Part shown: positions 1-64,000 of the stretch, piece by piece
Layout: every line of letters begins with the position of its first letter
How positions within the stretch are numbered: position 1 is the stretch's first letter
Source: Candidatus Aenigmatarchaeota archaeon
Lineage (GTDB): Archaea > Aenigmatarchaeota > Aenigmatarchaeia > QMZP01
DNA: 64,000 bases
NCBI GenBank assembly: GCA_043824495.1
Contig: JBDRSV010000024.1
Location: forward strand, 64,001-128,000
Reading direction: 5' to 3'
Program-made: the position numbers and the translations under genes
Notes under the pieces: generated by a model
What the model was told of the DNA's origin: nothing
Databases searched by the model: none
Seen by the model: the letters and a program-made list of their open reading frames with translations, nothing else

Positions 1-1226
1 CTATCTGTTATTAACACAGCATCAGTTGAACCCAATCCTTCTTCAGATGAGAATTCTTCTGTACCGAATCTTAAAGGAATTGTAACCTCATTCATGTTAG
101 AGAAATTCAATATGGTTTCTAGATATGTTGTATTTAGTGTTATTCTCTGTTCACTGAGATTATTACTCCTCCATATTTCAGTGTCTCCTATTCTAGTGAA
201 TACTGCGACACCTGTTTGATTTACACTTATGTTGCTTGTGTAATGTAAATATATTGTTAAGTTGCTTAGGTTACCTGGAACATAGAAAGAACTGAAAAGA
301 TTGATTATACCTTCTATACCAGGGAACCAATATCTATTTGTTGCATTTGATCCGAATTTAGAATCTGGTTCTGTTATGAGTTGTGATGTGTTGTACGTAA
401 TTTTTATGTAACCGCCACCAATGAAGTTGCTTTTGTTCTTAGGGAATTGTATACTTAATGTGCTATTTGAGTTTTGATTGAAATTGGTGAAATAAGCAGA
501 ATCCATTTCCCATTTATCTGCTGTTAGGTTCCCAATAGAATTATTTTCATAGAAGCCTGAATAAATACCATTTACATATAGAGTGAAATTGTTACCAGCA
601 TCTAACTCTAAAGACACGTTTACTAGATTATCATAAGAAGGAAGTTCAACTATTCTGGTTATGTTACCGTCACCTACATATCCACCAAAATATACATATT
701 TGGAACCTATCTTACCTACTTTGGTTAAGAAAACTCTGGAAACAAATCCGGATACGGGCTCACCTACATCAAAACCAGAAACTATTGTAGAAAACCTAGA
801 GAAGTATTTTCCTTTACTTGTGCCATTCCTGTATATACTCTCATTATTTATCAGTATTTCATAACCCACTCTACTATTACTAAACAGGTTGCCTAGGACA
901 TCTTTTGTTATGTTCTGAGCTTCTGTTATATTCCCTGTGGACCATAGAGCACCTACGATATCAAGAAGTGTTTTATCGAGATCATCTTCAACTAAATCAC
1001 CAGTGGATAAATAATATTGAATAGAAGAGAAATCTTGTAAATCACCAATTTCTACTTGTCCCATGACATTAATTACATCCTTACCTGTGTAGTATAATCT
1101 CTGATAACCAAGTTCAGGAGAAGAGTAAGTGAAAGATAGTCCTGTGAGGAATAGAGCAACAAGTACGAGTAAACTTGCAGCTACCATAGCATCTAAAGAT
1201 AGTAGAAAACCTCTTCTCATTACCAT
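1..1226 (-). CDS. Large pilin-like (class III signal peptide) secreted protein, truncated by window edge; probably continues into a vWA domain
   Basis: Not in the ORF track because it is open to the edge. Translated by hand in sampled stretches: MVMRRGFLLSLDAMVAASLLVLVALFLTG... (basic-G|hydrophobic prepilin motif). It runs off the window as ...GSTDAVLITDR, which resembles the start of a vWA DxSxS motif (inference). Confidence 0.75.
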   Translation of the reverse strand, partial: MVMRRGFLLSLDAMVAASLLVLVALFLTGLSFTYSSPELGYQRLYYTGKDVINVMGQVEIGDLQDFSSIQYYLSTGDLVEDDLDKTLLDIVGALWSTGNITEAQNITKDVLGNLFSNSRVGYEILINNESIYRNGTSKGKYFSRFSTIVSGFDVGEPVSGFVSRVFLTKVGKIGSKYVYFGGYVGDGNITRIVELPSYDNLVNVSLELDAGNNFTLYVNGIYSGFYENNSIGNLTADKWEMDSAYFTNFNQNSNSTLSIQFPKNKSNFIGGGYIKITYNTSQLITEPDSKFGSNATNRYWFPGIEGIINLFSSFYVPGNLSNLTIYLHYTSNISVNQTGVAVFTRIGDTEIWRSNNLSEQRITLNTTYLETILNFSNMNEVTIPLRFGTEEFSSEEGLGSTDAVLITD

Positions 1227-1260
1227 TTAATATATTATTCTAGTTAACAGAATATTAAGT

Positions 1261-1665
1261 ATGTATATAATGAGGAAACGATCCAAGGCACAATCAGCAG
1301 CTGAATTTATGATTATTTTCATGATGCTGATAATTGTTCTTAGTCTTGCTGCTTGGATAAGTTCCACGAAAACTCAAGAAGTGAACACAATCAAAACTAA
1401 TAGAGATGTAGGTGTAGTTTTGAATGTGATAGTATCTAAAATAGATACAGCCTTTCTAGAGGGCGACGGCTTTTCCACCGATATGTATTTACCCGCAAAC
1501 ATAACATCGGTAGATTATACTGTGCAAATAGTGCAAAACCAGGTACTTATAACTCATAGAGGACTTACATATTCAAAGAGATTGCTTACAGATGACGTTC
1601 AAGGGAGCACTTCTAAGGGTTTCAACATGATTAGAAATGTGGATGGGACGGTGATTATATCATGA
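1261..1665 (+). CDS. Type IV pilin-like protein (class III signal peptide)
   Basis: RKRSKAQSAAEFMIIFMMLIIVL: K-A|Q-x-x-x-E prepilin cleavage motif followed by a hydrophobic helix. Confidence 0.8.
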   Translation: MYIMRKRSKAQSAAEFMIIFMMLIIVLSLAAWISSTKTQEVNTIKTNRDVGVVLNVIVSKIDTAFLEGDGFSTDMYLPANITSVDYTVQIVQNQVLITHRGLTYSKRLLTDDVQGSTSKGFNMIRNVDGTVIIS

Positions 1666-2147
1666 GGGGTCAACTCTGGTCTACTGATTTCATAGTTTCT
1701 GCAACAATGTTCTTCACCGTGTTATTCTTAGTAATCTTTGTTTGGAATTATACAAACACCCAAGGACGTGAGAGATTAGAATTTAACAGTATAGAGACTC
1801 TAGCTTTGACAGTTTCTGATGCCATAATAAGAACACCTGGTTTACCTGAAGATTGGAATGCAAGCAACGTGCGTGTTTTGGGAATAGCGTCGGATGATAA
1901 TGTTCTCAACTCGACTAAAGTTCTCAGATTCGTCAATCTCCCCTATTCTAACTCTAGAGCTCTGATTAGTCAGAAGTATCAATTTTATTTTGAATTAAGA
2001 AATACAACAGGAGAAATAATAGAAAATTCTGGGACAAACCTAACAACCGGTGTGTATCCATTTGATCCAAGTATCGTTGTACCGATCGATAGGTTTGTTG
2101 TTTATGAAGATAAAATAGCAACAATGAAATTAATCGTCTGGAGCTAG
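1662..2147 (+). CDS. Type IV pilin-like protein (class III signal peptide)
   Basis: MRGQLWSTDFIVSATMFFTVLFLVIF; overlaps the upstream gene by ATGA. Confidence 0.75.
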   Translation: MRGQLWSTDFIVSATMFFTVLFLVIFVWNYTNTQGRERLEFNSIETLALTVSDAIIRTPGLPEDWNASNVRVLGIASDDNVLNSTKVLRFVNLPYSNSRALISQKYQFYFELRNTTGEIIENSGTNLTTGVYPFDPSIVVPIDRFVVYEDKIATMKLIVWS

Positions 2148-2148
2148 T

Positions 2149-2334
2149 TTATTTCTTCTTTTTCTTCTTGTTTACTGTGAATTCAATTTCGCCCTTTAGG
2201 CTTATTGATGTATCAGCGATATCGAATTCTACTCCGTCAAGATTTAGCGTTGCTGTGACTTCCTTTCCTTCTGCAATTTCTATTAGTTTAAAAATAAGTC
2301 CACTATTTTTTACCAAGAGTTCTTCTAGGCCCAT
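2149..2334 (-). CDS. Small hypothetical protein with poly-Lys tail
   Basis: 61 aa ORF that fills the gap between genes; host-like composition. Confidence 0.55.
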   Translation of the reverse strand: MGLEELLVKNSGLIFKLIEIAEGKEVTATLNLDGVEFDIADTSISLKGEIEFTVNKKKKKK

Positions 2335-2386
2335 ATCATACCTCCAGTTTTGATATTTATTAATGGATATTGAAATATAAAACTAT

Positions 2387-3679
2387 ATGGTAGTTGAGAA
2401 GATAATAATTGGAAGAAGCAAATCCGACCTTAAAGAATATGGTGATGAGGGTACTGTTTTCATAGGAAAACACATAGTTGGCGAAGGAGAGGAATCGCAT
2501 CTCACAAACCCTATTCATATGGATGTTTCAAGACCTCATGTTGTTCTAATAAGTGGTAAAAGAGGATCTGGTAAAAGCTATACATCGACTGTTATAGCAG
2601 AAGAGATAACAAATCTCCCAAAAAAGATAAGACAAAACATATCAGTTCTAATGCTTGATACTATGGGTATTTTCTGGTCAATGCAGAATCCTAATGAAAG
2701 AGATAGAGAACTTCTAGAGGAGTGGGGACTAAAACCAGAAGGAACAAAAGTGAAGTTCTTTGCACCAAAAGGGTTTGTCAAAGAATATGAAAAGTTTGGA
2801 ATCAAAGTTGATGCTCCAATAATTCTACAGACCAGTGATCTTAGTGCTAGTGATTGGATAATCACGTTCGGTTTTGATGTAATAGATTCTAATGGAATCG
2901 CAATAGAGAAAGTTGTTAAAAATGTAAAAAAAAGATTCGGTGAAGACTATTCTATTGATGATATAATAGAAGAAATTAAAAATTATGATGGTGAAGATAA
3001 AACAAAAAGAGTGCTTACAAATAGGTTTTCAACAGCTAAAGACTGGGGAATATTTGAGAAAACGGGAACGTCAATATCGTCAATATTCCAGAGAGGAGTA
3101 GTTTCCATAGTTGACATATCACATTTTGAGAGAACTGGTTCAGGATGGTCTGTAAGAGCTATGCTTACTGGTTTGTTAGCCAGGAAAATATTTCAACAGA
3201 GATTGATGTCAAGGAAAGCAGAAGAATTCGAGATTCTTAGCGGAGAAAAACATGATACAATCCCAATGGTTTGGATAATGATAGATGAAGCTCATCAGTT
3301 TATACCACACGAAGGTAAAACCGCAGCAACAGAGCCTTTGCTCACCTTAATCAAAGAAGGCAGAGAGCCTGGGATATCCCTAGTTCTAATCACACAAATG
3401 CCTAATAGACTGAATCCAGACGCATTAGCACAAGCAGATCTAGTTATTTCGCATAGATTAACATCTAAAGAAGACATAGAAGCTCTCAAAACAGTCATGC
3501 AAACATACATGATAAAGGACATATCACAGTATCTAAAACAACTACCAAAGACACCGGGGTCAGCTATAGTCCTTGATGATAATTCAGAAAGAATATTCCC
3601 AATACAAATCAGACCGCGTCTAAGCTGGCATGCTGGTGGATCCCCATCAGCAATTAAGAAGAAGAGCTTGTTTGACTAG
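2387..3679 (+). CDS. HerA/DUF87-like P-loop ATPase
   Basis: Walker A GKRGSGKS, Walker B IMIDEAH, KEGREPGISLVLITQ motif. Confidence 0.85.
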   Translation: MVVEKIIIGRSKSDLKEYGDEGTVFIGKHIVGEGEESHLTNPIHMDVSRPHVVLISGKRGSGKSYTSTVIAEEITNLPKKIRQNISVLMLDTMGIFWSMQNPNERDRELLEEWGLKPEGTKVKFFAPKGFVKEYEKFGIKVDAPIILQTSDLSASDWIITFGFDVIDSNGIAIEKVVKNVKKRFGEDYSIDDIIEEIKNYDGEDKTKRVLTNRFSTAKDWGIFEKTGTSISSIFQRGVVSIVDISHFERTGSGWSVRAMLTGLLARKIFQQRLMSRKAEEFEILSGEKHDTIPMVWIMIDEAHQFIPHEGKTAATEPLLTLIKEGREPGISLVLITQMPNRLNPDALAQADLVISHRLTSKEDIEALKTVMQTYMIKDISQYLKQLPKTPGSAIVLDDNSERIFPIQIRPRLSWHAGGSPSAIKKKSLFD

Positions 3680-3708
3680 TTTTTAAATCCTTTTTGTGAA
3701 AATTAAAT

Positions 3709-5028
3709 ATGAAATATCAAACAGGGGAAGATTTTAGAGTAACGAGTAGCATAGACACTTCTGAGTTTGGAGATTTTGAAGTAGTTTCTGTTCTAGCTGA
3801 TGTTAGAAAATCTAACAAACCAGTAGCATTCGAGTGTGGTGTTGGAGGTAGTGTGGCCACATCCCCTAAAGTAAAAGATGGGAAGGTTTTCTTTGGTTCC
3901 AATGATAAAAATTTCTATGCAGTTGATGCTGTAACAGGAAGGGAAGTCTGGAGATTCGAAACAGGTGATCCAATCATGTGTTCTCCAGATATATCCAAAG
4001 ATAAGATTTATTTTGGTTCATTTGACAAGAATGTATACTGCTTAGATTTGAATGGTAATTTTATTTGGAAATTCCCAACGAATGGGAGACTAATAGCTAA
4101 ACCAGAAATTGTAGATAACAGAGTTTATGTAGGTTCAGAAGACGGTTCATTTTATTGCTTAGATGCTGAAACAGGAGAAGAAATGTGGAAATTTGATACA
4201 AACGGATCAATTTCATATGCAAATTATTATGATGGAAAAATATTCTTTGGTTCTGGAGACTTCAATTTTTATTGTTTGTCTAAAAACGGAGAGGAGATAT
4301 GGAGATTCAAAACAGGCAATGACATCATCTGGAACTGTGTTATTGTAGATGGTATAATATACTTTGCTTCCTTTGATTGTAATTTGTATGCAGTTGACAT
4401 GAAGGGAAATTTGATTTGGAAACTGCCTTTCAATGAACCTGTAAACAGTATGATTGTTTATTCTGATGGTGTTCTATATATGGGATCGCGAAACTTCAAG
4501 ACATATGCCATTACAACTGATGGAAAAATATTGTGGTCTTACGAAACAACCAATATTCATGGATCTGGTATAACAGTAAAAGGCGATGTTGTATATTGTG
4601 CAAGTTGTGATAATCTCATGTATGCACATGACAAAAAAACGGGAGAACTGTTGTGGAAATTTGCTGCAGATGCTCCTATAGCGCACACAGCACCTGCCAT
4701 ATACGAAGGTAAAATATATTTCGGTTCATGGGATTGTCATTTGTATTGCGTAGATCTGAAAGGCGAATTGATTTGGAAATTCGCAACAAGCTTAAGCTAT
4801 ATGGCACCTGTTGACATGGAATCAATAAAGAGCAAAGAAAAATCACTAGAAATTGTTTGGAATCTAGAACCAATGAGAGATACGGAAGAGGATGAATATA
4901 AAGAGAAAACCCAAGAAATCCTCGGTGGATATACAATACAGAACAAGTATGTTCAGGATTCTGAATACACTTCTCATGACATTCGAACATTCACTACAGG
5001 AAAAGTTAAGAGAAAATATCAGAAGTAA
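3709..5028 (+). CDS. PQQ-binding-like beta-propeller repeat protein
   Basis: About ten repeats of the type YFGSxDxxxYCLDxxxGxxxWxF. Confidence 0.85.
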   Translation: MKYQTGEDFRVTSSIDTSEFGDFEVVSVLADVRKSNKPVAFECGVGGSVATSPKVKDGKVFFGSNDKNFYAVDAVTGREVWRFETGDPIMCSPDISKDKIYFGSFDKNVYCLDLNGNFIWKFPTNGRLIAKPEIVDNRVYVGSEDGSFYCLDAETGEEMWKFDTNGSISYANYYDGKIFFGSGDFNFYCLSKNGEEIWRFKTGNDIIWNCVIVDGIIYFASFDCNLYAVDMKGNLIWKLPFNEPVNSMIVYSDGVLYMGSRNFKTYAITTDGKILWSYETTNIHGSGITVKGDVVYCASCDNLMYAHDKKTGELLWKFAADAPIAHTAPAIYEGKIYFGSWDCHLYCVDLKGELIWKFATSLSYMAPVDMESIKSKEKSLEIVWNLEPMRDTEEDEYKEKTQEILGGYTIQNKYVQDSEYTSHDIRTFTTGKVKRKYQK

Positions 5029-5060
5029 CACTTTTATCCCTCATTGTCCAAAATATAAAT

Positions 5061-5531
5061 ATGGCAATTGTTGCAGGTCTAGTAGAAGCTGAAATTGTTT
5101 TCAAAGTTGTTTTTGCTGCAGCAATGGGTATAATCATAGGACTTGAAAGAGAAATAGACATGAAGCCTGCTGGTTTAAGAACACATTCTCTTGTTTGTAT
5201 GGGTTCCGCATTATTTGCTGCCATATCTATTGCTTTTGTAGGTCCTACTGTAGATCCAACTAGAATAGCTTCAGGCATTGTAACAGGAATTGGTTTCTTA
5301 GGTGCAGGTGCAATATTTGTTGCCAGAGATAAAATAAAGGGTCTTACAACAGCAGCTGATTTATGGGTTTTAGCTGGTGTTGGACTTGCTGTTGGTGTTG
5401 GTTTGTATTATGTAGCTCTTGTAACTACTCTAGTAGTTTATTTCACACTGAGTTTGGGTAGATACCTAAAAGAATCAGAAAAACATAATAAAGTCTGGTT
5501 CGCCAAAAAGAGAAAAGAGCGTGGAAAATAA
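5061..5531 (+). CDS. MgtC/SapB family membrane protein
   Basis: IGLERE...PAGLRTH...DPTRIASGIVTGIGFLGAG signature. Confidence 0.9.
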   Translation: MAIVAGLVEAEIVFKVVFAAAMGIIIGLEREIDMKPAGLRTHSLVCMGSALFAAISIAFVGPTVDPTRIASGIVTGIGFLGAGAIFVARDKIKGLTTAADLWVLAGVGLAVGVGLYYVALVTTLVVYFTLSLGRYLKESEKHNKVWFAKKRKERGK

Positions 5532-5894
5532 TTATTCCATCCTGACTTCATTCCATTCCACTTTTTTCTTCTCAACTAAATCCTTTATTTTTTTCTGTTT
5601 TTCAGAAAGTTTAGATCCAGAAGTTTTGAATTCTACAAAAACAATCTTATCATCCTCGAATTGGACACCGTCTATAGGAGTTCCTAGAAATCTGAAATTG
5701 TGTTCGTCATAAGGATAACTCTTCATAAAAGGCATAAACTGTTCAGACATTTTACCATACTTAGATGCGAGGCTTTGTCTTCTAGAAATCAAATCTGTGA
5801 CATTCTGGCGAAGAGTTCTGTTAGCTCTAACATGATAATAAATTACAAATGCAAGAATGATAATGAAAACACCAAGAATTATTTCTATTTCCAT
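5532..5894 (-). CDS. Membrane-anchored Holliday-junction-resolvase-like endonuclease (PD-(D/E)xK)
   Basis: N-terminal TM helix; GKMSEQFMPF...FRFLGTPIDGV...VFVEFKT...LSEKQKKIK. Confidence 0.75.
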   Translation of the reverse strand: MEIEIILGVFIIILAFVIYYHVRANRTLRQNVTDLISRRQSLASKYGKMSEQFMPFMKSYPYDEHNFRFLGTPIDGVQFEDDKIVFVEFKTSGSKLSEKQKKIKDLVEKKKVEWNEVRME

Positions 5895-5938
5895 ATGGAG
5901 TTCTTAGATTTTATATTAATTAAATACAATGATTTCTC

Positions 5939-6217
5939 ATGGAAACAAAAAATATAGTCTCTCCTCCAGACAGTAGAAGAATAAAATCAAGAAAGGTTTT
6001 TTTATCTCCTGGAGAAGAGGTCGGTGAGCATGTTACCGAAAAAAGAGAAGAAGTTATAATAGTTCTGAAAGGTAAAGTCACTCTAGAAAAAGAAGATCAA
6101 GAAATTCAATTACATGAAGGCGAATCATACTTCATTTCAGAAGGAGTGAAACATAATGTGAAAAACGAATCAGATGAACCGCTTGAATATGTGTATGTTG
6201 TTAGCTTGCTTGACTAA
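5939..6217 (+). CDS. Cupin domain protein
   Basis: GEHVTEKREEVIIVLKG...GVKHNVKN. Confidence 0.85.
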   Translation: METKNIVSPPDSRRIKSRKVFLSPGEEVGEHVTEKREEVIIVLKGKVTLEKEDQEIQLHEGESYFISEGVKHNVKNESDEPLEYVYVVSLLD

Positions 6218-7293
6218 GTGAAATGTAGTTCAACTATGTCCTTGTCTTTTAATTTGTACTCTCCTCCCATTTTTTGACCTGGGAATTTACCTGATCCCCA
6301 TATACGAGCATACTTGAAATTATCAGCGAAAGTTCTATGTAATTTTAGGCAAACGTTCTTGACTGTTGCTGGTTCTCTTAGTATCAGCGGTTCTACCAGA
6401 TCAGGGTCTTTTCCTATCTTCTTAAGAAAAATTCTTATTAGGCTTAGATGATCCCAAATAAAATCTCTGAGTACGTCTATATTGGTTTGTTTCAGTGCTG
6501 ATATATAGAAAAAATCCTTTTTCTTATCATTTTCTTCTAGAAGATCTGACTTGTTTATGATTGTAATACCAGGTACATAAATTCTATTTGTCATAATACC
6601 GTCTATGAACCTATCAACTGTTACATTCTCCCTAATCAAAACATCTGCATTGTATATACCAAATTCGTTCAAAACTGATCTAATTTCATCTCTGGAAACT
6701 TTGGTCAATTTAACTGTAGAACTTATGTTAAGTCCACCCAAGTTTTTCTTTATCACTTTTATATCAGGTGGTTTAGTATTCAATCTAAAACCAGCACCAT
6801 AAAGCTCTTTTTCTATAATTTCAATTTGAAAATCTATACTTTCTTTTCTATTAGATGCGGCTAAAATTAAGATTAAATCAGCATTCCTTGCAACTGCTAG
6901 AATCTCTCTGCCTCTGCCTTTACCTGTGGCAGCATTGGATATTATACCAGGTACATCGAGTAGTTGAATCTTAGCTCCATTATATTCTAGAACACCTGGA
7001 ATTATCTCAAGTGTGGTAAAATCATAATCCCCAATCTTAGAATCCGCATTTGTTAGCTGATTCAGAAGTGTTGACTTGCCTACTGAAGGAAAACCAACCA
7101 TAATGACTGTTGCATCCCCGGATTTCTTTATTCCGTACCCGGCTCCTTTCTTACCTCCAGATTTCCTCTCATCTTCATTCCTAAGTTTAGCTATTTTAGC
7201 CTTAAGCTTGCCTATATGACCTTGTGTGGCTTTGTTGTATTTGGTTCTCTGAAGCTCATCTTCTATTTTCTTAATATCGTCTTCTGTTCCCAT
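6214..7293 (-). CDS. DRG/OBG-family GTPase with TGS domain
   Basis: TKYNKATQGHIG, GFPSVGKS, DFTT, DVPG, NKSD motifs; start trimmed to MGTEDD (7293). Confidence 0.92.
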   Translation of the reverse strand: MGTEDDIKKIEDELQRTKYNKATQGHIGKLKAKIAKLRNEDERKSGGKKGAGYGIKKSGDATVIMVGFPSVGKSTLLNQLTNADSKIGDYDFTTLEIIPGVLEYNGAKIQLLDVPGIISNAATGKGRGREILAVARNADLILILAASNRKESIDFQIEIIEKELYGAGFRLNTKPPDIKVIKKNLGGLNISSTVKLTKVSRDEIRSVLNEFGIYNADVLIRENVTVDRFIDGIMTNRIYVPGITIINKSDLLEENDKKKDFFYISALKQTNIDVLRDFIWDHLSLIRIFLKKIGKDPDLVEPLILREPATVKNVCLKLHRTFADNFKYARIWGSGKFPGQKMGGEYKLKDKDIVELHFT

Positions 7294-7332
7294 AAATCGT
7301 ATATAATATAATGGTTTAATAAAATAATATGT

Positions 7333-8133
7333 ATGGAATTGAAAAAACACGCAGAATTCATCTTGAAGAAGTATAAAATAGATCCAAACGTGACCCTAGA
7401 CCAGCATTTCATGATAGATTCTAAAATAATAGAGAAAATTGTCAAGAAGGCTAATCTAAAGCCCAATGATACAGTCCTGGAAATAGGTTCTGGTATAGGG
7501 TTTATTTCAAGAGAAATAGCTGATACTGGATGTAAACTTATAACAGTAGAGATTGATAAATCCCTTGTAGATACATTGAAAAAAGAAATGAAATCTTATA
7601 ATAATGTGAAAATTGTCAATGATAATGTCCTCAAAGTTATAGACAACCTGGAGTTCGATAAAATAGTTTCAAATACACCATATGCAATATGCGAGTCTCT
7701 TATACACAAATTGACCAGGAAAAAATTTAAGATTGCAGTGTTAACGGTTCCAAAATCCTTTGGATACAAACTACTTTCAGATGGTCATTTAGCGGCTTTC
7801 TCTCAGGTTTTCTTTCAAACAAAGATGTTATTTGATCTAGAAAAAGACGTTTTCTATCCAAAACCAAAAAAGAATTCGGTTGTCATAAGTCTAAAACCAA
7901 GACTAGGGAATACCTTTTTAAAACAGATATTCTTATTAGAAAAGAAGAAACTAAAAAATAGTCTCCTCGAAACAATCATTTATAAAGACAAAATTACTAA
8001 GAATGAGGCAAGGGAAAAACTAAGAAATTTGAAATTCAATGGAAAAATATTGGATAAAAAAATTTCAGACATCAATTTAAAAGAGTTGGCGTACATAATT
8101 AAACACATCAAAGATTCGGAAATTGGAGGATAG
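7333..8133 (+). CDS. rsmA: 16S rRNA adenine dimethyltransferase KsgA/Dim1
   Basis: QHFMID, VLEIGSGIG, SNTPY, FYPKPK. Confidence 0.85.
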   Translation: MELKKHAEFILKKYKIDPNVTLDQHFMIDSKIIEKIVKKANLKPNDTVLEIGSGIGFISREIADTGCKLITVEIDKSLVDTLKKEMKSYNNVKIVNDNVLKVIDNLEFDKIVSNTPYAICESLIHKLTRKKFKIAVLTVPKSFGYKLLSDGHLAAFSQVFFQTKMLFDLEKDVFYPKPKKNSVVISLKPRLGNTFLKQIFLLEKKKLKNSLLETIIYKDKITKNEAREKLRNLKFNGKILDKKISDINLKELAYIIKHIKDSEIGG

Positions 8134-8139
8134 AATAAT

Positions 8140-9804
8140 ATGGTAGATTACACAGAAGAGCAGGCTGTGCATAAACAAGCATCAATCTCAGAGTTTTTTG
8201 AGAAAAACAGACATTTACTCGGATATGATAGTAAGATAAAGGCACTTTTAATTATAGTCAAAGAAGGTGTAGATAATGCTTTAGATGCAACCGAAGAAAC
8301 AGGTATAATGCCAGAAATTTATATAAAAATAGAAGAAATAGAGAAAGAAAAATACAACGTAGTCATAAGAGATAACGGTCCTGGTATAACCAAGAAAAAA
8401 ATACCAAAGATTTTTGGAACTCTTTTATACGGAAGTAAATTCCACAGACTGAGACAGTCTAGAGGTCAGCAAGGACTTGGTATCAGTATGGCTGTTTTAT
8501 ATTCACAACTTACAACAGGAGAACCAACAGAAATTTTATCCTCAGTGGGTGATGGTAAGACACATAAATACAAATTAAAAATAGACGTAAAGAAAAATGA
8601 ACCAACAATACTAAGCGAAGAAATGATAGATATAAAAGAATGGCATGGAACTCAAGTGAGTTTCATTTGTGAAGGAGTATACAGAGAACACAAACAATCA
8701 GTATTAGAGTACTTGAAACAAACAGCAATATCAAATCCTTACGCAGAAATAATGTTTGAATCACCTTCAGGTAAATATGAATTCAAGAGAGGAGTAGATA
8801 CTCTTCCTGTAAAACCTAAAGAGATAAAGCCACATATTCATGGTGTTGAATTAGGAATATTATCAAGAATGCTTCATGAAACAAAAGCTCATAGTTTATC
8901 AGGATTTTTAACAAGCGATTTCTCAAGAATTGGTAAGTTAACAGCTGATGAGATAATTAAGAAAGCAGGAATACTTGACGCGCAAGGTAATCCAGAATCA
9001 AGATTATCTCCAAGAAAAGTTACAGATAAACAGATATCAGATATTATAAAGGCCGTAAAAGAAGTTAAACTAACAAAGCCGCCAACAGATTGTTTGTCTC
9101 CTGTTGGTAATGAACCAATAGAAAAGGGAATGAGAAAGGAGTTAGATCCAGAGTTTACAGCTTCTATCACAAGACCACCTTCTGTTTATAGAGGATGGCC
9201 TTTCCAAGTAGAGGTTGGAATAGCTTATGGAGGAAGTATACATGAAGCGAAATTGATGAGATTTGCTAACAGAGTTCCGTTATTATATCAACAAGGAGAT
9301 TGTGCTATCACAAAAGCTGCGATGGGGATTGACTGGAGAAGATATGGTATAGAATCAGATAAATTACCTACAGGTCCTATTCACATATTTGTTCATATGA
9401 TATCTGTGTGGGTTCCATTCACATCAGAATCCAAAGAAGCTGTTGCTTCTTATCCAGTAATAGTAAAGGAAATTAAACTTGCAATACAAGACTGTGCAAG
9501 AAAATTGTCTATGTATTTATCTGGTGTGAGAAAAGCACAGGCAATTGCAGAGAGAAAATCAATATTCGAAAGATACGCCGGTGAAACTGCAGTCGCTTTA
9601 CATGAGTTGACAGGAAAACCATCAGATGAGATAGAAAAAATGATTAAAACCATGGTTGATGAAAAATGGCAAAGTATCGAGGAATTCCAGAACACCAAAA
9701 ACAATGGAGATGATAATAAAGAAGATGTTTTAGAAGAGCCTAAAAAAGAAGAAAAAACAGAAGATAAACCAACAGAAGAGAAGTCAAAGGAGGAGAAGAA
9801 ATGA
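8140..9804 (+). CDS. top6B: DNA topoisomerase VI subunit B
   Basis: SISEFFEKN, VKEGVDNALDA, DNGPGI, SRGQQGLGIS, RFANRVPLLY; Glu/Lys-rich C-terminal tail. Confidence 0.95.
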   Translation: MVDYTEEQAVHKQASISEFFEKNRHLLGYDSKIKALLIIVKEGVDNALDATEETGIMPEIYIKIEEIEKEKYNVVIRDNGPGITKKKIPKIFGTLLYGSKFHRLRQSRGQQGLGISMAVLYSQLTTGEPTEILSSVGDGKTHKYKLKIDVKKNEPTILSEEMIDIKEWHGTQVSFICEGVYREHKQSVLEYLKQTAISNPYAEIMFESPSGKYEFKRGVDTLPVKPKEIKPHIHGVELGILSRMLHETKAHSLSGFLTSDFSRIGKLTADEIIKKAGILDAQGNPESRLSPRKVTDKQISDIIKAVKEVKLTKPPTDCLSPVGNEPIEKGMRKELDPEFTASITRPPSVYRGWPFQVEVGIAYGGSIHEAKLMRFANRVPLLYQQGDCAITKAAMGIDWRRYGIESDKLPTGPIHIFVHMISVWVPFTSESKEAVASYPVIVKEIKLAIQDCARKLSMYLSGVRKAQAIAERKSIFERYAGETAVALHELTGKPSDEIEKMIKTMVDEKWQSIEEFQNTKNNGDDNKEDVLEEPKKEEKTEDKPTEEKSKEEKK

Positions 9805-10895
9805 CAGAAAGAGAAATGAATCCTATTGAAGGTCTAAAGAGACTGGGTCAAGGCGTGGTGGGCCAGGTAGGGAAAAAAGAAAATCCTGATGTTAAATTAC
9901 CGATTAGAGCTTTATCAAATATTTACTTTGATGAAAAAAACAATTTGATTAGATTAGGAAACAAAGTGAGTCACAGAACATACCTCAACGTAGCTCACAC
10001 AAAAAAATTTATGCAGACACTTATGGTTGCTGCTGAGTGTAAGAAGATTATAGATCAAAATGTAACTACATCAATCAGAGATTTGTATTATGCTTTAAAG
10101 CATACGATACCAAACACCAAAGAAAATACATTCGAAGATCAAACAGAAAGCGATCCTCTTCTAGAAGACATAGAAGCGGCTCTAAATACACTTAGAGAGA
10201 AACTCCATTTGCAAGCAGATAGAAAGGGATATGTGGCAGGAGATATCAGAATAAAAGATACAGGTGACACAATTGATGCAAGCAAAATGGGTTCTTCTGG
10301 ATGGGCTATACCATCGAATGTGGAGCCAGAGAAAATTGAATTTAAAGACTGTGGTGCAGAATTTGTTTTGGTAGTAGAGAAAGATGCTGTATGGCAAAGG
10401 CTGAACGAAGATAAATTCTGGAAGAAACATAAATGCTTAATACTCACAGGTAAAGGACAACCAGCAAGAGGAACAAGAAGACTCATAAACAGAATACAAA
10501 AAGAGCTTAAACTTCCAATTTATGTCGTATGCGACGGTGATGTCTGGGGATATTACATATATTCTGTTATAAAACAGGGTTCAATTAACTTGTCTTTCTT
10601 ATCAGATAGACTAGGAACACCAAGTGCAAAATATATTGGATTGACAACAAGAGATGTAGATCAATACAAACTCCCTAAGAATGTAACAATTAAACTGAAT
10701 GCAGGAGATATCAAGAGAGCACATGAACTGTTAAATTATAGGTGGTTTAGACCAAAACCATGGCAAGATGAGATACAAAACATGCTTAATGTTGGATACA
10801 AATTAGAGCTTGAAGCCTTATCAGCAAAGGGAATTAGGTTCATATCAGAAAACTACTTACCAGAGAAAATAAAATCCAAAGATTTCTTACCTTAA
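9801..10895 (+). CDS. top6A: DNA topoisomerase VI subunit A
   Basis: SIRDLYY (catalytic Tyr), VVEKDA, TGKGQP, DGD Toprim motif, KLELEAL. Confidence 0.95.
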   Translation: MTEREMNPIEGLKRLGQGVVGQVGKKENPDVKLPIRALSNIYFDEKNNLIRLGNKVSHRTYLNVAHTKKFMQTLMVAAECKKIIDQNVTTSIRDLYYALKHTIPNTKENTFEDQTESDPLLEDIEAALNTLREKLHLQADRKGYVAGDIRIKDTGDTIDASKMGSSGWAIPSNVEPEKIEFKDCGAEFVLVVEKDAVWQRLNEDKFWKKHKCLILTGKGQPARGTRRLINRIQKELKLPIYVVCDGDVWGYYIYSVIKQGSINLSFLSDRLGTPSAKYIGLTTRDVDQYKLPKNVTIKLNAGDIKRAHELLNYRWFRPKPWQDEIQNMLNVGYKLELEALSAKGIRFISENYLPEKIKSKDFLP

Positions 10896-10926
10896 AGAAT
10901 TAAAACACCAAAAACAATGAGTAGAT

Positions 10927-11307
10927 ATGGTCATGGAATTCTTTACAGGAGCAGCGAATCTTCTTGTAGGTGATACTCTAACTTTCATAATATTCGAGAT
11001 TATTCTCCTTTTGATATCAGCTCTCTTCATATGGATAGGAGCTAAGGTAGCACAAGTTAAGAAAGGATCTATTGGAAGAGCATTCTTGGTTGCAATTGTA
11101 TTTTCAATTATTACTCCAATATTCATGATCCCTTTTGTTGGCTATGCTTTAGTAACATTCATTCTAACACTAATAATAAACCTAGTAATAATAAAAATAG
11201 TGTTCTCAGCAAATTGGAGAAAAGCTCTAACTACATGGGTTTTTTCTATAATATCAGGCATAATAGCAGTATTGATACTGGGTTTTGTTTTAGTTCTTTT
11301 GGTATAA
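10927..11307 (+). CDS. Hypothetical multi-pass membrane protein
   Basis: 126 aa, about four hydrophobic helices. Confidence 0.65.
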   Translation: MVMEFFTGAANLLVGDTLTFIIFEIILLLISALFIWIGAKVAQVKKGSIGRAFLVAIVFSIITPIFMIPFVGYALVTFILTLIINLVIIKIVFSANWRKALTTWVFSIISGIIAVLILGFVLVLLV

Positions 11308-12372
11308 TTAAATCCAATCCTTTCTCCTGAAATATCCTAACATGATAAGACCAATTATTATCATAATAGTCCATACTATAGGATACGACCATTGCCATGA
11401 AAGTTCCGGCATGTGTTGAAAATTCATCCCATAAATGCCTGCTATAAAAGTTAGAGGAATAAATATTGTAGCTATTATTGTCAAGACTTTCATTACCTCG
11501 TTCATTTTATTACTAATACTAGAAAGATAAACATCTATCATACCTGAAACCATATCTTTGTATGTTTCCGTAGTATCGATTATTTGTATTATGTGATCAT
11601 AGACATCTCTCAAATATATTTCCGTTTTTGTTTCTATTAGATTACTCTCTAGTTTTTGTGCTTTACTTATAGCCTCTCTTAGTGGCCAAATAGATTTTCT
11701 AGTGAATATAAGCTCTCTTTTTATTTTATGTATAGAATTAAGCGTGTTTGGTGTAGGCGATCCTAATACATCATCTTCTAGAGATTCTATTTGATCTCCC
11801 ATTTTCTCAAGCACAACAAAATAGTTATCTACAATAGCATCCAACAAAGAATATAATAAATAGTCACTTCCAGACTTTCTAATTTTACCTTTGCCATCTC
11901 TTATTCTTGTTCTTACGTAATCAAATACATCACCTTCCCTTTCTTGGAAAGATAAAACAAAATTAGAACCCAATATGAGACTGACCTGTTCAGAGTTAAC
12001 TTCCTCCTTTTTTTCATTGTAAGACAACATCTGGAGGACGATGAAAACATATTTATCAAAATCTTCTAGTTTAGGTCTATGGTTAGTATTTAGTATGTCC
12101 TCTAAAACTAATGGATGAATCTCAAAATTATCACCTATCTTTTTTATAATTTCTGTGTCATGAAGACCAGATATGTTTATCCATGTTATAGTAGGTTTAT
12201 TCTTGAAAGGAAAAGAGTCTTCAACTTTTTTAAGTTCTTTTTCTTCAATCTTATCTTCTTTATAGTCTATGAGAGTCATTTTTACTTTATCTGTTATCTT
12301 TGTTCCAATGTGAACAAGAGAACCTGGAGACATTCCTGTCTTCTTAGAAACCCTTTTTATAAATTTAGACAT
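11308..12372 (-). CDS. corA: Magnesium/cobalt transporter CorA
   Basis: GMSPGSLVHIG, HPLVLEDI, GMNF motif, MPEL. Confidence 0.95.
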   Translation of the reverse strand: MSKFIKRVSKKTGMSPGSLVHIGTKITDKVKMTLIDYKEDKIEEKELKKVEDSFPFKNKPTITWINISGLHDTEIIKKIGDNFEIHPLVLEDILNTNHRPKLEDFDKYVFIVLQMLSYNEKKEEVNSEQVSLILGSNFVLSFQEREGDVFDYVRTRIRDGKGKIRKSGSDYLLYSLLDAIVDNYFVVLEKMGDQIESLEDDVLGSPTPNTLNSIHKIKRELIFTRKSIWPLREAISKAQKLESNLIETKTEIYLRDVYDHIIQIIDTTETYKDMVSGMIDVYLSSISNKMNEVMKVLTIIATIFIPLTFIAGIYGMNFQHMPELSWQWSYPIVWTIMIIIGLIMLGYFRRKDWI

Positions 12373-12404
12373 ATTTAAGAATTAGAAGTCCGATTTAAAA
12401 GCAC

Positions 12405-12626
12405 CTAATAAGTCACAACAGTTCTACTGTCTTTCTTTTCTTGGGATAAATTCTCAAGATGTTGAGGGTCCACTACAGCCTTATCTTTACACAGTTCGTT
12501 GTTTATACTCTGGTCTGTAACAAATTTTTCCCTCAGCTTACAAAAACCCATAACAATTGAGCCCATTGCAGCTGTCTGATACTCCCTTTTCCTATCAAAA
12601 AATGGGCATTTTTTACATTGAACCAT
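12405..12626 (-). CDS. Small Cys-rich putative metal-binding protein
   Basis: MVQCKKCPFF...GFCKLR...C; start trimmed from 12650. Confidence 0.55.
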   Translation of the reverse strand: MVQCKKCPFFDRKREYQTAAMGSIVMGFCKLREKFVTDQSINNELCKDKAVVDPQHLENLSQEKKDSRTVVTY

Positions 12627-12698
12627 ACTTAACAATTCATAATAAAACATTTAAAGTTGTCAGGCGTATCTATTAACTAATAGAGTAAAAGTGGAATT

Positions 12699-14903
12699 AT
12701 GTCATATACACTAATATTAACAGAAAAACCGTCAGCAGCAGAGAGGATAGCTAATTCATTGGCCGATGGAGAAGTAGAGAAAAATACCACAAGAGATAAA
12801 GTGTCCACATATAGGATAACTAGAAATGGTAAGGAAATAGTAGTTGTTTCAGCTGCAGGACATTTACTTGTTCTATCGGAAGATTCAGAAAAAACAACAT
12901 GGAAATATCCAGTATTCTCTGTTAAATGGAAACCAACTTATTTACAAAAAAATAATGCCTGGTCTAAGAAATACTTCACTACTATACAAGAAATGGCTAA
13001 AGATGCTGATGAGTTTATATCAGCAACAGATTATGATATAGAAGGTTCTGTTATAGCTTACAATATATTCAGATTTATTTGTAATGTAAAAGATGGAAAG
13101 AGAATGAAATTCTCTACTCTAACAAAGGATGATCTTGTGGATGCATATGAAAATGCTTCTCCTCATCTGGAATTCCCACAGATAGAAGCTGGTTTAACTA
13201 GACATTATCTAGACTGGTATTTCGGTATAAACATGACCAGAGCTCTCACGCTATCTCTTGAAAGTGTAGGAGGCTACTGGACACTATCAACAGGACGTGT
13301 GCAAGGACCAACACTCACACTTCTCGAACAGAGACAGAAAGAGATAATGAAATTCAAACCAGTCCCATACTGGGAAATAGAACTTAAAGGAATTCTTGAA
13401 GGTAAAGATATAGTTGCAAATCATGTAGAAGATAAATTCTGGGAGAAAAAAAGGGCAGAGAAAGCAGTAGAAAATTCTAAAGGAAAAGATGCTATTGTGG
13501 AGAGTATAGAAAAGAAAAACCAGAAACAGTCTCCCCATGTACCTTTTGATTTAACATCTCTCCAGAGAGATTCATATACATTATTTGGTTACACCCCTAA
13601 ACAGACTTTGGACATTGCACAGAGTCTTTACGAACAAGCTGTAATAAGCTATCCTAGAACATCGAGCCAAAAGCTTCCACCACAAATAGGATATAAAACA
13701 ATTATCAAAAAACTTGGAAACCAACTTGACTATGGGGAGTTAGTCAAAAAACTCATGGCAAAAAAGACACTAAAACCAATTGAGGGAAATAAAATAGATC
13801 CTGCTCATCCTGCTATATATCCAACAGGGCAGAGACCAAAATCACTTAATTCTTACCAAAAGAAAATATATGATATTATAGTGAAACGATTCTTAGCAGC
13901 TTTTGCAGATCCTGCAATTAGAGAGCTCATGAAAATAACAATATATACAAATGGGGAGAAGTTTGCAGCACACGGAGCTAGAACAGTTGAAGCAAATTGG
14001 ATAGAATTCTATCAACCATATACAAAGTTCAAAGATACTGTTTTACCTGAAGTGAAAAAAGGGGATAAAGTTGATGTAAAGAGCATAGACATGATAGGGA
14101 AGGAAACCCAACCACCAAGTAGATATAATCCAGCTTCTATACTAAAAGACATGGAAAAACTGGGGTTAGGAACCAAAGCTACTAGAGCACATATTCTCCA
14201 GACATTGTATGACAGAAGTTACATAAAAGAAAGATCAATCGTAGTCACAGAGCTCGGAGAGGCTGTTGTTGATGCTCTTGATAAATATTGTTCAGAAATA
14301 ACTTCTCCACAACTAACAAAAAGATTTGAAGATGATATAGAAGCTGTACAAGAGGGTAAAAAGAAAAGAGAAGATGTTGTAAATAGTGCCCAAAAGGAGT
14401 TAGAAGGAATACTGAAACATTTCAAAGAGAACCAGAAAGACATAGGTGGTAACATACTAAAAGCTGTTAAAACATTTGAGAAAACACAAAACACTATAGG
14501 CAAATGCTTGAAATGTAAAAGTGACATGAAAATCATGTATTCTAAGAGAACTAAAAAGAGGTTTGTTGGCTGTTCAGGATATCCTAAATGTAGTAATTCT
14601 TATCCATTACCACAACAAGGACATATAACAGTAGAATCTAAACCATGTGATAATTGCGGTTTGTTTTATGTTTCTGTGAAAAGTACTGGAAGAAGACCTT
14701 GGAGACTATGTGTTAAATGTGGTTTCGAAAAGAGTAAAGAGAAAGCTAAAACAACTAAAGAAGAAGCATCTAAAACAGAAGAACCTAAAACAACTAAAGC
14801 AATAAAAACTCCAACTAAAACAAAAACCAAGACAACAAAAAAAGCTACTGAAACTAAAATCGCTGAAATAAAATCAACTGAAACGAAAACAGTAAAGAAG
14901 TGA
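12699..14903 (+). CDS. topA: DNA topoisomerase I (type IA)
   Basis: LILTEKPSAA, ATDYDIEG, STGRVQGPTL, ISYPRT (catalytic Tyr), C-terminal Zn ribbons, Lys/Thr-rich tail. Confidence 0.95.
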   Translation: MSYTLILTEKPSAAERIANSLADGEVEKNTTRDKVSTYRITRNGKEIVVVSAAGHLLVLSEDSEKTTWKYPVFSVKWKPTYLQKNNAWSKKYFTTIQEMAKDADEFISATDYDIEGSVIAYNIFRFICNVKDGKRMKFSTLTKDDLVDAYENASPHLEFPQIEAGLTRHYLDWYFGINMTRALTLSLESVGGYWTLSTGRVQGPTLTLLEQRQKEIMKFKPVPYWEIELKGILEGKDIVANHVEDKFWEKKRAEKAVENSKGKDAIVESIEKKNQKQSPHVPFDLTSLQRDSYTLFGYTPKQTLDIAQSLYEQAVISYPRTSSQKLPPQIGYKTIIKKLGNQLDYGELVKKLMAKKTLKPIEGNKIDPAHPAIYPTGQRPKSLNSYQKKIYDIIVKRFLAAFADPAIRELMKITIYTNGEKFAAHGARTVEANWIEFYQPYTKFKDTVLPEVKKGDKVDVKSIDMIGKETQPPSRYNPASILKDMEKLGLGTKATRAHILQTLYDRSYIKERSIVVTELGEAVVDALDKYCSEITSPQLTKRFEDDIEAVQEGKKKREDVVNSAQKELEGILKHFKENQKDIGGNILKAVKTFEKTQNTIGKCLKCKSDMKIMYSKRTKKRFVGCSGYPKCSNSYPLPQQGHITVESKPCDNCGLFYVSVKSTGRRPWRLCVKCGFEKSKEKAKTTKEEASKTEEPKTTKAIKTPTKTKTKTTKKATETKIAEIKSTETKTVKK

Positions 14904-14918
14904 TTTTATATATTTCTA

Positions 14919-15566
14919 ATGGAATCTATTATTATGAAATACGATGCTATAATAGTTCCAGGTGGAGGCTTAGATCCAAATGGTACTCCTCATAGTTGGG
15001 TTAAAAAAAGACTCGATAAAGCTCTAGAGGTGTATACAGGAAAGGAGTTTCTTATTGTTCTCAGTAGGGGGACTACACATAAGCCACCAATTCTTGATAA
15101 GAAAGGATTTCCAATAGACGAAGCAACATCATCATCCGAATATCTTCTAAAGAAAGGAGTTGATAGAAAAAACATAAGAGCTGAAAGATCATCCTTTGAT
15201 ACTATAGGAAATGCTTATTTCTCTCGAGTTATTCACACAGATCCCATGGGTCTAAAGAACATACTAGTTGTAACATCTAAATTTCATATGACTAGAACAA
15301 AGTCTATTTTCAAATGGATTTTCAATCTCGAGCCTTTACGAGTAAAGTATAAGATAGATTTCTTAGAATCCGATGATGGTATGAGAGCTAATCTTACTAA
15401 ATTAAAACATGAAAGAGAAAGAAGTAGGTTGAATCAAATAAAAGAGAGACAGAAAAGAATCAAAACCTTGTTGCAACTTCATGAGTGGTTGTTCACAGAA
15501 CATGATGCTTATTCTTGTGGCTTGAAATCCACTTCTTTGAAAGGCAGAATTCTGGACACTTATTAG
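14919..15566 (+). CDS. YdcF/DUF218 family protein
   Basis: DAIIVPGGG...RLDKA...AERSSFDTIGNA...VVTSKFHMTR. Confidence 0.85.
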   Translation: MESIIMKYDAIIVPGGGLDPNGTPHSWVKKRLDKALEVYTGKEFLIVLSRGTTHKPPILDKKGFPIDEATSSSEYLLKKGVDRKNIRAERSSFDTIGNAYFSRVIHTDPMGLKNILVVTSKFHMTRTKSIFKWIFNLEPLRVKYKIDFLESDDGMRANLTKLKHERERSRLNQIKERQKRIKTLLQLHEWLFTEHDAYSCGLKSTSLKGRILDTY

Positions 15567-15809
15567 TTACCACGACTCGTAAAATCCCCAATCCATTATG
15601 AAAACAGAAAGGAACACTGTTACTACAAGAACAATTATTAGAATTACTACTAAGAATGGATCATATCCTGTGGCCACACTGTGTATTATCAGTCCTAAGA
15701 TTATGAGTATTAGAACAATTACAGAAACTAAAGCGAATAATCTTTCTCTCCACGTTTTTTTTGCACTGTGAACGTGCATTTTTCTCTCTTTTCTACTCAT
15801 TCCTGGCAT
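15567..15809 (-). CDS. Small two-TM membrane protein
   Basis: Hydrophobic 80 aa ORF. Confidence 0.55.
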   Translation of the reverse strand: MPGMSRKERKMHVHSAKKTWRERLFALVSVIVLILIILGLIIHSVATGYDPFLVVILIIVLVVTVFLSVFIMDWGFYESW

Positions 15810-15841
15810 GTATTAAATTAGGTCATATAGAATTAAAAGTA

Positions 15842-17230
15842 TTATACTGGAATCCATTCAATTTCTTGTATGTGTGTGTTTGTGTTACCGGCTAGGTCGG
15901 CCACACCTACACCAAATATGTAATCACCTTCTATGTCAGCTCCTGTAAATATCCAAGACTCTCCATTTGATGGCATTTGAATAAGAGGTTCTTTGATTGG
16001 AATGGGTTTGACGGCGAGAGAAGTTTTTTCTGAACAGTCTCTGCTATTAAGGTCTAATTGACGAGTTTCTGTTGTATGTTTGGTTAATATGACTCTCTCA
16101 TAAGTCCCATCGCTTTTTTTGATTGTGGCGTATGGTTCTCCATAAATCTCTTCAGAGAATATCACTTCTACACCATTACTTCCCCATGTTCTTGTGTATA
16201 TTTCAGGTGCGATGTCATCATCACCCATACCTAATAACGATCTTGCAGCTTCATCTGCTGTTACAAATTTGTATGGTATTCCATATTCTTGTGACAAAGC
16301 ATCTAACTTAGCCTTTTCAGATTCAAGATATCTCGGTCTGATACCATCTTCATGTGTGTATGTACAATATACACCAACGCCGTTTTGTTGTGCGTATTCA
16401 AATGATTTCTCCGGATATTCTCCAAAAGGGTTGCAATAGAATATAGTTCTATCCGTGTCTCCTGGAGTTTGGTAATCATCTACACTAGGATGATAAGGTG
16501 ATGAATCTACGGGAGCTCTACTCCAATCGTAATTATAAATTGTTCCGTCAACCCAGTCATACCAACTCCACCAACATCCGTCATATATTGTTGAATTTCT
16601 TCTAAATGGTGCAAGATTAGTGAAATCAAATGGTACAATATCATCTAACCAATTAGATAGGTCATTATCTTCCCAAACCCATCCAGCTCTATATGATGAA
16701 GGGAAAAATTCTTTATCTATTAGAAGATGATTCAGAGCATTTTCTGCTAAATATTCGTGACCTTTAAAGTCATAATGTTGAGGATAACTACCACTACCAC
16801 ATTTCTTAACATGATGATAATGCCACTCTAAGTCATCACCGAAGTCTTCTATTTCTTCGCTCCAATTACCCATTAGAAGATCATGGATTAGTCCACAATT
16901 TCCCCAATATTCACAATAACTAGCATCTGATTGTAAATACCATGTGAGTTTAGCTTGGTTACCAAAAGAATCTGTTACTCTTGGTTGAAGAAAGACCTGC
17001 CTTAGACCATACTCATAATCTCTTTCATAATACTCCATGCTATTTCTGGTTCTAAGTTCAGTGTCAATTGCTATTACAGCATAAACAATAGAATTTTCTG
17101 GTGGGTTCGTGGAAGTGTTTATCGTTTCTTCTAATGGAGGTGATTTCTGAAATATATCTGAATTTCCGTTTATTAGAGGAAATGATATAAGAATAATCAA
17201 AACACAGATACCAATTATTTCATGTCTCAT
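15842..17230 (-). CDS. Secreted protein, possible polysaccharide-deacetylase-like fold plus C-terminal Ig-like domain
   Basis: Signal peptide; IAIDTE, LTWYL, EWHYH and SYRAG motifs resemble NodB/CE4-type barrels (inference). Confidence 0.6.
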   Translation of the reverse strand: MRHEIIGICVLIILISFPLINGNSDIFQKSPPLEETINTSTNPPENSIVYAVIAIDTELRTRNSMEYYERDYEYGLRQVFLQPRVTDSFGNQAKLTWYLQSDASYCEYWGNCGLIHDLLMGNWSEEIEDFGDDLEWHYHHVKKCGSGSYPQHYDFKGHEYLAENALNHLLIDKEFFPSSYRAGWVWEDNDLSNWLDDIVPFDFTNLAPFRRNSTIYDGCWWSWYDWVDGTIYNYDWSRAPVDSSPYHPSVDDYQTPGDTDRTIFYCNPFGEYPEKSFEYAQQNGVGVYCTYTHEDGIRPRYLESEKAKLDALSQEYGIPYKFVTADEAARSLLGMGDDDIAPEIYTRTWGSNGVEVIFSEEIYGEPYATIKKSDGTYERVILTKHTTETRQLDLNSRDCSEKTSLAVKPIPIKEPLIQMPSNGESWIFTGADIEGDYIFGVGVADLAGNTNTHIQEIEWIPV

Positions 17231-17327
17231 TTTTTATCTGTATTAAATAATGGGCGTGAAATTATAAATAAACAATAGTCCATCTAATTATAAATGAATC
17301 CACTAAACTGAATGTAATATGGGGTAT

Positions 17328-17834
17328 CTAGGATTCGCTTATATCAAACTCAAAATCTTTTGATGCTGCTGGTTTCCATTCAGTCACTTCAAAAGACGCT
17401 ATGTTTGTGTTGCCTACAAGATCAGATACTCTAACTAATATAGTATAATCTTCTTCTATGTGTGAACCATCATAAACCCATCTTTCAACACTCTCTCCAC
17501 CAGAACCTGTTAGATCTTCAAATCCAAGTTTTGTCAAAATGATAGTCTCAGGTTCTCTATCAGAGTACTGGATCTCTGCATATGGTTCTTGTATTTTTTC
17601 AGAACCCACAATTATCACACCCTTTACTCCCCAAGGTTGTATGTAAATCTGAGGAGCTTCTGTATCAAAGTCAACCTGGTTCAAAGTTTGAATTTGAGGA
17701 GAAAGAATTGGTTGAATTAGCTGACCTGCGGGTGAATTCCCTCTATCCAATTCGGCTTGTAAACTAAAAGAAAGATATGCCAAAGAAACTACAGCTATAA
17801 CAACGAGTCCGATGGCTAGAGGAGCTTGTTCCAT
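17328..17834 (-). CDS. Membrane-anchored protein paralogous to the C-terminal domain of 15842..17230
   Basis: DTEAPQIYIQPWG...EPYAEI...ILTK...VSDLVGNTN versus DDIAPEIYTRTWG...EPYATI...ILTK...VADLAGNTN. Confidence 0.65.
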   Translation of the reverse strand: MEQAPLAIGLVVIAVVSLAYLSFSLQAELDRGNSPAGQLIQPILSPQIQTLNQVDFDTEAPQIYIQPWGVKGVIIVGSEKIQEPYAEIQYSDREPETIILTKLGFEDLTGSGGESVERWVYDGSHIEEDYTILVRVSDLVGNTNIASFEVTEWKPAASKDFEFDISES

Positions 17835-17882
17835 GAATAGAAATTGGTATCATTATTTAAAACTTAGTGTGATTTTCTTGTT

Positions 17883-18314
17883 ATGTACATGGGTCCTCGT
17901 AGTCAAAGAGAAAGAGAGATTTCAAGAACCGCTGCAATTGTAGGTAGACATATTCGTGGAAAACAGGAAAGTCTAGGAATTACAGGACAACGATTAGCTC
18001 ATTTAACATGTGCAGATTTAGGATTGACAGAAAATAGTGCATCTGGAGTTATCGGTGACTATGGAAGAGGCTATTTTATCACTCCTTCAGATAATGCAAC
18101 AAGAACTAAAAAAAGAATAACAAGACTTGCAGTAATTTACAGAGACTTGAATATCAAGCCAGACGACCCAGAGATTGCTGAATTAAGAGAAACTTGGCCT
18201 GAGCTAATAGGAGATAAATGGTCTGACGTTGAAGAATACCCAGAAGCAGCACCAAAACCTCAGGAAGTGAATCCTTATATTGATATGACGTTAGTAGACA
18301 AAATGGTCTTCTAA
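17883..18314 (+). CDS. Hypothetical protein (possible HTH-like N-terminus)
   Basis: 143 aa ORF; no clear family. Confidence 0.5.
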   Translation: MYMGPRSQREREISRTAAIVGRHIRGKQESLGITGQRLAHLTCADLGLTENSASGVIGDYGRGYFITPSDNATRTKKRITRLAVIYRDLNIKPDDPEIAELRETWPELIGDKWSDVEEYPEAAPKPQEVNPYIDMTLVDKMVF

Positions 18315-18378
18315 CTGAAGGTGATCGTGATTTTGTTGATTCTTTGATAACAAATATTCTTAGAAAATACCCAAGAGA

Positions 18379-19365
18379 TTAACCTTGTTGGCTGTGTAAG
18401 AAAACGTTCTTTAATTCAACTGTTTCTGTTCTATGAACTTTTACTCTGATTCCTTTTCTAATCATAATCAATCTTTTCTTTGGTCCTGGTACTGAACCTG
18501 AAATAATGATGTAATCACCTGTGATCTTTCCATAGTTTACCCATCCGCCCTTTGGTTCTATTTTGGTTCCGATTTGAAGAACTCTCTTATTATATTCTGT
18601 TCTTGCTTGGAAACCTAACTGACCTGCTTGAGCAATCTTACCTGGTAAAACTCTTGATGGCGTAACTGCACCCATTGTACCTACGTGTCTTCTCTTTCCT
18701 TGGTTCTTTCGTGATCTAACCTTAATACCGAATCTCTTAACAGGACCTTGGTAACCTTTACCTTTTGTTATAGCTCTAACATCAATCCAGTCTCCGCCTT
18801 TGAAAACATCAGAAGCTTTTAACTCGCTGCCTAACTTCTCTTTTGCATAAGCCAATTTCTGCTTAACTTCGCCTGATAAATGTAATTCAAATAGCTCTGG
18901 TTTTTTCTTTCCTATACCAGATTCTTTTGGTTTTGTGTGAACAAGTAATCTTACATCATGTAAGTTATCAATATCTTTTTCAGCGTCTTCTAATGCTTTC
19001 TTGTTATCTTTTTTCTTTGGTAAGAATGTTTTTCTTCCAAGATCTTTTGCTAATTTTTCAGAAAAAATAGTTGCAACATTTCTGGAACATCCAGAAGATC
19101 TTTTGTATGTTTTAATTCCACAAACAACAATAGAAGGACAATCAATAATTGTCACAGGCTCTACAATATCTTGACCGTGTGTAATTGAATCTTTTTTGTT
19201 ATCTGTATATGAAACTTGTGTCATGCCAGCTTTATATCCAGCAAAAAATAATGGTGTAACTTCTCCGATAGTATCTCTGGCTTTGAGTCTAGGATACATT
19301 CTTTTGGCTCTCTTTTTAGGCCAATATGCTCTGCTTCCCTTTTTCGGTTTGTGACCTTTTGCCAT
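18379..19365 (-). CDS. rpl3: 50S ribosomal protein L3
   Basis: FFAGYKAGMT, TKGKGYQGPVKRFG, GQLGFQARTEYNKR. Confidence 0.95.
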   Translation of the reverse strand: MAKGHKPKKGSRAYWPKKRAKRMYPRLKARDTIGEVTPLFFAGYKAGMTQVSYTDNKKDSITHGQDIVEPVTIIDCPSIVVCGIKTYKRSSGCSRNVATIFSEKLAKDLGRKTFLPKKKDNKKALEDAEKDIDNLHDVRLLVHTKPKESGIGKKKPELFELHLSGEVKQKLAYAKEKLGSELKASDVFKGGDWIDVRAITKGKGYQGPVKRFGIKVRSRKNQGKRRHVGTMGAVTPSRVLPGKIAQAGQLGFQARTEYNKRVLQIGTKIEPKGGWVNYGKITGDYIIISGSVPGPKKRLIMIRKGIRVKVHRTETVELKNVFLHSQQG

Positions 19366-19367
19366 AT

Positions 19368-19766
19368 TTATACTCTACGTCCTCTGCGTCCTCCCTTCTT
19401 ACGTGTGGAATCGTGTGGTATTGGTGTGACATCTTCTATTTTACCGATTCTTAAACCTCTTCTAACCAATGCCCTTATTGCAGGTTGGGTTCCTTGTCCA
19501 GGTATTCTCTTCTTGTGTCCACCAGGTGCTCTGATCTTAAGATCGACACCTACATATCCTCTGTTTAGTGCATCTTCTGCTGCTCTTTTTCCTGCAAGCA
19601 TAGCAGGGAATGCACTTCCTTTATCCTTATCTTTATTAGTGACCATACCACCGCTGATTCTAGAAATTGTCTCAGAACCTGTTACATCTGTGATATGAAT
19701 GATAGTATTATTTACTGATGAATATATGTGAGCTATTCCCCATTTTCCTTTTCGTCTGTTATCCAT
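19368..19766 (-). CDS. rps11: 30S ribosomal protein S11
   Basis: [19 protein letters not shown]...[10 protein letters not shown]...GGRRGRRV. Confidence 0.97.
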
Positions 19767-19767
19767 T

Positions 19768-20226
19768 TTAGCCGCCTCCGTTCTTTATTATATTACCTTC
19801 TTGTTCTATTGGAACCATGTATGAAGGGAACTTATTTCTTCTCCCTTCAATTATGATATGACCATGAGTTATCATCTGCCTTGATTCTTTTATTGCTTTT
19901 GCAATTCCTCTCTTTAATACAACCGTTTGTAATCTTCTATCTAATATATTAGTAATATCTAAAGCTAGAATATCGTCAAGTCCTTGACCTTTCTGAAGAA
20001 GACCAAACTTAAGCATCTTATCAATTAGTATTTTTTCTTTTTCTTGATCATTTGCACTGATAAGTTTTCTTGCTCTTTGTCTGAATTGTCTCAAAGACTC
20101 TCTTGCTAACCATAATTCTTTCTTTCTCCTTAGTCCATACTTGTTCATAACCTGTCTATCCTTCTTAAGTTCTATTATGTTCCAAGGGACTCGAGGTTTC
20201 TTGAACTTATTTCTTATGTTTCTCAT
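19768..20226 (-). CDS. rps4: 30S ribosomal protein S4
   Basis: [28 protein letters not shown]. Confidence 0.95.
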
Positions 20227-20230
20227 ACGA

Positions 20231-20683
20231 TCACTTCTTTGCCTTCTTCTTACTTACACCAACCGTTTTACCTTTTCTGAATGAGGATCTTGTTCTTTGT
20301 CCTCTTACAGGAAGACCGGCTGAGTGTCTTGTGCCTTTGTAAGTTTTCAATCTCTTCATTTCATTTATGTCCATTCTTTGTGTGAAATCTAACTGGCTCA
20401 CTATTATGTGTTTATTGTCACCAGTTGAAGGATCTTTTTGTCTGTTATATAACCATGAAGGAATATTGTGTTTAGCAGGATGATTTATTATATCTTCCAA
20501 TTGACTCACTTCTTGTTCTGTCAATTCACCAACTTTCTTGTCTGGTTGAGACCAGATAGACATAATAGCATTAGCATATGCGAAAGAAATCCCTTTCACG
20601 TTTCTTATAGCTACTTTTACTGGTTTTGAACCGTCCAGGTTTGTTTCTGCAAACCTTACTATTTGCTTAATTTTTTCTACCAT
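20231..20683 (-). CDS. rps13: 30S ribosomal protein S13
   Basis: NLDG...KGISFAYA...YKGTRHSAGLPVRGQRTRS. Confidence 0.95.
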   Translation of the reverse strand: MVEKIKQIVRFAETNLDGSKPVKVAIRNVKGISFAYANAIMSIWSQPDKKVGELTEQEVSQLEDIINHPAKHNIPSWLYNRQKDPSTGDNKHIIVSQLDFTQRMDINEMKRLKTYKGTRHSAGLPVRGQRTRSSFRKGKTVGVSKKKAKK

Positions 20684-20808
20684 ATTATCATCTCAGTATC
20701 TTGTAAGCTTATTAGTGATATTATTAGTGATATATAAGTTATATAATCTATTTAAAACAGATATATATACTTTAGTTAATTAATAGTACATAAAATTGGT
20801 AAAAAAAT

Positions 20809-21603
20809 ATGAAAAGTCCAATTTACAGCTTGAAAGGAGAAAAGATAGGAGATATGGAGTTAGGTAAAACTTTCTCTCAAAAAGTTAGACAAGATTTGAT
20901 AAAAAGAGCTGTATTATTTGAACAGTCTCATGAGAGACAATCATACGGTGCAGATCCCCTAGCTGGTAAAAGAACATCTGCTCATTATCATGGAAGAAGA
21001 GGAATAAAGCATTCTATGATGAATAGAGAAATGGCTAGAATGAAGAGGATTCACGGCACAGGATTTTTACACTTTACAGCAAGATTTGTTCCTCAAGCAG
21101 TTAAAGGTAGAAAAGCTCACCCACCTAAAGCAGAAAAAATATGGGAACTTAAAATGAATAAAAAAGAACACATGAAGGCTTTGTTATCTGCAATTGCAGC
21201 TACAGCTGATAAAGAATTTTTAGCAAAAAGAGGGCATAAAATAACTCACTTGAAACATGTTCCCTTAGTAATTGATGATAAATTCCAAGAACTCAAAAAA
21301 ACAAAGGATGTTCTAGAAATATTCAAACTTCTGGGTCTTTCAGAAGATGTAGAGAGAGCAAAAACAAAAAGCGTAAGAGCAGGAAGGGGTAAGACAAGAG
21401 GAAGAAAATATGTGAAAAAGAAAGGTCCTCTTTTGGTTGTAAATGAAGAAAGGGGTATAGAAAAGGCAAGTAAAAGTATCCCTGGAGTTGAAATTGCAAC
21501 TCCAAAAAGTTTGACAGTCCAGATGCTTGCACCGGGAACTGATCCAGGTAGATTAGTTTTATGGACAAAATCAGCAATTGAGCAATTACAGAAGAGTAAG
21601 TGA
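20809..21603 (+). CDS. rpl4: 50S ribosomal protein L4
   Basis: AGKRTSA, VPQAVKGRKAHPPK, LAPGTDPGRL. Confidence 0.95.
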   Translation: MKSPIYSLKGEKIGDMELGKTFSQKVRQDLIKRAVLFEQSHERQSYGADPLAGKRTSAHYHGRRGIKHSMMNREMARMKRIHGTGFLHFTARFVPQAVKGRKAHPPKAEKIWELKMNKKEHMKALLSAIAATADKEFLAKRGHKITHLKHVPLVIDDKFQELKKTKDVLEIFKLLGLSEDVERAKTKSVRAGRGKTRGRKYVKKKGPLLVVNEERGIEKASKSIPGVEIATPKSLTVQMLAPGTDPGRLVLWTKSAIEQLQKSK

Positions 21604-22109
21604 TAATTATGACAGAAAAAATGGACCAAAAACTTGAAGAGAAAAAATTAGATGTAGAAATAGACAGAGCTGAGAAAGAATTCTTAGATCAAGAAAAGAA
21701 AGCAAAACAATCTGAAAAGCCAGTAGAAGGAAAACCTGCTGATAAATCAGCTAAACCAGAATCAACAGATGAAACAAAAGCACCCGCACCTAAACCAGAA
21801 TCAACAGATGAAACAAAAGCACCTGCACCTAAACTCGAATTAACAGATTTCAATCCTTGGGATGTCTTAAAATACCCTCATCTAACAGAAAAATCAATGA
21901 ACATGGTTGAAATAGAAAATAAACTTGTGTTTATAGTTGATAGAAGATCCACTGTTCCTGAAATAAAGCATGCAATAGAAGCTGGTTTTAATGTTAAAGT
22001 GGATAAATTAAACGTTGAAATTACACAAAAAGGTTTGAAAAAGGTTTATGCTAAACTAAGTCCAAATAATGATGCAGTTGATATTGCATCAAGAATGGGA
22101 ATGCTTTAG
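21600..22109 (+). CDS. rpl23: 50S ribosomal protein L23 with about 80 aa acidic/Lys-rich N-terminal extension
   Basis: C-terminal YPHLTEKSMNMVEIENKLVFIV...KKVYAKLS...IASRMGML. Confidence 0.9.
   Translation: MIIMTEKMDQKLEEKKLDVEIDRAEKEFLDQEKKAKQSEKPVEGKPADKSAKPESTDETKAPAPKPESTDETKAPAPKLELTDFNPWDVLKYPHLTEKSMNMVEIENKLVFIVDRRSTVPEIKHAIEAGFNVKVDKLNVEITQKGLKKVYAKLSPNNDAVDIASRMGML
21751..21834 (+). repeat. In-frame 39-bp tandem duplication (KPESTDETKAPAP x2) in rpl23
   Basis: ctaaaccagaatcaacagatgaaacaaaagcac(c/t)gcac at 21751-21789 and 21790-21828, one mismatch. Confidence 0.95.
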
Positions 22110-22118
22110 GTGATTTAG

Positions 22119-22787
22119 ATGGGAAAAAGATTGATATCTCAGAGAAGAGGAAAGGGTTCATCTACATATAGATGTCCTGAAAAGTCCTTTTCACCAAAAA
22201 TAGAATATAGTAACCAGGTCGGCATTGTTAGAGATATTGTTAATGATACTAGAAGAGATGCTCCTCTAGCTAAAATTGAATATTCTGATCATCACTTTGG
22301 ATACATAATTGCTCCAGAAGGATTGAGAACAGGGCAAACAACTGATACTTTCGTAAGACAATTAAAAGACATACCAGAAGGTACCCGAATATTCTCTATT
22401 GAAACTGCTCCTAATACAGGACCACGATTATGCAGAACACCAGGAACTGCAGCTACTTTAGTGTCTAAAGGTAAAGAATGTATAATCCAGTTACCATCAA
22501 AAACAAAGAAAACACTTCATCCAAATTGTGTTGCAAGTATTGGTATTCCAAGCGGAGAAGGACAAAATGACAAACCTTTATTAAAGGCTGGAAAGAAATG
22601 GATAATTGCTCATAAAAGAGGTAAATTATACCCAAGAACATCAGGAAAGGCCATGAATGCCGTAGATCATCCTTATGGTGGTTCAGGTCATGGTAAAAGA
22701 AGATCTCCTGTGTCAAGAGATGCTCCACACGGAAGAAAAGTAGGACCAATATCACCAAGAAGAACAGGAATAAGAAAGAGGAAATAA
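22119..22787 (+). CDS. rpl2: 50S ribosomal protein L2
   Basis: MGKRLISQRRGKGS, GKAMNAVDHPYGG, GRKVG. Confidence 0.95.
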   Translation: MGKRLISQRRGKGSSTYRCPEKSFSPKIEYSNQVGIVRDIVNDTRRDAPLAKIEYSDHHFGYIIAPEGLRTGQTTDTFVRQLKDIPEGTRIFSIETAPNTGPRLCRTPGTAATLVSKGKECIIQLPSKTKKTLHPNCVASIGIPSGEGQNDKPLLKAGKKWIIAHKRGKLYPRTSGKAMNAVDHPYGGSGHGKRRSPVSRDAPHGRKVGPISPRRTGIRKRK

Positions 22788-22788
22788 T

Positions 22789-23169
22789 ATGGTAAAATTT
22801 CAATACAAAGGTAAGTCATCTGAAGAACTTGAAAAGCTTGACGTAGAAGAAGTACAAAAAATACTGCCTTCCAGACAGAGAAGAACACTAAAAAGAGGAT
22901 TCAAATACAACCAAAAGAGATTGATGGAGAGGATAAAAAATAATCCAGGTAAATTTGTTAGAACAAAGAACAGAGATATCATAATCATTCCAGAATTTTT
23001 CGGAGTTAAGATAGGAATACATAATGGAAAGGATTATATATCCATAGACGTAAAGCCGGATATGATTGGACATAGGCTTGGTGAATTTGTACCAACAAGA
23101 AGAGCAGTTAAACACTCCTCACCAGGATTTGGTGCAACTAAATCATCAAAGTTCATACCACTTAAGTGA
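22789..23169 (+). CDS. rps19: 30S ribosomal protein S19
   Basis: LPSRQRRTLKRG, IHNGK, MIGHRLGEF. Confidence 0.95.
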   Translation: MVKFQYKGKSSEELEKLDVEEVQKILPSRQRRTLKRGFKYNQKRLMERIKNNPGKFVRTKNRDIIIIPEFFGVKIGIHNGKDYISIDVKPDMIGHRLGEFVPTRRAVKHSSPGFGATKSSKFIPLK

Positions 23170-23558
23170 TATATATGCATAAATATAGTTTGCAATTGAA
23201 CCCAAAGAACTCGGTCAAAGTTACTGGTAGGGCTGTTAGAATATCACAAAAGAATGCTGTTATTCTCTGTGATCAATTAAGAGGAAAGTCCTTGAAAAAA
23301 GGTAAAACATTCTTGAAGAATCTAGTGGATCAGAAAGAAAGTCTTAAAGGGAGATACTACACAAACACCGCAAAGGAACTGTTGAACTTACTGAGCTCTG
23401 GTGAAAGTAATGCTGAATTCAAAGGATTGGACATAGAAAGACTTATTATTCATGCTTCTGCAAGTAAATCGTTTACATTTTACAGACCAAGAAGTTTCAA
23501 ATCAGGAAGAACTCGAAGAAAAATGGCAAATGTGCAAGTAGTTCTTCAAGAGAGATAA
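23166..23558 (+). CDS. rpl22: 50S ribosomal protein L22
   Basis: VRISQKNA, GRYYTNTAKE, NAEFKGLD; operon position. Confidence 0.9.
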   Translation: MIYMHKYSLQLNPKNSVKVTGRAVRISQKNAVILCDQLRGKSLKKGKTFLKNLVDQKESLKGRYYTNTAKELLNLLSSGESNAEFKGLDIERLIIHASASKSFTFYRPRSFKSGRTRRKMANVQVVLQER

Positions 23559-23559
23559 T

Positions 23560-24366
23560 ATGTTGAAAACGTTTTTCATTAAACAGGGAATCAAGGAAGC
23601 ACAAATAGATGAATTCATACGAAAAGAATTCCCTCTCGGAGATTATTCCAGAACTGAGTTACAGAGAACACCTCTTGGAACAAAGATAATTATCTACACA
23701 AATAAACCAGGAAGAATAATTGGTAGGGGCGGAAAGAACATTAATGATATTACAGATGCAATCAAACTTAGATTCGATCTAGAGAATCCACAGCTCGATG
23801 TCAGAGGAATAAGACAACCAGATTTGGATGCTAAGATAGTCGCAAAGCAGATTGCTTCTGCAATTGAGAAAGGTTATAATTACAAAAAAATCGGAAACCT
23901 AACACTCAACAGAATTATGCATGCGGGTGCAGCTGGAGCTGAGATTGTTATCGCAGGAAAACTTACAGGTGGGAAAGGAATGAGAAGTAAATTCATTGAA
24001 GGTTACTTAAAACATTGTGGACAGCCTGCTAAAGATTTGATTGACTTCGGTTTTGAAGAAGCTAAAACAAAACCAGGTAAAATTGGTGTCACAGTAAGAA
24101 TTATGAGAGATTTTGTTGATATTTCTGGACAAGTTGCAAAGAAACAAGAGGAAAAATTAAAAGAAACAAAAGAAAAACGAGCAAAGGAAGCTGAAGAAGA
24201 ATTAGAGCAGAAAGAAAAAAAACTAAAAGAAAGTAAAACAAAAACTAAACCAAAGGAAGAAAAGAAAGAGAAAAAAATAAAAGTCAAAGAAAGAAAAGTA
24301 GAAAAGAAAGTGGATAAGTCAAAATCAGCAACGAAGGCTGAATCAAAGAAAGAAACTAAAAAGTGA
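23560..24366 (+). CDS. rps3: 30S ribosomal protein S3 with Lys/Glu-rich tail
   Basis: QRTPLGTKIII...KPGRIIGRGG, GAAGAEIVIAGKL. Confidence 0.95.
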   Translation: MLKTFFIKQGIKEAQIDEFIRKEFPLGDYSRTELQRTPLGTKIIIYTNKPGRIIGRGGKNINDITDAIKLRFDLENPQLDVRGIRQPDLDAKIVAKQIASAIEKGYNYKKIGNLTLNRIMHAGAAGAEIVIAGKLTGGKGMRSKFIEGYLKHCGQPAKDLIDFGFEEAKTKPGKIGVTVRIMRDFVDISGQVAKKQEEKLKETKEKRAKEAEEELEQKEKKLKESKTKTKPKEEKKEKKIKVKERKVEKKVDKSKSATKAESKKETKK

Positions 24367-24590
24367 TTATTATGGCAATCATAAGACCAAAAGATTTAAG
24401 GAAAATGAATCCAAAAGATATTACTAAGAAGATGAACGAATTACAATTAGAGCTTGCTAAAGAGAGAGCAAACATAAACATCGGTGCCAGCGTTTCTTCT
24501 CCTGGCAGGCTAAAAGAAATTAAGAAAACAATTGCACGAATGAAAACATTGAAAAACGAAAAGCCTAAGGGAGGCAAAACTTCAAAATGA
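24363..24590 (+). CDS. rpl29: 50S ribosomal protein L29
   Basis: ELQLELAKER...PGRLKEIKKTIARMKT. Confidence 0.92.
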   Translation: MIIMAIIRPKDLRKMNPKDITKKMNELQLELAKERANINIGASVSSPGRLKEIKKTIARMKTLKNEKPKGGKTSK

Positions 24591-24892
24591 GCGAAATTTG
24601 TAAAAAGTGTGGATTGCCCAAAGATCTTTGTACTTGCGAATTGATAACCAAAGAAAAAGAAAAGATAAGTATTTTCTGTGTTAAACGAAGGTATGGAAAA
24701 ACAATAACTATAGTTTCTGGATTAAGTAAAGATCTAAACGCAAAAGATATTCTGAAAGAACTGAAAACAAAGCTTGCATGTGGTGGAACACTAAAAGGTA
24801 ATGAGATAGAACTTCAGGGTAATCATGTGGGAAGAGCAAAACAGGTTATGATAAAACTTGGTTTCCAAGAAGAACAAATTGAAGTTAGGTGA
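24587..24892 (+). CDS. sui1: Translation initiation factor SUI1
   Basis: CKKCGLPKDLCTC, KRRYGK, KLACGGT, IELQGNH. Confidence 0.95.
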   Translation: MSEICKKCGLPKDLCTCELITKEKEKISIFCVKRRYGKTITIVSGLSKDLNAKDILKELKTKLACGGTLKGNEIELQGNHVGRAKQVMIKLGFQEEQIEVR

Positions 24893-25173
24893 GGTTTATG
24901 ATCTCTCCAAAAAACCTAGTTAGACACGAATTAATAGGTTTAGAAGTTAGAATAACTGATTCTTCAAACAAAAAACAAATTGGTTTGTCAGGAAAAGTTG
25001 TAGACGAGAGTAGAAATTTACTTACGGTTGAAACAGATAAGGGCGAGAAAAAATTCGCAAAAGAGCATTGTACATTCTCATTCAAAGTTGATTCTGAGTG
25101 GATCAAAATAGAAGGTAAACTACTTCTAGCAAGACCAGAAGATCGTGTAAAAAAGAAATTTAAAAAGTGGTAG
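24889..25173 (+). CDS. rnp1: Ribonuclease P protein subunit Rpp29
   Basis: NLVRHELIGL...GLSGKVVDESRN...LLARPEDR. Confidence 0.92.
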   Translation: MRFMISPKNLVRHELIGLEVRITDSSNKKQIGLSGKVVDESRNLLTVETDKGEKKFAKEHCTFSFKVDSEWIKIEGKLLLARPEDRVKKKFKKW

Positions 25174-25284
25174 TCCTATTCAATGATTGATGTGTGCATG
25201 ATTTCAACAACAAAAACATCATCAAACAAAATTATGAGAAGAGTTCTTAGAAAGAATTATATTATAGAGCAGCTTCGAAAATAA

Positions 25285-25962
25285 CTACTTGTAAGCGACT
25301 AGGGAGAAACACTGACCAAAATAAGGGTTTTTAACTTCCTCAATATCTTTGAAACCGATATCTAATAGAATTTTTCTAACTTGGTGAAATGTGTGATTAT
25401 GTACACTAGATTTTGTTACATCTGTCTCAAAGTTTTTCTTGAATGTAGAAAAAGAAGATTCATATTCTTCTAAAACACCTTTCTTTCTCAAATCATTTTC
25501 ATATGAATGTAAGACTGTATCCAAGTCTTGTGAGGTTATTCTTCCAGTTAAAGCAAAAATACCCCCAACTTTTAATACCCTAAAAATCTCGCGTATATAG
25601 CTTTCGATGTCTCTTATGTAAGAGATAACAAACATCGAAGTCACACCATCAAACATTCCTTTCTTAAATGGAAGTGTCTCATCATCATTTATGTGCATTG
25701 CATGAAGCAAATGAGGAAATCCCGCACACTTCTGCTCCAGAATTTTGATTGCTTGTTGGCTGGTATCCACTGCATAGACTTCTTGTCCCATATTAAGAAG
25801 TTCTATAGTGACGTTGCCTGTGCCTGCTCCGCTGTCTAGGACAGTTTTAGAGCTTTCCATTGCAGATATATGGAAGTCCCTAACAGCTAAATATATCTCA
25901 GAGTGAAGTAGTATCTTATCATAAACTCTTAGGTGTTTACTTTCCCATATCTTAGATTTCAT
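25285..25962 (-). CDS. Class I SAM-dependent methyltransferase
   Basis: VLDSGAGTG, YAVD, FDGV, IFRVLKVGG; antisense to the ribosomal operon it interrupts. Confidence 0.85.
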   Translation of the reverse strand: MKSKIWESKHLRVYDKILLHSEIYLAVRDFHISAMESSKTVLDSGAGTGNVTIELLNMGQEVYAVDTSQQAIKILEQKCAGFPHLLHAMHINDDETLPFKKGMFDGVTSMFVISYIRDIESYIREIFRVLKVGGIFALTGRITSQDLDTVLHSYENDLRKKGVLEEYESSFSTFKKNFETDVTKSSVHNHTFHQVRKILLDIGFKDIEEVKNPYFGQCFSLVAYK

Positions 25963-26250
25963 GATTAAAATTGGTCTTGGAGACTAAAATCCTTTCTATG
26001 ATAAAAGACAACTGATGTGTTTAAAAAATTTAATTGCATTGTATACAGTATTATGCTATCTAATCTACATATCTCATAACCAGCTGACTTCAAGTCATCT
26101 TAGACGAGTAATTTCATCCTGGACACGCTGGCATTGTAAACTGGAATCAACACCTAGAGACGGCACAAGATACTTGGGTGTCTATTGTAAGGTGATTGAC
26201 ATAGTTGATCTGCTAACCATGAAGTTGAACGCATAACGTGGGGAGGGCAT

Positions 26251-27822
26251 ATGCTCACCAAGAAGACGATTTCACTGGTGTTCTGCTTGTTCTTGCTTCT
26301 GACTTTGACACCAGCAGACACAGGAGCGGCAACTACTCATCCATCTCCAACCTGGAGTCCGGAAGTTTTGTATAATCAACATCCGGCATTTCAGATTTTC
26401 AGAGAGATCAGCGAAATTCCCCGCTGCTCTGGAAATGAGCAAGCATTTGCAGACTGGATAATTTTCTGGGCTGCGGAAAGGGGATGGAGTTCCCAACAGG
26501 ACTCTGCAGGAAACCTGCTCGTACACGTATCGGCGTCTCCGGGACTCGAGAGCGCTGATACAATTACGTTTCAATGTCATTTAGATATGGCGTGCGTGGA
26601 CACAGCAGGAAACAGGCTTAGAGATGATGCATTCCCACTCAAGCTTGTCAGGGAAGGTGACTGGTTGTCTGCCGAGGGAACAACCCTTGGTGCAGACAAC
26701 GGAATTGCAATTGCAGTCATACTCACGCTCGCCGAACGCGAAGACCATGGTCCGTTCAAACTCCTCTTCACAACCGGGGAAGAGGTGGGCATTGTTGGTG
26801 CGAGTCATCTCGATCTTGACATCTCTGAGAGGATGATCAACCTGGACAATGAATTCTCCGGGACCTCTATCATCGGATCCGCTGGTTACGTCTTCACAAG
26901 ATCCACACGTTCCCTGTACTACAACGTCAAGGCTCCAGCAGAAAACTCATGGGAAATAACGGTCAACGGGCTAACTGGTGGGCACTCTGGAGTAGAAATA
27001 TACCCTGAACGCGGAAACGCTGCGAAGATCTTGGCGCGAGTCTTGGACAAGGCCTTTTTCTATCCCAACCACTTTTCTATGCTGGGCGACATCCAAGTAA
27101 AAGGCGCCGTAAATGCTATTCCGAAAACGGCTACAGCAGAAATTTGGGTGGCATATCTCGATTCGAACGGAATCGAAGAGAGACTACGTCCCATCAGATC
27201 CGAGCTGAAAAAGGAATTTGCATCAAGCGATTCCAATCTCGCGATCATATTCAGGTCTAGTTCTCGGACTGAGTTTATGGCAGACGAAGTGGCGCATGAT
27301 GTGATCAATTTTCTCCTGGAGATGCCAGACGGTGTCATTAGCATGTCACTTGATCTGGAGGATGTTCCATACACATCCTCGAATGTTGGAGTCGTGAAAA
27401 TCGAAAACGACTCTCTGGTTGTGGAAATATTGTCCCGATCCTTCTCTGATGACGATCTTTCCTGTATGAAAATGGAGATCGATCGCATCTGCCAGAGTCA
27501 CAGTGCCACTGTAGAGTTCCCTGTAGAATCTTCAGGTTGGGAACCAAACCCTGACTCATATCTCCTTCAGGTCGCGCAAAAAACATGGGGTGAATGCGTT
27601 GGTGAGAATCTCAAACTTGTGGCAGTTCACGCAGGGTTGGAAGCTGGCGCAATTCAAAACCGATGTGAAATCCTGTTTCCTAACAGGATAATGGACGTCA
27701 TCTCACTTGGCCCCCAAATCGAGAAATCACACACATCAGATGAGAGAGCGTCCATCACATCCGTCGTCCAACTCTACAATTTCATGAAAGTTTTCGTGCT
27801 CGAATTGGTACATGAAAACTGA
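26251..27822 (+). CDS. M20 aminoacyl-histidine dipeptidase (PepD-like) with N-terminal signal peptide
   Basis: IPRCSGNE, QCHLDM, TTLGADNGIA, TGEEVG, GGHSG, HAGLE, HTSDE. Confidence 0.85.
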   Translation: MLTKKTISLVFCLFLLLTLTPADTGAATTHPSPTWSPEVLYNQHPAFQIFREISEIPRCSGNEQAFADWIIFWAAERGWSSQQDSAGNLLVHVSASPGLESADTITFQCHLDMACVDTAGNRLRDDAFPLKLVREGDWLSAEGTTLGADNGIAIAVILTLAEREDHGPFKLLFTTGEEVGIVGASHLDLDISERMINLDNEFSGTSIIGSAGYVFTRSTRSLYYNVKAPAENSWEITVNGLTGGHSGVEIYPERGNAAKILARVLDKAFFYPNHFSMLGDIQVKGAVNAIPKTATAEIWVAYLDSNGIEERLRPIRSELKKEFASSDSNLAIIFRSSSRTEFMADEVAHDVINFLLEMPDGVISMSLDLEDVPYTSSNVGVVKIENDSLVVEILSRSFSDDDLSCMKMEIDRICQSHSATVEFPVESSGWEPNPDSYLLQVAQKTWGECVGENLKLVAVHAGLEAGAIQNRCEILFPNRIMDVISLGPQIEKSHTSDERASITSVVQLYNFMKVFVLELVHEN

Positions 27823-27931
27823 TTGAGGTCTGTAGTGAATCACGTAGAAAAAAAGGAACAGAAGAGAATGTTAATTTTTTCAAATCAAGCAGCGAACAAC
27901 AAAGTTCGCTCAGAAAACTGAGGTGATTTTC

Positions 27932-29443
27932 ATGACTCAACAGGAAGCCCTCACAAGGCTTACAAAACTCTGGGGAAAGGCTGCACTTCTCGATTCTTGT
28001 GGCCAGCTTCTGGGATGGGACGAACGAGTTTACATGCCCAGAAAGGGTGCAAAACATCGCGCAGATCAGCTTGCCATGGTGGCGGGAATGGTGCATGAAC
28101 TCCAGGTTGATCCCAGAATCGGTGATCTTCTGGGTGCAATCAGCGGAAGTGATCTGGTTCGCGACCCGAGTTCAGACGCTGACGTCATCGTCCGCGAAAT
28201 CGGCCGGGCTCACTACCGGCTGGTGAAAATGCCGCAATCGCTGGTCGAAGAGATCACGCGCGTCACTACGCTCGCCCAGGGTGCGTGGGGCGAGGCGCGC
28301 GCCAACTCCGACTTCAAGTCGTTCAAGCCATGGCTGGAGAAAGTCATCGCACTGAAGAAGCAGGAAGCCGAAGCCGTCGGGTACAAAGACGATCCATACG
28401 ATGCCATGCTCGATGTTTACGAGCCGGGCGCAACGGTCACCTCAATCGACGAGATCTTCGCCAAGAACCGTGAAGAACTCGTGATGCTCCTCGATAAGAT
28501 CAAAGGCTCGGGCAAAGGCCCCGACACCACGATCATCACCCGTGAATATCCAATCGAAGCACAGAAGACATTCGGTCACGAGGGCGCTGCCGCAATCGGT
28601 TTCGACTTCGAGCGCGGTCGTCTCGATATCACGACCCACCCCTTTTGCGCCGGCATCGGCCCCGGCGATACGCGCATCACCACTCGTTACGATGTCCATC
28701 ATTTCCCCGGCGCGTTCTTCGGTATACTGCACGAGGCCGGACACGGTATCTACGACCAATGTCTGCCCGATGACAAGTTTGGCAGTCCGCTGGGTGAGTA
28801 TATCTCGCTCGGTATCCACGAGTCGCAGTCGCGCATGTGGGAAAATATGGTCGGACGCTCACGCGCCTTCTGGACACGCATGTATCCCAAAGCGCAGAAG
28901 GCATTCCCCAAAGCGTTAGGCGATGTTCCGGTTGACGCGTTCTATTGGGCGATCAACGACGTCCGTCCGTCGTTCATCCGTGTCGAAGCCGACGAGGCCA
29001 CTTACAACCTGCACATTCTGCTGCGTTTCGAAATGGAGCGCGCGTTCTTCTCGGGTGACTTGAAGGTCGATGACATCCCGGGCGCCTGGAACGAGAAATT
29101 CAAATCATACTTCGGCATCACCCCGCCCAATGACGCGCAGGGCTGCATGCAGGACGTTCACTGGAGCGCGGGACTGGTTGGCTATTTCCCGACCTACGCA
29201 CTTGGCAATCTCTACTCTGCGCAGTTCTTCGCCAAAGCCAACGAGGATCTCGGCGACCTCCACGCCCAATTCGCCAAGGGCGAGTTCGCACCGCTGAAGA
29301 AGTGGCTGCAAGACAACATCCACAGCCACGGCCGCCGCTATCTCGCATGCGAGCTGGTCGAACGTGTCACCGGCAAGCCGCTCGGCTCCGAAGCGGTGAT
29401 GGCGTACATGAACAAGAAGTTCGGTGAACTCTACGGCTTCTGA
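27932..29443 (+). CDS. M32 carboxypeptidase (carboxypeptidase Taq family)
   Basis: HPFC, HEAGH (HExxH), GIHESQS, IRVEADEATY, QDVHW, GYFPTYALG; SD gaggtga upstream of ATG 27932. Confidence 0.95.
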   Translation: MTQQEALTRLTKLWGKAALLDSCGQLLGWDERVYMPRKGAKHRADQLAMVAGMVHELQVDPRIGDLLGAISGSDLVRDPSSDADVIVREIGRAHYRLVKMPQSLVEEITRVTTLAQGAWGEARANSDFKSFKPWLEKVIALKKQEAEAVGYKDDPYDAMLDVYEPGATVTSIDEIFAKNREELVMLLDKIKGSGKGPDTTIITREYPIEAQKTFGHEGAAAIGFDFERGRLDITTHPFCAGIGPGDTRITTRYDVHHFPGAFFGILHEAGHGIYDQCLPDDKFGSPLGEYISLGIHESQSRMWENMVGRSRAFWTRMYPKAQKAFPKALGDVPVDAFYWAINDVRPSFIRVEADEATYNLHILLRFEMERAFFSGDLKVDDIPGAWNEKFKSYFGITPPNDAQGCMQDVHWSAGLVGYFPTYALGNLYSAQFFAKANEDLGDLHAQFAKGEFAPLKKWLQDNIHSHGRRYLACELVERVTGKPLGSEAVMAYMNKKFGELYGF

Positions 29444-29594
29444 GAAGTACAATACACCGAATAAACCAGAGTCACTAAAACCCGATAACCTTTAATCCCA
29501 GTGGCTAGTAGTGTCGGTCGCTGGGCTGTGGTTCGAGGGAGTTCGCCACAAGAGGCTCGATGTTCAAGGAGACTGGACTCGAAAGGTTGACAAC

Positions 29595-30002
29595 ATGATG
29601 AGACGCATGATTTTCTTGTTGCTGTCGCTTCTGCTGGTGATCAGTTGCTCAGACTCGGATACTTCAGACGGTTTCTTCCCAAGTCTTGACGAGCAGTATG
29701 CTCAGGGTCTGGGAATGTCTTCTGACAAACCATTTCAGGGATTTTATGATCTTAGTAGTGGATGCAAGATCATACCTGGTGGTCATGTCGAAATTTGCTG
29801 CAGAATCCAAGGCGGTCTTAGTCTGGCTGTCAAGGACGCAGTGAATCGCTCCGATCGACTAAAAATAGAATTCGGTGGTATCGAGAGCGTCTTATTCGAA
29901 TCTGGTCAGACAGAAGACACCTTGCGATTGACGGCGATTTCCGAAAAACACCGCGAGAAAAGGTTGTACATTGTGGTGGTGAACAGTGCTGTGGGGACAT
30001 AG
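29595..30002 (+). CDS. Putative bacterial-type lipoprotein
   Basis: MMRRMIFLLLSLLLVIS-C lipobox; start trimmed to ATG 29595. Confidence 0.6.
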   Translation: MMRRMIFLLLSLLLVISCSDSDTSDGFFPSLDEQYAQGLGMSSDKPFQGFYDLSSGCKIIPGGHVEICCRIQGGLSLAVKDAVNRSDRLKIEFGGIESVLFESGQTEDTLRLTAISEKHREKRLYIVVVNSAVGT

Positions 30003-30019
30003 GTTCTCGCCGCGAATCC

Positions 30020-30085
30020 AAACAGGTATTCAAGAAGAGTCAATTCCTTCTGCCTGTTTTTAATTTGTCTAATTAAAGGGATATA
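30020..30085 (+). repeat. Island-end composite signal, copy 1: hairpin (30020-30059) plus TTGTCTAATTAAAGGGATATA (30065-30085)
   Basis: Read directly; the 21-mer is identical to 63343-63363. Confidence 0.9.
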
Positions 30086-30165
30086 GAAAGAAAAAATTAG
30101 AAATGTTCAGACATATAAACCTTATAAACTATAATGCTCAATAATTGGTATAATTCGAAAGGAAA

Positions 30166-30513
30166 ATGACATATATGAAAGCTAAGACAGATATTGGGGT
30201 TGGTTTGAAGCCACCTGAGCATAAATGTGAAGAAGAAAACTGTGCATGGCACGGGAAATTGCCTGTCAGAGGCAGAGTGTTTAGAGGTAGAGTTAGGGCC
30301 GCTAAATCTCAGAAAACAGCTATAATCGACTGGGGATTCCATAGATTCGTGCCTAAATACGAGAGATATGAGAGAAGAAAATCAAGAGTGACTGTTCATA
30401 ATCCTGGCTGTATGAATGCTAAAGAAGGGGATAATGTTGTAATAGCAGAATGCAGACCAATTTCAAAGACAAAGCACTTTGTAATTGTTGGTGTGCAAAA
30501 GGAAGGAAAATAA
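30166..30513 (+). CDS. rps17: 30S ribosomal protein S17
   Basis: CAWHGKLPVRGRVF, PKYERYERRKS, AECRPISKTKHF. Confidence 0.96.
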   Translation: MTYMKAKTDIGVGLKPPEHKCEEENCAWHGKLPVRGRVFRGRVRAAKSQKTAIIDWGFHRFVPKYERYERRKSRVTVHNPGCMNAKEGDNVVIAECRPISKTKHFVIVGVQKEGK

Positions 30514-30514
30514 T

Positions 30515-30913
30515 ATGAAAGCGATATCAGCCAATATGACAAGGTGTTTGCCTGTGGGAGCAAGAATTAATTGTGTAGATAATTCAGGAGCAAAAATAAT
30601 TAGAATAATTTCTGTAAGAGGATTTAAAGGTATACGAAGAACAATTCCTTCAACTGGTATTGCTGGTTTATTCCAGTGTAAAGTACTCAAAGGAAATGAG
30701 AAAGTTCGACATCTGGTTCATAAAGCTGTTATTGTAAGACAAACAAAAGAATTCAGAAGAGCAGACGGAACAAGAGTGTCATTCGAAGATAATGCAGCTG
30801 TATTAGTGGATGACAAAGGGGATCCAAAGGGTAATAGCATCAAGGGTCCTATTGCAAGGGAAGTTGTTGAGAGATTCCCAACAATTGGTAAGATTGCAAG
30901 CACAGTAGTTTAA
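30515..30913 (+). CDS. rpl14: 50S ribosomal protein L14
   Basis: CVDNSGAKI, VIVRQTKEFRR, FEDNAAV, IKGPIAREV; start trimmed to ATG 30515. Confidence 0.96.
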   Translation: MKAISANMTRCLPVGARINCVDNSGAKIIRIISVRGFKGIRRTIPSTGIAGLFQCKVLKGNEKVRHLVHKAVIVRQTKEFRRADGTRVSFEDNAAVLVDDKGDPKGNSIKGPIAREVVERFPTIGKIASTVV

Positions 30914-31266
30914 TGGTGACTGACATGACAGATAACATAGATTTCAGTGAATTCCAAAAAGTTAATATAAGAATAGGAACAATTGAAGCAGCTGAGCCTG
31001 TTGAGAACACAGAAAAGCTGTTGAGGCTTCAAATAAGTTTAGGCGAAGAGAAGAGACAAATTGTTTCTAGTATAGCAAAGGATTTCACACCTGATCAACT
31101 CATTGGTAAGCAAATACCAATACTTACCAACCTGGAGCCAAAAAGTTTCAGAGGAATTGAAAGTCAGGGTATGATCTTACTGGTCGTAGAGGAACAAGAT
31201 GGTTCAGAAAAGCTCACATTAATAACGCCTGAAAATAAAGTTCCTACAGGATCTACAGTCAGGTAA
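30913..31266 (+). CDS. Stand-alone OB-fold tRNA-binding protein (Trbp111/CsaA/MetRS C-terminal-like)
   Basis: IDFSEFQKVNIRIGTI, EKLLRLQISLG, TNLEPKSFRGIESQGMIL. Confidence 0.9.
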   Translation: MVTDMTDNIDFSEFQKVNIRIGTIEAAEPVENTEKLLRLQISLGEEKRQIVSSIAKDFTPDQLIGKQIPILTNLEPKSFRGIESQGMILLVVEEQDGSEKLTLITPENKVPTGSTVR

Positions 31267-31271
31267 GAGTA

Positions 31272-31616
31272 ATGTCAAAAAAGAGAACAGTTGCAATATT
31301 GGTGGGGATATTAATGTTGTTATTGGTATTCCTGGTCGTACTACCGCTATCATTCGACTCTTCATTGGGAGCTGACTCATTACCTGATTCAGCTTTTTAT
31401 GAAATTGAATTAGCAGGTGAGAACATAGCATGTGGTATATCACTTGATAGAAAAGCATGTTTGCTTGAACTTGCTAATGAAAGAGACCAAGAAGTGGAAG
31501 AGTTAAATATAAAACAAAGAAGATTATTCGATGAAGATGAAAAGCAACAGTATGAATTGCTCATAATTAAAACTGAAAACGCAGCTTCGAGATTAAGAAT
31601 CGAGGCACTAAAATAG
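31272..31616 (+). CDS. Hypothetical membrane-anchored protein
   Basis: N-terminal TM helix plus coiled-coil-like tail. Confidence 0.6.
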   Translation: MSKKRTVAILVGILMLLLVFLVVLPLSFDSSLGADSLPDSAFYEIELAGENIACGISLDRKACLLELANERDQEVEELNIKQRRLFDEDEKQQYELLIIKTENAASRLRIEALK

Positions 31617-31624
31617 GAGATCAA

Positions 31625-32149
31625 ATGAAACAGACATGGTCTAAAGACTGGTTGAGTTCAAAACAACCAAGAAAGCAAAGGAAATATAGAGCTAATGCAC
31701 CGCTCCATATTAGACGTAAGTTTATTTCTGCACACTTGAGTGAAGATTTGAGAAGACAATTCAGTAGAAGAGCATTCCCTCTAAGAAAAGGTGATCAAGT
31801 AGAAATTATGAGAGGTAGCTTCAGAGGTAAGAAAGGTCAGGTAACTCGAGTAAACTTGTCAAAAAGTAAAGTTTACGTTGAAGGTGTAAACGTGAAAAAA
31901 GTGGATGGATCTGAAGTTGCAAGAGGAATCCAACCTTCCAACATTAGAATAATCAGTCTGAACCTTGACGATAAAAAGAGAAGAATCGCTGTAGACAGAA
32001 CAAGAGACCAGAAAAAATCTGTAAAAGAAACAGTCAAAGAAGTGAAAACAGAAAAAGAAACAAAACCGGTAGCTAAACCAGATAAATCAAAAGTTCCAGC
32101 GAAAGAAGCTAAAACCACTCCTAAAAAATTAACAAAGGAAGGGAAATGA
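31625..32149 (+). CDS. rpl24: 50S ribosomal protein L24 with Lys-rich tail
   Basis: SKQPRKQRKY...APLHIRRK, LRKGDQVEIMRG. Confidence 0.95.
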   Translation: MKQTWSKDWLSSKQPRKQRKYRANAPLHIRRKFISAHLSEDLRRQFSRRAFPLRKGDQVEIMRGSFRGKKGQVTRVNLSKSKVYVEGVNVKKVDGSEVARGIQPSNIRIISLNLDDKKRRIAVDRTRDQKKSVKETVKEVKTEKETKPVAKPDKSKVPAKEAKTTPKKLTKEGK

Positions 32150-32190
32150 GTTACTTTATGCTTAAATAGTTAATAATTAAGAGGTTTGAT

Positions 32191-32901
32191 ATGTCACATT
32201 TAAAGAGATACGCGATGCCAAGGAACTGGCCAGTTGAGGTCAAGAAGAAAATTTTTATAGTTAGACCTATGCCTGGGCCTCATGCTATAAATAGATGCAT
32301 ACCTCTAAAAATTCTGATTAAAGATTCTCTAGACTATGCAGATACATCAAGAGAAGCAAAGAAAATTATCACATCAGGAAAAGTTAAAGTTGATGGTGTG
32401 ATAAGAAGAGATGTTAAGTTTCCTGTGGGATTGATGGATGTTATAGAATTGCCTGATGCAAAGGAAGCTTATAGAGTTGTTCTCAATAGAAGAGGAATAA
32501 TATTGAAGAAGATAAAATCTGATTCTGATAAGAAATTATGTTTAATCAAAAACAAAGTGAGTGTTAAAAAAGGACATTTTCAACTAAATCTTCATGACGG
32601 TAGAAATATACTCCTAAAAACAGGAGCTGACGCTTACAAAACAGGCGATTCCATTGTTATCCAACTTTCTGATAATAAAATACTCAAGCACTACAAACTA
32701 GAAAAAGGAGTACCAGCTTTCATATACGCAGGAAAGAATATGGGTGTCTCAGGAACAATAAAGGAAATCAAAAAGAAGAAAACAATGGTAGAGAAATCTG
32801 TTATTATATTTAAGACTGATGAAAAAGAAATGGAAACCCTTAAGGGTTACGTTTTCCCAGGTTACTTGGATTTGGGTGAATCTGGAAAGGAGAGTAAATG
32901 A
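32191..32901 (+). CDS. rps4e: 30S ribosomal protein S4e
   Basis: HLKRYAMPRNW, PGPH, FPVGLMDVI, QLNLHDGRN. Confidence 0.95.
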   Translation: MSHLKRYAMPRNWPVEVKKKIFIVRPMPGPHAINRCIPLKILIKDSLDYADTSREAKKIITSGKVKVDGVIRRDVKFPVGLMDVIELPDAKEAYRVVLNRRGIILKKIKSDSDKKLCLIKNKVSVKKGHFQLNLHDGRNILLKTGADAYKTGDSIVIQLSDNKILKHYKLEKGVPAFIYAGKNMGVSGTIKEIKKKKTMVEKSVIIFKTDEKEMETLKGYVFPGYLDLGESGKESK

Positions 32902-33407
32902 CAGAAAACCCAATGAGACAGATAAGAATAGAGAAGGTCACTGTAAACATGGGAGCAGGTGAAGCCGGAGCTAAGTTAGATAATTCTGTTAAGCTTATTG
33001 AAAAATTAACAGGAGCTAAAATTGTTATTACAAAAACACATAAAAGAACCACATTCGGTGGACCAAAGAAAAAACCTATTGGAGCCAAAACAACTCTAAG
33101 AGGTAAAAAAGCTGAAGAATTCTTAGAGCTAATGTTAAAAGCTGTTGAAAATAAATTAAGAAAAAAACAATTTGATGTTAATGGAAATTTCTCTTTTGGT
33201 ATAAAAGAATACATTGATATACCAGGTGTCAAATACGATCCAGATATTGGAATTATGGGAATGGATATCTGTGTAACATTACAAAGACCTGGATATAGAG
33301 TTAAGAATAGAAAAATAAATCAAAGAAAGATTGGGATGAAACACAACATTAAAAAAGAGGACTCCATGGAATTCATGAAAACTAGATTTAAGGTAGAGGT
33401 AGTTTAG
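32898..33407 (+). CDS. rpl5: 50S ribosomal protein L5
   Basis: NPMRQIRIEKVTVNMG, GNFSFGIKEYIDIPG, YDPDIGIMGMD. Confidence 0.97.
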   Translation: MTENPMRQIRIEKVTVNMGAGEAGAKLDNSVKLIEKLTGAKIVITKTHKRTTFGGPKKKPIGAKTTLRGKKAEEFLELMLKAVENKLRKKQFDVNGNFSFGIKEYIDIPGVKYDPDIGIMGMDICVTLQRPGYRVKNRKINQRKIGMKHNIKKEDSMEFMKTRFKVEVV

Positions 33408-33629
33408 ATGTCATTTTTAAAAGTTAGAAAACAGATAGAGAAAAAACCTATCAAGGTTGCAAGATATGATAAATTTAACAAACCAAAAAAGAGAAAATTC
33501 GGAAAAAATATTCATAGATGCGCAAAATGTAACAGAACAGGCGGGATGATAAATAAGTACGATTTACATTATTGTAGACAGTGCTTCAGAGAACAAGCAG
33601 AAAAATTAGGATTTGTAAAATATAGTTAG
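33408..33629 (+). CDS. rps14: 30S ribosomal protein S14 (Zn-binding)
   Basis: CAKC...YCRQCFRE...LGFVKY. Confidence 0.93.
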   Translation: MSFLKVRKQIEKKPIKVARYDKFNKPKKRKFGKNIHRCAKCNRTGGMINKYDLHYCRQCFREQAEKLGFVKYS

Positions 33630-33637
33630 GAGTTAAT

Positions 33638-34024
33638 ATGAGACACGATTTAATTTCAGATGCATTATGCATAATAAAAAACGCAGAATTCATTGGTAAA
33701 AAGGAGTGTAAGGTTCCTGTGTCTAAGTTAATTAAAGGTATGTTGACAATCATAAAAACCAATGAATACATTAAGGATTTCAAGTTAACACATGAAGAGA
33801 AAGGAGATTATTTTCATGTTCATCTTGCAGGTAAAATAAATGATTGTAATTCTATTAGACCACAATACTCATTCCAAGTAAAAGACGTTGTTAAATGGGA
33901 AAAAAGATTCCTTCCAGCAAGAGAGATAGGAATTTTAATTATTACCACATCAAAGGGCATAATGGATCAAAGACAAGCAGAAAAAGAAAAATCCGGTGGT
34001 AGATTACTGGGTTATGTTTACTAG
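33638..34024 (+). CDS. rps8: 30S ribosomal protein S8
   Basis: IIKNAE, GKINDC, EKRFLPA, TTSKGIM, GGRLLGYVY. Confidence 0.96.
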   Translation: MRHDLISDALCIIKNAEFIGKKECKVPVSKLIKGMLTIIKTNEYIKDFKLTHEEKGDYFHVHLAGKINDCNSIRPQYSFQVKDVVKWEKRFLPAREIGILIITTSKGIMDQRQAEKEKSGGRLLGYVY

Positions 34025-34032
34025 GTGATTAT

Positions 34033-34296
34033 ATGATAACAAGCAGAGACATTAAACATGCAGAAGAGCAAAAAAAATTGTTGATTGGAACAAAAAGTAT
34101 AGTGAAATCACTAAAAATCGGGGAACTGGAAAGAGTCATTTATGCTTCTAATTGCCCAGAATCCACATTGAAGGATATAAATTATTATTTAAAATTAACT
34201 AAAACTGAAGTGGAATTATTCGATGGAAATTCTTCAAAACTAGGTGAAACCTGCGGTAAACCCTTTAATATACTTATGATCGCAATAAAGAAGTAG
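34033..34296 (+). CDS. rpl30e: 50S ribosomal protein L30e
   Basis: LIGTKSIVK, IYASNCP, LGETCGKPF. Confidence 0.9.
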   Translation: MITSRDIKHAEEQKKLLIGTKSIVKSLKIGELERVIYASNCPESTLKDINYYLKLTKTEVELFDGNSSKLGETCGKPFNILMIAIKK

Positions 34297-34302
34297 ATAA
34301 AT

Positions 34303-34707
34303 ATGCCAATAAAACTAGAAACAATGACAATTAGAACTATTGCAACATTTGAAAACGTAACGAACGTTCATGCGGTGGATTGCATAATTGCAGACGATTA
34401 CATGTGTTTTCTTGTTGATCCTGAAAAAGTTGGCTTAGCAATTGGCAAAAACGGATCAACAATAAAACAATTAAGAAAAATGTTTAATAAACAAATAAAA
34501 GTGTTCGGTTACTACAGAGATCCAGAATCTCTTGTAAAGGGGGTAATACCCGAAGTAATTGAAATAGAACAAAATAGTGGAGCTTTGGTAGCTACTCTCC
34601 CAAGCGGAGAAAAATTATCTATAATAGAGAAAAACAACAAGAATATTAAGATACTAAAGGAAATATTAAAGAGACATTTTTCCATCAAGACATTAAAACT
34701 CAGATAA
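34303..34707 (+). CDS. nusA: Archaeal NusA-like transcription factor (KH domains)
   Basis: FENVT...DC, GLAIGKNGSTIK. Confidence 0.88.
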   Translation: MPIKLETMTIRTIATFENVTNVHAVDCIIADDYMCFLVDPEKVGLAIGKNGSTIKQLRKMFNKQIKVFGYYRDPESLVKGVIPEVIEIEQNSGALVATLPSGEKLSIIEKNNKNIKILKEILKRHFSIKTLKLR

Positions 34708-34712
34708 GATAT

Positions 34713-35342
34713 ATGATTCAAATGAAAATTAAGATAATAAAAAAATCTGGAAATGACCTTGAATTCACAGCTGAAAACATCAGTATACCTTTAGCAAATG
34801 CACTTAGAAGGATAATGATTTCTGAAGTGCCAACATTATCAGTTGACTGGATTGATATTCATAATAATACATCTGTTTTGTTTGATGAGATGATATCTCA
34901 CAGAATTGGTTTAATTCCAATAAAATTCAACCCTGATAAATTTAACTTTATAGATGATTGTAAATGTGAAGGCAAAGGATGTACATTGTGTCAAGCAGTG
35001 TTCTCAGTGACCAAGAAAGGTCCATGTATTGTTTATTCGGGGGACATGAAACCTGCAAACAAAGAAGCAATTTTCACAGATCCTAAATTCCCTATAGTTG
35101 AACTTCTAGAAAATCAAGAAATCAAACTAGATGCTATTGCAAGACTTGGAATAGGACAAAATCACTCAAAGAATCAAGCAGCTATAGCAGCATATGAATA
35201 TGATGGTGACGGAAAAGCATTGAAATTTAAATTTAAGATAGAGTCTGTATCAGGTTTGAAACCTGATTACATTGTTGAAAAAGCAGCACATATATTAGAA
35301 TTAAAAGCAGCGGAATTTAAGAAGGAAGTCAATAAGATATGA
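34713..35342 (+). CDS. rpoD: RNA polymerase subunit D (Rpo3)
   Basis: ANALRRIMISEVPT, NTSVLFDEMISHRIGLIP, Cys cluster, IARLGIGQNHSK. Confidence 0.93.
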   Translation: MIQMKIKIIKKSGNDLEFTAENISIPLANALRRIMISEVPTLSVDWIDIHNNTSVLFDEMISHRIGLIPIKFNPDKFNFIDDCKCEGKGCTLCQAVFSVTKKGPCIVYSGDMKPANKEAIFTDPKFPIVELLENQEIKLDAIARLGIGQNHSKNQAAIAAYEYDGDGKALKFKFKIESVSGLKPDYIVEKAAHILELKAAEFKKEVNKI

Positions 35343-35551
35343 GCGCTCAATTGGTTGTATCCTGGATCCTTGGTAGCATATTCATGCTAGGAGGGGTATG
35401 GATAATAACAAACCTCGAGATGAATCTTGGGGTGACCGAGTCCTCTTATATTGTCGCTCTTATTATAGCATTTATCATGTTCCTTCTAGCTGGTTTCCTA
35501 TGGATTTCGGTTGCCGTGGGTACAGAAAAACAGCCGCATCACCACCATTAA
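35339..35551 (+). CDS. Small two-TM membrane protein
   Basis: Hydrophobic 70 aa ORF overlapping the rpoD stop. Confidence 0.6.
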   Translation: MSAQLVVSWILGSIFMLGGVWIITNLEMNLGVTESSYIVALIIAFIMFLLAGFLWISVAVGTEKQPHHHH

Positions 35552-35661
35552 TTCCGAAATGAGCTATTCCTGCATTTATAAATATTTATATCAATAAGAA
35601 CCAATATACTCACAAAATCTATATAAATCCTTGAGCTGAATAAGCTCATACAAGTGATATC

Positions 35662-36084
35662 ATGGGACAATTTGGAGCACGAGAATTAAAGAAAAAGAGG
35701 AAAAAGTTTAGATGGAAATCTACAAAACACAAGAGACATCAGCTAAAATTATGGAAGAAATCACCTCTTAGAGGAGCTCCTATCGGAAAAGGTATAGTTC
35801 TTAAGAAGAAGGGTATTGAACAAAAACAGCCACATTCTGGTATTATTAAAGCTGTCAGAGTACAGATAGTTAAAAACGGTATTAATGTTACAGCATTTGT
35901 ACCAAAAACAGGTGCAATCAAGCATATAGACGAGCATGACGAAGTAACAATAGAAGGAATGGGCGGATCTCAGGGTGGAGCTGTCGGTTCTATGCACGGT
36001 ATCAAGTTTAAGGTTTTCAAGGTGAATAATATTTCTTTGAAAGAAATTCTAAAGGGGAAAAAACAGAAGTCTAAGGGCGGTTAA
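35662..36084 (+). CDS. rps12: 30S ribosomal protein S12
   Basis: [30 protein letters not shown]. Confidence 0.95.
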
Positions 36085-36086
36085 TT

Positions 36087-36677
36087 ATGTCAATATTACT
36101 TTTTAATAGATGGGATACGAGCAAAGTTGAAGTCCAAGATCCTAGTCTTAAGAGATATGTTAATTTGGAACCTGTTATAGTACCTAGAACTAACGGTAAA
36201 ATGAGAGGTCAGCACAAATATAAAGTTAATATAGTTGAAAGATTCACAAACAGACTCATGGTTAATGGCCATAGAGGAAAAAAACATAAAATCACATCAG
36301 GTCATCATGTTGGAAATACAGCAACACTTTTCAATCACATGAAAGCTGCTTTCACAGAAATAGAAAACAAGACAAAGAAAGATCCTGTGCAAGTTCTTGT
36401 ACACGCAATAGAGAATTCTTCAGTAGTTGAAGAGGTTGCTTCTTACAGAATGGGTGGCATAATGGCTAGAAAAGCTGTTGTAGTGTCTCCTCAGAGAAGG
36501 CTAGACCTAGCATTAAGATACCTCACGCAAGGAATCTACAAGAAGAGCTTCAAAAACAGGCAACCTCTCTCAAGAGTCATCGCAGATGAGCTCATAGCTG
36601 CTGCTAACAACGACACAAAAGTCTTCGCAATCCAAGAGAAAAACAGAATAGAAAGAGAAGCCGAAGGCGCTAGATAA
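36087..36677 (+). CDS. rps7: 30S ribosomal protein S7
   Basis: LLFNRWD, IVERFTNRLM, VSPQRRLDLALR, ERIEREAEGAR-type C-terminus. Confidence 0.95.
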   Translation: MSILLFNRWDTSKVEVQDPSLKRYVNLEPVIVPRTNGKMRGQHKYKVNIVERFTNRLMVNGHRGKKHKITSGHHVGNTATLFNHMKAAFTEIENKTKKDPVQVLVHAIENSSVVEEVASYRMGGIMARKAVVVSPQRRLDLALRYLTQGIYKKSFKNRQPLSRVIADELIAAANNDTKVFAIQEKNRIEREAEGAR

Positions 36678-36763
36678 TTTTAATGTGCTATTTTTAGTGT
36701 CAGTAATTTCGTATAACAGGTAGCTCACACTACTTTTTTCTAAAAATAAAAGAAATTGGGTAT

Positions 36764-37189
36764 TTACCCAATGTAATTAGCTTGTCCTGCACCTTGAGGT
36801 TTCAAGACTGGGATACCTATTGGTGGTGGTAGCTGTAAATCGTCAGCCATGTAAGCTATCTTTAGAAGACATCTCCTGAATAAGTGATTCAAGATTTCTA
36901 TGTTTATTTCTTCTGGTAATTTTTTGTCTTTTTTCCAAGCTTTCATTACTATTGCTAGTGTTTTTGGAAGATAGATAACTTCTCCGCCTACCTTGATGTC
37001 GGCCAAATCAGGTGCATATTTTGTCTCAAACTCGAATGTTACGGACATTCCTTTTTTGTTAAGTGTTCCGATGTTTACTTCTTTTACACCTATGATTTTT
37101 GGTGTTGAGTTTACTTTAATTTCACCCTTAATTGGCTTTGGTTTTTTATTTGCCTCAAATGAGGTAAATGCGAGTCCTATGATTGGCAT
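36764..37189 (-). CDS. Conserved-looking archaeal hypothetical protein
   Basis: 141 aa ORF, host-like composition. Confidence 0.7.
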   Translation of the reverse strand: MPIIGLAFTSFEANKKPKPIKGEIKVNSTPKIIGVKEVNIGTLNKKGMSVTFEFETKYAPDLADIKVGGEVIYLPKTLAIVMKAWKKDKKLPEEINIEILNHLFRRCLLKIAYMADDLQLPPPIGIPVLKPQGAGQANYIG

Positions 37190-37303
37190 ACTAATCTCCT
37201 TAATATTATGTATACTATTACATATTGTTATTTAAATGCATATTATGCTCTCATTTACGAATATTTCTTCATATATTTATATTTCCGTACACAAATCTAT
37301 ACT

Positions 37304-37837
37304 ATGAATATTCTCATACCAATGGCAGAGGGCTTTGAGGAAATAGAAGCTATTACAGTTATAGATGTTTTCAGGAGAGCTGGAATCAATACTATCAGCG
37401 TCGGTCTTCCTGGTACAATGGTCACAGGAGCTCACGGCATCAAAGTTTTTGCTGATAAGAGACTTGATGAAGTGAATATAGACGATTTTGATGCTCTTGT
37501 TCTTGTTGGTGGAGATCCTGGATACCACAATCTAGGTAAATCACAGAAGATAATAGAAGCCATCAAGAGGTTTGAAGCAGCAAAGAAACCTGTAGGAGCT
37601 ATATGTACTGCGCCAGCTATTCTAGGTAAGCTAGGTCTACTAGACGAAAGAAGAGCAACAATATATCCCGGAATGGAGAGAGAGATACCAAGACCAAGAG
37701 GAAACAGAGTCATAGACGATGATAATATAATAACATCACAAGGACCTGGAACAGCTATGGAATTTGCTATCCAGATTGTGGATAAACTCAAGGGTCCTTC
37801 AATAGCGGGTAAGGTAAGAAGGGAACTGGTGGCTTAA
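37304..37837 (+). CDS. DJ-1/PfpI/ThiJ family protein
   Basis: GFEEIEA, LVLVGG, AICTAP (Cys nucleophile), ITSQGPGTA; start trimmed to ATG 37304. Confidence 0.92.
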   Translation: MNILIPMAEGFEEIEAITVIDVFRRAGINTISVGLPGTMVTGAHGIKVFADKRLDEVNIDDFDALVLVGGDPGYHNLGKSQKIIEAIKRFEAAKKPVGAICTAPAILGKLGLLDERRATIYPGMEREIPRPRGNRVIDDDNIITSQGPGTAMEFAIQIVDKLKGPSIAGKVRRELVA

Positions 37838-38062
37838 ATGAGCGGATTAACTGCAGCCGAGAAAGAAATTCTAGAAATAATGTCAAAGAGACTTTTAGTA
37901 ACAACAAGAGAGTTGAACAAATTCTTGAGCTCTGATAAATACAATGGAGGAACTGATTTTAGTTTACAGAGACTTGTAGATCAAGGATACTTAGAAAGAG
38001 TAGAATCCTTAGGGACAACTGTTGTTGTAACTCAGAAAGGCTTGAGAGCTCTAAAAGCTTGA
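37838..38062 (+). CDS. Small winged-HTH-like protein
   Basis: LTAAEKEIL...LQRLVDQGYLERV...VVVTQKG. Confidence 0.6.
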   Translation: MSGLTAAEKEILEIMSKRLLVTTRELNKFLSSDKYNGGTDFSLQRLVDQGYLERVESLGTTVVVTQKGLRALKA

Positions 38063-38125
38063 GTAAAGATCTTTTTATAGTAAAATGACATATATAGAAG
38101 TACTTCGATCGAATGATCTTAGAAT

Positions 38126-38289
38126 AGCCCCGTAGTGTAGTGGTCAAAGTTTGACAACCTGTGTGCTCGCATGTAGTTGTCTACACGACTAGGCATATCG
38201 GGCCTTGGTTTTCGCAACTAAGGATCTGAGCGAGAAATCGCTGTGAAAGAGGATACCCGGTGACTGCGGTTCGAATCCGCACGGGGCTA
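38126..38289 (+). tRNA. tRNA-Gln(TTG) with two introns (38148-38192 in the D-loop; 38209-38254 at 37/38)
   Basis: Acceptor AGCCCCG/CGGGGCT, D-stem GTGT/GCAT, anticodon stem TCGGG/CCCGG, T arm TGCGG-TTCGAAT-CCGCA; 4-bp central helices GGTC/GACT and CCTT/GAGG flank the splice bulges. Confidence 0.88.
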
Positions 38290-38321
38290 TCATTTTTATT
38301 GTATACTTACAATTATTTCTT

Positions 38322-40007
38322 ATGTATCCACTAGAAAAGTTCAGAGACGATATTAAATCAGTGATAGCTGAATACAAAAAGATAAAGAAAGATGAAGTTG
38401 TTTTAGCAAAACCTCCTCAAGGTATTCCAGCAGATTTAGCCTATCCATGTTTTGGCTTGGCTAAAAGAGAAAAAAGAGATCCAGTAGAATTTGCTCTCAC
38501 AACAGTGGAGAAAATAAAACCTAGAGGATTGATATCCAGAATAGAAGCTAATGGTCCATACATAAACTTCTATGCAGACTGGAGTAAGATGGGAAGCTTA
38601 GTTTTGAATGGAATAATAAAAGAAAAAAACGCTTATGGTAAAGGAAAGAAAAAGAATAAGATTCTAGTGGAACACACTTCAGCCAATCCAGATGGTCCTT
38701 TACATCTAGGTCATTTCAGAAACACTGTTATAGGAGACTCTTTAGCAAGAATATTACGATTCTATGGTCATGAAGTAAAAACAGATTTCTATGTAAATGA
38801 TACAGGAAGACAAATAACTCTAGCTTCTTGGATGTATTTACAAAATGAGCCTAAACCTAAAGGTAAGCTAGATTGGTGGGTTTATGACTTGTATTTCAAA
38901 TGTAACCAGAAATTGAAAACCAATCCAAGTATAGAAAATGAAATAACAGATATGATGCTTAAGTTTGAAAATGGAGATAAAGAACTAAGAAAAACACATG
39001 AGTTCATAGTTGATCAATGCTTGAAGGGGCATAAAGAAACTCTAGAAAGCATTGGAATTAAAATCGATAGATTCTCAAAGGAAAGCGAATTCCTATTCAC
39101 TGGAAAAGTTGATGATGTTTTGAAGAAGATACTCAAAACAAAGGAAGGAAAATCGTCTGGTAAAAGAGTATGGGTTGACTTGAAACAATTCAAAATAGAA
39201 AGAGAATTCACTCTAACAAGATCTGATGGAACAACAATTTATCCAGCAAGAGATTTGGCATATCATGCAGACAAGTTTGAAAGAGCAGATCAAAACATAA
39301 ATATTATAGGAACAGATCAGAAATTTTACTTCAAGCAGTTAACATCAACTCTTGGTTTACTATTTCCAAAGAAAACAGAGAATTATCATGTTTTGTTTTA
39401 TGAGTTTTTGCTGTTGCCAGAAGGAACAATGTCTACACGTTTAGGTAAATTTATTTCAGTTGATGAACTTGTAAAGAAATTTACAGAAACTGCAAGAAAA
39501 AGTATAGAAATAAAAAATCCAAAATACTCAACTAAATTCAAGGATGATATAGCTAAGATGGTTGGTATAGGTGCATTGAAGTATGCAATGATAAAAGTTT
39601 CGCCTGAGAAAACATATTCTTTCAGTGTGGATGACAGCCTAAATTTCGAAGGTAACACGGCACCTTATATTCAATATACTCATGCAAGAGCTTCTTCGAT
39701 ACTTCAGAAAGCTGGTAGTAGCAAACATGTAATCAAGTATATAGGAGAAGAAGAGAAACAAGTCATGAACAAGTTAATGGAATTCCCATATGCAGTGAAA
39801 AGAGCTTCTAAAGAATATAGACCACACATAATAGCTAACTATGCATATGATCTAGCAACGTCTTTCAATAACTTCTATCACTCGGTTCCTGTACTGAAAG
39901 CAGAAAAAGACTTAATAGGAACAAGACTAGCTATAGTAAAAGCTGCTCAGATAGTTTTGAAAACAAGTCTAGATCTTCTAGGTATAGAAGCACCTGATAA
40001 GATGTAG
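38322..40007 (+). CDS. argS: Arginine--tRNA ligase
   Basis: EHTSANPDGPLHLGHFRN (HIGH), MSTRLGK, FEGNTAPYIQYTHARASSIL, FNNFYH. Confidence 0.96.
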   Translation: MYPLEKFRDDIKSVIAEYKKIKKDEVVLAKPPQGIPADLAYPCFGLAKREKRDPVEFALTTVEKIKPRGLISRIEANGPYINFYADWSKMGSLVLNGIIKEKNAYGKGKKKNKILVEHTSANPDGPLHLGHFRNTVIGDSLARILRFYGHEVKTDFYVNDTGRQITLASWMYLQNEPKPKGKLDWWVYDLYFKCNQKLKTNPSIENEITDMMLKFENGDKELRKTHEFIVDQCLKGHKETLESIGIKIDRFSKESEFLFTGKVDDVLKKILKTKEGKSSGKRVWVDLKQFKIEREFTLTRSDGTTIYPARDLAYHADKFERADQNINIIGTDQKFYFKQLTSTLGLLFPKKTENYHVLFYEFLLLPEGTMSTRLGKFISVDELVKKFTETARKSIEIKNPKYSTKFKDDIAKMVGIGALKYAMIKVSPEKTYSFSVDDSLNFEGNTAPYIQYTHARASSILQKAGSSKHVIKYIGEEEKQVMNKLMEFPYAVKRASKEYRPHIIANYAYDLATSFNNFYHSVPVLKAEKDLIGTRLAIVKAAQIVLKTSLDLLGIEAPDKM

Positions 40008-40138
40008 AGTGATTAAACGGTAAGCATAATCAAGCTAATAGCACTTATTATAATTATTTATTTAGTAGTTTCTATTTTCCAATGTTACTGGCCTGCGAGT
40101 ATGCTTGAAGAAGTCTTATGTATTTATGGTCCACTATT

Positions 40139-40669
40139 CTAGACACTATTCCACAATCTCTGAATTAGTTGATTCATTGTAATCTTTTTCTGGAACAGTT
40201 CTTTTACATCATTCTTTTCAATCTGCACTCTTATCTGTGCCTTATTCTCTAAATCATTCTTATAAGATTCAACTCTTGCAACTAACTCTGGTTTTATCGC
40301 TTCATTTTCAGCTTCTACTGCAAATTTTCTTACAAAAGAAGCATCCATAGCTAAAAGATCATTTGCAATTCGTTCTCTGTAAAGAGACTTAACCATTTTT
40401 GTTATTGTAGCTGCTTTTTCTACAGTAGCTGAATCAGATGCTTTCTGTACCACAAAAGCTTCTACACTCCCTGCACTAACAGGAACAGCTTCTTCTATAC
40501 CTAAAGTATCTCTGTAAATACTCTCTTTCTGTGCAGATGTTGTAGCTTGATGTTTTATTACATCAGATGATCTTATGTCTACTAGAGCAAATCTTCCAGA
40601 AGCTTGTACAAGAGACATTGATAAAACTAACAAAATTCCAATTATCATCAAAGTTAATTTATAGTTCAT
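40139..40669 (-). CDS. Secreted hypothetical protein
   Basis: Signal peptide MNYKLTLMIIGILLVLSMSLVQA. Confidence 0.65.
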   Translation of the reverse strand: MNYKLTLMIIGILLVLSMSLVQASGRFALVDIRSSDVIKHQATTSAQKESIYRDTLGIEEAVPVSAGSVEAFVVQKASDSATVEKAATITKMVKSLYRERIANDLLAMDASFVRKFAVEAENEAIKPELVARVESYKNDLENKAQIRVQIEKNDVKELFQKKITMNQLIQRLWNSV

Positions 40670-41465
40670 TGAACCACTCCGTTAATTTTATTGAGTGTGC
40701 TGGATATGTTTTATCCACCACCAATATTTTTTTCTTCTCTAAATTCTTAAGCGCCGCTGCAAGACTAGATTTTGATATTCCCGATTTCTTTTCCAGTTCA
40801 CTTCTCCTGATAACTCCTTTATTTTCTACGACTATATTTACAATCTTCTTTTCATTCACTGATAATGTTTTTATGACCGATTCCTTTTTGGATAACCCTG
40901 GTTTCATTTTGTGTATGATTAATCCAATTCCAATGATTATGATAATACCAATAGCTGCAAACACGAATATAATTGGGTCGGTAGTCTTTGGTAGTTCCTT
41001 TTCAAATGAATATGATATTTCAATTGAGTTTATTCCTGCCCACCGAAGTTCTGTTATATCTCCAGTTTGTATGTAAGCTGAAGGATTTGATGAAATTATT
41101 TTTGTGTTGTCAGGCATCAAAATAACAATGTTGTTATTTTGTAATCCTGTATCCATATTGAATTTCCAGTTACCGTCTGTTTTTGATGTGAGTAGAGATG
41201 TTGTGTACAAAACAACAGCTTCTCTAGTTTCTCCAATTGACACTTCTATATAATCATCATGCACTAGATGCAACCCGCCTCTTACTAGTACCTCATCCAC
41301 ATCTGCTGGGATTGGTAGACGATAAATACCTGATCCTGTTATTGTTATGCTTACTAATGTGTTTCCATTATCTTCTATGATTATGTAATATTCGGTTGCT
41401 TCTTGCGCATACACTGTCGGTATCAGCGCGAGCAATCCTATCATGATCAGCAATACAACTTTCAT
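40659..41465 (-). CDS. Membrane-spanning protein with extracellular domain and C-terminal winged HTH
   Basis: Signal peptide, single TM, LSVNEKKIV...RSELEKKSGISKSSLAAALKNLEKK. Confidence 0.75.
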   Translation of the reverse strand: MKVVLLIMIGLLALIPTVYAQEATEYYIIIEDNGNTLVSITITGSGIYRLPIPADVDEVLVRGGLHLVHDDYIEVSIGETREAVVLYTTSLLTSKTDGNWKFNMDTGLQNNNIVILMPDNTKIISSNPSAYIQTGDITELRWAGINSIEISYSFEKELPKTTDPIIFVFAAIGIIIIIGIGLIIHKMKPGLSKKESVIKTLSVNEKKIVNIVVENKGVIRRSELEKKSGISKSSLAAALKNLEKKKILVVDKTYPAHSIKLTEWFNEL

Positions 41466-41530
41466 ACATGAAAGTTAATTTTTGCCTACTTAAATATGAC
41501 CTGGGGGAAGGGTTCCCCAGGTATATAATT

Positions 41531-42226
41531 TTACCAGTAAAGACCTGGTCCGAATGGGCCGATTGGTACTTCTATTGGTTTATTTGGTTTAGGTTGTGGT
41601 GTGTTCCACTCTTCAGGGAACCCTGGTCCTATACCACAGTCCCCGCATACTGCTATTCGTGGGAATACTTTGTATTCACCGTATGAATAGTCTCCGTAGA
41701 TATCCATGGCTTTCCAGTGATTTCCACTGTACCAACCAAAGAAGAGCTCATCTTCATAGAAGCCAGCGAATTTGTGGTTCTCATAAATTCCCCATACTTT
41801 GACTCCATTATTATCTTCACCAACAAAATATCCATTTGCGTATGTTCCCCATATAACATTTTCTCCGTCATGTGTCCATAGAATAAATCTATGTGGTCCT
41901 GTGTAGTAGGGCATTGTTTCTCCTGTTGTATCAGAAGATCCTGTACTTGGAGCTTCCATTTTGTCTACTGTAGCTTCGTAACTTGAAGGTATAGAAGCTG
42001 TAGCTTCTGTTTTAAACTCTTCTAGCTTATCTGCTACATTCGTTTTCACGATTTCTATATGCTCTGTGTTCACGCTGTTAGCGAATCCAAATCCCCTCTT
42101 CATATCATTCAGTTTCTGAATAAGAGGTTCATAATCCTCGCTTGAAACAGCTTGTGTTGAGGCAATTCCTAGTGCCAATACTGACACGAAAACAATTGCC
42201 ATAATATATTTGGTGTCCATTTTCAC
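41531..42226 (-). CDS. Secreted hypothetical protein with Gly/aromatic-rich repeats
   Basis: Signal peptide; WGTYANGYFVG/WGIYENHKFAG/FGWYSGNHW repeats. Confidence 0.65.
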   Translation of the reverse strand: MKMDTKYIMAIVFVSVLALGIASTQAVSSEDYEPLIQKLNDMKRGFGFANSVNTEHIEIVKTNVADKLEEFKTEATASIPSSYEATVDKMEAPSTGSSDTTGETMPYYTGPHRFILWTHDGENVIWGTYANGYFVGEDNNGVKVWGIYENHKFAGFYEDELFFGWYSGNHWKAMDIYGDYSYGEYKVFPRIAVCGDCGIGPGFPEEWNTPQPKPNKPIEVPIGPFGPGLYW

Positions 42227-42295
42227 ACCCCCTTGACATCACCAAGGAATGAACAGGATATAAAGACCATACCGAACAAAAGTGAACAATCATGT

Positions 42296-42353
42296 TATAT
42301 CCCTCTAATTAGACAATATAAAACAATCAGGTGCCGAGTGCACACCTAATTGT
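42296..42353 (-). repeat. Island-end composite signal, copy 2: motif 42296-42316 (1 mismatch) plus hairpin 42323-42353
   Basis: TATATCCCTCTAATTAGACAA on +; the hairpin has a G-T pair on the minus (sense) strand. Confidence 0.9.
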
Positions 42354-42370
42354 CCTTGCCAATCCTCTTC

Positions 42371-43477
42371 TCATCTCAGCTTCAAAAACGCTATATGAGG
42401 TGCAGGCAGCCACTTGACTAACGATTCAGTCCAAGAGAAAGACCATTTCAGCTTCTTCTTCATCTCGTGAACCTTCATACATTTCACCGAGACTAGATTC
42501 CAGTTCAGGATGCCGAAAGCTGTGCCCAAGAGACCACCGACAAGCATAACGAAGCCCTGTCCTACAAGATCCATTCCGGCGGAGGAAACGAGAAATTTGT
42601 AAGCGAGAAATCCGCCCAAGACTCCGTCAACTGCACACAACACTCTCTGGAAACAGTGAACCATCTTGATGATGTTCCAGATAAACTGACCGATAAATGT
42701 GAGGACCACCGAGATGCACACCAAGACAACGAAAATGACGGTCAGTGCAGTGAGAATTGGGTACCAGACAGAAAGTAGAAGCAAACTGAAGAGAATGTAT
42801 CCCATCGCGTTGAGATACCCGAGTTTTATTTCTCGGCGGTTCTTCTCCTCAAGGAAATACCTCCTTCTTAACACACCGATGTCGTATTTTTGGTCCGTGT
42901 GTCTGCTTATTCCGAGAGCCTCCCCAATACTCTTATAGTTGTACAAAACGTCTTCCCCGCTAGCGTCTTTCTTATCGACCATCATGAAAGGATAGAAGAA
43001 CCTTCCGCGATCACGACTTCCAACAAAAGCGAGGAAAGAAAGAACGCCGGAAAAGATCACAACACAGGCACCAGAGAGCGCCAACAGAAGAATGCTGCTG
43101 AGAGCGAGTTGAAGGATGTTCAGTGTTTCAGCATCTGCGAAAAGACCGGAAAATATGTGATGTGCTGGCCACAAGCCGAGCACAAGACTCGGAAAAAGGA
43201 ACGGGTGTGGCTTCGAGCATAACCAGTCCTTGGCTTTTCCGTAGTTGTCTCTGATATAAAACGGCCAAGTTCCGATATCATCCAACATCTCTCCGAGCAT
43301 CACTTGGATCGCTTTGGCCACCTCACGGAGGTCGTAACCAAAATAACCAGCTGCTCCGCCGGCCAGGAAAGCAGCAACCCACATGTACAACTTGTCCGGC
43401 ATCAGCCACATGGCAGTTGCACAGAACACGATGCCTCCAATGAAGCATCCGATTCCGATCTTCATCCAATCTTTCAT
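42371..43477 (-). CDS. Multi-pass membrane hypothetical protein
   Basis: 368 aa, many TM helices, SD gaaggag upstream. Confidence 0.75.
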   Translation of the reverse strand: MKDWMKIGIGCFIGGIVFCATAMWLMPDKLYMWVAAFLAGGAAGYFGYDLREVAKAIQVMLGEMLDDIGTWPFYIRDNYGKAKDWLCSKPHPFLFPSLVLGLWPAHHIFSGLFADAETLNILQLALSSILLLALSGACVVIFSGVLSFLAFVGSRDRGRFFYPFMMVDKKDASGEDVLYNYKSIGEALGISRHTDQKYDIGVLRRRYFLEEKNRREIKLGYLNAMGYILFSLLLLSVWYPILTALTVIFVVLVCISVVLTFIGQFIWNIIKMVHCFQRVLCAVDGVLGGFLAYKFLVSSAGMDLVGQGFVMLVGGLLGTAFGILNWNLVSVKCMKVHEMKKKLKWSFSWTESLVKWLPAPHIAFLKLR

Positions 43478-43544
43478 GGCGAAAATCTCCTTCTCGTTGT
43501 ATTTCTTTGTTTATAGTTATCGTCCTAGAATTAATTCAAAACAA

Positions 43545-44051
43545 TCATATCTGCAAAGGTTCAAGCAGATACATCAGACTTCGGTCTCGTAATTCTGTCC
43601 TCTTATAAGGAGGGAGATCTATGAGACAAAGACTGGAAATACTCACGTGCATGGTTTGATACTTGGTTTCGTCTGCTTGGTACATTCCCGTAAAGATTAT
43701 ATTATTCAGGACAAACCCGGAAACTACTGTCCAGATCCAGAATGCCATCCATCCATCGTACAAGAAGACGCTGGCAATCGCTGAAATGATTGCACCCACT
43801 GCGAGAACACCTACCTCAAAGAGAAGCATCGTAAAGATATCTCCCACGGGGTCGTTTTTGTCCTCTTCCCACCAATCCTCCATGACGAGTTCGTGGATAA
43901 TCATGTCAATGAGATTCTGCCTGTTCTGCATTTTCTCGTGGTAGGCTATGAAACGAGTTGGTTGACGAATGTTGTGCCAGATGATCAATCCAATTGGCAC
44001 CCAGATGACTGCTGTAGTGACAAGCAGCCAGAGAACTACTCTAGTTTCCAT
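43545..44051 (-). CDS. Membrane hypothetical protein
   Basis: Start trimmed to METRVV (44051) with SD ggaggg; three hydrophobic segments. Confidence 0.65.
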   Translation of the reverse strand: METRVVLWLLVTTAVIWVPIGLIIWHNIRQPTRFIAYHEKMQNRQNLIDMIIHELVMEDWWEEDKNDPVGDIFTMLLFEVGVLAVGAIISAIASVFLYDGWMAFWIWTVVSGFVLNNIIFTGMYQADETKYQTMHVSISSLCLIDLPPYKRTELRDRSLMYLLEPLQI

Positions 44052-44276
44052 GTCCCCTCCAGGATTGATTGTTAGAAAAAATACTAGTATAATCACTCTC
44101 GTTAATTGACATTTCTGTCTTTCGTTGTCGTAGAGTATTGATTCCTAAATTACAGATGATGACTTTACCTCGAACAAGAATCTTGTGCCAGGTGCTAAAA
44201 GTTGTCAGCGATGATAAATGTGGAACATGATGCATAGAATTTAACCTAAAATTTTATAAACCTATACAAAACCTTT

Positions 44277-44296
44277 TTATACCTCTTAATTGACAA
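44277..44296 (-). repeat. Degenerate copy of the island-end motif
   Basis: TTATACCTCTTAATTGACAA versus TTATATCCCTCTAATTAGACAA; both are followed by TATA; needs two gaps to align; no adjacent hairpin. Confidence 0.45.
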
Positions 44297-44304
44297 TATA
44301 TAGT

Positions 44305-44694
44305 ATGAAGAAAAAAGCAAAGAGGACCACAAAGAAAACAGTGAAAAAACCAGTCAAGAAAATAAAAATAGAAAAGAGAGTAACACCAAAACCAAAAAAA
44401 GAAGAGAAAATTAAATGTCCTTATTGTAAGAGTTCTAGAGTGGTTTGGAGAGGATATAGATACAACGAAAAGACTGACAAGCACTTAAGATTATGTAACA
44501 ACTGTAAGAGAAAGTTCACAAAAAGAGACGAGTTCTTCCGTATGAGATTCGGTGAAGAAGAGATAAAAAGAGCTGTGGAATTATACAAGAAAGGTTATTC
44601 TTCTGCAGAAGTAGTTCAGAACCTGAAAAGAAATCATGGAATAAAGGTTTCAAGATGGACTGTGATCTGTTGGCATAAGAGATACACTAAGTAA
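44305..44694 (+). CDS. InsA-like Zn-ribbon plus HTH protein (transposase N-terminal-like, no DDE domain)
   Basis: CPYCKSSRVVWRG...RLCNNCKRKF followed by HTH (SSAEVVQNL...VSRWTVICW); Lys-rich N-terminus; start trimmed to ATG 44305. Confidence 0.7.
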   Translation: MKKKAKRTTKKTVKKPVKKIKIEKRVTPKPKKEEKIKCPYCKSSRVVWRGYRYNEKTDKHLRLCNNCKRKFTKRDEFFRMRFGEEEIKRAVELYKKGYSSAEVVQNLKRNHGIKVSRWTVICWHKRYTK

Positions 44695-44714
44695 TTATTT
44701 TTTTTATCAGTTAT

Positions 44715-44778
44715 TATATCCCTTTAAATGGACAATGCAAAGGGAGAGGTGCAGTATTCCACATCTGCACACTCTCCC
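44715..44778 (-). repeat. Island-end composite signal, copy 3: motif 44715-44735 (2 mismatches) plus hairpin 44742-44778
   Basis: TATATCCCTTTAAATGGACAA; gggagaggtgcag...ctgcacactctccc. Confidence 0.88.
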
Positions 44779-47229
44779 ACCACATCACCTTTTCAGGCTT
44801 TGCAGATTTTTACTTCAGAAGCGTCATCTTTTTGCTTTCCGTCAGGCTGGCCGTTTGCAACCGATAGAAGTACATACCGGACGCGACGGCCTTACCGTAG
44901 CGGTCGGTTCCGTCCCAGCTAACCTGATGTGTTCCTTCGGGCTGGGACCCGTTGACGAGAGTGGCAACGTTGCGGCCGAGGATATCAAAGACCTCTAGCT
45001 TTACGTCTCCTCCCTGAGTCAACTGATAGGAAATCACGGTTCCGGCGTTGAAGGGGTTCGGGTAGTTCTGGTTCAAGCTGAATGATGTAGGAACGGCTCC
45101 TGTTGTCTTGTACGCGATGTTCAGCGTACCTAATGGAATCCACCCAGCCGGAACTGTCCGGCTGTTGTTGATCTCGTCAGCTATCGTTTTGGCCAACTCG
45201 TGATCGCCGAATGGATCGTCGATCAAGTTGTCGCAGTATGTTACCGCCTGTGACACAGTCGCGCCGTCATCGCTAATCACAGCGGTTTGTGCCAGTTTGC
45301 CGCTAGCGACATTGAGTAGCAAAGCCATGAGTTGCTGTCTGGCTCGATCAATCATGTCAACGCTGCCCTTGAGGTTCAGCAACGTCTTCGCGACTTCGAG
45401 CTTGTCTTCACAAAGATCCGACACGGGTGGATCGTACACGACGACCTCGTTCACTGCGTTCGAGTTGAAGTGGCCCGCGATGAGGTCGAGATAGCTACAC
45501 AGAGTTGAAGCATCGATTTGCGCGCGGCCATTCCCACCAGTAGCGACGCCGACGTTGTGTTTCCAGAAGCCGATTGTTCGTTGTTCTCCAGCGTCTGACG
45601 GGCATCCCAATTCAAAGTCGATTTGGGCTGTGCCTTCACAATCGAGATCGACGGACTGTTCGCTCGGAAATGCCGTATACCCGAGGGGGCCAACAAATGA
45701 TACCATGTAGCTGGCCTCACCCGGGAGGTTCTCGAAATCGTAGTAACCGGCTTCATCAGTCACAGCCGATTCTACAAGTACACCGGTGGCATCGAAGACA
45801 TCAATCGTGATACCAAGAACAGAGCAGTCAGCACTCAGTGTGCCCTCAATTGCGGCGAAGCATTCTTCCTCTCCACCTCCGCATGCACACGTTCCATCTT
45901 CCACCTCAATGGCGGTGATGGTGTTGTCGTAGGCGTCCTTTGACCAGACGACGGTCAACGGCGCGAAGTTGATGACGTCGCATTCGAGATCCTCATCCCG
46001 ACCACCGATCGTCGCGAAGTCACTGAGATACACGCCCGTTGTCTTGTCAATGCGAACGATGTTGCCCAGACCATCGCGCCCGATGTAAAGGGTGTTCCCC
46101 GTCCCAACAATAACACCACTTATTCGATCCAGTGTATTGCCGGCCGCGTCGGTCGGATACAACGTTCCCAGATAGGCTCCCGAGCCCGCATCGAAGTGGT
46201 CAATGCCCGTTGATACATCATCGGAAACCCAGACACTGTTATCCGTCGCATCAAAGCCAATGCCGTCGATGAAACAGAAGCCCGGTGTTACCACAGAAAA
46301 CTGGAAAGTGGCTACGCCGGTGGTGGGATCGATGAGATACACGTTCGCCGGACATTCGTTGTCACTGCCTCCCCAGATCATGTTGCGCGTATTGTCCCAT
46401 GCAATAGCGCCGATCGAAACTGGTGTGCCATCCGGTTTGAAAATGGAAACGAAGCCGAGATCGGTGCCGAATTTGTCTATCGAGTAGAGAGTTGGGTCGA
46501 AAGAGTTGGTGTAGAAAATCACACCATCACATCCAACTGCAACACCGATACCGACACCAGACGAGCTTGGAACAGGAACTGTGACGTTCGTGATGACATC
46601 ACCGGGAGCTGCCATTGACGTAGCGGTGATAGCGGTGAAGAGGCAGAACACAACAAGCGCAGTGAAAGCTGTGAGACGCTTCATGGATTTTTATTCCTTA
46701 GGTTGTGAGGGAAATATGACCCTCCGGGTTTGTTTTTCGATTAGTTTCTGATTGTTTGTCGTTTACCACGTTTCCAAGTTAAGGTCCGCGAATCGCTATT
46801 TTCATTGGCATCCTCTCTTTGGGTTAATGTTGTCCGCACAAATTGCGGGATTAAAAGAAGGAAAGACACAAAAGATAGAGTATGTCTTATGTAGACTGAG
46901 AGTAAAATCATTCGAAGAATAAAGCTAATACTATTAAAACAAACATGCATGTTTGATGTGTTTCTTTTCATGTTTTTTGTGTTAGCCAATGTACCGTTTC
47001 TATGGTTAATTGGATTGATTGAGTTGCAATCAATACAAATTTAAATGATGTTCGAATGAGTAGCATGATTTAAATTGTATACAAAAATTGACGTTGATTC
47101 ATCGTCGTTTTTTTGTGTTTTGGTATTTTTTTTGATTCTAGCTTGTCGCTTTTGTCAAGTCTTTAACTCAAGTATATAGCTTACAGGTATTTAAATGTTT
47201 TCTAACACATTTTTTTTAATTTTCTTTCT
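44736..47229 (-). mobile_element. Foreign island 3 (T9SS-tailed protein and its upstream region)
   Basis: GC-rich gene between motif copies 3 and 4. Confidence 0.65.
44810..46684 (-). CDS. Secreted protein: beta-propeller-like N-terminus, Ig/prealbumin-like domain, C-terminal FlgD-Ig / T9SS type A sorting-like domain
   Basis: Signal peptide; C-terminus FSLNQNYPNPFNAGTVISYQL...LEVFDILGRNVATLV...WDGTD...VASGMYFYRL...KKMTLLK. Confidence 0.85.
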   Translation of the reverse strand: MKRLTAFTALVVFCLFTAITATSMAAPGDVITNVTVPVPSSSGVGIGVAVGCDGVIFYTNSFDPTLYSIDKFGTDLGFVSIFKPDGTPVSIGAIAWDNTRNMIWGGSDNECPANVYLIDPTTGVATFQFSVVTPGFCFIDGIGFDATDNSVWVSDDVSTGIDHFDAGSGAYLGTLYPTDAAGNTLDRISGVIVGTGNTLYIGRDGLGNIVRIDKTTGVYLSDFATIGGRDEDLECDVINFAPLTVVWSKDAYDNTITAIEVEDGTCACGGGEEECFAAIEGTLSADCSVLGITIDVFDATGVLVESAVTDEAGYYDFENLPGEASYMVSFVGPLGYTAFPSEQSVDLDCEGTAQIDFELGCPSDAGEQRTIGFWKHNVGVATGGNGRAQIDASTLCSYLDLIAGHFNSNAVNEVVVYDPPVSDLCEDKLEVAKTLLNLKGSVDMIDRARQQLMALLLNVASGKLAQTAVISDDGATVSQAVTYCDNLIDDPFGDHELAKTIADEINNSRTVPAGWIPLGTLNIAYKTTGAVPTSFSLNQNYPNPFNAGTVISYQLTQGGDVKLEVFDILGRNVATLVNGSQPEGTHQVSWDGTDRYGKAVASGMYFYRLQTASLTESKKMTLLK

Positions 47230-47321
47230 TTTATCCCTTTAAATAGACATATAAAAAGGCAAACGGGCGAAGATTTGGAGCCAAACTCTTCTTGATGTCT
47301 CACCTCCGCCCGTTAAATGCC
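47230..47321 (-). repeat. Island-end composite signal, copy 4: motif 47230-47250 (3 mismatches) plus hairpin 47258-47321
   Basis: TTTATCCCTTTAAATAGACAT; ggcaaacgggcg...cgcccgttaaatgcc; followed on the minus strand by TTTTTAT. Confidence 0.85.
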
Positions 47322-50300
47322 GTTGTCCGGCCTATCAATTTACCCGCCGGTTAGGTGAGCACATGTGCTCGTGTCCCAGAGGCGCATGTTTTCATGCCCT
47401 CCTTTGCCGGGTTCTTACGCGAACGTGCTGCTTGACCGAGATAATGTAGCTGCCAGATTCCCCACAACCTTGTTATTGGTGGAACCGCGACAGCGGTCGG
47501 TCCAGTCCGTATGCATCGTAGCCTCACTTGGTGAAGGACTGCGAATCAAGAGACGGGGATTCAGAAGAATCCCCGTCTCACGAGTTGACGGTTGGTACGA
47601 GATATATCAAAGGAAGTCTTTATGCCATTGGGTGCATTCCGAAACCTTTAGCCTCGTCCGTCTCCGAGGGATCCTATCAAAGGTTTCATAAAGGAAATTT
47701 CATGGACCTCGTTACGATAGGATCGGAGTGGCGTAAAGCCACGGCCAGAACCTCGAGGTCCCCCAGGATAAGATCACCGTTTGAATATGAGTCAGCGGTG
47801 AACGTAAGGGTGCTGGCGATTCTTCTTCGCATTCAAACCCTCCAGGGAACACTTCGTAATTTGTGTTGTCAGCGGCTGTTTACGAATCGGCGGTGATCGT
47901 TTCCACCACGGTACATGTCGGCGTGGTGACAAACGATGAAGAAGCGACTTCAAAACGCGCGCGGCCATTGCTCGGCGGCGGCGAATGAGCCCAGGCATTG
48001 ACGGCGGTCGCGGCGGTATTCATCCAGGAAGCGACCACTGGTGACCCGCGAAGGGTCGGTAATCGGTTCATAGAGCAAGCTCCATTTCTTCCGATAGGAA
48101 AATTCCAATCCACTTTACAAACTCTCGCCTAAACAGAAAGTATTGTCACATAACTTTCCGTCGCAAAAGAGAATGTGAAGAGGAAACAATTTCGTACACC
48201 TCGTCAAGAGATCGTCTCCATTTTCACCCTACATGGGCTAGGCGAGAGGATAGACCAGTTGCTGATAGAGATGTAGAGGGAACCGTTTTCATCCGAAGAT
48301 CTCTCCCGTCCCTCAGGGAGTAAGTTGCTCGTCCACCAGGTTCCCATACCAAGGGAGCTGGCAACTCTGCCATTCTCTCTATCCGACTCTCTGTTGTCAT
48401 CGCCACTACGGCAACAACTCTTAGCCTATCCGGCGTAGGATTATGAGAGTGTAGAGCGAATTCCTCGTTCCATGTTTGTTCTGTATCGCTGCCTGTTATG
48501 ATATCCAATCCTGAAAACGGGATTGGGTCAGCGGTATAAACAATACAGGAACCATATATGAGGTAGCAGAGTGTCATGATTCCCAGCATGACAACTCCTT
48601 ACAAGGGCACATGGTTATATGGTAAATGCTCTCTCCGTCAACAAATCGTGCCCTCTAAGACATGTTTAGGAGAGAAAGGCGACAACTCATGAAGTGTTCT
48701 TCAGGTGGACCCGTCATCACTGTTATTGCGTTGACGGCCTTCTCCTTGACCCGGACTTAGACGTGTGGCTTTCGGTGTTTTCGCGGCGCGTTTCTGCTGT
48801 TTTGGACTACGCTTCTTGTTGCTCGGAAGCCCGTCTCGGGCACCACCGTGACACGTCATGAAAGACCTCGTTTGTGAGGAGTTCAGTTCAAGCTTGTGCT
48901 GGAACTGTTTGGAACGAGGAATTGTTACTCTTTACGGCGAGCGATTGTGTGTCATCGTAACTCCTTGACAATGGTTTCCACAAGCTCCAAAATAAAAAAG
49001 AGCTGTTGTTTTCAAATTCAGTTGGGAATCTCCTAGCCCGCCCCCAGAACTGACTAGAGGAGATCCCCAACTTTTGTACAGCGCACCCCGTGCATTGTTT
49101 TCAGGGTGGAGGGGCCCGGCGGTCAACTGAGCCCCTCACTGGACGAATCGGTCACAGATAACATGTTACGCATTACCGACTCGAAATCTATGCCACGGCA
49201 GTAGATGGAAGTGGTCGCATCTACCGCCGGGCTTCACGACGTTGTGCATTTTGTCGCCTTCAGCCTTACACAACGCCGTTATTTCCCCACCCACAGGGAA
49301 TTTAATATCGCGGGGCCTCACTCAGGAGACCCCGCTTCCGTTGGGTTTACTACCGAATTGTTCGGTAGCGTTCTTCCACGACAGACATACGCACATGCGC
49401 ACGTCTTCATTTCTTTGAGGACCTACTCATCTCCGATTTGAGTAGGTCCTCGGCTCCCCACAACCCCCCGATCAGCACCGGGAATTTTTTTGAGGGGAAA
49501 TCTGAGCAGATATCTCAGACTCCCCTCCCGTCAGGTCTACCGACCAGCACTTCCGGTTGGACGCCGGAAATTCTTTATTAGAAGGGGTTTCCCCTCTCCA
49601 AGAAACCCCTTCCTCTTCGGCGTAGCGCGTCTCACGCGCTTTAGTGCATCGATCCCCACCGATCAGGTAAAACCCTTGGATGGTTCTCTCCCCGAACCCC
49701 CACTGAAATATTTTGGAACCCCTCATAGATCCCCGTAATCTCCGAGAGGTTCCGACAGCAGCACCATACAAATGGGACTACCGTGACAATCAAAAATACC
49801 GGAATCCACCGCGTCAGAAGAGGATTCCGGTATTCTACATCGCTGGTTGTGTTGAGAGCTTACCCCTTACTGGTCTTAACGAGTATGTTACGTCGGACTT
49901 CCTTTCACCAAATATACGGGTCACTACAGAATACCCGATCGATCCGCTTTGTTGTCTTAATCTCACCAGCGGATAGTGACGCGGTTACAGCCAGCGATTT
50001 CGCCTTTATACAACAGGCGTCTCCAAACCAAAATGGAAATTGGAGTTGTTGCTTCCACACTTCCGGATTTCCCCCTCCGGTAAACTCTAAGGTACTGATA
50101 GGTGACCGCTCGTGTTTCTTGTGTTCGCAATTGCCGATTGCATCAAGCTCTTCGTAGATCTAGATCTGGAAGTAATTAGCAAACGATCACAATAAACAGA
50201 CAACTGGGAGAAGTCCATTTCTACCAGTACCTGGATTTTCTAACCCTCGGGAGGTGTGTACAAGCCTAAGCAGAGTTTGTCCTGTTGAATTGGCCCCGAG

Positions 50301-50835
50301 GGTAAGTGGCCTTCCGGAAGAGAATTGGTGAGGTCCTGTAACAGAACTCTATCTCATTCCGGGGTAAAGCTCAAGGCACAGCCAGAAGGAGACGTATTAC
50401 CTTGAGAAGTTGGTCTCCCGAGTGAAGAAATTCGAGATGTCCCATCGATGAAGGACATCTCTTCTCCACTCGGGCTCATTCGTCAGCCTGGAAGGAGAAG
50501 TGCAAGAGTTTTCGCGCAATTACTCTCTCTCCTCCCGGGAAATTTATGACCTCCTGGTCCGAAACTTGTGCCGCGGTAAACCAGAAGGCGTAACTGCTAG
50601 GCTATGTGACGGCCACAGCAGTAGGGATCGAATCCAATACACGAAAGACAGCTAAGACTAACTCTGTCTCGTGTGGTTTACGAGTAAAATTCAGAAATCG
50701 ATAGTCTTCGGCCTCTTCGAGGGAAACTGCTTAAGCGCTTAATTGCAGCGCGTTATGTTTCCTGGTAAGTGACCTGTTCTCTAGGATGTACCGAAGGCTA
50801 ACTTAGTTAGTCTCGGGAAATTCGCGTGTGATTGG
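47251..50835 (-). ncRNA. Candidate very large structured non-coding RNA region (island 4); strand and number of RNAs uncertain
   Basis: About 3.6 kb with no ORF longer than about 125 aa; many perfect 10-14 bp stems including a long-range 14-bp pair (48459-48472 with 48910-48923); no known RNA family recognised. Confidence 0.5.
48224..48589 (-). CDS. Possible small membrane-anchored protein inside island 4
   Basis: SD aaggag 6 nt before ATG and a hydrophobic N-terminus, but it overlaps predicted stems. Confidence 0.3.
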   Translation of the reverse strand: MLGIMTLCYLIYGSCIVYTADPIPFSGLDIITGSDTEQTWNEEFALHSHNPTPDRLRVVAVVAMTTESRIERMAELPAPLVWEPGGRATYSLRDGRDLRMKTVPSTSLSATGLSSRLAHVG

Positions 50836-50861
50836 TAGAAATGAAACATGAAATGTCCTTA

Positions 50862-50869
50862 TATATAAA
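50862..50869 (-). promoter_or_regulatory. Candidate archaeal TATA box (TTTATATA) pointing into island 4
   Basis: Lies about 25-30 nt before the AT-to-GC transition at about 50835; weak because the region is AT-rich and near-palindromic. Confidence 0.35.
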
Positions 50870-51004
50870 TGTAATTTAATTACTTAAATAGGTTGATGGA
50901 TAGCTTTAAAAAGGTACTATTAAAATTATTTTTTTGTGAAGGGATCGATATACCAAGTGCTTCCAAAAATAAAGAGTAGAAAAAAATAAGAGTGAAAAAA
51001 GCAA

Positions 51005-53047
51005 TTAACCAATGAATTCAACCTTTTCAAAACTGCCGTTTTCTTCAAATTTGTCTAATGTTGATACGAAAATTATTACTTTTTTCTTGTCTTCTTTACA
51101 GATTCTAGCTGCTTGTTGTATTACCATGTTCTTGATTCTGTCTGAAGCACATATGAAATGATTGCTTTGTTTCAAGTCCTGATAAATTAATTCTCTATCA
51201 TCTGTGTCTTCAACCATTATAGTTAATTCTTTTCCATCGTTCTGTAAATATATTCTGTTACCTTCTTGTTCACTCTTCCATCCGACTTCATTAAAGGTCT
51301 GCATGATACCTGTTAAGTTCAATTCTTTTTTCTGTGTTGAGTTACCAAATTTATTAGTGAAAACTTTCTCTCCTATATTTGTAAGAAAGTAATAACATAA
51401 TCTATTCTTCTTAACTTTAGCATCAGCTGAATCAACTAATCCGTTATAAGTTAAGTTCTCAACCTTTTTCTTGAAAGTTGCTCCTGACATTTTTACATTT
51501 GTGTATATCTGAGATGTGTAAGCAGCACTACCATTACCAATGGTTTTCATCATAGCCCACTCTTGTTCTCCTAAATCCTCAATTGGAAGAGAGTTTATGA
51601 ATTCTTCTTCCTTTACTGGAGGAGGTGAGTAGCTATCTTCTTTAGCTATTCTGTCTTTCATGTGCTCTCTGATATCATCATCTACAATAGAGTTCTTAAC
51701 CAGTTTAGCCTTGTCGAATTTTACAAGGAATGGTTCTGGGAAATTCATAGAGTGTCTCAAAAGCATGAAACCGTGACCTACTGGCAGTCTTCTTAGATAC
51801 TTACCTTCTTCTCTAGAATCAAGACCAAGCATGTTTGAAGCGTCTTGAATATCTGAAGTATGTTTTGTATCCAAACCTAGATTCATGTATATATGAGTAG
51901 AAGTATTACCAATTGCTGGATATGAAACTAAAGATGGATGCTGATCTATGTATATCATTCCTAATCCTAATTCTCTAATTTCTCTAAATATTAATTCTAC
52001 AACGGTTTCTGATCCTAATTTGGCAGATTTTTCTCTGTTAAGAACATGATGAGCTTCTTCCATCACTATACATCCTATGACTTCTTCTTTTCCGCCTTCT
52101 ACGAGTAACCAATCTCTTATCCACTGTAGAATTATTTCTATGATAAAGCTCTTATCATTAACATCAAGAGCATCTAATTCTAGAATTGTTACCTTTCCTT
52201 TCTTGAAGAAATCAGATGGTTTTATACCTTCTACACAGTCGAATATATGACCTGTGTCTTTGAAGCATAATGACTCTAATGGTCTTTCAGCTGTTGCTAA
52301 CCAGTTTCTTTCTCTTGTTGGCAGCTTACCTTCTGCATATTCTGCTAAGTAATCTTTAAGGTCAAACAGTGTTGGATTTTTCTTTTCCTTGAAAACTCCA
52401 TCTAAAGCTTTCAAGATTACGTGTCTTCCACCACCGAGTAACCAGTAAGAATGATCGAATATTGAAGAGAACTCTTTCATCCACTGTGTTTGACTAATTC
52501 CTTTAGGACCTTTCAGTGGATTGAATTTGAAAGGAGCTACGCCTCTTCCGATTGTGTAAATATCTATTTTGTCTTTAATTTTAGTTGATAGTAAATCTTT
52601 ATAATTTCTCTTAGAGAAATCAAATATCAAAACAGGAATATCCTTTTCTGCTAATTCTTCAATTAAGTTATATGAAATATTTGTTTTACCATAACCAGAT
52701 GAACCAAATATTCCTATATGTGTAAGTAAGTTTTTCTCTTCTAGCATGATTGGATATAAACCCTTTCTTCCGTATAAAACATCACCTAATCTAATTGTTC
52801 CTTTAGCTGCTGCTTCTTGGCTAGGAGGTTCCATTAGTACTGTATCTCTTAGATCTTCATCAGCAGAAACTGCGGCTTTTATAACATCAAGTAGTTCGAA
52901 GATTCTTTGTCTTACATCTTCGTTTCCAACTAAGTAAGCTTTACTTAATCTCAAAGCTTTGTCTTTACCCAAGATTGGAGTAAGCTTCTTAATTTCATCT
53001 GCAATTAGTTTTTCTTGAATATTAATCATTTGTACCACCCAAATCAT
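51005..53047 (-). CDS. HerA/VirB4/TraD-like ATPase with C-terminal winged-HTH-like region
   Basis: Walker A GSSGYGKT, Walker B IVMEEAH, REIRELGLGMIYIDQHPS. Confidence 0.8.
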   Translation of the reverse strand: MIWVVQMINIQEKLIADEIKKLTPILGKDKALRLSKAYLVGNEDVRQRIFELLDVIKAAVSADEDLRDTVLMEPPSQEAAAKGTIRLGDVLYGRKGLYPIMLEEKNLLTHIGIFGSSGYGKTNISYNLIEELAEKDIPVLIFDFSKRNYKDLLSTKIKDKIDIYTIGRGVAPFKFNPLKGPKGISQTQWMKEFSSIFDHSYWLLGGGRHVILKALDGVFKEKKNPTLFDLKDYLAEYAEGKLPTRERNWLATAERPLESLCFKDTGHIFDCVEGIKPSDFFKKGKVTILELDALDVNDKSFIIEIILQWIRDWLLVEGGKEEVIGCIVMEEAHHVLNREKSAKLGSETVVELIFREIRELGLGMIYIDQHPSLVSYPAIGNTSTHIYMNLGLDTKHTSDIQDASNMLGLDSREEGKYLRRLPVGHGFMLLRHSMNFPEPFLVKFDKAKLVKNSIVDDDIREHMKDRIAKEDSYSPPPVKEEEFINSLPIEDLGEQEWAMMKTIGNGSAAYTSQIYTNVKMSGATFKKKVENLTYNGLVDSADAKVKKNRLCYYFLTNIGEKVFTNKFGNSTQKKELNLTGIMQTFNEVGWKSEQEGNRIYLQNDGKELTIMVEDTDDRELIYQDLKQSNHFICASDRIKNMVIQQAARICKEDKKKVIIFVSTLDKFEENGSFEKVEFIG

Positions 53048-53570
53048 TAAAGATCTTTAAGATCTTATTTTCTGTTTGTAGTTGTTCCAGGAGCTCTCTT
53101 AGCTCTGTTTTTAATTCTAATCCATCTCTCCAAAAAAGAATATTTTCTTGTCTTTTTTCTTTTCTGAGAATAGAAACATCAAGTTTGAAATTTCTCTTTT
53201 CATCGATGTCTGTGATATGATTCATCATATCGTCTTTTTCTTCGATGTCTTCTTCAATTTCTTTTAAGAATGTTTTGTGGAGAACTTCTCTTTCTTTCAT
53301 AGTGTTTTCAATTTCACTAACTCTTATTTGCAAGAATTCTACTTTATCGAATAAGCTTCCAATAACTAGAGGATCATCTCTTTTTAGAGCAGTGAGTTTA
53401 CTTTCTTCAAATCTTGGCATTGATCTTTTCTTAATAATTTGAACTTCTCTAACTTCGGGTTCATCTAGATCAATCTCATCATGTCTAATTAAAGACTCAC
53501 GTCTTCTCTTTTTTGTAATGTCTTCATACTCGTCAAGAGTTTTATAATAGGGTTCCATTAATCTGTCCAT
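53022..53570 (-). CDS. Coiled-coil hypothetical protein
   Basis: Glu/Lys/Leu heptad-rich; overlaps the ATPase start, so probably co-transcribed. Confidence 0.7.
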   Translation of the reverse strand: MDRLMEPYYKTLDEYEDITKKRRRESLIRHDEIDLDEPEVREVQIIKKRSMPRFEESKLTALKRDDPLVIGSLFDKVEFLQIRVSEIENTMKEREVLHKTFLKEIEEDIEEKDDMMNHITDIDEKRNFKLDVSILRKEKRQENILFWRDGLELKTELRELLEQLQTENKILKIFNDLGGTND

Positions 53571-54432
53571 AATAATTACCTCGAGTGACCATTTGTCACT
53601 ATCTGATAGTTAAAATATGTATAAAGGGTTTATAAAGCTTTCGGTTAGCTTGCAGTGTGCTGTTTTTGAGCGTAAAAATCGTGTACGAAAGACAATTTTC
53701 TTGGGTTTCCATGACTTTTGTGCCAACGAAAGACATATTCTGTCTTTAGTAAGAGAGTTAATAAAGATTTCTGTCTCGCGCCTTATAAAGGATCCGAATT
53801 GGATATTTTATATAGTAATTAATTACTATTGTAGAGATCTTTATTTACTTAAGTCTTTACATAAATAATTCTCAAATACTTTTTGTCTTTGCTAAAGTTT
53901 AATGCAGATTTTCCTCGAAACTTTTGTGGAAATTCTTGAAATCAAATGTCTTCTAGTTTTGCTAGAGCTTTTGAAGACATGGAAACTCTCATAAAACCCC
54001 AACCGAAAAGTATTTAAACCCTTTGACTATAATTTCACTATAGATTAGTGACAACAAATTAAGAAATGTCTGAGTTATGTGTGGTGTCAAATCCTACATA
54101 ACTATCTTTACAATCTACGCAACTTTGAATAAAAAGAATTTCGGGTTAAACTCGCAATTCTAAACTCAGAGAAATTGAGTGCACAGGAATTTAGGCGCGG
54201 CCTAAAATCCCCATAAGAAATCCAAAAAAATGACACGCTTTGTGTCAAAAAATGTGATTTGAGGGGGTTTGATTTCCTTAGCTCTGAGTATCTACTTTTC
54301 GAAAACCACGAAGACTCGCGTAACAATTCTAAGCAATAAATATAGTGAAATTCCAGACTTCTGTAGACTTTCGCTGTCTGACATAGAAATTAACAAGTTG
54401 ACAATAAACGGAAACTTCTGGGAGGGATTGTC

Positions 54433-54795
54433 ATGAGAAATATCATGAGCTGTGTTTTCCTGCTGCTCACATTATTCCTGGTGAGTTGTGCGAAAAGTGG
54501 TCCGGAGCTGGGGAGTGATATCCGGATCAGTGGAACAATCGTCGACATGAGCGAAGGAGGTAGTAGGGATTTCCTGATCCAGTCCGGAGGAAAACTCTAC
54601 CATTTCGGTACTCGACTGCAATTTAAATGGAGTAAACTTCGTGCGGGACATTACGTCACCGTGGATGGGAAGTTTGGGGGACCGTGCGAGGAAGCCTCAA
54701 TGTTCAGACGCTACATGTACGACGACGAAGGGAACTTCATCAAGTCCCTCGAGGTCTATGACATCATCCATGTTTCGAACGTGGAGAGGCAGTGA
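54433..54795 (+). CDS. Putative lipoprotein
   Basis: LLLTLFLVS-C lipobox; SD ggaggga. Confidence 0.65.
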   Translation: MRNIMSCVFLLLTLFLVSCAKSGPELGSDIRISGTIVDMSEGGSRDFLIQSGGKLYHFGTRLQFKWSKLRAGHYVTVDGKFGGPCEEASMFRRYMYDDEGNFIKSLEVYDIIHVSNVERQ

Positions 54796-54924
54796 TCCCA
54801 CTGAGTTCATCCAATTCATCGGGTGGACCCAGATGAGATTATTGTCTAAAGGCTAAATCAGCAGGCCTTGAATTGTTGGTAGGGATCATTGGAAGATTCC
54901 CAAAAACATGGCAAGGAGGGCAAC

Positions 54925-55077
54925 ATGTCGCAGGGAACCAAAAACACCAAAGACACAGGAACAAGAGCGTTTCTGGTTATCGACGGAACTACAGGAGACC
55001 TCATTCCTGTGAAAGCATCGTCTGGACGAAAAGCTGAGCAAATCGCCGGCAGCGTAACCAGACAATCCCGCAAATAA
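54925..55077 (+). CDS. Small hypothetical protein (50 aa)
   Basis: SD aaggagg before ATG 54925 (MSQGTKNTKD...). Confidence 0.45.
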   Translation: MSQGTKNTKDTGTRAFLVIDGTTGDLIPVKASSGRKAEQIAGSVTRQSRK

Positions 55078-55295
55078 AATTACCCACTGTGAATTCCCCA
55101 GGAGTATCATCCGCCCGGAAGATACTCTGTTCTCCCCCATACTACCATAGGCCACACGGAGCTCATCAGGTTTTCACTTGGTGGGCTCCAGTGAGATCTT
55201 TGGTGGTTAACGTTCCATAACCGTTTCATTCACAACCTTTTGCCGACCTTGTCTGCATTGCAGCTCAAGGAAGTGTGTAAAGGAAGGAGAGTGTC

Positions 55296-55997
55296 ATGTT
55301 ATTGCATGTAACAGTAATAAGCCGCGGAGACAGAACAACGATCGATGTTCCCAGAACAGAATTCAACTGGGATACCAATCAATGTCGCGTAGTTGAAGGT
55401 GCAGAGGAAGCTGAAAGAAATCTCGGGGTGGCGGAGAATCTCGAAATCCGTAAACCCGCGGCTTACCAGGGACCCTATTTATACTGTATTGTAGAGGTGG
55501 GGTTCGAGGAAATTTGTTTTCCCCCGACTTTCCTCAAGTGGATCGAGAATGTTCCCGAGGATGAGAAAAGAGCCATCCTTATCGTTCCCACCAAAACCAT
55601 CCGAAAGGCCGATGATAGTCACTATATGGGATCTATAGATCGTTATAGGTATTATCCTCATGGTGAAGTCTTCCTGATTGGTCGCAGAATCATCGTGAGG
55701 AACATCTACCTATCACCTGATAACATCAAGATGGTGGTGGATAAAATCCTTGCCCGACTGAGTGACGGCCTGTTCCTCCGGTTGGCCTTTGAGTTTCTCC
55801 AGGCTACGCCGATCAGTGACAATCCTACGGTGACTGGAGAACATATCACCATGTTGGATAATCTCTTCACGGGGACGCGTTCCCTTCGGAGAGGAGATTC
55901 AACTCGTCGCGAACGGTTCAATCATGTTCGGGCCGTGATTGGACATATGGCCAAACACGGGATAGTTCTGTCTGGCAAGATCGAACCCGTGAAGTAA
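55296..55997 (+). CDS. Hypothetical protein
   Basis: 233 aa, SD aaggaaggag. Confidence 0.7.
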   Translation: MLLHVTVISRGDRTTIDVPRTEFNWDTNQCRVVEGAEEAERNLGVAENLEIRKPAAYQGPYLYCIVEVGFEEICFPPTFLKWIENVPEDEKRAILIVPTKTIRKADDSHYMGSIDRYRYYPHGEVFLIGRRIIVRNIYLSPDNIKMVVDKILARLSDGLFLRLAFEFLQATPISDNPTVTGEHITMLDNLFTGTRSLRRGDSTRRERFNHVRAVIGHMAKHGIVLSGKIEPVK

Positions 55998-56050
55998 TCA
56001 ACGGCTTGGAAACCAAGTCAAATCAACGACAATGAAAGTTGAGGTGTAAT

Positions 56051-56371
56051 ATGAATAGGCGAATACAGAGTATGATTGTGATGACTGCGACTTTGATAGC
56101 TGTTGCAGTCTTTCTCCAAGTCTCACAGCTTCACGCGGCACATTTGATGGCAACCGCAATTGCAATTGCGGTTGTGGTGATGATCGTTGTTAACATGGGA
56201 AGAGTTCCCAACACTCGGCAGAAGTTTCGGAACTTCTCTGTCGGAGCCGTTTTCGGGAGCATCTTCCTGTGGGAGTTGTTCAAGGTTACGTTCTTGAATC
56301 ACCCTGCGGCTCTTTGGAGTGTGGTTGTACTCGGAGCTGCGGCAGTCTCATTTCTGACGTTCCGCCGGTAG
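56051..56371 (+). CDS. Four-TM small membrane protein
   Basis: SD gaggtg; hydrophobic. Confidence 0.65.
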   Translation: MNRRIQSMIVMTATLIAVAVFLQVSQLHAAHLMATAIAIAVVVMIVVNMGRVPNTRQKFRNFSVGAVFGSIFLWELFKVTFLNHPAALWSVVVLGAAAVSFLTFRR

Positions 56372-56385
56372 TACTGAAGTTCACC

Positions 56386-56433
56386 GGGGATCCCGATCAA
56401 TCTGGTTGGGATCCCCTCAACCTGACAATAAAC
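56386..56433 (+). repeat. Intergenic repeat family A, copy 1 (GGGGATCC hairpin plus TGACAAT)
   Basis: 41/48 nt identical to 57297-57344. Confidence 0.85.
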
Positions 56434-56442
56434 TGTTGTTAA

Positions 56443-57288
56443 ATGTTCCATTACACCAAGGAGGGCGCAATGCGTCACCAACGTTTCATCACCACAGTAC
56501 TGGCACTCATGTTCTTGACTGTGCCGGCAATGTTCAGCAGTGCGGTTCTGGCCGATCCGATTTCATCCGGAGACGGTCAAATGTATGTGGTCCAACAGGG
56601 AGATTGGTTGACGCGGCCGATCATCCCGACACTCTACTCGGATGTGTTGAAGCCAGGCGACTTGAAGAGTGCTCTCTGGATCGCTGACATCTTCGATACA
56701 CTCAACATTAACATCACCCACCGCGACAAAATTCGGGCGTATGATACCATCATGGCGCCGTCATTCGCGGCGTTGAAGAAGTACAAACATCTCGCACCCG
56801 CCGACGTGGTCATCAACCTGTTCGCCACGTATGATATCGCGTCCATGGAACTTGTGGACGCCGAGTTTGTAAGAAAGCGCATCGAGGACTTTGAGGGTAC
56901 TTACTGGTACAAAAATCGAGCCGCGTGGGCCCGAATTTTCGGAGTCGGTAATGGCACGTATGTCTGCGGTGACACCGTGATGCCGTTCTCATGGTTCATG
57001 AGCTGCAATACGGACGGTAATACGGGAATGACTATCTCCATCTCCATGGACGAAGGAGATCTCACCGCAGTTCGCAAGGTTCCAGGTACACGTAACGGAT
57101 TCTGGGGAGCCAGTCGTGACAATAAGTTCACATACGTGGGCTTCGGCAACGACTGGATCGATCGTTGCGACTGGAATGACGAGACCGAGAGCTGGGACAT
57201 TCCACCAGTTCTGAATGAGATCGTCGGAACTCTCAACAACTTTCCATTCGTCCAGTATATGACCGTCGTCGCGTACGAACTGGAATAG
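56443..57288 (+). CDS. Secreted hypothetical protein (paralog of 57350..58714)
   Basis: Signal peptide; shared GNG-x-Y...F-x-W...NTDGN motif; likely start ATG 56470 after SD aaggaggg. Confidence 0.7.
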   Translation: MFHYTKEGAMRHQRFITTVLALMFLTVPAMFSSAVLADPISSGDGQMYVVQQGDWLTRPIIPTLYSDVLKPGDLKSALWIADIFDTLNINITHRDKIRAYDTIMAPSFAALKKYKHLAPADVVINLFATYDIASMELVDAEFVRKRIEDFEGTYWYKNRAAWARIFGVGNGTYVCGDTVMPFSWFMSCNTDGNTGMTISISMDEGDLTAVRKVPGTRNGFWGASRDNKFTYVGFGNDWIDRCDWNDETESWDIPPVLNEIVGTLNNFPFVQYMTVVAYELE

Positions 57289-57296
57289 TTGTTACA

Positions 57297-57344
57297 GGGG
57301 ATCCTGACCAATTCGGTTGGGATCCCTTCAACTTGACAATTAAC
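57297..57344 (+). repeat. Intergenic repeat family A, copy 2
   Basis: See copy 1. Confidence 0.85.
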
Positions 57345-57349
57345 GTAAC

Positions 57350-58714
57350 ATGTTAACAATGAATACCAACAGAGAAGGAGAAAGTCAAATGTGTAACATC
57401 ATCATCCGTACCATCGTGGCACTGGCACTCATGGTTCTGATCGTGCCGGCCATCACCAACATCGCAATTGCGGACGGAACGCCGTGTGGTCTCACCGTAG
57501 GTAATGGCAACGACATCGATCGCGACTTCGTTGCATTCCTCAACAAAGAAGGAATCAGATGGTTAACAATCGAGGAATTCGTTGAGTGCTACTCCCAACT
57601 GATCGGTCCAGGTAGTACCATGTTGAGCACCACTCGGGGATATGGCTGGGGATATATTGACGTTCCTTTCAAGTTTGGCGATTCGGTCGCGTCTATAGTG
57701 AACATGGAGATCATGCCAGGCGTCCGGATCAATATGGCTTGGGATCAAGCGGTCATCTTCTACAAATATGCGAATAATCATGGAATGCATATTCTGAAGA
57801 AGACGGAGAATGACCGTGAGGTTCCGGCCTGGAGCGGCTTGATTGATGAAGCTACGGTGCGTCAACATGTCAACGGCTTCGAAGTGTCCGCGCAGATTCC
57901 GAGTGATGTTCTGGAATCGGATGTTGCGATTATCCGGATGCGAGATTTAAAGGACGCCTACTTGGCCGAGAACACCGACGTTATCGAGTCTTACCTCATC
58001 GAGAAGTTTGACCTCGACGACGATTCCGAGCCGTATTCTGACAATCGGCCAAATATATTTCATCGCAGTGGCGAAGTCTTACTGGACTCGGAGATGTTCT
58101 TCGTGTATGAAGGTCTGGAAATTCTCAATCTCATCATCAATGATCGGTGGATTGGTGTACGATTCCCCGGATCGACCTATATCCACTTCATCAACATCGG
58201 ACCGAGAAAAGTCCACGACTTGAATGCCAACTTCGTCGAGACGAAAACTCCGAACAACACCGGCGGTCAGATCAGTATCCCGCAGGATGTGATCGAAAAG
58301 ATGACGTGGATCGATTCCGTCTATTCGGATAGGATGTCCCCGAATCCGATGTTAGGTTTCGGAAACGGTGAGTACCTGGCGAGCTCTGGGATCGTTTCGT
58401 TCGCGTGGGTTGCCTGGACCAACACCGATGGCAACCTCCAGTTCTATCTCAATGTTCTCCTTAACATTGATCATCAGGTGACGATCGAGACTGTGTCTCA
58501 CTACGGTGGGCCTGATGTTTGGAGGGCGTGGAGTCCGAATCAGACCTGCACAGAGGTGGAGACTGGAAACGGCTGGTGTTATATTCACTGTTCCCAGTCG
58601 GAAAGTGGACCTCGAATCTGCGACTATAGACAAGCCTTGGACGATGCAGTCGCGGCGTTCAATGGCATCGATTTCTTCACGAACATGAAGGTGATCATGT
58701 ACACGGTGAAGTAA
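57350..58714 (+). CDS. Secreted hypothetical protein (paralog of 56443..57288)
   Basis: Signal peptide (MCNIIIRTIVALALMVLIVPA...); likely start ATG 57389 after SD aaggag. Confidence 0.7.
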   Translation: MLTMNTNREGESQMCNIIIRTIVALALMVLIVPAITNIAIADGTPCGLTVGNGNDIDRDFVAFLNKEGIRWLTIEEFVECYSQLIGPGSTMLSTTRGYGWGYIDVPFKFGDSVASIVNMEIMPGVRINMAWDQAVIFYKYANNHGMHILKKTENDREVPAWSGLIDEATVRQHVNGFEVSAQIPSDVLESDVAIIRMRDLKDAYLAENTDVIESYLIEKFDLDDDSEPYSDNRPNIFHRSGEVLLDSEMFFVYEGLEILNLIINDRWIGVRFPGSTYIHFINIGPRKVHDLNANFVETKTPNNTGGQISIPQDVIEKMTWIDSVYSDRMSPNPMLGFGNGEYLASSGIVSFAWVAWTNTDGNLQFYLNVLLNIDHQVTIETVSHYGGPDVWRAWSPNQTCTEVETGNGWCYIHCSQSESGPRICDYRQALDDAVAAFNGIDFFTNMKVIMYTVK

Positions 58715-58999
58715 AGCCGAACGCCACGAATTACTAATCCGCTCTTCTTCCCAAAGAAGTGTGGCTAGTGTGAAAGGAGTATGGGAAGGTTCCACAGTAG
58801 TAGCATCAACGGCAAAAAGTAAAAGACAAAAAAATGAAGGCCAAACCCGAGGAGGAACTCGAAGTGAAGACGAAACGAAGGTCATGCCAATATCCCATTT
58901 CGCCCATGATGGCGACTCATATTCTCATAGTCTGACCGGCCGCCGGCGACGCCACGGGCCTCTTATATAGTTAGCGGGGCCCATCGCCAATGCAGTCAA

Positions 59000-59086
59000 A
59001 ATCCCGGGTAGGCTTCAACCCCTACCCGGGGTTCCAAATGAGCTCATCTAGTTCAGATATTTTCTAGGTGGGCCCATTTGGAATTG
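59000..59086 (+). repeat. Intergenic repeat family B (double hairpin), copy upstream of 59148 ORF
   Basis: AATCCCGGG...CCCGGG-TTCCAAATGAGCTCAT...GGTGGGCCCATTTGGAATTG; matches 59632-59723; start approximate to 1-2 nt. Confidence 0.8.
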
Positions 59087-59147
59087 TAAATGATTGTTGA
59101 CTGTTCAATGAGCGTTCCGAAAGGAACATTGCAAGGAGATTTTTATC

Positions 59148-59612
59148 ATGACACAGCAGATGACATCAGTACCAGATGGTTGGGGCGGAGCAGGTGGCGA
59201 CAGTCTCGGCACAGATGCACTCGAGCTTCTGAAGAAAATGGGATTCGACAATGCAATGGGACAAGCGTTGCTCGGCAGCTTTAATCCACAGGGTTTCGTG
59301 GATGCGCTTCTCACGTTCCGACCGTTCCCGGTTGGCGGAGTCTCTCCCGAAGCTCGGAACGAGAGCAGAGAAGCTCAGTGGATTTATCTCACATGGATCT
59401 TCACCAGTCGGCAGAGAGCCTCCTTTCCCGTCGAAGGGGTGAGTGGCCTTGCTGACTTCGTGGATATTGTCCGGAAAGCACAGAGCGATGCGGACGCGAA
59501 CGAACATGCAGTTCGAATCTTGTCCAGGTTTGGGTGTGTCGATCTCCTCGTTGGTGAAGGTCGGACCTTCTTGCACACGAAAGCCATCGATTTCGCTAAT
59601 TCCCAAACGTAA
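59148..59612 (+). CDS. Hypothetical protein flanked by family B repeats
   Basis: 154 aa, SD aaggag. Confidence 0.6.
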   Translation: MTQQMTSVPDGWGGAGGDSLGTDALELLKKMGFDNAMGQALLGSFNPQGFVDALLTFRPFPVGGVSPEARNESREAQWIYLTWIFTSRQRASFPVEGVSGLADFVDIVRKAQSDADANEHAVRILSRFGCVDLLVGEGRTFLHTKAIDFANSQT

Positions 59613-59631
59613 GTCCGCGACATCACCAACC

Positions 59632-59723
59632 AATCCCGGGAACAAGACAGTTCAATCTGTTCCCGGGTTCCAAATGAGTTCATGTGGTTTGATTTCTTGA
59701 CTAGGTGGGCTCATTTGGAATTG
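59632..59723 (+). repeat. Intergenic repeat family B, copy downstream of 59148 ORF
   Basis: AATCCCGGGAAC...GTTCCCGGG-TTCCAAATGAGTTCAT...GGTGGGCTCATTTGGAATTG. Confidence 0.85.
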
Positions 59724-59812
59724 AGTTGTAGTAGAACCATAACCCATTCACGACCTTTTGTCGACCCTGTCTGATATCAGTTCAGGGAAGAATCTAAAGG
59801 AAGGAGAATTCA

Positions 59813-61804
59813 ATGCATTCACTCCAAGAAGTAAAAGAACACATCAAGACAACGATGTGCAAAGCGGTTCAAGTGAATCGCTGGATGATGTGGATCGCGC
59901 TCGTCGTCATATGTATTGTGGCGATTGAGTTGTTCGTTTGGTTGCCTTCACTGCCAGAAGAGGCGCAAGACGTCCTTTCCCCATTCATAGAAGGTGGAAA
60001 CAGGAATGCAGGCACGTTATTACTCCACTTCTTCTGTTTCATGGGTGCATTGGTGTCTATCTTCTTCAAAATCTTCGGTCCGATCACAAGATCTTATGAT
60101 AATACACTTTTCTGGGAACTCCATCTGGGTGGAACAAAAAGGATCGGATTCCGCCTGGGTGACTGGCCTACTGGTGTGTTCATTGAAGCGGCAGACGTTC
60201 TCAGTGATTTACCAGCGAATGTCAGGAAAAGAATTCCGTGCACCCAGTATGCTGTTTCTCGAATTAAAAGCGTAACGGAATTCGACGACAGCGGTAGAGC
60301 CATCGTCCCACGGGATGAGAGTGTGTCTTCTGTGAGATTCGCCACAGTGGATGATGGTCGACCGGGAACGCTCGACTTGGATAGGGTGTTCTCCTGGGCG
60401 CATAAGTACATCCGAGGCTATTATATCTGCCTGGCCTTTACATGTCTGTTCCTGGCTTGGCCGGTGATAACCGGCTACTCGATCGCGAGCTTCATGCACG
60501 ACCTCCCGGTCCAGATCCACGACATCGCTGTTGACCCATCTCAGAATTCGACGAAAGTAATCGTCAGTTCTGATCGCAATGTCCGGTATGACTCAAGAAT
60601 CGAGGTTGCAGATGACTGTGTCTGCTCCCGATTCATTCTGAACATATACCCGGCAAAGTGTGATTTCCTGGAGGAGATCTTTGCCAGTGACTATGTAATG
60701 AGAGGGTATTATGGGGCTCGAACCAACACCGGGCAGCTCTCCGAAGCAACTGGATGGAATGGTGTCAGGCAAATCAACATCAGACAAGTTGGTGACACCA
60801 TCAAGATTGTACTCGGCCTGAAAGATATGGTTGAGTACGCAATGAGTCGCTCGTCAGAGCACGGCACAAAGGATCTGGTCGTTGGTCTGGACACGCCAGT
60901 CGAGTCCAAACAGACATCGGGCGAATATTGGACCGCGAACAAGTTCGCAGATCAGTACGAAGTTCCTGACAACAATGCCCGTCGCGAGTCATCGTGTGGT
61001 GAATGGAAGTCGTTCGTCAGATTTGTATCTGCGGATAGTAACAACGTATACTTCTCTGCCAGATACGGTGGAGTGTACAGAGTGGATATGAATGGATGGA
61101 TTGACACGATCGTCCCAAACAACGAGGTTGATTACTACCACACGCCAGTGAGTAGCGGTAATAAACTCGCTGGCATCCATGATGGGAATGATCTCTGTAT
61201 TGTGGATATGGATACCAGAAAGGTCAAGAACGTCACCCATGGACAAATATGGGACGTCGATTGGGTCTCGGACACCGGACTCGTGTTCTGGAGAGATCTT
61301 GATGGTGTCTGTTACTACTCCCTCTCTGCGGACTCGTCTTGGTCTTTGAACAAAAAGGCCAAATTCCCATCTGTGTGTGGGGATAAGATATTCTACCTCA
61401 CACACTTACGCACCCATCGGGATGAGTGGGATTCCACACTAATCTGGGAGATGAGCCTTGACGGGTCTTCCAGAACCGTAGCTAGGTTGAAGGGAGGCTA
61501 CTCACACCTGAGTATGTCTTCGGACTGCTCAATTGCAGTTCTGAAAGAGCCGTATAGTTCTGACCGCACGTGGGTCAATAGAATCAAAACATTCTCCTTC
61601 AACGACTGCATTATGACAACACTGACGGAGTGTGGTGAGTCTCCAAGGATCACTACAGACAATCGAATTGTTTATGTCAAGTTGTATCCTGTGGAGGGGC
61701 GTGGGGATTTCAACTCGAACTCAGAAGTCCGGATCATGGATCTGGACGGCAGAAACGACACCTTGATTGTCAACAGAGAGGAACTCCGGAAGTTTCCGAT
61801 GTAA
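59813..61804 (+). CDS. Membrane protein with extracellular domain and C-terminal TolB-like beta-propeller
   Basis: Three TM segments; C-terminal WD/TolB-like repeats (SPRITTDNRIVYVK...EVRIMDLDG). Confidence 0.65.
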   Translation: MHSLQEVKEHIKTTMCKAVQVNRWMMWIALVVICIVAIELFVWLPSLPEEAQDVLSPFIEGGNRNAGTLLLHFFCFMGALVSIFFKIFGPITRSYDNTLFWELHLGGTKRIGFRLGDWPTGVFIEAADVLSDLPANVRKRIPCTQYAVSRIKSVTEFDDSGRAIVPRDESVSSVRFATVDDGRPGTLDLDRVFSWAHKYIRGYYICLAFTCLFLAWPVITGYSIASFMHDLPVQIHDIAVDPSQNSTKVIVSSDRNVRYDSRIEVADDCVCSRFILNIYPAKCDFLEEIFASDYVMRGYYGARTNTGQLSEATGWNGVRQINIRQVGDTIKIVLGLKDMVEYAMSRSSEHGTKDLVVGLDTPVESKQTSGEYWTANKFADQYEVPDNNARRESSCGEWKSFVRFVSADSNNVYFSARYGGVYRVDMNGWIDTIVPNNEVDYYHTPVSSGNKLAGIHDGNDLCIVDMDTRKVKNVTHGQIWDVDWVSDTGLVFWRDLDGVCYYSLSADSSWSLNKKAKFPSVCGDKIFYLTHLRTHRDEWDSTLIWEMSLDGSSRTVARLKGGYSHLSMSSDCSIAVLKEPYSSDRTWVNRIKTFSFNDCIMTTLTECGESPRITTDNRIVYVKLYPVEGRGDFNSNSEVRIMDLDGRNDTLIVNREELRKFPM

Positions 61805-61823
61805 GCGTGTAGTTATCATTCAC

Positions 61824-61853
61824 ACCCCGCCTGGATTCAATTCCAGGCGGGGT
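61824..61853 (+). other. Perfect 12-bp intergenic hairpin with TTCAAT loop
   Basis: accccgcctgga-ttcaat-tccaggcggggt; no U-tract follows. Confidence 0.8.
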
Positions 61854-61885
61854 TGATCATGAAATAAAGAGAAGGGGAGTGTACC

Positions 61886-62890
61886 ATGATAAAAATGTTT
61901 GGTAAACTGCTCTGCGGAGTTGCCATGGTTGTAGGCGGGTTGATCGCAGTGCTAGCGACGATCACTTTCTTCGCAGTCATTGGGAACATGGTAATCGATA
62001 CTTACAAAATTGGCATGCATTTCTCTCCGTTGTTACCGACAGCCTTCATCAGCCTTTGGGTCGCCGCCGTCATGCTTTGGATTACCACCCTCGGCGCGAA
62101 AGGCCTCGGATGGTCGGTATCATGCCATTTGAAATTCAACATCGGTTACGGTTCCATGCTGCTGGGAATCGTCGGCGTAATTGTGATCCTGGGATACTAC
62201 ACATATCTCTTCACCTTTGCTGACATCCCAGGACAACTGGTTGTCCTCAGTATTGACGGTATGGAGACGTTCAGTCGGGTGGAAGTTCGTCTCATGAAAA
62301 TCATGGATTTGGTGCCTCTACTATTCGCATCCATTTGCACCGGATTCACCGGACTGGCTCTCTGGTGGGGACGAATACAATCAATCCGGTTTCCGTTCTC
62401 CCGTTGGTTCGGAATCGCTGTCGCGATGATTCTTGTTATTGTCATGGCAGTGCCTGTTCTTGGTCAGGCCGATTCCACAGGCTTCACTGAGGCCAAGACC
62501 CATCTTTGTGGGATGCAGATGAATTATGCTGAATATTTCGGTGAGTTGTTCGCGGCGCGTTTCGCATCCCGGGAACTTGATATCAATATCTTCGATGCCG
62601 ATGAAGAGTGGATGTGGAGAATGGTTGATTCAACATTCTACCGAAGGGATACACTCTTTGCTGTCAGAGACGGGTTCTCGTCGGTATTTAATATGGCCGA
62701 AGAGAAGGCCGAGCTTGTGGCCGCGACTGATCTGGCGAGAATTGTCGGGAAAATCAGGGGAATCCCGGAAGGTGAACGCGTTCCTTTAAGGTATTGTTTC
62801 CGTGGGGGACAGTTCATCAAGAAAGATACAAACAGAGGTTACCATGCGGTTGTAGTGCAGATTCTTCCGCTGTCTGAGAATCTGGAGTGA
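61886..62890 (+). CDS. Multi-pass membrane hypothetical protein with soluble C-terminal domain
   Basis: About five TM helices; SD gaagggga. Confidence 0.7.
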   Translation: MIKMFGKLLCGVAMVVGGLIAVLATITFFAVIGNMVIDTYKIGMHFSPLLPTAFISLWVAAVMLWITTLGAKGLGWSVSCHLKFNIGYGSMLLGIVGVIVILGYYTYLFTFADIPGQLVVLSIDGMETFSRVEVRLMKIMDLVPLLFASICTGFTGLALWWGRIQSIRFPFSRWFGIAVAMILVIVMAVPVLGQADSTGFTEAKTHLCGMQMNYAEYFGELFAARFASRELDINIFDADEEWMWRMVDSTFYRRDTLFAVRDGFSSVFNMAEEKAELVAATDLARIVGKIRGIPEGERVPLRYCFRGGQFIKKDTNRGYHAVVVQILPLSENLE

Positions 62891-62931
62891 AACCAACATT
62901 ATCCTTTCAACATTTGATGGAGGACGGGTCA

Positions 62932-63277
62932 TGAAACTAGTCTTAAATCGTAGGCATCTTATAGATCCCGCCAGTGTCATTGGGCCACGCGTGAACTGGT
63001 TGTTCTCCTGAATGGCCAAGAGGTTCAGGTGCGTCCTATCGACCAGACGATAATTCTGATCGGACGCGATCCGGAATGTGACGTAATACTCGATAATCGC
63101 GCCGTCGACTTCTTCCATGCTCACATTGATTTCGGCGAGAATTTTGTAGTAATTGACAACGTGTCACTCAACGGCACGTTTGTCAACGGAGAAAAGGTCG
63201 AGAAAGCGGTTCTCCGTCCTGGTGATGTGATCACAATAGCCAGGTATGAGATTCACATCCGGTCCCTCCGGAAGTAG
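62932..63277 (+). pseudogene. FHA-domain protein, apparently frameshifted near its 5' end
   Basis: LIGRDPECD...VDFFHAHI...DNVSLNGTFVNG...LRPGDVITI; the SD-preceded ATG 62932 is in a different frame that stops at about 63012. Confidence 0.6.
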
Positions 63278-63301
63278 ACGACGCGATGGTAGTCTTGTTC
63301 C

Positions 63302-63363
63302 AATTCCGTACAGGTGTTTACAAAATCTGTGCGGGATTTGTATTGTCTAATTAAAGGGATATA
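63302..63363 (+). repeat. Island-end composite signal, copy 5: hairpin 63302-63338 plus motif 63343-63363
   Basis: 12-bp stem fully paired only when two G-T pairs are allowed on +; the 21-mer is identical to copy 1. Confidence 0.9.
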
Positions 63364-63445
63364 AGAGTTAAGGCTTTGCACAAAAACTCTGTTTTACACA
63401 AAAACTGTGCTTAGCCTAAAAAATTCAAGAAAAAGGAGGTGAAGC

Positions 63446-63664
63446 GTGAAAAAGGTTAAAAGTTGGAAATCTAAAGATAATAATATGATGATTACTCCAA
63501 GATTAGTGTTAATGTTCATTTTTGGACTTATTGCTATTTATGGTCTTTTTGCTGCTCTTAGTCCAGAAAGGTATATAATTCCTCTAGTTTCAGGTGAATT
63601 TGCACAAATTATTGGGTTTATTATATTTATCATAGCAGGTTATTTTTTTGTTAGGTTTAGATAA
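63446..63664 (+). CDS. Small two-TM membrane protein (host-like composition)
   Basis: GTG start after SD aggaggtga. Confidence 0.55.
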   Translation: MKKVKSWKSKDNNMMITPRLVLMFIFGLIAIYGLFAALSPERYIIPLVSGEFAQIIGFIIFIIAGYFFVRFR

Positions 63665-63929
63665 TATGGACAAAATACAACTTAAAAAGAATAAGATAGA
63701 TCTGGAAGCTAGATATATAATGCAAGAAAGAAATGCTATTTTATTGGCCCTCCCTGCTTTACCATTAACTTCTTTTAACTTGGGTTTGTTTGTAGGTCAA
63801 CTTGATCCATTAGTCTCTGCATTCATTGCTTTGGTTGTTTTTGAATATCTTTATTTTATTAAGCTTCATTTTGATCGAAAATTAAAGGATAAAATAAAAG
63901 AAATTGATGATCTGATGAGAATTACCTAA
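63648..63929 (+). CDS. Small membrane protein (host-like composition)
   Basis: Hydrophobic; overlaps the previous gene. Confidence 0.55.
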   Translation: MLGLDNMDKIQLKKNKIDLEARYIMQERNAILLALPALPLTSFNLGLFVGQLDPLVSAFIALVVFEYLYFIKLHFDRKLKDKIKEIDDLMRIT

Positions 63930-64000
63930 GGCGAATTCTGACCAAAAACCCTTGCATTGATTTATATTCCTTTCCAACTAATTCTTTCCTATGACAAAAC

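Follow-up and report, generated by a model that had tools for sequence, protein, structure and literature searches.

A putative IS6-derived boundary box at the 3' ends of bacterial-type gene cassettes in an Aenigmatarchaeota genome

The present data describe, in a genome of Candidatus Aenigmatarchaeota, blocks of GC-richer, bacterial-type genes, each of which ends in a hairpin of variable sequence followed by a conserved 21-bp motif. We tentatively propose that the motif is part of a boundary or anchor box of IS6 origin, where insertion and exchange of cassettes take place, a reading that is plausible rather than firm. The preliminary description of this DNA had suggested a capture system; foreign cassettes closed by a structure and a fixed sequence are indeed found at sites of exchange, but none of the three mechanisms put forward at that time is supported.

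Within the window, the whole 64-kb stretch of DNA that was analysed, the 21-mer occurs five times, at 30065–30085 and 63343–63363 on the + strand (no mismatches in either) and at 42296–42316, 44715–44735 and 47230–47250 on the - strand (one, two and three mismatches, respectively), as first described, against 0.01 matches expected in shuffled sequence. Across the whole 1.01 Mb genome there are 19 copies with up to three mismatches, to which a tolerance of four mismatches added none, and in the sample of 61 genomes used for co-occurrence, 22 were box-positive and 39 box-negative. The conserved stretch, present in at least 17 genera, is longer than the 21-mer: it reads TTT-R-TA (R = A/G) followed by TTGTCWANTTAAAGGGATATA, about 27 bp in all, with 13 positions invariant among this genome's 19 copies and the three T's upstream of the 21-mer (-6 to -4) near-invariant (18, 19 and 19 of 19). 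At its centre is a TATA-like TAWTTAAA; a second TATA usually follows 15–40 nt downstream of the 19 copies. In 13 of these, a gene in the same orientation is no more than about 300 nt away; in 4, the first sizeable downstream ORF is convergent, with no start of a co-oriented ORF for about 400 nt.

Segmenting the whole genome into two GC states yielded 31 GC-rich segments, and each of the 19 motif copies falls at an end of one of them, with a GC content of roughly 0.43–0.56 upstream and 0.32–0.45 downstream. All five GC-rich blocks of the window terminate in the motif, which forms the 3' end of the block, and all cargo ORFs are transcribed toward it, so that the compositional switches and gene orientation reported beforehand are both borne out. 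Had the motif been common at ordinary host intergenic sites, a host regulator site would have been indicated; instead, 19 of 19 copies close a foreign block. The 19 cassettes are distributed over about 15 loci on 4 contigs, at some of which they are stacked head to tail, and each carries its own TATA-containing 5' module, the modules being heterogeneous among cassettes. GC-rich DNA begins a few tens of nucleotides before the first Shine-Dalgarno site and stops at a terminator-like hairpin with a U-tract.

Cassette 1 occupies the interior of the archaeal rnp1-S17 ribosomal operon, the two genes of which are adjacent in 4 relatives. Its 5' module (25990–26250, +) reads as a promoter-like, AT-rich leader, a predicted function, with GCTGAC..TTAGAC boxes and a hairpin; its cargo (26251–30002, +) encodes, according to Pfam, a secreted M20-like peptidase, an M32 carboxypeptidase and a 163-aa orphan, and the S17 start lies 81 nt downstream of the box copy at 30065. 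The cargo is bacterial in type, as the M32 peptidase is 55–70% identical to proteins of Zixibacteria, Ignavibacteria and Planctomycetota, and the neighbouring genes of cassette 1 showed no synteny in the nearest bacterial loci. Three cassettes lie on the - strand. Cassette A, closed by the 42296 box, carries two membrane-protein genes (42371–44096) behind a class I 5' module (44097–44270) composed of a TATA, about 25 nt, TCATGTTCCAC, GCTGAC and hairpins; this module is 80–88% identical to the leaders at C5:33 and C24:49230, and the first cassette A gene appears to have been inserted inside the class I leader. Cassette B, closed by the 44715 box, encodes a secreted protein of 624 aa that carries a T9SS C-terminal sorting domain (44810–46684) behind an AT-rich 5' module (46685–47229), and the gap between two cassettes contains an InsA-like gene, the 3' end of which faces the 44715 box. 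Cassette C, closed by the 47230 box, has a GC-rich, hairpin-rich body free of long ORFs (47315–50830) and a 5' module (50831–51004) that directly follows the HerA stop codon. Lastly, a 9-kb cassette on the + strand combines a class II 5' module with GACTT-type repeats (53960–54432) and at least 9 mostly secreted or membrane orphan genes (54433–63277), interspersed with several internal hairpins and promoter-like spacers, and ends in the 63343 box.

At each of the 19 genome boxes, a hairpin of variable sequence stands 2–10 nt before the 21-mer. In the window these lie at 30020–30059 (+, AAACAGG...CCTGTTT with a T-tract), 42320–42358 (-), 44742–44778 (-, GGGAGAG...CTCTCCC), 47262–47314 (-) and 63302–63338 (+), beside box copies 1 to 5 in that order. 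The hairpins described beforehand are thus real, variable and close to the motif, with the exception that the one at the 47230 copy is weak and nested. Folding of 87 non-redundant, non-IS-type box copies from this genome, its relatives and metagenomes gave a mean dG of -13.8 kcal/mol for the box-adjacent 50 nt, compared with -9.3 for a control 200 nt upstream, and a distance from the hairpin 3' foot to the 21-mer of mostly 2–10 nt. Among the 69 strong hairpins, the sense-strand fold was more stable in 49 and the antisense fold in 19, with 124 G-U pairs on the sense and 64 on the antisense strand, such that the sense bias of G-T wobbles first noticed in the window generalises. The hairpins behave as sense-strand structures, as would be expected of terminators. 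Some mobile elements, such as class C group II introns, insert just after bacterial intrinsic terminators, and the cassette ends share with these a G+C-rich stem-loop and T-tract on the mRNA strand directly before a conserved sequence. However, the T-tract here is short (3–5) and does not satisfy a 5-of-8 T rule, intrinsic terminators were not in excess in the host DNA or among the host's own genes, and no intron RNA or reverse transcriptase (RT) is linked to the cassettes.

The source of the motif is suggested by related metagenome contigs, in which the box coincides with the left-hand terminal repeat region of an intact insertion sequence of the IS6 family, about 1 kb long. Seven such contigs have GATA, an identical 21-mer and at least 45 nt downstream in common, with unrelated DNA upstream, and four of the seven break within about 120 nt after the 21-mer. 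The element on contig L164 retains both ends, with 16-bp terminal inverted repeats (GATAYTGTCAACTTAA); its ORF1 is a Zn-ribbon/HTH protein, and its ORF2 matches the DDE_Tnp_IS240 and IS6 transposase models. The inverted repeats of the IS6 family measure 15–20 bp and contain a cTGTt motif (Varani et al., 2021, PMC7986276). Judging from these alignments, the 21-mer is probably the core of a boundary box of about 27 bp from an IS6-family left end, comprising the inverted-repeat core and the adjoining TATA-centred promoter region. The preliminary description had overlooked both this correspondence and the candidate binding-protein gene at 44305–44694. The genome holds left-end-type copies only, with the cargo outside; no right-end partner repeat was found in it, searches by tblastn and with PF13610 returned no IS6 DDE transposase (the genome being 80% complete), and no 8-bp target duplications were seen at the cassettes. 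Only 3 of the 61 related genomes yielded an IS6 DDE transposase, and the ends of these copies are different. With one IS-type end only and cargo outside it, the cassettes are not IS6-type transposons. Furthermore, true IS ends have no adjacent hairpin and IS copies show no hairpin preference, so the constant spacing of hairpin and box is not explained by IS6 biology. One might regard the boxes as functionless solo ends now in decay, left by an IS6-family element that inserted beside terminators in the past, as would fit a 21-mer identical to the IS terminal repeat region in an organism devoid of the transposase. However, decay is quite unlikely given that 19 sharply conserved copies stand against a single degenerate one, that the box has been kept across the 17 or more genera with its 13 invariant positions, that conservation reaches the TTT outside the IS tip, that real IS copies do not lie beside hairpins, and that the gene for the binding domain is intact and conserved.

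This gene (44305–44694, +), termed InsA-like, encodes a stand-alone Zn-ribbon and HTH N-terminal domain of an IS6-family transposase. Its product is 40% identical to ORF1 of the L164 element (E 5e-22) and matches positions 2–52 of the NCBIfam model transpos_IS6 (E 5e-05), scoring below the whole-protein cut-off because only this domain is present. The motifs CPxC...CxxCxRK and VSRWT are kept in 20 orthologues. The gene is single-copy in this genome, occurs in 19 of 36 family genomes and adjoins argS in 5 genera; in this archaeal family, the catalytic DDE part is absent and the InsA-like gene is vertically inherited. It was found in 17 of the 22 box-positive and 3 of the 39 box-negative genomes, leaving 5 genomes with the box only and 36 with neither, and it adjoins a box copy in this genome (G000) as well as in G010, G008, G030 and G013. 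The only weak box copy of the genome (44273–44300, -; nhmmer E 0.68) occupies, on the + strand, the promoter/operator position directly 5' of the gene, and in at least 8 genomes a reverse-complement box (ATCCCTTTAAATAGAC) precedes the InsA-like ATG by 22–25 nt, which by its spacing would be a leaderless promoter/operator position. The InsA-like protein is probably a box-binding protein. InsA of IS1, a truncated form of the transposase, binds the ends of the element and represses the promoter located in IRL. The protein described here resembles it as a Zn-finger and HTH protein equivalent to the N-terminal part of a transposase, with a probable site that overlaps the left-end promoter and is located at its own promoter; it differs in that its gene is chromosomal, inherited vertically beside argS without a transposase frame, and that its putative sites lie at up to 19 cassette ends.

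Such an arrangement raises the possibility that the box is purely regulatory, namely the operator or promoter of the InsA-like regulator, with no part in DNA joining. It could then serve as an antisense promoter firing into the cassette, as a roadblock strengthening the terminator or as the upstream element of the promoter that follows, while the cassettes move by ordinary homologous or illegitimate recombination. The leaderless-promoter placement of the box before the InsA-like gene in those genomes argues for this, as do the TATA-like box centre with a further TATA 15–40 nt on and a nearby co-oriented gene in 13 of 19 cases, the behaviour of the hairpins as sense-strand RNA structures, and a 322-bp direct repeat that points to homologous, Campbell-type integration for one cassette. 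However, a regulatory role would not explain the constant joining of unrelated bacterial DNA, 2–10 nt past a hairpin, to the same box; all 19 boxes close a foreign block while just one degenerate copy serves a host gene, and the 4 boxes that face a convergent first ORF have no co-oriented start within range. A purely regulatory box is therefore possible but rather unlikely.

Comparison with related genomes bears on exchange. Relatives share orthologous box positions but carry unrelated cargo upstream of them. Similarity to contig L199 begins at the box both at C5:140806 and at C5:113438, with unrelated cargo upstream in both cases, and at the former site a similarity of about 80% runs on from the box through the following promoter and gene. 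After HerA, three different cargos are found in this genome, L200 and L212. As the proposed comparison of empty sites has shown, filled and empty sites both exist among relatives: comparison of L200 (filled) with L212 (empty) delimits a unit from the TATA to 30–47 nt past the box, and the 322-bp direct repeat around C24:47351-49251 gives the same limits. Junctions are of two kinds, whole-unit insertion and exchange exactly at the box. That the islands were misjoined at a shared 21-mer during assembly, a concern raised at the outset, is extremely unlikely, and we weigh it jointly with the HUH transposition considered below: box copies differ by 1–3 mismatches, other assemblies and samples show the same architecture, and the junctions are found again in two Logan contigs of run SRR26275509, one of which is 100% identical over 6,546 nt that span two junctions. 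The cassette 1 arrangement likewise recurs in an independent Logan contig. Since two independent assemblies carry the same junctions, these are not artefacts.

The three mechanisms offered earlier fare poorly by comparison. The first is integron-like, whereby a tyrosine recombinase would act on the folded single strand of hairpin and box, as IntI does on attC. Variable hairpins, genes oriented toward the site and tandem arrays are consistent with it, archaeal integrons exist, and accessory, partly cross-domain genes that differ between relatives at the same site are a further likeness to archaeal integrons and CALINs (Ghaly et al., 2022, PMC9668308). The genome also holds at least 5 tyrosine recombinase genes, one of which lies 53 nt from a box and has its 3' end duplicated around that cassette. 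However, R' (GTTRRRY) or R'' (RYYYAAC) cores were found at 0 of 19 sites, as had been anticipated; the search for R' covered the top strand at and near the box, and one site has a bottom-strand match and another R''-like heptamers upstream. In addition, conservation is confined to one side of the hairpin and excludes the hairpin itself, no linked IntI is apparent, and the cassettes are dispersed over the chromosome, each behind a promoter of its own, whereas integron cassettes are mostly promoterless and are read in one array from a common promoter. No box lies near homologues of the neighbouring recombinase, which are present in 5 of the 22 genomes with the box and in 11 of the 39 without it. 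Recombination of attC proceeds through the bottom strand, whereas the stability bias here favours the mRNA strand. We consider integron-like recombination very unlikely.

The second mechanism, capture of RNA, would have terminated bacterial transcripts reverse transcribed and joined by the 3' U-tract to a nicked box. GC-rich DNA that extends from shortly before a Shine-Dalgarno site to a terminator-like hairpin and U-tract would suit it, as would the sense-strand bias of the hairpins and the one RT gene in the genome; however, RT genes show no co-occurrence with the box (5 of the 22 genomes with it, 9 of the 39 without it), the genes of cassette 1 are not neighbours in the closest bacterial loci, the internal hairpins and promoter-like spacers of the 9-kb cassette are unlike a single transcript, and the conserved 5' leader and promoter would go unexplained. 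This route is exceedingly improbable. The third, rolling-circle or single-strand HUH transposition with a subterminal hairpin, shares the very low standing given above to misassembly. A Y1 HUH transposase gene on contig C23 and hairpins near one end are compatible with it, but no Y2/IS91 match was found in the genome (nor in the control genomes), and Y1 is weakly associated with the box (7 of 22 box-positive and 6 of 39 box-negative genomes). Y1 enzymes recognise hairpins of fixed sequence, whereas these vary. The earlier statement that integrase, RT and HUH genes are missing holds for the window but not for the genome, which has several tyrosine recombinases, one RT and one Y1 HUH gene, none of which co-occurs with the box.

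Among known systems, the IS6/IS26 family, with its terminal inverted repeats, translocatable units and targeted conservative cointegration (Varani et al., 2021, PMC7986276), offers the closest parallels. The box matches the left inverted-repeat region of such an element, with a TGT-containing core, and the candidate binding protein is equivalent to the HTH/Zn domain at the N-terminus of an IS6-type transposase. Gene blocks of no mutual relation follow one another in direct orientation, one short sequence recurring at their junctions, and the boundary between variable and conserved DNA is no more than about 3 nt from the IS tip, the point at which IS26-type enzymes swap flanking DNA. The present system differs in that, of the family's hallmarks, it has the HTH domain but neither a DDE transposase nor a second inverted repeat. 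A box of about 27 bp lies between cargos here, with about 25 bp of the element at each junction, not whole directly oriented IS copies as in IS26 pseudo-compound transposons; moreover, the box always has a hairpin next to it, every cassette comes with a promoter and leader of its own, and 8-bp duplications were not seen at the cassettes. Mobile insertion cassettes (MICs) and transporter IS carry passenger genes between IS-type inverted repeats and are moved in trans. Transposase-less passenger genes marked by an IS-derived repeat are common to MICs and the present cassettes, but MICs enclose their cargo by two inward-facing ends, whereas here there is one end with the cargo outside, as determined from the orientation of the box relative to the L164 inverted repeat.

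The anchor-box model therefore proposes that a cassette unit would begin with an archaeal promoter and leader, followed by GC-richer bacterial-type genes with strong Shine-Dalgarno sites, and that at its 3' end a sense-strand RNA hairpin and short U-tract may end or stabilise the cargo transcript. The box and a further 30–47 nt or so would complete the unit. The InsA-like protein may bind the box, and the bound box could separate the foreign unit from the next promoter. In addition, the box would act as a fixed anchor for insertion or exchange of cargo, analogous to the exchange of flanking DNA at the ends of IS26-family elements; the catalytic step might be provided by an IS6 transposase acting in trans, by a different recombinase or by recombination of the host. 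Several observations count against this anchor model: no single mechanism covers both whole-unit insertion and exchange at the box, orthologous boxes with different cargo could arise by homologous recombination in the flanking host genes, and the heterogeneous 5' modules, the rarity of the DDE transposase (3 of 61) and the missing 8-bp duplications point the same way. In this tiny archaeal genome, imported blocks of bacterial-type genes, each ending in a hairpin and a box, look like a previously undescribed way to hold and swap foreign genes.

The 21-mer TTGTCTAATTAAAGGGATATA, hereafter the box, occurs five times in the window (C24:64001-128000) against a chance expectation of 0.01, and all five copies listed in the preliminary description were recovered in place. 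Across the whole assembly of this Candidatus Aenigmatarchaeota archaeon (1.01 Mb, 36% GC, 29 contigs, 80% complete) there are 19 copies with three or fewer mismatches, and no more at four mismatches. The conserved stretch is longer than first reported, as TTT-(A/G)-T-A upstream of the 21-mer is also conserved; T at -5 and -4, T1, G2, C4, A6, T8 and GGGATA at 13-18 are invariant among the 19 copies, and T at -6 is present in 18. Two-state GC segmentation of the genome defined 31 GC-rich segments, 19 of which carry a box copy, the other 12 being short, and each of the 19 copies lies at one end of a GC-rich segment, so that the placement at compositional switches seen in the window holds genome-wide. 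A search of the genome with a box HMM (nhmmer) returned 19 strong copies (E <1e-4) and then a single degenerate one (E 0.68), on which ground the idea of a further box at cassette 5' ends was rejected. The exact box was not found in a viral contig collection. In three copies the box is followed by a second similar stretch, GGCNTTGCACAAWAAC...CACAAAAAC (window 63364-63410, contig C11:7174-7220 and contig C5:1318-1350), with 82% identity over 73 nt between two of the three. Misjoining of unrelated DNA at a shared 21-mer, which the preliminary description had named as a possible source of such junctions, is excluded for practical purposes, as the arrangement recurs in two Logan contigs of run SRR26275509, one running from L2 to L26 and including cassette 1, the other 100% identical to window 44149-50694 and covering two boxes; moreover, 1-3 mismatches distinguish box copies, and other assemblies share this architecture. 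When strain variants were sought by exact-protein look-ups, two proteins gave nothing but the known arrangement, and two others are not on record.

Bacterial-type genes, mostly for secreted or membrane proteins, make up about 6% of the DNA of this genome and recur in a cassette format of archaeal promoter plus leader, cargo, RNA hairpin and IS-derived box. The window carries as cargo an M20-like peptidase together with an M32 peptidase and a 163-aa orphan; two membrane proteins; one protein bearing a T9SS sorting tail; 3.6 kb of ORF-less DNA; and a 9-kb block of orphan secreted or membrane proteins. As had been reported for the window, cargo ORFs are all oriented toward the box; strong ribosome-binding sites of the GGAGG type precede most of them, and many start with signal peptides or lipoboxes. 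Proteins from Zixibacteria, Ignavibacteria and Planctomycetota share 55-70% identity with the M32 peptidase, and the M32 search kept 80 loci, every one of them bacterial. Synteny of cassette 1 with a donor operon was rejected, since the M32 neighbours are not conserved in the closest bacterial loci. The cassette 5' ends are AT-rich modules of at least two classes, the first consisting of a TATA box, about 25 nt, TCATGYTCCAC, GCTGAC...TTTAGAC and hairpins (three copies, 80-88% identical) and the second of GACTTTTGTC-type repeats; k-mer enrichment in these modules is modest, at about 7-fold in 6 of 19. Structural RNA genes were rejected as an explanation of the GC-rich blocks, the window having no Rfam match or tRNA. 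The 3.6-kb GC-rich cassette body at window 47251-50830 (-) lacks ORFs longer than about 125 codons in all frames, matches nothing in Rfam, is without a homologue in 40 relatives, and folds strongly on a local scale (mean z -2.0, 10 of 23 windows below -2, compared with -0.8 for coding cargo); a large structured RNA is one possible reading, decayed genes another. Within the 9-kb cassette, two pairs of intergenic modules are repeated, namely 56371-56443 with 57288-57350 (GGGGATCC-type hairpins followed by TCAACYTGACAATWAAC) and 59003-59030 with about 59650-59700 (CCCGGG-type hairpins followed by TTCCAAATGAG), which look like bacterial terminator/promoter spacers between paralogous genes.

The variable hairpin adjoining the box was borne out over 87 non-redundant cassette-type copies from this genome, its relatives and metagenomes: the 50 nt upstream of the box have a mean dG of -13.8 kcal/mol, compared with -9.3 for a control 200 nt upstream, the hairpin 3' foot lies mostly 2-10 nt from the 21-mer, and stem sequences vary between copies. 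The bias of G-T wobbles toward the cargo-sense strand generalises, with 124 G-U pairs on the sense strand vs 64 on the antisense strand, and the sense strand gives the stabler fold in 49 of 69 strong hairpins, the antisense strand in 19 (Wilcoxon p = 3.5e-5). By their strand stability and G-U bias the hairpins act as mRNA-sense single strands, and the simplest reading is that of a terminator or 3' stabiliser. A terminator scan found no excess of such terminators in AT-rich host DNA, and simple terminator and promoter scans gave no enrichment, these scans being uninformative for cassette hairpins. No tested model explains the constant joining of bacterial DNA 2-10 nt after a hairpin.

The origin of the box could be traced through an exact-pattern scan of metagenome contigs, which gave 59 loci, many of them cassette ends (hairpin, TTTRTA, box). 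In seven contigs unrelated DNA is followed by GATA, the identical 21-mer and at least 45 further identical bases, and four of the seven break within about 120 nt after the 21-mer, the signature of a multi-copy element. An element of about 1 kb in metagenome locus L164 (8521-9518) has 16-bp terminal inverted repeats, GATAYTGTCAACTTAA; its ORF1 (97 aa) scores above cut-off for an IS1/IS1595 Zn-binding domain and matches IS6 transposase model positions 1-52, and its ORF2 (203 aa) matches DDE_Tnp_IS240 and IS6 model positions 63-201. Together with the description of IS6 inverted repeats as 15-20 bp long with a conserved cTGTt motif (PMC7986276), this element identifies the box as an IS6-family left-end region, with the repeat core followed by AGGGATATA at the expected place of the transposase promoter. 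Judged by the orientation of the IS end, cassette cargo is external to the element. It is unlikely that the boxes are inert IS remnants; true IS copies are without an adjoining hairpin (mean dG -4.2).

The window also encodes, at 44305-44694 (+), a stand-alone Zn-ribbon/HTH part of an IS6-family transposase, here termed the InsA-like gene; the IS6 DDE domain was not found in this 80% complete genome. The product (129 aa) is 40% identical to L164 ORF1 (E 5e-22) and matches IS6 transposase model positions 2-52 and, weakly, the Zn domain. The gap between cassettes B and A houses the gene, with box copy 3 located 20 nt past its stop codon and a degenerate box copy immediately before its ATG. In 19 of 36 family genomes there are orthologues, about 100 aa long, in which the CPxC...CxxCxRK, RMRF and VSRWT motifs are conserved. 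Over the 61 related genomes searched, box and gene occur together in 17, the box alone in five, the gene alone in three and neither in 36, a strong association rather than a formal test, since these genomes are related and so not independent of one another. A box copy borders the gene in five or more additional genera, and eight or more genomes have the reverse-complement box ATCCCTTTAAATAGAC placed 22-25 nt before its ATG, the position of a leaderless-mRNA promoter. Three relatives (G027, G034 and G021) have, in sequence, a hairpin, TTTATA, the box, a promoter and the InsA-like gene, as in the IS left-end layout. This promoter geometry lends plausibility to the box as an antisense promoter, one version of a purely regulatory role that we consider possible, if doubtful. 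Arginyl-tRNA synthetase is a recurrent neighbour of the InsA-like gene, found also in contig L212 and 4.3 kb away in the window; the gene is therefore vertically inherited and chromosomal rather than a stray IS fragment. Between argS and the InsA-like gene in the window lie three AT-rich ORFs (40139-42226 (-); 176, 268 and 231 aa) and cassette A; as the two genes are adjacent in five other genera, the inserted block also holds DNA of host-like composition. We infer that the InsA-like protein probably binds the box.

Other candidate enzymes fared poorly, as the search for a reverse transcriptase, HUH transposase or tyrosine recombinase partner, suggested in the preliminary description, gave no convincing co-occurrence. 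Reverse transcriptases occur in 5 of 22 box-positive and 9 of 39 box-negative genomes, which speaks against capture by reverse transcription, a very unlikely route. Y1 HUH transposases occur in 7 of 22 and 6 of 39, and Y2/IS91 enzymes were not found, control genomes likewise giving no match; HUH transposition and assembly artefact carry, even jointly, very little probability. Strong homologues of a 407-aa tyrosine recombinase (5 of 22 vs 11 of 39) are without a box nearby, and this enzyme was rejected as partner, as was the IS6 DDE transposase of relatives (2 of 22 and 1 of 39), which is present in 3 of 61 genomes and has unrelated ends. This genome contains one IS200/IS605-type Y1 transposase gene (C23:4162-4518) and one reverse transcriptase gene (C10:73179-73823), neither linked to a box. 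Archaeal integrons carry canonical attC and IntI (PMC9668308). Confirming the preliminary description, attC cores are absent at all 19 sites in this genome, which makes an integron-like route quite improbable.

Comparison with relatives shows box positions that are fixed and cargo that varies. The archaeal ribosomal operon is split between rnp1 and S17 by cassette 1 and a methyltransferase gene, whereas at this site, which the preliminary description had singled out for comparison, the two genes are unsplit in four relatives, 170-550 nt apart with no box between. The rnp1-S17 spacers of relatives share a small, conserved stem-loop element, GCTGAGTTAC...stem...GTAGAGAGGC (L039:1840-2007, L041:1818-2074 and L042:1210-1507), possibly a small RNA or leader; in the present genome the cassette occupies that place, from which the element is missing. 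A related contig, L199, is syntenic with C5:113-143 kb, flanking genes having 44-86% amino-acid identity. At C5:140806 and C5:113438 similarity to L199 begins at the box, with none upstream of the T-tract, and at C5:140806 it runs on through the next promoter region and gene at about 80%. The L199 cargo proteins at these two sites have no homologue in the present genome, and at C5:140806 a 1.1-kb cassette of small lipoproteins in L199 stands opposite 12.5 kb. At C5:122524 L199 is without a cassette and has only a doubtful box-like remnant. The L199 spacer at 8040-8075, an empty site opposite cassette C5:118509-122544, contains ATGTCAATTCAGACAAAGG, which could be a decayed box or a chance resemblance. 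Inserts after HerA are unrelated in the present genome and in contigs L200 and L212, and the sequence directly after HerA in L212 is that found about 30 nt after the box in L200. The L200 unit therefore begins at a TATA immediately behind the HerA stop and ends about 30 nt beyond the box. The unit at C24:47351-49251, outside the window, likewise has a TATA at its start, and its end is 47 nt beyond the box. Thus, two junction types exist, namely whole-unit insertion and cargo replacement exactly upstream of a resident box. The unit at C24:47351-49251, one complete cassette, is flanked by a direct repeat of 322 bp (93.5% identical; C24:47029-47350 and 49252-49573, loci L050/L053), which is the 3' end of the 407-aa tyrosine recombinase gene, whose product has a C-terminal Zn ribbon; Campbell-type integration would be expected to leave this pattern if a circle bore that part of the gene. 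The same-genus genome G001 shares one cargo protein only, at 39%, and was rejected as empty-site reference, being fragmented and only about 68% identical.

These data permit a composite model, to which we give nearly an even chance. It proposes that the InsA-like protein occupies the box, that the hairpin and its U-tract end the cargo transcript, and that the occupied box would keep the foreign unit apart from the next promoter. The box would further serve as an anchor for joining or exchanging cargo, by analogy with exchange at IS26 ends. For the IS6 family, a review describes how cointegrates form, as well as translocatable units and exchange targeted to IS ends (PMC7986276). Set against integrons, IS6 elements, IS26 units and MICs, the cassette system lacks what defines each yet has features of each, and it can be classed as gene cassettes built from mobile-element parts. 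Full-text literature searches found no description of this architecture, and a study of Aenigmarchaeota gene transfer does not mention transposases, islands or cassettes (PMC8407114). An IS6-family end and a domesticated transposase DNA-binding domain provide a protein and a DNA site open to bench testing. If the box directs DNA joining, the cassette system would be separate from integrons; if it only regulates, it would exemplify the recruitment, in prokaryotes, of a transposase fragment for the control of genes gained by horizontal transfer. The genomes of DPANN archaea are very small, and these archaea are thought to rely on genes from outside. Here, cargo turns over between relatives at fixed sites. 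Tentatively, and with more doubt than confidence, DPANN archaea may possess a site-specific gene-capture platform, mechanistically distinct from integrons, IS26 units and MICs, in which a transposase-derived binding protein and an IS-end box would form scattered chromosomal landing pads where bacterial DNA with a terminator hairpin at its end is joined and given an archaeal promoter and leader; if true, this would be a route for gene import from bacteria to archaea.

Follow-up and report, generated by a model that had tools for sequence, protein, structure and literature searches.

DPANN archaea have tiny genomes yet many bacterial genes; to our knowledge, little is known of how such genes cross the domain boundary into these cells and come to be expressed there. 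A locus of Candidatus Aenigmatarchaeota archaeon raises this question on a small scale. The window, a stretch of 64,000 nucleotides (positions 64,001 to 128,000 of contig JBDRSV010000024.1, assembly GCA_043824495.1), includes a region between argS and herA in which units of unrelated content follow one another, set apart by copies of a short motif, here termed the box. The original prediction described a tandem motif-cassette-motif array, comparable to an integron array or to a CRISPR with kilobase spacers, that had grown by repeated insertion at one hotspot. What kind of structure holds these units, and how might they have come to lie there?

The motif copies that were said to delimit the units are real: a repeat search of the window recovers a same-strand 28-nt repeat family with four copies, at 42295, 44275, 44714, and 47229, of which the last three are 79, 82, and 75% identical to the first. 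The four successive units are also unrelated, as had been proposed: a pair of membrane genes, the gene for a Zn-ribbon/helix-turn-helix (HTH) protein (ZnR), a gene with a type 9 secretion (T9SS) signature, and an ORF-less block. A degenerate 21-nt pattern built on the box matches six times in the window versus 0.21 matches expected by chance, and six matches are given by none of 100 shuffles; the two further matches are minus-strand copies at 30066 and 63344. The increase in mismatches from left to right (1, 2, 3), which had been taken as a possible sign that the newest unit is at the left, carries no weight, as it involves three copies only and the positions concerned vary among the copies of the genome.

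Boxes are found throughout this DPANN genome (1.0 Mb, 35% GC). Scores against a position weight matrix (PWM) split into two classes, at least 24.7 bits and at most 17.9 bits, and the strong class has 19 members, each of 27-28 nt and conserved but non-identical to the others. Each strong box marks one edge of an island of 0.8-9 kb with about 50% GC, one box to an island; the islands lie within contigs and have host genes on either side. These 19 islands bear out the notion of modular cassettes: their foreign cargos are unrelated, and all of them end in the same site. The cassettes are spread over about 17 places, are uniform in construction, and hold about 5% of the 1-Mb genome. Some 16 of them are outside the locus between argS and herA; thus, although the site is indeed a hotspot (see below), the proposal of one array fed at one site does not hold. 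No relic of a second box is present at the leader side of the cassettes, and target-site duplication at their flanks is not above the shuffled expectation (6.7 versus 6.4 nt). With one box per cassette, no relic second box, and no target duplication, known schemes of transposition or site-specific recombination lack direct support. A motif-like promoter at the leader side was considered as an inverted partner of the box and judged not convincing. An exact match to the box is absent from 2.9 million viral contigs.

The order of parts, read toward the box, is promoter, leader, foreign cargo, a cargo-specific hairpin, and the box. All long cargo ORFs have their 3' end facing the box; cassettes can reach 9 kb and hold six or more genes, and where they stand in tandem they are arranged head-to-tail with all boxes in direct orientation. 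The hairpin starts no more than 2 nt from the box end in 17 of 19 copies, versus 24.7% of GC-matched control positions (P about 5e-9), and follows the boxes at 42295, 44714, and 47229 within 5 nt. Its sequence is different in every copy, such that conserved sequence is present on one side of the hairpin only, and the junction from hairpin to TTTrTAT reads as a terminator in the sense of the cargo. The cassettes carry their own archaeal TATA promoter, and the cargo has strong Shine-Dalgarno sites. At least 7 of the 19 cassettes share a structured leader, 80-88% identical ahead of unrelated cargo. Helix P1 of this leader covaries among the seven copies (alignment and pair counts) and is the only helix supported by RNAalifold on the MAFFT alignment, P2 and P3 being seen by eye in single folds; Rfam gives only chance-level matches at the leader.

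Cassette A, on the minus strand, ends at Box A (42295-42322, plus strand), a box of the strong PWM class with its GACAATATAAA end toward the cargo. Hairpin A (42323-42353) begins at the box end, just past the stop codon of the last cargo gene. The cargo consists of two multi-TM membrane genes: gene 2 (42371-43477) encodes a 368-aa protein with about 6-8 hydrophobic segments and no family match, and gene 1 (43545-44051) encodes 168 aa from its ATG with three hydrophobic segments; at 46% identity, a paralogue of gene 1 occurs as cargo in a further cassette (contig C11). The structured 5' leader (44072-44250, minus strand; nhmmer E 1e-43) opens with the start box TCATGTTCCACA and contains the P1 helix that covaries among copies, and a TATA-like promoter box is read from the sequence just upstream of the start box (44247-44262, minus strand).

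Cassette B ends at Box B (44714-44741, plus strand), which is 20 nt past the ZnR stop codon and is followed by hairpin B (44742-44778), with a GC-rich stem of 13 bp (-24.6 kcal/mol in a 64-nt window). Its cargo (44810-46684, minus strand) encodes a 624-aa secreted protein with a signal peptide, SdrD_B/CarboxypepD_reg-like Ig domains, and a T9SS type A sorting domain (TIGR04183, 51.5 bits). The best 80 of 591 confirmed loci related to this gene are all bacterial and from the FCB group; by sequence relationship, the cargo is of bacterial (FCB group) origin. The AT-rich 5' region (46685-47228, minus strand) contains the Shine-Dalgarno site, an untranslated leader, and the promoter, with a weak start-box-like TCATGCTACTCA at 47057-47068; by nhmmer, membership of the shared leader family is not detected in this region.

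Cassette C, closed by Box C (47229-47256, plus strand; found both as a member of the repeat family and as a match to the degenerate pattern) and by hairpin C (47262-47314), corresponds to the predicted structured, ORF-less block. Its cargo (47316-50640, minus strand) is 3.3 kb of strongly structured non-coding DNA with 50% GC and has no ORF longer than 142 aa in any frame or simple recoding. The secondary structure is specific to the minus strand, which is the cassette-sense strand; at about 49020-49850, near-perfect GC hairpins follow one another. The promoter and a divergent leader (50630-50900, minus strand), as read from the sequence, comprise a TATA-like stretch, the start-box-like word TTCATGTTTCA, and a P3-like hairpin; this region abuts the herA stop codon at 51005. 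An alternative genetic code was considered and rejected for cassette C: reassignment of TGA, TAG, or TAA opens no frame. A pseudogene was likewise rejected: the period-3 signal is 1.2 versus 6-29 in coding regions, 10 fragments are without a Pfam match at E <= 1, the GC content is not ameliorated, and the hairpins are near-perfect.

The ZnR gene (44305-44694, plus strand), with host-like GC content, encodes a 129-aa Zn-ribbon and HTH protein without a DDE domain. It matches the NF033587 model (transpos_IS6; E 5e-5, profile positions 2-52) and the Zn domain models of IS1/IS1595, and by BLASTP the N-terminal 96 residues of a PF13610 transposase (287 aa) align with it at 39% identity (E 2e-18). 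This homology indicates that ZnR is descended from the DNA-binding head of an IS6-type transposase and is catalytically empty. Relatives retain a ZnR gene of about 100 aa that is 45-64% identical and lies, as here, between argS and herA; the stand-alone, single-copy gene is conserved across two families.

ZnR is linked to the box in position and in distribution. The motif copy at 44275-44302 (plus strand), previously considered degenerate, is instead a conserved variant, with TACC in place of TCCC, that forms the ZnR promoter; its PWM score of 17.9 bits is between the strong class and noise. The TATA-like 5' part of this variant is about 26-30 nt ahead of the ATG, the geometry of a leaderless mRNA. 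Across the family, a forward box or box-like site is present in the ZnR promoter at about 7 of 10 loci, and a forward box lies no more than 60 nt past the ZnR stop codon at 7 of 11. The box is found in all nine family genomes with a strong short ZnR versus 2 of 14 others (Fisher P 7e-5, for related genomes that are not independent). At the level of the class, G018 and G040 have ZnR and no box at the stringency used. A metagenome search with ZnR returned a single close contig, which has the same ZnR-box arrangement.

The content of the argS-ZnR-herA site differs in every relative examined, in support of a hotspot: the gap between ZnR and herA ranges from 0.27 to 12.9 kb, the cargo of cassettes A, B, and C is absent from 20 related loci, and a genome of the same genus, which has 10 boxes, contains none of A, B, or C and another cassette next to herA. 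For one cassette elsewhere in the genome there are signs of its route: a duplicate of the 3' end of the neighbouring gene (322 bp, 93% identical) lies at its flank, and since the differences between the duplicates are mostly synonymous (13 synonymous to 5), the cassette probably arrived together with flanking DNA of a related genome.

The boxed cassettes thus look like an undescribed way of holding foreign genes. The reading that we favour, to which we give about an even chance, is a lineage-specific cassette platform in which the box is a putative ZnR binding site. Cassettes A, B, and C are three of about 19 cassettes, piled up on both sides of ZnR between argS and herA. We infer that ZnR binds the box in its own promoter, and so would regulate itself, and also the box at the 3' end of every cassette, where it may serve as an operator, an insulator, or an end-recognition factor. 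The cassettes would travel as DNA between related archaea and land by recombination beside existing boxes or flanks, which would account for the direct orientation of the boxes, the head-to-tail tandems, and the ZnR hotspot; the catalyst is not encoded next to the cassettes. Cassette sense transcripts are predicted to start at the TCATGYTCCACA box and to end at the hairpin and box.

Such a platform would equip incoming genes with a promoter of archaeal type and often with a structured leader, and would add at their 3' end a shared site that is linked to a DNA-binding protein derived from a transposase. It would offer a testable handle on cross-domain capture and expression, with one protein, one 27-nt site, and defined junctions, and would be a further case of a host recruiting the DNA-binding domain of a transposase.

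Much of this arrangement might also be expected if the box were a regulatory signal only (a promoter, terminator, or operator module) with no role in mobility, which this lineage puts or selects behind horizontally acquired operons, at their 3' ends, and if the islands had entered by ordinary transfer and homologous recombination. The leaderless promoter geometry of the ZnR box variant and the terminator-like hairpin and TTTrTAT in the cargo sense agree with such a function; neither a recombinase, a DDE transposase, a target duplication, nor a second end was found; and the duplicated host flank of one cassette fits homologous recombination. This explanation, which we consider unlikely though tenable, leaves unaccounted for the same 27 nt in 19 unrelated cargos, exactly abutting the hairpin that belongs to each cargo, the head-to-tail tandems with direct boxes, and the shared leader ahead of unrelated cargo. 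As it is implausible that a 27-nt site arose de novo 19 times, some copying mechanism would still be needed.

A second alternative is an integron-like system. Archaea, DPANN among them, are reported to carry integrons (Ghaly et al., 2022, PMC9668308), and there are shared traits: both systems are platforms for cross-domain genes, with modular cassettes in one orientation, unrelated and often foreign genes, and a hairpin-forming site with a conserved core. Under this explanation the hairpin and box would be an attC-type folded site for a tyrosine recombinase, the locus an array, and the dispersed copies solo cassettes; there is one site-like element per cassette 3' end, uniformly oriented, with a variable hairpin beside a conserved core, and the genome has seven tyrosine recombinase matches, one of them a gene that ends 51 nt before a box. 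The integron core pair R'' (RYYYAAC) and R' (GTTRRRY) is, however, found in 0 of 19 box and hairpin regions (160 nt each, both strands), the conserved sequence is one-sided, and the hairpin looks like the cargo's own terminator. Integron cassettes form one array at attI and are mostly promoterless single ORFs, whereas the boxed cassettes are dispersed over about 17 places, extend to 9 kb with multiple genes, and bring archaeal promoters and leaders of their own. No IntI-type gene is present at the array, nor any recombinase gene between 38 and 55 kb in the window, and the family of the box-adjacent recombinase, present in 101 of 201 phylum genomes, is not found (E <= 1e-10) in the box-bearing genomes G061, G131, and G197. 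The integron likeness thus fails on its site and on an integrase that is neither linked nor co-occurring, and a tyrosine recombinase system of this kind is improbable. The CRISPR likeness fails on repeat spacing and content: a CRISPR array has near-identical short repeats, regularly spaced tens of bases apart, and short spacers, whereas here the spacings between the four copies are 1980, 439, and 2515 nt, identity is 75-82%, and the "spacers" are whole genes with promoters.

The descent of ZnR brings IS6/IS26 insertion sequences and their translocatable units into consideration (Harmer and Hall, 2019, PMC6807381; Varani et al., 2021, PMC7986276). The boxes could be what remains of former IS6 copies, each a solo terminal repeat, after these had carried in neighbouring DNA as translocatable units; the whole would be a decayed pseudo-compound structure of the IS26 type. 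ZnR shares homology with the Zn-ribbon/HTH head found in long IS6-type transposases and lies behind a box as a truncated IS copy would, with the box of its promoter in the position of the IS left end; the boxes of the array are all direct, as are the copies in IS26 arrays (PMC7986276, PMC6807381), and direct-repeat arrays of unrelated cargo recall targeted insertion of IS26 beside an existing copy. Against this, the units have one short site instead of whole IS copies, and the site lacks both an inverted partner and an 8-bp duplication and does not start with the GG that is typical of IS6 family ends (PMC6807381). The DDE domain PF13610 (DDE_Tnp_IS240) is not found in the window's genome, which is 80% complete, under a search that matched control genomes, and is present in only 4 of 47 family genomes. 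Extant IS6 genes of the phylum do not have box-like ends: the flanks of seven full-length genes, which are only 26-39% identical to ZnR, score no more than 2.7 bits versus at least 24.7 for real boxes, and no terminal repeats matching the box were found; an IS6 origin of the box therefore rests on the homology of ZnR and on the box in its promoter. That decay would leave exactly 27 nt on 19 occasions is unlikely, and ZnR, stand-alone and conserved across two families, is not a recent IS wreck. Such a decayed structure is quite improbable.

The cassette platform that we favour also has points in common with other elements. Truncated transposases that keep only the DNA-binding part, such as IS1 InsA, attach to element ends and act as repressors; like InsA, ZnR is a small Zn-ribbon and HTH protein with no catalytic domain and a presumed site ahead of its gene, but it is a single-copy, syntenic host gene rather than part of an IS, and its presumed sites flank foreign blocks. 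Helitrons and IS91-type elements have a 3' hairpin beside a short conserved terminus and capture genes by end bypass. The boxed cassettes resemble them in one-ended conservation, a GC-rich hairpin abutting the terminus, and heterogeneous captured cargo, and differ in that the hairpin is not the same in any two copies. A Y2 HUH search gave no match in the genome, and none in control genomes either. One Y1 HUH gene is present, on another contig, and is not found in box-bearing G203, G061, G089, G131, G137, G178, or G197; this lack of co-occurrence and the all-different hairpins distinguish the cassettes from IS200/IS605 and REP/RAYT systems.

An RNA route has also been considered, in which the A-rich 3' end of a nicked box would prime reverse transcription at the target, copying bacterial transcripts that end at their intrinsic terminators, and the product would be linked to a promoter and leader already in place. 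Such cargo would be transcript-shaped, and the cargo does span from a Shine-Dalgarno site to a terminator-type hairpin, the junction being always hairpin then TTT; cassette C is a non-coding, RNA-like cargo structured on the cassette-sense strand, and the genome encodes one reverse transcriptase. A 9-kb multi-gene cargo with internal non-coding stretches is nevertheless long for such a process, the 322-bp host-gene duplicate points to DNA recombination, and neither poly-A nor template-switch scars were seen, which together make this route very improbable. An artefact, in which bacterial fragments entered an archaeal MAG through chimeric assembly or binning, as suggested by the sharp GC steps and the bacterial-type genes in the cargo, is scarcely credible given the consistent architecture, the conserved yet non-identical 27-nt junction site, the host genes on both island sides, and the presence of the same box in about a dozen independent MAGs and one metagenome contig. 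All genomes in the sample are MAGs.

A broader proposal, speculative and rather unlikely, is that the platform captures genes across domains: ZnR would mark a docking box, and incoming nucleic acid, trimmed to one transcript from ribosome-binding site to terminator hairpin, would be joined between a resident promoter/leader and the box, possibly via an RNA or single-stranded intermediate, such that non-coding RNAs as well as operons could be held. On that view cassette C, whether captured or home-grown, would be a structured RNA of 3.3 kb that is not in Rfam. Rfam gives no match at gathering score in 40000-56000 and none at E <= 1 in 47150-51050, the window has no tRNAs, and relatives of cassette C are absent from 200 phylum genomes, plasmids, and phages; judged from its structure and strand specificity, it is a candidate large RNA without a known relative.

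Two further cassettes of the same family, both on the plus strand, account for the minus-strand boxes of the window. The first (26055-30086) has its leader at 26055-26216, M20 and M32 peptidase genes and one ORF as cargo, and its hairpin and box at 30066-30086, directly upstream of the gene for ribosomal protein S17. The second (54000-63364) is a multi-gene cassette of 9 kb; its last ORF has an FHA domain and is followed by a hairpin and, at 63344-63364, by the box.

The four same-strand motif copies noticed earlier belong to one repeat family of 28 nt (the box), with copies at 42295, 44275, 44714, and 47229. A degenerate 21-nt pattern built from these four copies has six matches in the window vs. 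0.21 expected; positions 30066 and 63344 hold the two extra copies, both minus-strand. Three stretches of ~50% GC (26.0-30.06 kb, 42.3-50.9 kb, and 54.4-63.3 kb) stand out from a window background of about 33-36%, and the step from low to high GC falls at the exact position of every good motif copy, with the GACAATAyAAA end towards the GC-rich DNA. The host genome (1.01 Mb in 29 contigs, 80% complete, about 35% GC, with archaeal ribosomal genes present in the window) has about 20 true box copies in a fuzzy census; for most of these the 1 kb flanks have a GC content of 0.32-0.37 upstream and 0.43-0.56 downstream. Two-state GC segmentation gives 19 islands with a length of 0.8 kb or more and a GC content of 0.48 or more, each with a box at one edge. 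Weight-matrix scores fall into two classes, with 19 box copies at 24.7 bits or more, the 44275 copy next at 17.9, and the rest at 16 or less; from the two classes and the edge boxes it follows that each island has one box and no relic of a second.

Each cassette, i.e., an island of foreign DNA ending in a hairpin and a box, has the same anatomy. Long ORFs in every island are on the strand whose 3′ ends point at the box, and a hairpin, different in sequence in every copy, lies between the last stop codon and the box. In 17 of the 19 copies no more than 2 nt separate the box end from the start of the hairpin stem, a proximity seen at 24.7% of GC-matched within-island positions (P about 5e-9), and the cargo-box junction is always at the base of this terminator-type hairpin. 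At the far end of seven cassettes a TATA-like box precedes TCATGYTCCACA by ~27-33 nt, followed by a leader of about 150-180 nt; the leader matches in these seven have nhmmer E-values of 6e-46 to 4e-14. Leader helix P1 covaries (GCUGAC/GUCAGC, CCAGC/GCUGG, and GCCAAU/AUUGGC), with double changes in five of six pairs, and two more candidate helices are seen in single folds; an Rfam search with the leader gave no relative. Strong GGAGG-type sites precede the cargo genes, and the cargo is unrelated among cassettes except for two paralogue pairs. These framed cassettes form a family that provides foreign DNA with archaeal expression signals.

Three cassettes (A, B, and C) make up the array on both sides of the gene for ZnR, a 129-aa Zn-ribbon/HTH protein. 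Cassette A (42295 to about 44262, minus strand) encodes two multi-TM membrane proteins without family matches and has a leader of the family type at 44072-44250. The single product of cassette B (44714 to about 47228) is 624 aa long and has a signal peptide and a sorting domain of T9SS type A (TIGR04183, 51.5 bits; PF18962, 30.4 bits). A search of 185,579 species genomes confirmed 591 loci related to this protein, and the best 80 of them all come from bacteria (Zixibacteria, Ignavibacteria, Bacteroidota, Balneolaceae, Marinimicrobia, Cloacimonadota, and KSB1). The cargo is thus of bacterial origin, with a T9SS secretion signal that an archaeon cannot use.

Cassette C (47229 to about 50900) has a box and hairpin at one end and, adjoining the herA stop, a TATA-like stretch together with a word like the start box and a hairpin like those of the leader; the 3.3 kb of cargo between them is non-coding. 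A recoded gene is rejected, with no open frame under any stop reassignment; the period-3 signal is 1.2 vs. 6-29 in neighbouring genes, and ten ORF fragments had no match in a Pfam search. The minus strand has a mean folding z-score of -2.45 and a minimum of -10.2, with coding controls at -0.3 to -0.8. The centre of the cassette (about 49020-49850, minus strand) contains roughly a dozen near-perfect GC hairpins of 10-16 bp, such as AAAAAAAUUCCC, AAUAAAGAAUUUCC, and GAUAUUAAAUUCCC, with A-rich linkers between them; this is the sole 1-kb window in the genome with at least three perfect hairpins of at least 10 bp. The 48900-49900 segment folds at -400 kcal/mol with 47 G-U pairs on the minus strand and at -316 kcal/mol with 19 G-U pairs on the plus strand. 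The structure is thus strand-specific, consistent with an RNA transcribed in the direction of the cassette. No relatives of cassette C were found in Rfam, 200 genomes of the phylum, plasmids, or phages.

The ZnR gene (44305-44694, plus strand) is single-copy with host-like GC and has a fixed neighbourhood of argS (TIGR00456), ZnR, then convergent herA and a 182-aa gene. ZnR matches an IS6 transposase model over its HTH and an IS1/IS1595 zinc domain, and aligns at 39% identity (E 2e-18) with residues 1-96 of a protein of 287 aa that has DDE_Tnp_IS240. A search of 200 phylum genomes finds stand-alone ZnR proteins of about 100 aa (45-64% identity) in two families, one of them that of the window; weaker matches correspond to the N-terminal parts of IS6-type transposases 290-460 aa long. 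In the ZnR of the window, a lysine-rich N-terminal extension of 36 residues (44305-44412) precedes the zinc ribbon; a 77%-identical metagenome homologue begins at the zinc ribbon, without this extension.

The 44275 copy is a box variant, TACC replacing TCCC, and its TATA-like 5′ part is 26-30 nt upstream of the ATG of ZnR, a geometry that fits a leaderless archaeal mRNA. The metagenome contig with the 77%-identical ZnR shares this arrangement and carries two further boxes around its ZnR gene. At about seven of ten family loci the ZnR promoter contains a box or box-like site in forward orientation, and at seven of 11 a forward box follows the ZnR stop within 60 nt, overlapping the stop codon at one. 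The box pattern is found in all nine family genomes with a strong short ZnR vs. two of 14 others (23 sampled; Fisher P 7e-5, which overstates the co-occurrence as related genomes are not independent), and also in three ZnR-bearing genomes of the second family. ZnR and the box are linked, and we infer that ZnR binds the box, through which it would regulate its own gene; at cassette ends it may act as an operator, insulator, or end-recognition factor.

Comparison of this locus, suggested earlier as a check on repeated insertion at one hotspot, finds that content does vary between relatives, the comparison being between species rather than strains. The distance between ZnR and herA is 6.3 kb in the window; in related genomes it runs from 0.27 kb (G178) through 0.7 (G202), 1.0 (G137), 1.6 (G197), 3.9 (G190), and 8.6 kb (G131) to 12.9 kb (G107). 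In G137 and G197 argS is the immediate neighbour of ZnR; in the window the two are separated by 4.3 kb. Six inserted proteins of the window had no tblastn match in 20 related loci. G203, of the same genus, has 10 boxes and none of cassettes A, B, and C; just past the stop of its herA a different cassette begins, with a TATA element, a word like the start box, GGAGG, and small ORFs, and it does not resemble cassette C at the nucleotide level. One metagenome scan for ZnR gave a single close contig. Cassettes cluster around ZnR, and the content of syntenic sites turns over rapidly.

Three low-GC genes with signal-peptide-like N-termini, one of them with a weak winged-helix match, occupy 40139-42226 (minus strand), between argS and cassette A; they were not found at the equivalent site in the 20 related loci examined (argS retained in three), so the argS-ZnR gap took up host-like DNA too. 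In four relatives (G197, locus L015; G194, locus L019; G214; and G215) the herA homologue is contained in an open frame of 726-785 aa and aligns as two segments with a break near residue 470, which points to an insertion in the HerA-like ATPase or to a fused form of it.

A 407-aa tyrosine recombinase gene, on the same contig outside the window, ends 51 nt before a box, and a second copy of its last 322 bp (93% identity) lies beyond the cassette behind that box. This direct duplication (L139:2530-2851 and L139:4753-5074, i.e., 47029-47350 and 49252-49573 of contig C24 of the window's genome) brackets one box-bearing cassette. Of 21 differences between the copies, 16 are at third codon positions, with 13 synonymous and five non-synonymous codons; the partial copy therefore evolved within a working gene of another lineage. 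This suggests, most simply, that the cassette arrived with the partial gene copy by homologous recombination with DNA from a related archaeon. Cassettes would be exchanged as DNA among relatives, with landing beside existing boxes or flanks favoured, which would give direct-repeat tandems (box B-cargo-leader/box C-cargo-leader, and a second tandem on contig C5). On a minority reading, suggested by the transcript-like shape of the cargo, cassettes may form through an RNA or single-strand intermediate.

The original prediction of a motif-cassette array is confirmed as an observation and borne out in part as an interpretation: the array represents a variant, specific to this lineage, of mobile gene-cassette systems. 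An IS6 origin of the box is plausible from the sequence of ZnR; the flanks of seven full-length IS6 genes contain nothing box-like, and a DDE domain of IS6 type is present in four of 47 family genomes. An active IS6/IS26 system is rejected, as the DDE domain (in a genome 80% complete), target duplications, and a second end are all missing. A Y1 HUH (IS200/IS605-type) enzyme is represented by a single gene in the whole genome, outside the window on contig C23 (4162-4518), and its family distribution does not follow the boxes; nor does that of a tyrosine recombinase family found beside one box elsewhere. The proposed likeness to an integron fails: attC core pairs are missing, sequence conservation is confined to one side of the hairpin, the cassettes are scattered and multi-gene with their own promoters, and no recombinase is at the array. 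The array is not a CRISPR. The box has no exact match in 2.9 million viral contigs.

A further cassette of the window, 9 kb long (54000-63364), has two additional features. Two box-like words of similar sequence (GGATCCCYTCAACYTGACAAT) at 56407-56428 and 57318-57339 (plus strand; 9.3 and 16.0 bits) are in intergenic spacers, opposite in orientation to the terminal box; they contain TTGACA and may be either promoter-like elements of the donor or weak internal boxes. A non-coding, structured region of this cassette (58714-59813, mean z -1.9) has two perfect hairpins of 10 bp, headed by CCCGGG, at 59003-59030 and 59635-59667; GTTCCAAA follows each of them, and they look like a repeated palindromic element derived from the donor.

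Follow-up and report, generated by a model that had tools for sequence, protein, structure and literature searches.

Large structured non-coding RNAs of bacteria and phages, such as the OLE, ROOL and GOLLD classes, are often found on mobile or foreign DNA and are defined by covariation across many genomes. Composition screens by Klein, Misulovin and Eddy in 2002 reportedly uncovered G+C-rich islands of non-coding RNA in A+T-rich archaea. Some integron gene cassettes lack an ORF. In archaea, integrons have been described by Ghaly et al. (2022, PMC9668308), who report that attC sites in Aenigmatarchaeota are of restricted diversity.

The locus described here lies in a tiny symbiotic archaeon of the Aenigmatarchaeota (DPANN), with a genome of roughly 1 Mb. 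It is an ORF-free, GC-rich block of ~3.6 kb at positions 47257-50855 of the window, the 64-kb stretch of DNA that was analyzed. Like the OLE, ROOL and GOLLD RNAs, the block is free of ORFs, strongly structured over hundreds of nucleotides and situated on foreign DNA, and its 0.8-kb middle unit falls within the size range of these families. However, they possess a conserved multi-junction core, whereas the block contains a chain of simple hairpins. The CsrB/RsmZ sponges are likewise comparable, given that the block has many stem-loops in tandem ending at a terminator-like signal, but its core is two to three times longer. A sponge of the CsrA type is not indicated, since GGA is present in only 3 of the 24 loops of the hairpin chain. 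The block also recalls the islands of Klein, Misulovin and Eddy, being GC-rich, ORF-free and structured in an archaeal genome that is AT-rich; their RNAs are native and conserved among relatives, in contrast to the block, which is absent from the same-genus genome and framed as imported DNA.

The resemblance to integron cassettes extends to several levels: cassettes are co-oriented, a sequence-variable hairpin adjoins a short conserved site at each cassette's 3' end, cargo varies between close relatives at the same site, and the gene content has moved from bacteria to archaea. The system differs from integrons in that its cassettes are scattered at ~19 sites rather than gathered in a single array, and the block exceeds the usual cassette length several-fold. 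On the basis of the analyses below, we propose with about even confidence that the block constitutes non-coding cargo in one of ~19 motif-anchored, foreign, GC-rich cassettes, and that its minus strand specifies one to three structured RNAs.

Genomic setting of the block

The block has a GC content of 0.49 in a genome of 0.36 and is foreign-looking by this measure. A foreign and recent origin is also in line with a neighboring island, whose M32 peptidase shares 70% identity with a protein from Zixibacteria. Its principal features are listed in Table 1. The sharp GC jump at both borders could be taken as the mark of an assembly chimera or a contaminating contig piece, but this explanation is scarcely credible. 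An independent 48-kb Logan contig covers positions 44149-54000 at a depth of 42, compared with 41.7 for the neighboring contig; as it spans both junctions at uniform depth, these are not an assembly artefact. The arrangement of motif and island is also repeated 19 times and recurs in related genomes. The block therefore belongs to the archaeal chromosome. It is adjoined by no replication or partition gene, and no phage genes are found beside it. The only other ORF-free GC island of the genome is the 23S rRNA gene.

Table 1. Features of the block and its borders, in window coordinates.
Feature	Position	Strand	Remarks
Copy of the family-wide border motif, TATCCCTTTAAATAGACA plus TATAAAA	47229-47256	plus	Marks the 3' (motif-proximal) end of the block
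ORF-free cargo block	47257-50855	minus (presumed sense)	Sense from cassette polarity and fold asymmetry
Junction hairpin, 11-bp stem (47262-47314), then UGCCUUUUUAUAU	47253-47314	minus	Terminator-like 3' end abutting the motif
Perfect 13-bp hairpin, 4-nt loop	47550-47579		Local window favors plus (z -5.2 vs -2.8)
Domain of ~465 nt closed by a perfect 14-bp helix	48459-48923		Arms 48459-48472 and 48910-48923
Hairpin of 81 nt (49002-49082, 32 pairs), then UCUUUUUUAUUUU	48985-49082	minus	Internal terminator-like signal
Hairpin chain of 24 stem-loops in succession, with 3-32 pairs apiece and short linkers	49002-49843	minus	Most structured part of the block
Perfect 13-bp hairpin	49417-49451
T7 run	49485-49491	plus	Possible stop for a plus transcript entering from the motif side
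Perfect 13-bp hairpin, then UUUUU	49792-49834	minus	Internal intrinsic-terminator-like signal
Nested hairpins, 13-bp and 9-bp stems	50417-50500	minus	Local z -5.5 (minus), -3.6 (plus)
TATA-like TTTATATA	50862-50869	minus	Candidate promoter for a minus transcript, by sequence match

Coding potential

Four independent tests, based on stop reassignment, periodicity, Pfam read-through and codon usage, show that the block is non-coding. This agrees with the first-pass annotation, which had found no convincing long ORF on either strand. Between 47251 and 50870, the longest start-to-stop ORF is 124 aa and the longest stop-to-stop frame 142 aa. Reading TGA, TAG, TAA or pairs of these as sense does not consistently open a long frame in the block. 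Three-base periodicity is absent across 47176-50776 (450-nt windows), in contrast to the flanking genes, which are all strongly periodic; the sole weak blip begins at 47851 (47851-48300, chi2 23.6). Codon usage was evaluated with a log-odds model trained on 27 genes from other GC-rich islands. The mean best-frame score of the block is -2.5 and its maximum 5.3, with no window above 10, compared with scores of 8-12 for coding islands left out of training and -4.1 for the shuffled block. The six-frame read-through translations of the block match no Pfam family at E <= 1. Only one ORF in the block has ever been called as a gene (121 aa, 48224-48589, minus strand); its translation looks random and its protein cluster is restricted to the host organism.

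These results bear on the idea that the block is a decayed island, in which former protein genes were broken by frameshifts and stops. While it occupies the same frame as the coding islands and contains the weak blip in periodicity, residual codon signal persists in no frame, and periodicity and Pfam matches are missing. Little time was available for decay, given that the GC content is still 0.49 in a 0.36 genome. Neutral decay also does not yield perfect 13-bp hairpins with a frequency 20 times that of the genome, and we regard this history as most improbable.

The cassette frame

The border motif is roughly 25 nt in length. The genome has 19 copies of it, every one of which borders a GC-rich island on one side, and the motif was found in 16 of the 24 family genomes. 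At 17 of the 19 copies, the motif is abutted by a hairpin with a sequence unique to that island (mean z -3.1 vs -0.4, p = 3e-5). In the 18 coding islands, virtually every long ORF turns its 3' end toward the motif, such that a cassette reads in the order gene(s), unique hairpin, TTTATAT and conserved motif. The block shares this junction of hairpin and motif, and is the only gene-free island among ~19. Recent, oriented capture of foreign transcription units is supported by these observations, as the block shares the hairpin-plus-motif junction and the polarity of the 18 coding islands and is absent from the sister species. A conserved 5' leader of roughly 200 nt, carried by seven other islands, is missing from the block; at the far end, nhmmer detected no match to it, and pairwise similarity is marginal (p 0.01-0.07, uncorrected).

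As in attC-type systems, the 18 coding islands are co-oriented cassettes that each end in a structured, sequence-variable hairpin. When compared by eye with the attC core boxes, the sequences beside the hairpins do not fit GTTRRRY. A search for an integron integrase in the genome (80% complete) gave a best TIGR02249 match that, at 106 bits, falls short of the cut-off of 265; this match is split in two and bypasses the insert specific to IntI. We also considered and rejected a translocatable unit of the IS6/IS26 type: the genome has no DDE_Tnp_IS240 match, conservation around the motif stops after ~30 nt, and nothing but a small Zn-ribbon/HTH ORF is located nearby.

Syntenic motif sites in the same-genus genome hold unrelated cargo. 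In two relatives, gene-free and structured DNA that is unrelated to the block lies beside the same motif, a recurrence in favor of the proposed non-coding cargo. In one of these (G001:C41), 1.15 kb adjoining the motif has a GC content of 0.50, no coding signal and a mean sense z of about -3.6; in the other (G008), the 470 nt between herA and the motif are ORF-free with z of -3.4/-4.1. Such DNA would also be expected if short 3'-terminal pieces of foreign units, i.e. terminator hairpins, had been inserted successively at the motif through repeated abortive captures. The start of each island at the motif with a unique hairpin, and the core of 24 unrelated hairpins in a chain, would fit this as well. 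Nevertheless, this explanation is very unlikely. Most hairpins of the chain have no U-run after them, and the block contains no motif copies or remnants, including between the hairpins. Likewise, the core hairpins share nothing above background with the junction hairpins of other islands; the one exception in the block is an 11-mer that its junction hairpin has in common with the one in the M32 island.

Predicted structure

The block is far more structured than chance and, on both strands, folds far better than its shuffles. In 150-nt windows, the mean z is -1.85 on the plus strand and -2.06 on the minus strand, compared with about -0.3 to -0.9 for the flanking genes (Mann-Whitney p 0.002-0.003). 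Strong structure is confined to ~0.85 kb and z is moderate in the rest of the block. Between 48990 and 49850, z reaches -13.3 (minus) and -9.3 (plus), and zero shuffles fold as well. For the hairpin chain itself, the minus-strand MFE is -399.8 kcal/mol compared with -300.7 kcal/mol for shuffles (z -13.3). The architecture of this core is a chain of simple stem-loops in series and not multi-junction.

All stems named in the first-pass annotation were recovered, including the 13-bp hairpins at 47550-47579, 49417-49451 and 49795-49834. Its 14-bp pair is also genuine: just one of 60 dinucleotide shuffles produced an inverted repeat this long or longer, and the helix is retained in the MFE structure on both strands, with z of -3.8 (plus) and -5.9 (minus) for the enclosed domain. 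The 10-bp pair 48122/48239 is present too, though pairs of such length are expected by chance. Perfect hairpins whose stems reach 11 bp or more number 20 genome-wide; four of them are inside the block, which makes up 0.36% of the genome. A MITE reading of the 14-bp inverted repeat was rejected, there being no visible target duplication alongside.

The suggested structured RNA derives entirely from predicted thermodynamics, and long perfect stems in a row characterize palindromes acting at the DNA level just as much as functional RNAs. The block might be plasmid- or virus-derived and operate as DNA, for instance as an origin, as single-strand initiation signals or as a cluster of recombination hairpins; instead of an RNA, the active form would then be folded DNA or protein-binding palindromes. 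In keeping with this, it has many perfect palindromes (the three 13-bp stems), each strand folds well beyond chance expectation, a hairpin beside a conserved site is also part of the cassette system, and the genome contains seven tyrosine recombinase matches, one of them ~300 nt from a motif copy. We nonetheless consider such an element unlikely. Neither direct nor tandem repeats, iterons nor an AT-rich unwinding region are found inside the block, it has no internal motif copies, and a replication or partition gene does not adjoin it. Furthermore, the G-U asymmetry of the core and its better z on one strand fit a single-stranded reading.

Known RNA families and homologs

An Rfam search of the 64-kb window produced no match at the gathering score. 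When the threshold was relaxed to E <= 10, the region 46700-51100 gave just three snoRNA-type matches at chance level (E 4-6) and none to OLE, ROOL, GOLLD or HEARO. No known RNA class was thereby matched in the block. As a positive control, the LSU rRNA model recovers the 23S gene elsewhere in the genome. An rRNA or tRNA gene was rejected, with no model match and no convincing T-arm on either strand of the block, as was a group II intron or retroelement, with no Rfam intron match and no RVT domain in the six read-through frames. There is also no sequence or model match between the block and DicF or phage records.

The first-pass annotation had offered, as an alternative, a cDNA copy of a structured RNA replicon, which could be viroid-like or virus-like. 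The length of the block is like that of small RNA phage genomes, its local hairpins are dense, and the cassettes look bounded like transcripts. However, the six frames contain no remnant of a polymerase, coat or other protein, the global fold is not rod-like, and no ribozyme family is matched. The single reverse transcriptase of the genome is on another contig and is of the diversity-generating-retroelement type, accompanied by a template and variable repeat of its own. We have set this proposal aside as exceedingly improbable.

Searches for homologs extended from the host genome to distant collections. With blastn, the block matches only itself in its own genome and has no match in 40 relatives, including the same-genus genome. 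Against 285 Zixibacteria genomes there were three matches of 24-34 nt at chance level (E about 0.005-0.009), and no homolog was found in five named Zixibacteria MAGs, INPHARED phages or PLSDB plasmids. A combination of nhmmer and word-7 blastn detected no homolog among 122 loci, and pseudo-protein read-throughs used as degenerate DNA probes found no relative in viral, metagenome and genome contig collections. A single-sequence covariance model (R1), built from five core hairpins, recovered nothing in 41 relatives and one 37-nt match at chance level (E 0.016) in 151 Zixibacteria. Comparison with the herA-downstream DNA of the sister species gave one 80-nt local alignment, whose score of 20.5 barely exceeds the shuffle maximum (19.5) and is unconvincing. 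Two metatranscriptomes of the same study contained stray contig matches below 90% identity and outside the block, and are uninformative on expression. Among public sequencing runs, the single one that contains the block is of DNA. The block is therefore an orphan, with relatives not found in the searched collections.

Strand and candidate transcription signals

Cassette polarity suggests that minus is the sense strand of the block, and the fold asymmetry of the core agrees: it forms 41 G-U pairs on the minus strand compared with 12 on the plus strand, and 287 pairs in total compared with 250. Over the whole block, neither strand is favored (Wilcoxon p 0.67). The right-hand half favors minus and several windows of the left half favor plus, as the earlier annotation had observed for some left-half stems.

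On the minus strand, a GC-rich stem followed by at least five U occurs three times (49834-49792, 49082-48985 and 47314-47253), and these are predicted to act as intrinsic terminators. Both border signals reported earlier, namely the hairpin with a T-run at the motif end and the TATA-like box outside the GC-rich start, are indeed present. The box lies in host-type AT-rich DNA, ~10-25 nt outside the GC-rich start and downstream of the oligo-T runs of herA, and is the only TATA-consensus match on the minus strand in 47200-50900. TATA matches are cheap in AT-rich DNA such as that around 50862-50869. The T7 run is the only run of at least five T on the plus strand inside the block.

If the block is RNA-encoding cargo as we propose, transcription would start ~25 nt downstream of the TATA-like box on the minus strand and would end at the hairpin-plus-oligo-U signals at 49792, 48985 and 47253. 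The expected products would be one to three structured RNAs of ~1.05, 0.8 and 1.75 kb, or a 3.6-kb read-through, with the middle unit (0.8-0.85 kb) corresponding to the chain of 24 stem-loops. Our best guess at a role is that of a hairpin-chain RNA whose target, a protein or nuclease, would be bound or titrated. Just as well, the block might be a passenger cluster of RNA genes from the donor that has no role in the archaeon.

The same signals weigh on the possibility that the block specifies a single giant structured RNA of ~3.6 kb, representing a new class larger than OLE, ROOL and GOLLD. The block is ORF-free throughout and bounded by the TATA-like box and the terminal hairpin with its T-run, the long-range 14-bp helix closes a domain of 465 nt, and z-scores are overall lower than those of the flanks. 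A single RNA is nevertheless distinctly unlikely: hairpin-plus-oligo-U signals occur at two internal points of the minus strand, the structure is largely restricted to 0.85 kb and consists of serial simple hairpins rather than multi-junction folds, the left half leans to the other strand, and the searches yielded no homolog and, beyond chance level, no Rfam match at E <= 10. Of the original claim of a very large structured ncRNA, the non-coding and over-structured character is upheld, while the continuity of one 3.6-kb molecule is not supported, given the internal terminator-like signals on the minus strand at 49834-49792 and 49082-48985.

Implications for the cassette system

Should the block prove to be transcribed and functional, it would represent an unusually long hairpin-chain RNA that has moved across domains of life, and the cassette system of these minimal archaea would take up RNA genes besides protein genes. 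A wider generalization, which we consider doubtful, is that the family imports whole foreign transcription units into a conserved one-way frame, in the order promoter side, cargo, hairpin and motif, and that some of these units are long hairpin-chain RNAs instead of genes. The block would then rank as the largest known case, specifying one or more functional structured RNAs of 0.8-3.6 kb that lack relatives in current databases and are retained for their function in the archaeon, for example as a decoy or sponge. Even as passenger DNA, the block would be informative on the cassette system, serving as a neutral marker for how its junctions form.

Chromosomal placement and coding capacity

The gene-free, GC-rich block belongs to the archaeal chromosome. 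It has a GC content of 0.49, compared with 0.30-0.36 on both sides. The genome comes from a groundwater metagenome and comprises 29 contigs, about 1.0 Mb in all (GC 0.36; completeness 80%); the genomes of its relatives are likewise all about 1 Mb. A separately assembled 48-kb contig spans both borders of the block; its depth is uniform (42) and matches that of the adjacent contig, and an assembly artefact is an unlikely explanation. The feature singled out by the first-pass annotation is real and unusual. It is best read as non-coding foreign cargo encoding one or more hairpin-rich minus-strand RNAs, a reading to which we give about an even chance.

The block is ORF-poor, as first described: its longest ORF is 124 aa, and reassignment of TGA, TAG or TAA does not open the region. 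Position-specific base composition in 450-nt windows reveals no 3-base periodicity in the block beyond a lone weak blip at 47851, while the genes around it, foreign and host alike, are all strongly periodic. A codon log-odds model was trained on 27 genes from the other GC-rich islands of the genome and applied in 180-nt windows in the best frame. Held-out coding islands scored 8-12, compared with a mean of -2.5 (maximum 5.3) for the block and -4.1 for its shuffles. Six read-through translations of the block matched no Pfam family at E<=1, and comparison with 5.8 billion clustered proteins yielded no relative of the sole block ORF ever called by a pipeline. With neither codon signal, periodicity, Pfam match nor open frame, the block does not consist of genes that broke down recently, and decayed genes are an unlikely origin.

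Predicted folding

The stems listed by the first-pass annotation are all present. Three perfect 13-bp hairpins lie within 3.6 kb, far above chance expectation; genome-wide, 20 hairpins have a perfect stem of 11 bp or more, and the block contains 4 of them. Against dinucleotide shuffles, its folding z averages about -2 in 150-nt windows, compared with -0.3 to -0.9 for the flanking T9SS-type gene and herA operon (p ~0.002-0.003). This signal is not evenly spread; it is concentrated in a core whose folding energy is -399.8 kcal/mol for the minus strand (shuffles -300.7, z -13.3) and -317.6 kcal/mol for the plus strand (shuffles -247.1, z -9.3). The 14-bp pair encloses a 465-nt domain with z of -3.8 (plus) and -5.9 (minus); an inverted repeat of matching length occurred in 1 of 60 shuffles.

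The proposed strand preference holds in part: some windows left of 48500 favour the plus strand, and over the whole block neither strand is favoured. That the block is an element acting at the DNA level is improbable in our estimation. In the core, the minus strand forms 24 stem-loops in a row, joined by short linkers, and contains 41 G-U pairs, compared with 12 on the plus strand.

Motif-anchored islands

A border motif of about 25 nt, TATCCCTTTAATTAGACA followed by ATATAAA, occurs in 19 copies in the genome; every copy bounds a GC-rich island (GC 0.45-0.51), at one of its ends only. On the island side, a hairpin of island-specific sequence directly adjoins the motif in 17 of 19 islands; the junction 60 nt have a mean z of -3.08, and 300 nt further into the island the mean is -0.37 (p 3e-5, Wilcoxon). 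Essentially all long ORFs of the coding islands (18/18) point their 3' ends toward the motif. This polarity and the junction hairpin therefore give the unit order gene(s), hairpin, TTTATAT, motif. The far edge of an island lies about 50-150 nt upstream of its first start codon. Among the family's 24 genomes, 16 carry the motif, with at most 19 copies each (0-1 for the reversed control), and the islands of a sister species (G001) obey the same motif, hairpin and polarity rules. At one motif site common to the two species, conservation of the host flank reaches 89% at the protein level, but the island-side cargo is unrelated. The M32 carboxypeptidase of one island has 70% identity to a Zixibacteria protein. 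In a related genus (G008), 7 nt (TTTGTAT) separate the 3' terminus of a tRNA-Met gene from the start of the motif, so that a native gene for a stable RNA, and not just an imported operon, can precede the motif.

The block carries both junction hairpin and motif and is the sole island without genes. The genome's other ORF-free GC-rich island is the 23S rRNA gene; at 4,456 nt against a 2,987-position model, this gene contains insertions totalling about 1.5 kb, which may be introns. The block and the M20/M32 peptidase island ending at 30058 have junction hairpins with a similar inner stem and with an 11-mer, ACTCTTCTTGA, in common; none of the other junction hairpins compared with that of the block is similar above background.

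Seven islands have a conserved element, about 200 nt long, at their gene-start end. It opens with a TATA-like box, contains hairpins that vary in sequence from copy to copy, and had no match in an Rfam search of the window. It may be a common promoter and leader of the imported operons. In addition, the 54-63 kb island has repeated intergenic hairpin elements before adjacent genes, in pairs 84-96% identical.

Coordinates of the block, the island elements and related loci (unprefixed, window, which covers C24:64001-128000; C, contigs of GCA_043824495.1)
Feature	Position	Strand
Block	47257-50855	
Core	48990-49850	
Motif of block	47229-47256	
Junction hairpin of block	47262-47314	
Shared 11-mer	47285-47295	
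14-bp pair	48459/48910	
Pipeline-called ORF	48224-48589	minus
TATA-like box	50862-50869	minus
Hairpin and oligo-U signals	49834-49792, 49082-48985, 47314-47253	minus
T7 run	49485	plus
Motif copies	30058, 42295, 44275, 44714, 47229, 63337; 13 more on C5, C11, C24, C29	
~200-nt element, window	44075-44271	minus
~200-nt element, further copies	C24:49073-49269, C24:90007-90213, C5:1-189, C5:14584-14780, C5:47241-47426, C5:68468-68685	
Intergenic hairpin pairs	56383-56433 / 57294-57344; 59026-59086 / 59662-59723	
Motif site common to two species	L122 (G001:C68); C5:111501-115200	
tRNA-Met and motif	L119 (G008:C27) 4016-4114	
Tyrosine recombinase ORF	C24:46389-47087	
Diversity-generating retroelement	C10:71679-75323 (L086)	
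23S rRNA gene	C3:6545-11000	
Multi-branched element	L121 (G001:C41) ~1185-1320	

Probable sense strand and predicted transcripts

Island polarity points to minus as the sense strand of the block; the core's folding preference, an independent criterion, favours this strand too. The TATA-like box reported outside the GC-rich start was confirmed; it is the sole TATA-consensus match on the minus strand and lies downstream of the herA oligo-T runs. Three hairpin and oligo-U signals follow on this strand. Judged from sequence, the minus strand may give rise to between one and three RNAs (about 1.05, 0.8 and 1.75 kb), and the hairpin chain would correspond to the middle unit. A single giant RNA, as first proposed, has only a slight chance of being correct, smaller than that of a DNA-level element. 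Two features make a converging plus-strand RNA possible as well: TTTAAATA within the motif is oriented toward the block, and a lone T7 run occurs on the plus strand.

Possible capture mechanism

The islands resemble integron cassettes in arrangement, although membership in the integron family is not established. Both consist of co-oriented units, each closing with a hairpin that varies in sequence and adjoins a conserved site, and show cargo turnover, with bacterial genes within an archaeon. Sites of the attC type have been reported in Aenigmatarchaeota (Ghaly et al. 2022; PMC9668308). Of seven tyrosine-recombinase matches in the genome, none reaches the integron-integrase cut-off. One, an ORF of about 420 aa some 17 kb upstream of the window, is followed after about 300 nt by the motif copy at C24:47400; the remaining six are elsewhere. 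No IS6-type transposase was found in the genome. The first-pass annotation also proposed a cDNA copy of an RNA replicon, which is unlikely; the genome's only reverse transcriptase is part of a diversity-generating retroelement. This locus, next to serS, encodes a 350-aa group-II-like enzyme and has a 47-nt template/variable repeat pair differing mostly at A positions.

Relatives of the block

Rfam searches of the block returned no family at the gathering score and none at E<=10 beyond three chance-level snoRNA-type hits (E 4-6) across 46700-51100, and a tRNA search found none. Block-like DNA was absent from its own genome, 40 relatives, 285 Zixibacteria, phages and plasmids, and from the viral, metagenome and genome contigs scanned; a covariance model built on five core hairpins likewise found no relative. 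The block is therefore an orphan with respect to the collections searched. Gene-free, structured DNA adjoining the motif does recur in relatives. On a sister-species contig (G001 C41), 1.15 kb has GC 0.50, no coding signal and a mean sense-strand z of about -3.6, and in the related genus (G008) the 470 nt separating herA from a motif copy lack ORFs and are rich in hairpins (z -3.4/-4.1). Neither aligns with the block. The sister-species cargo includes a multi-branched element of about 135 nt, recognised by neither ARAGORN nor Rfam, whose terminal part consists of a T-arm-like GGGUUCGAUUCCC, then an acceptor-like stem and CCA.
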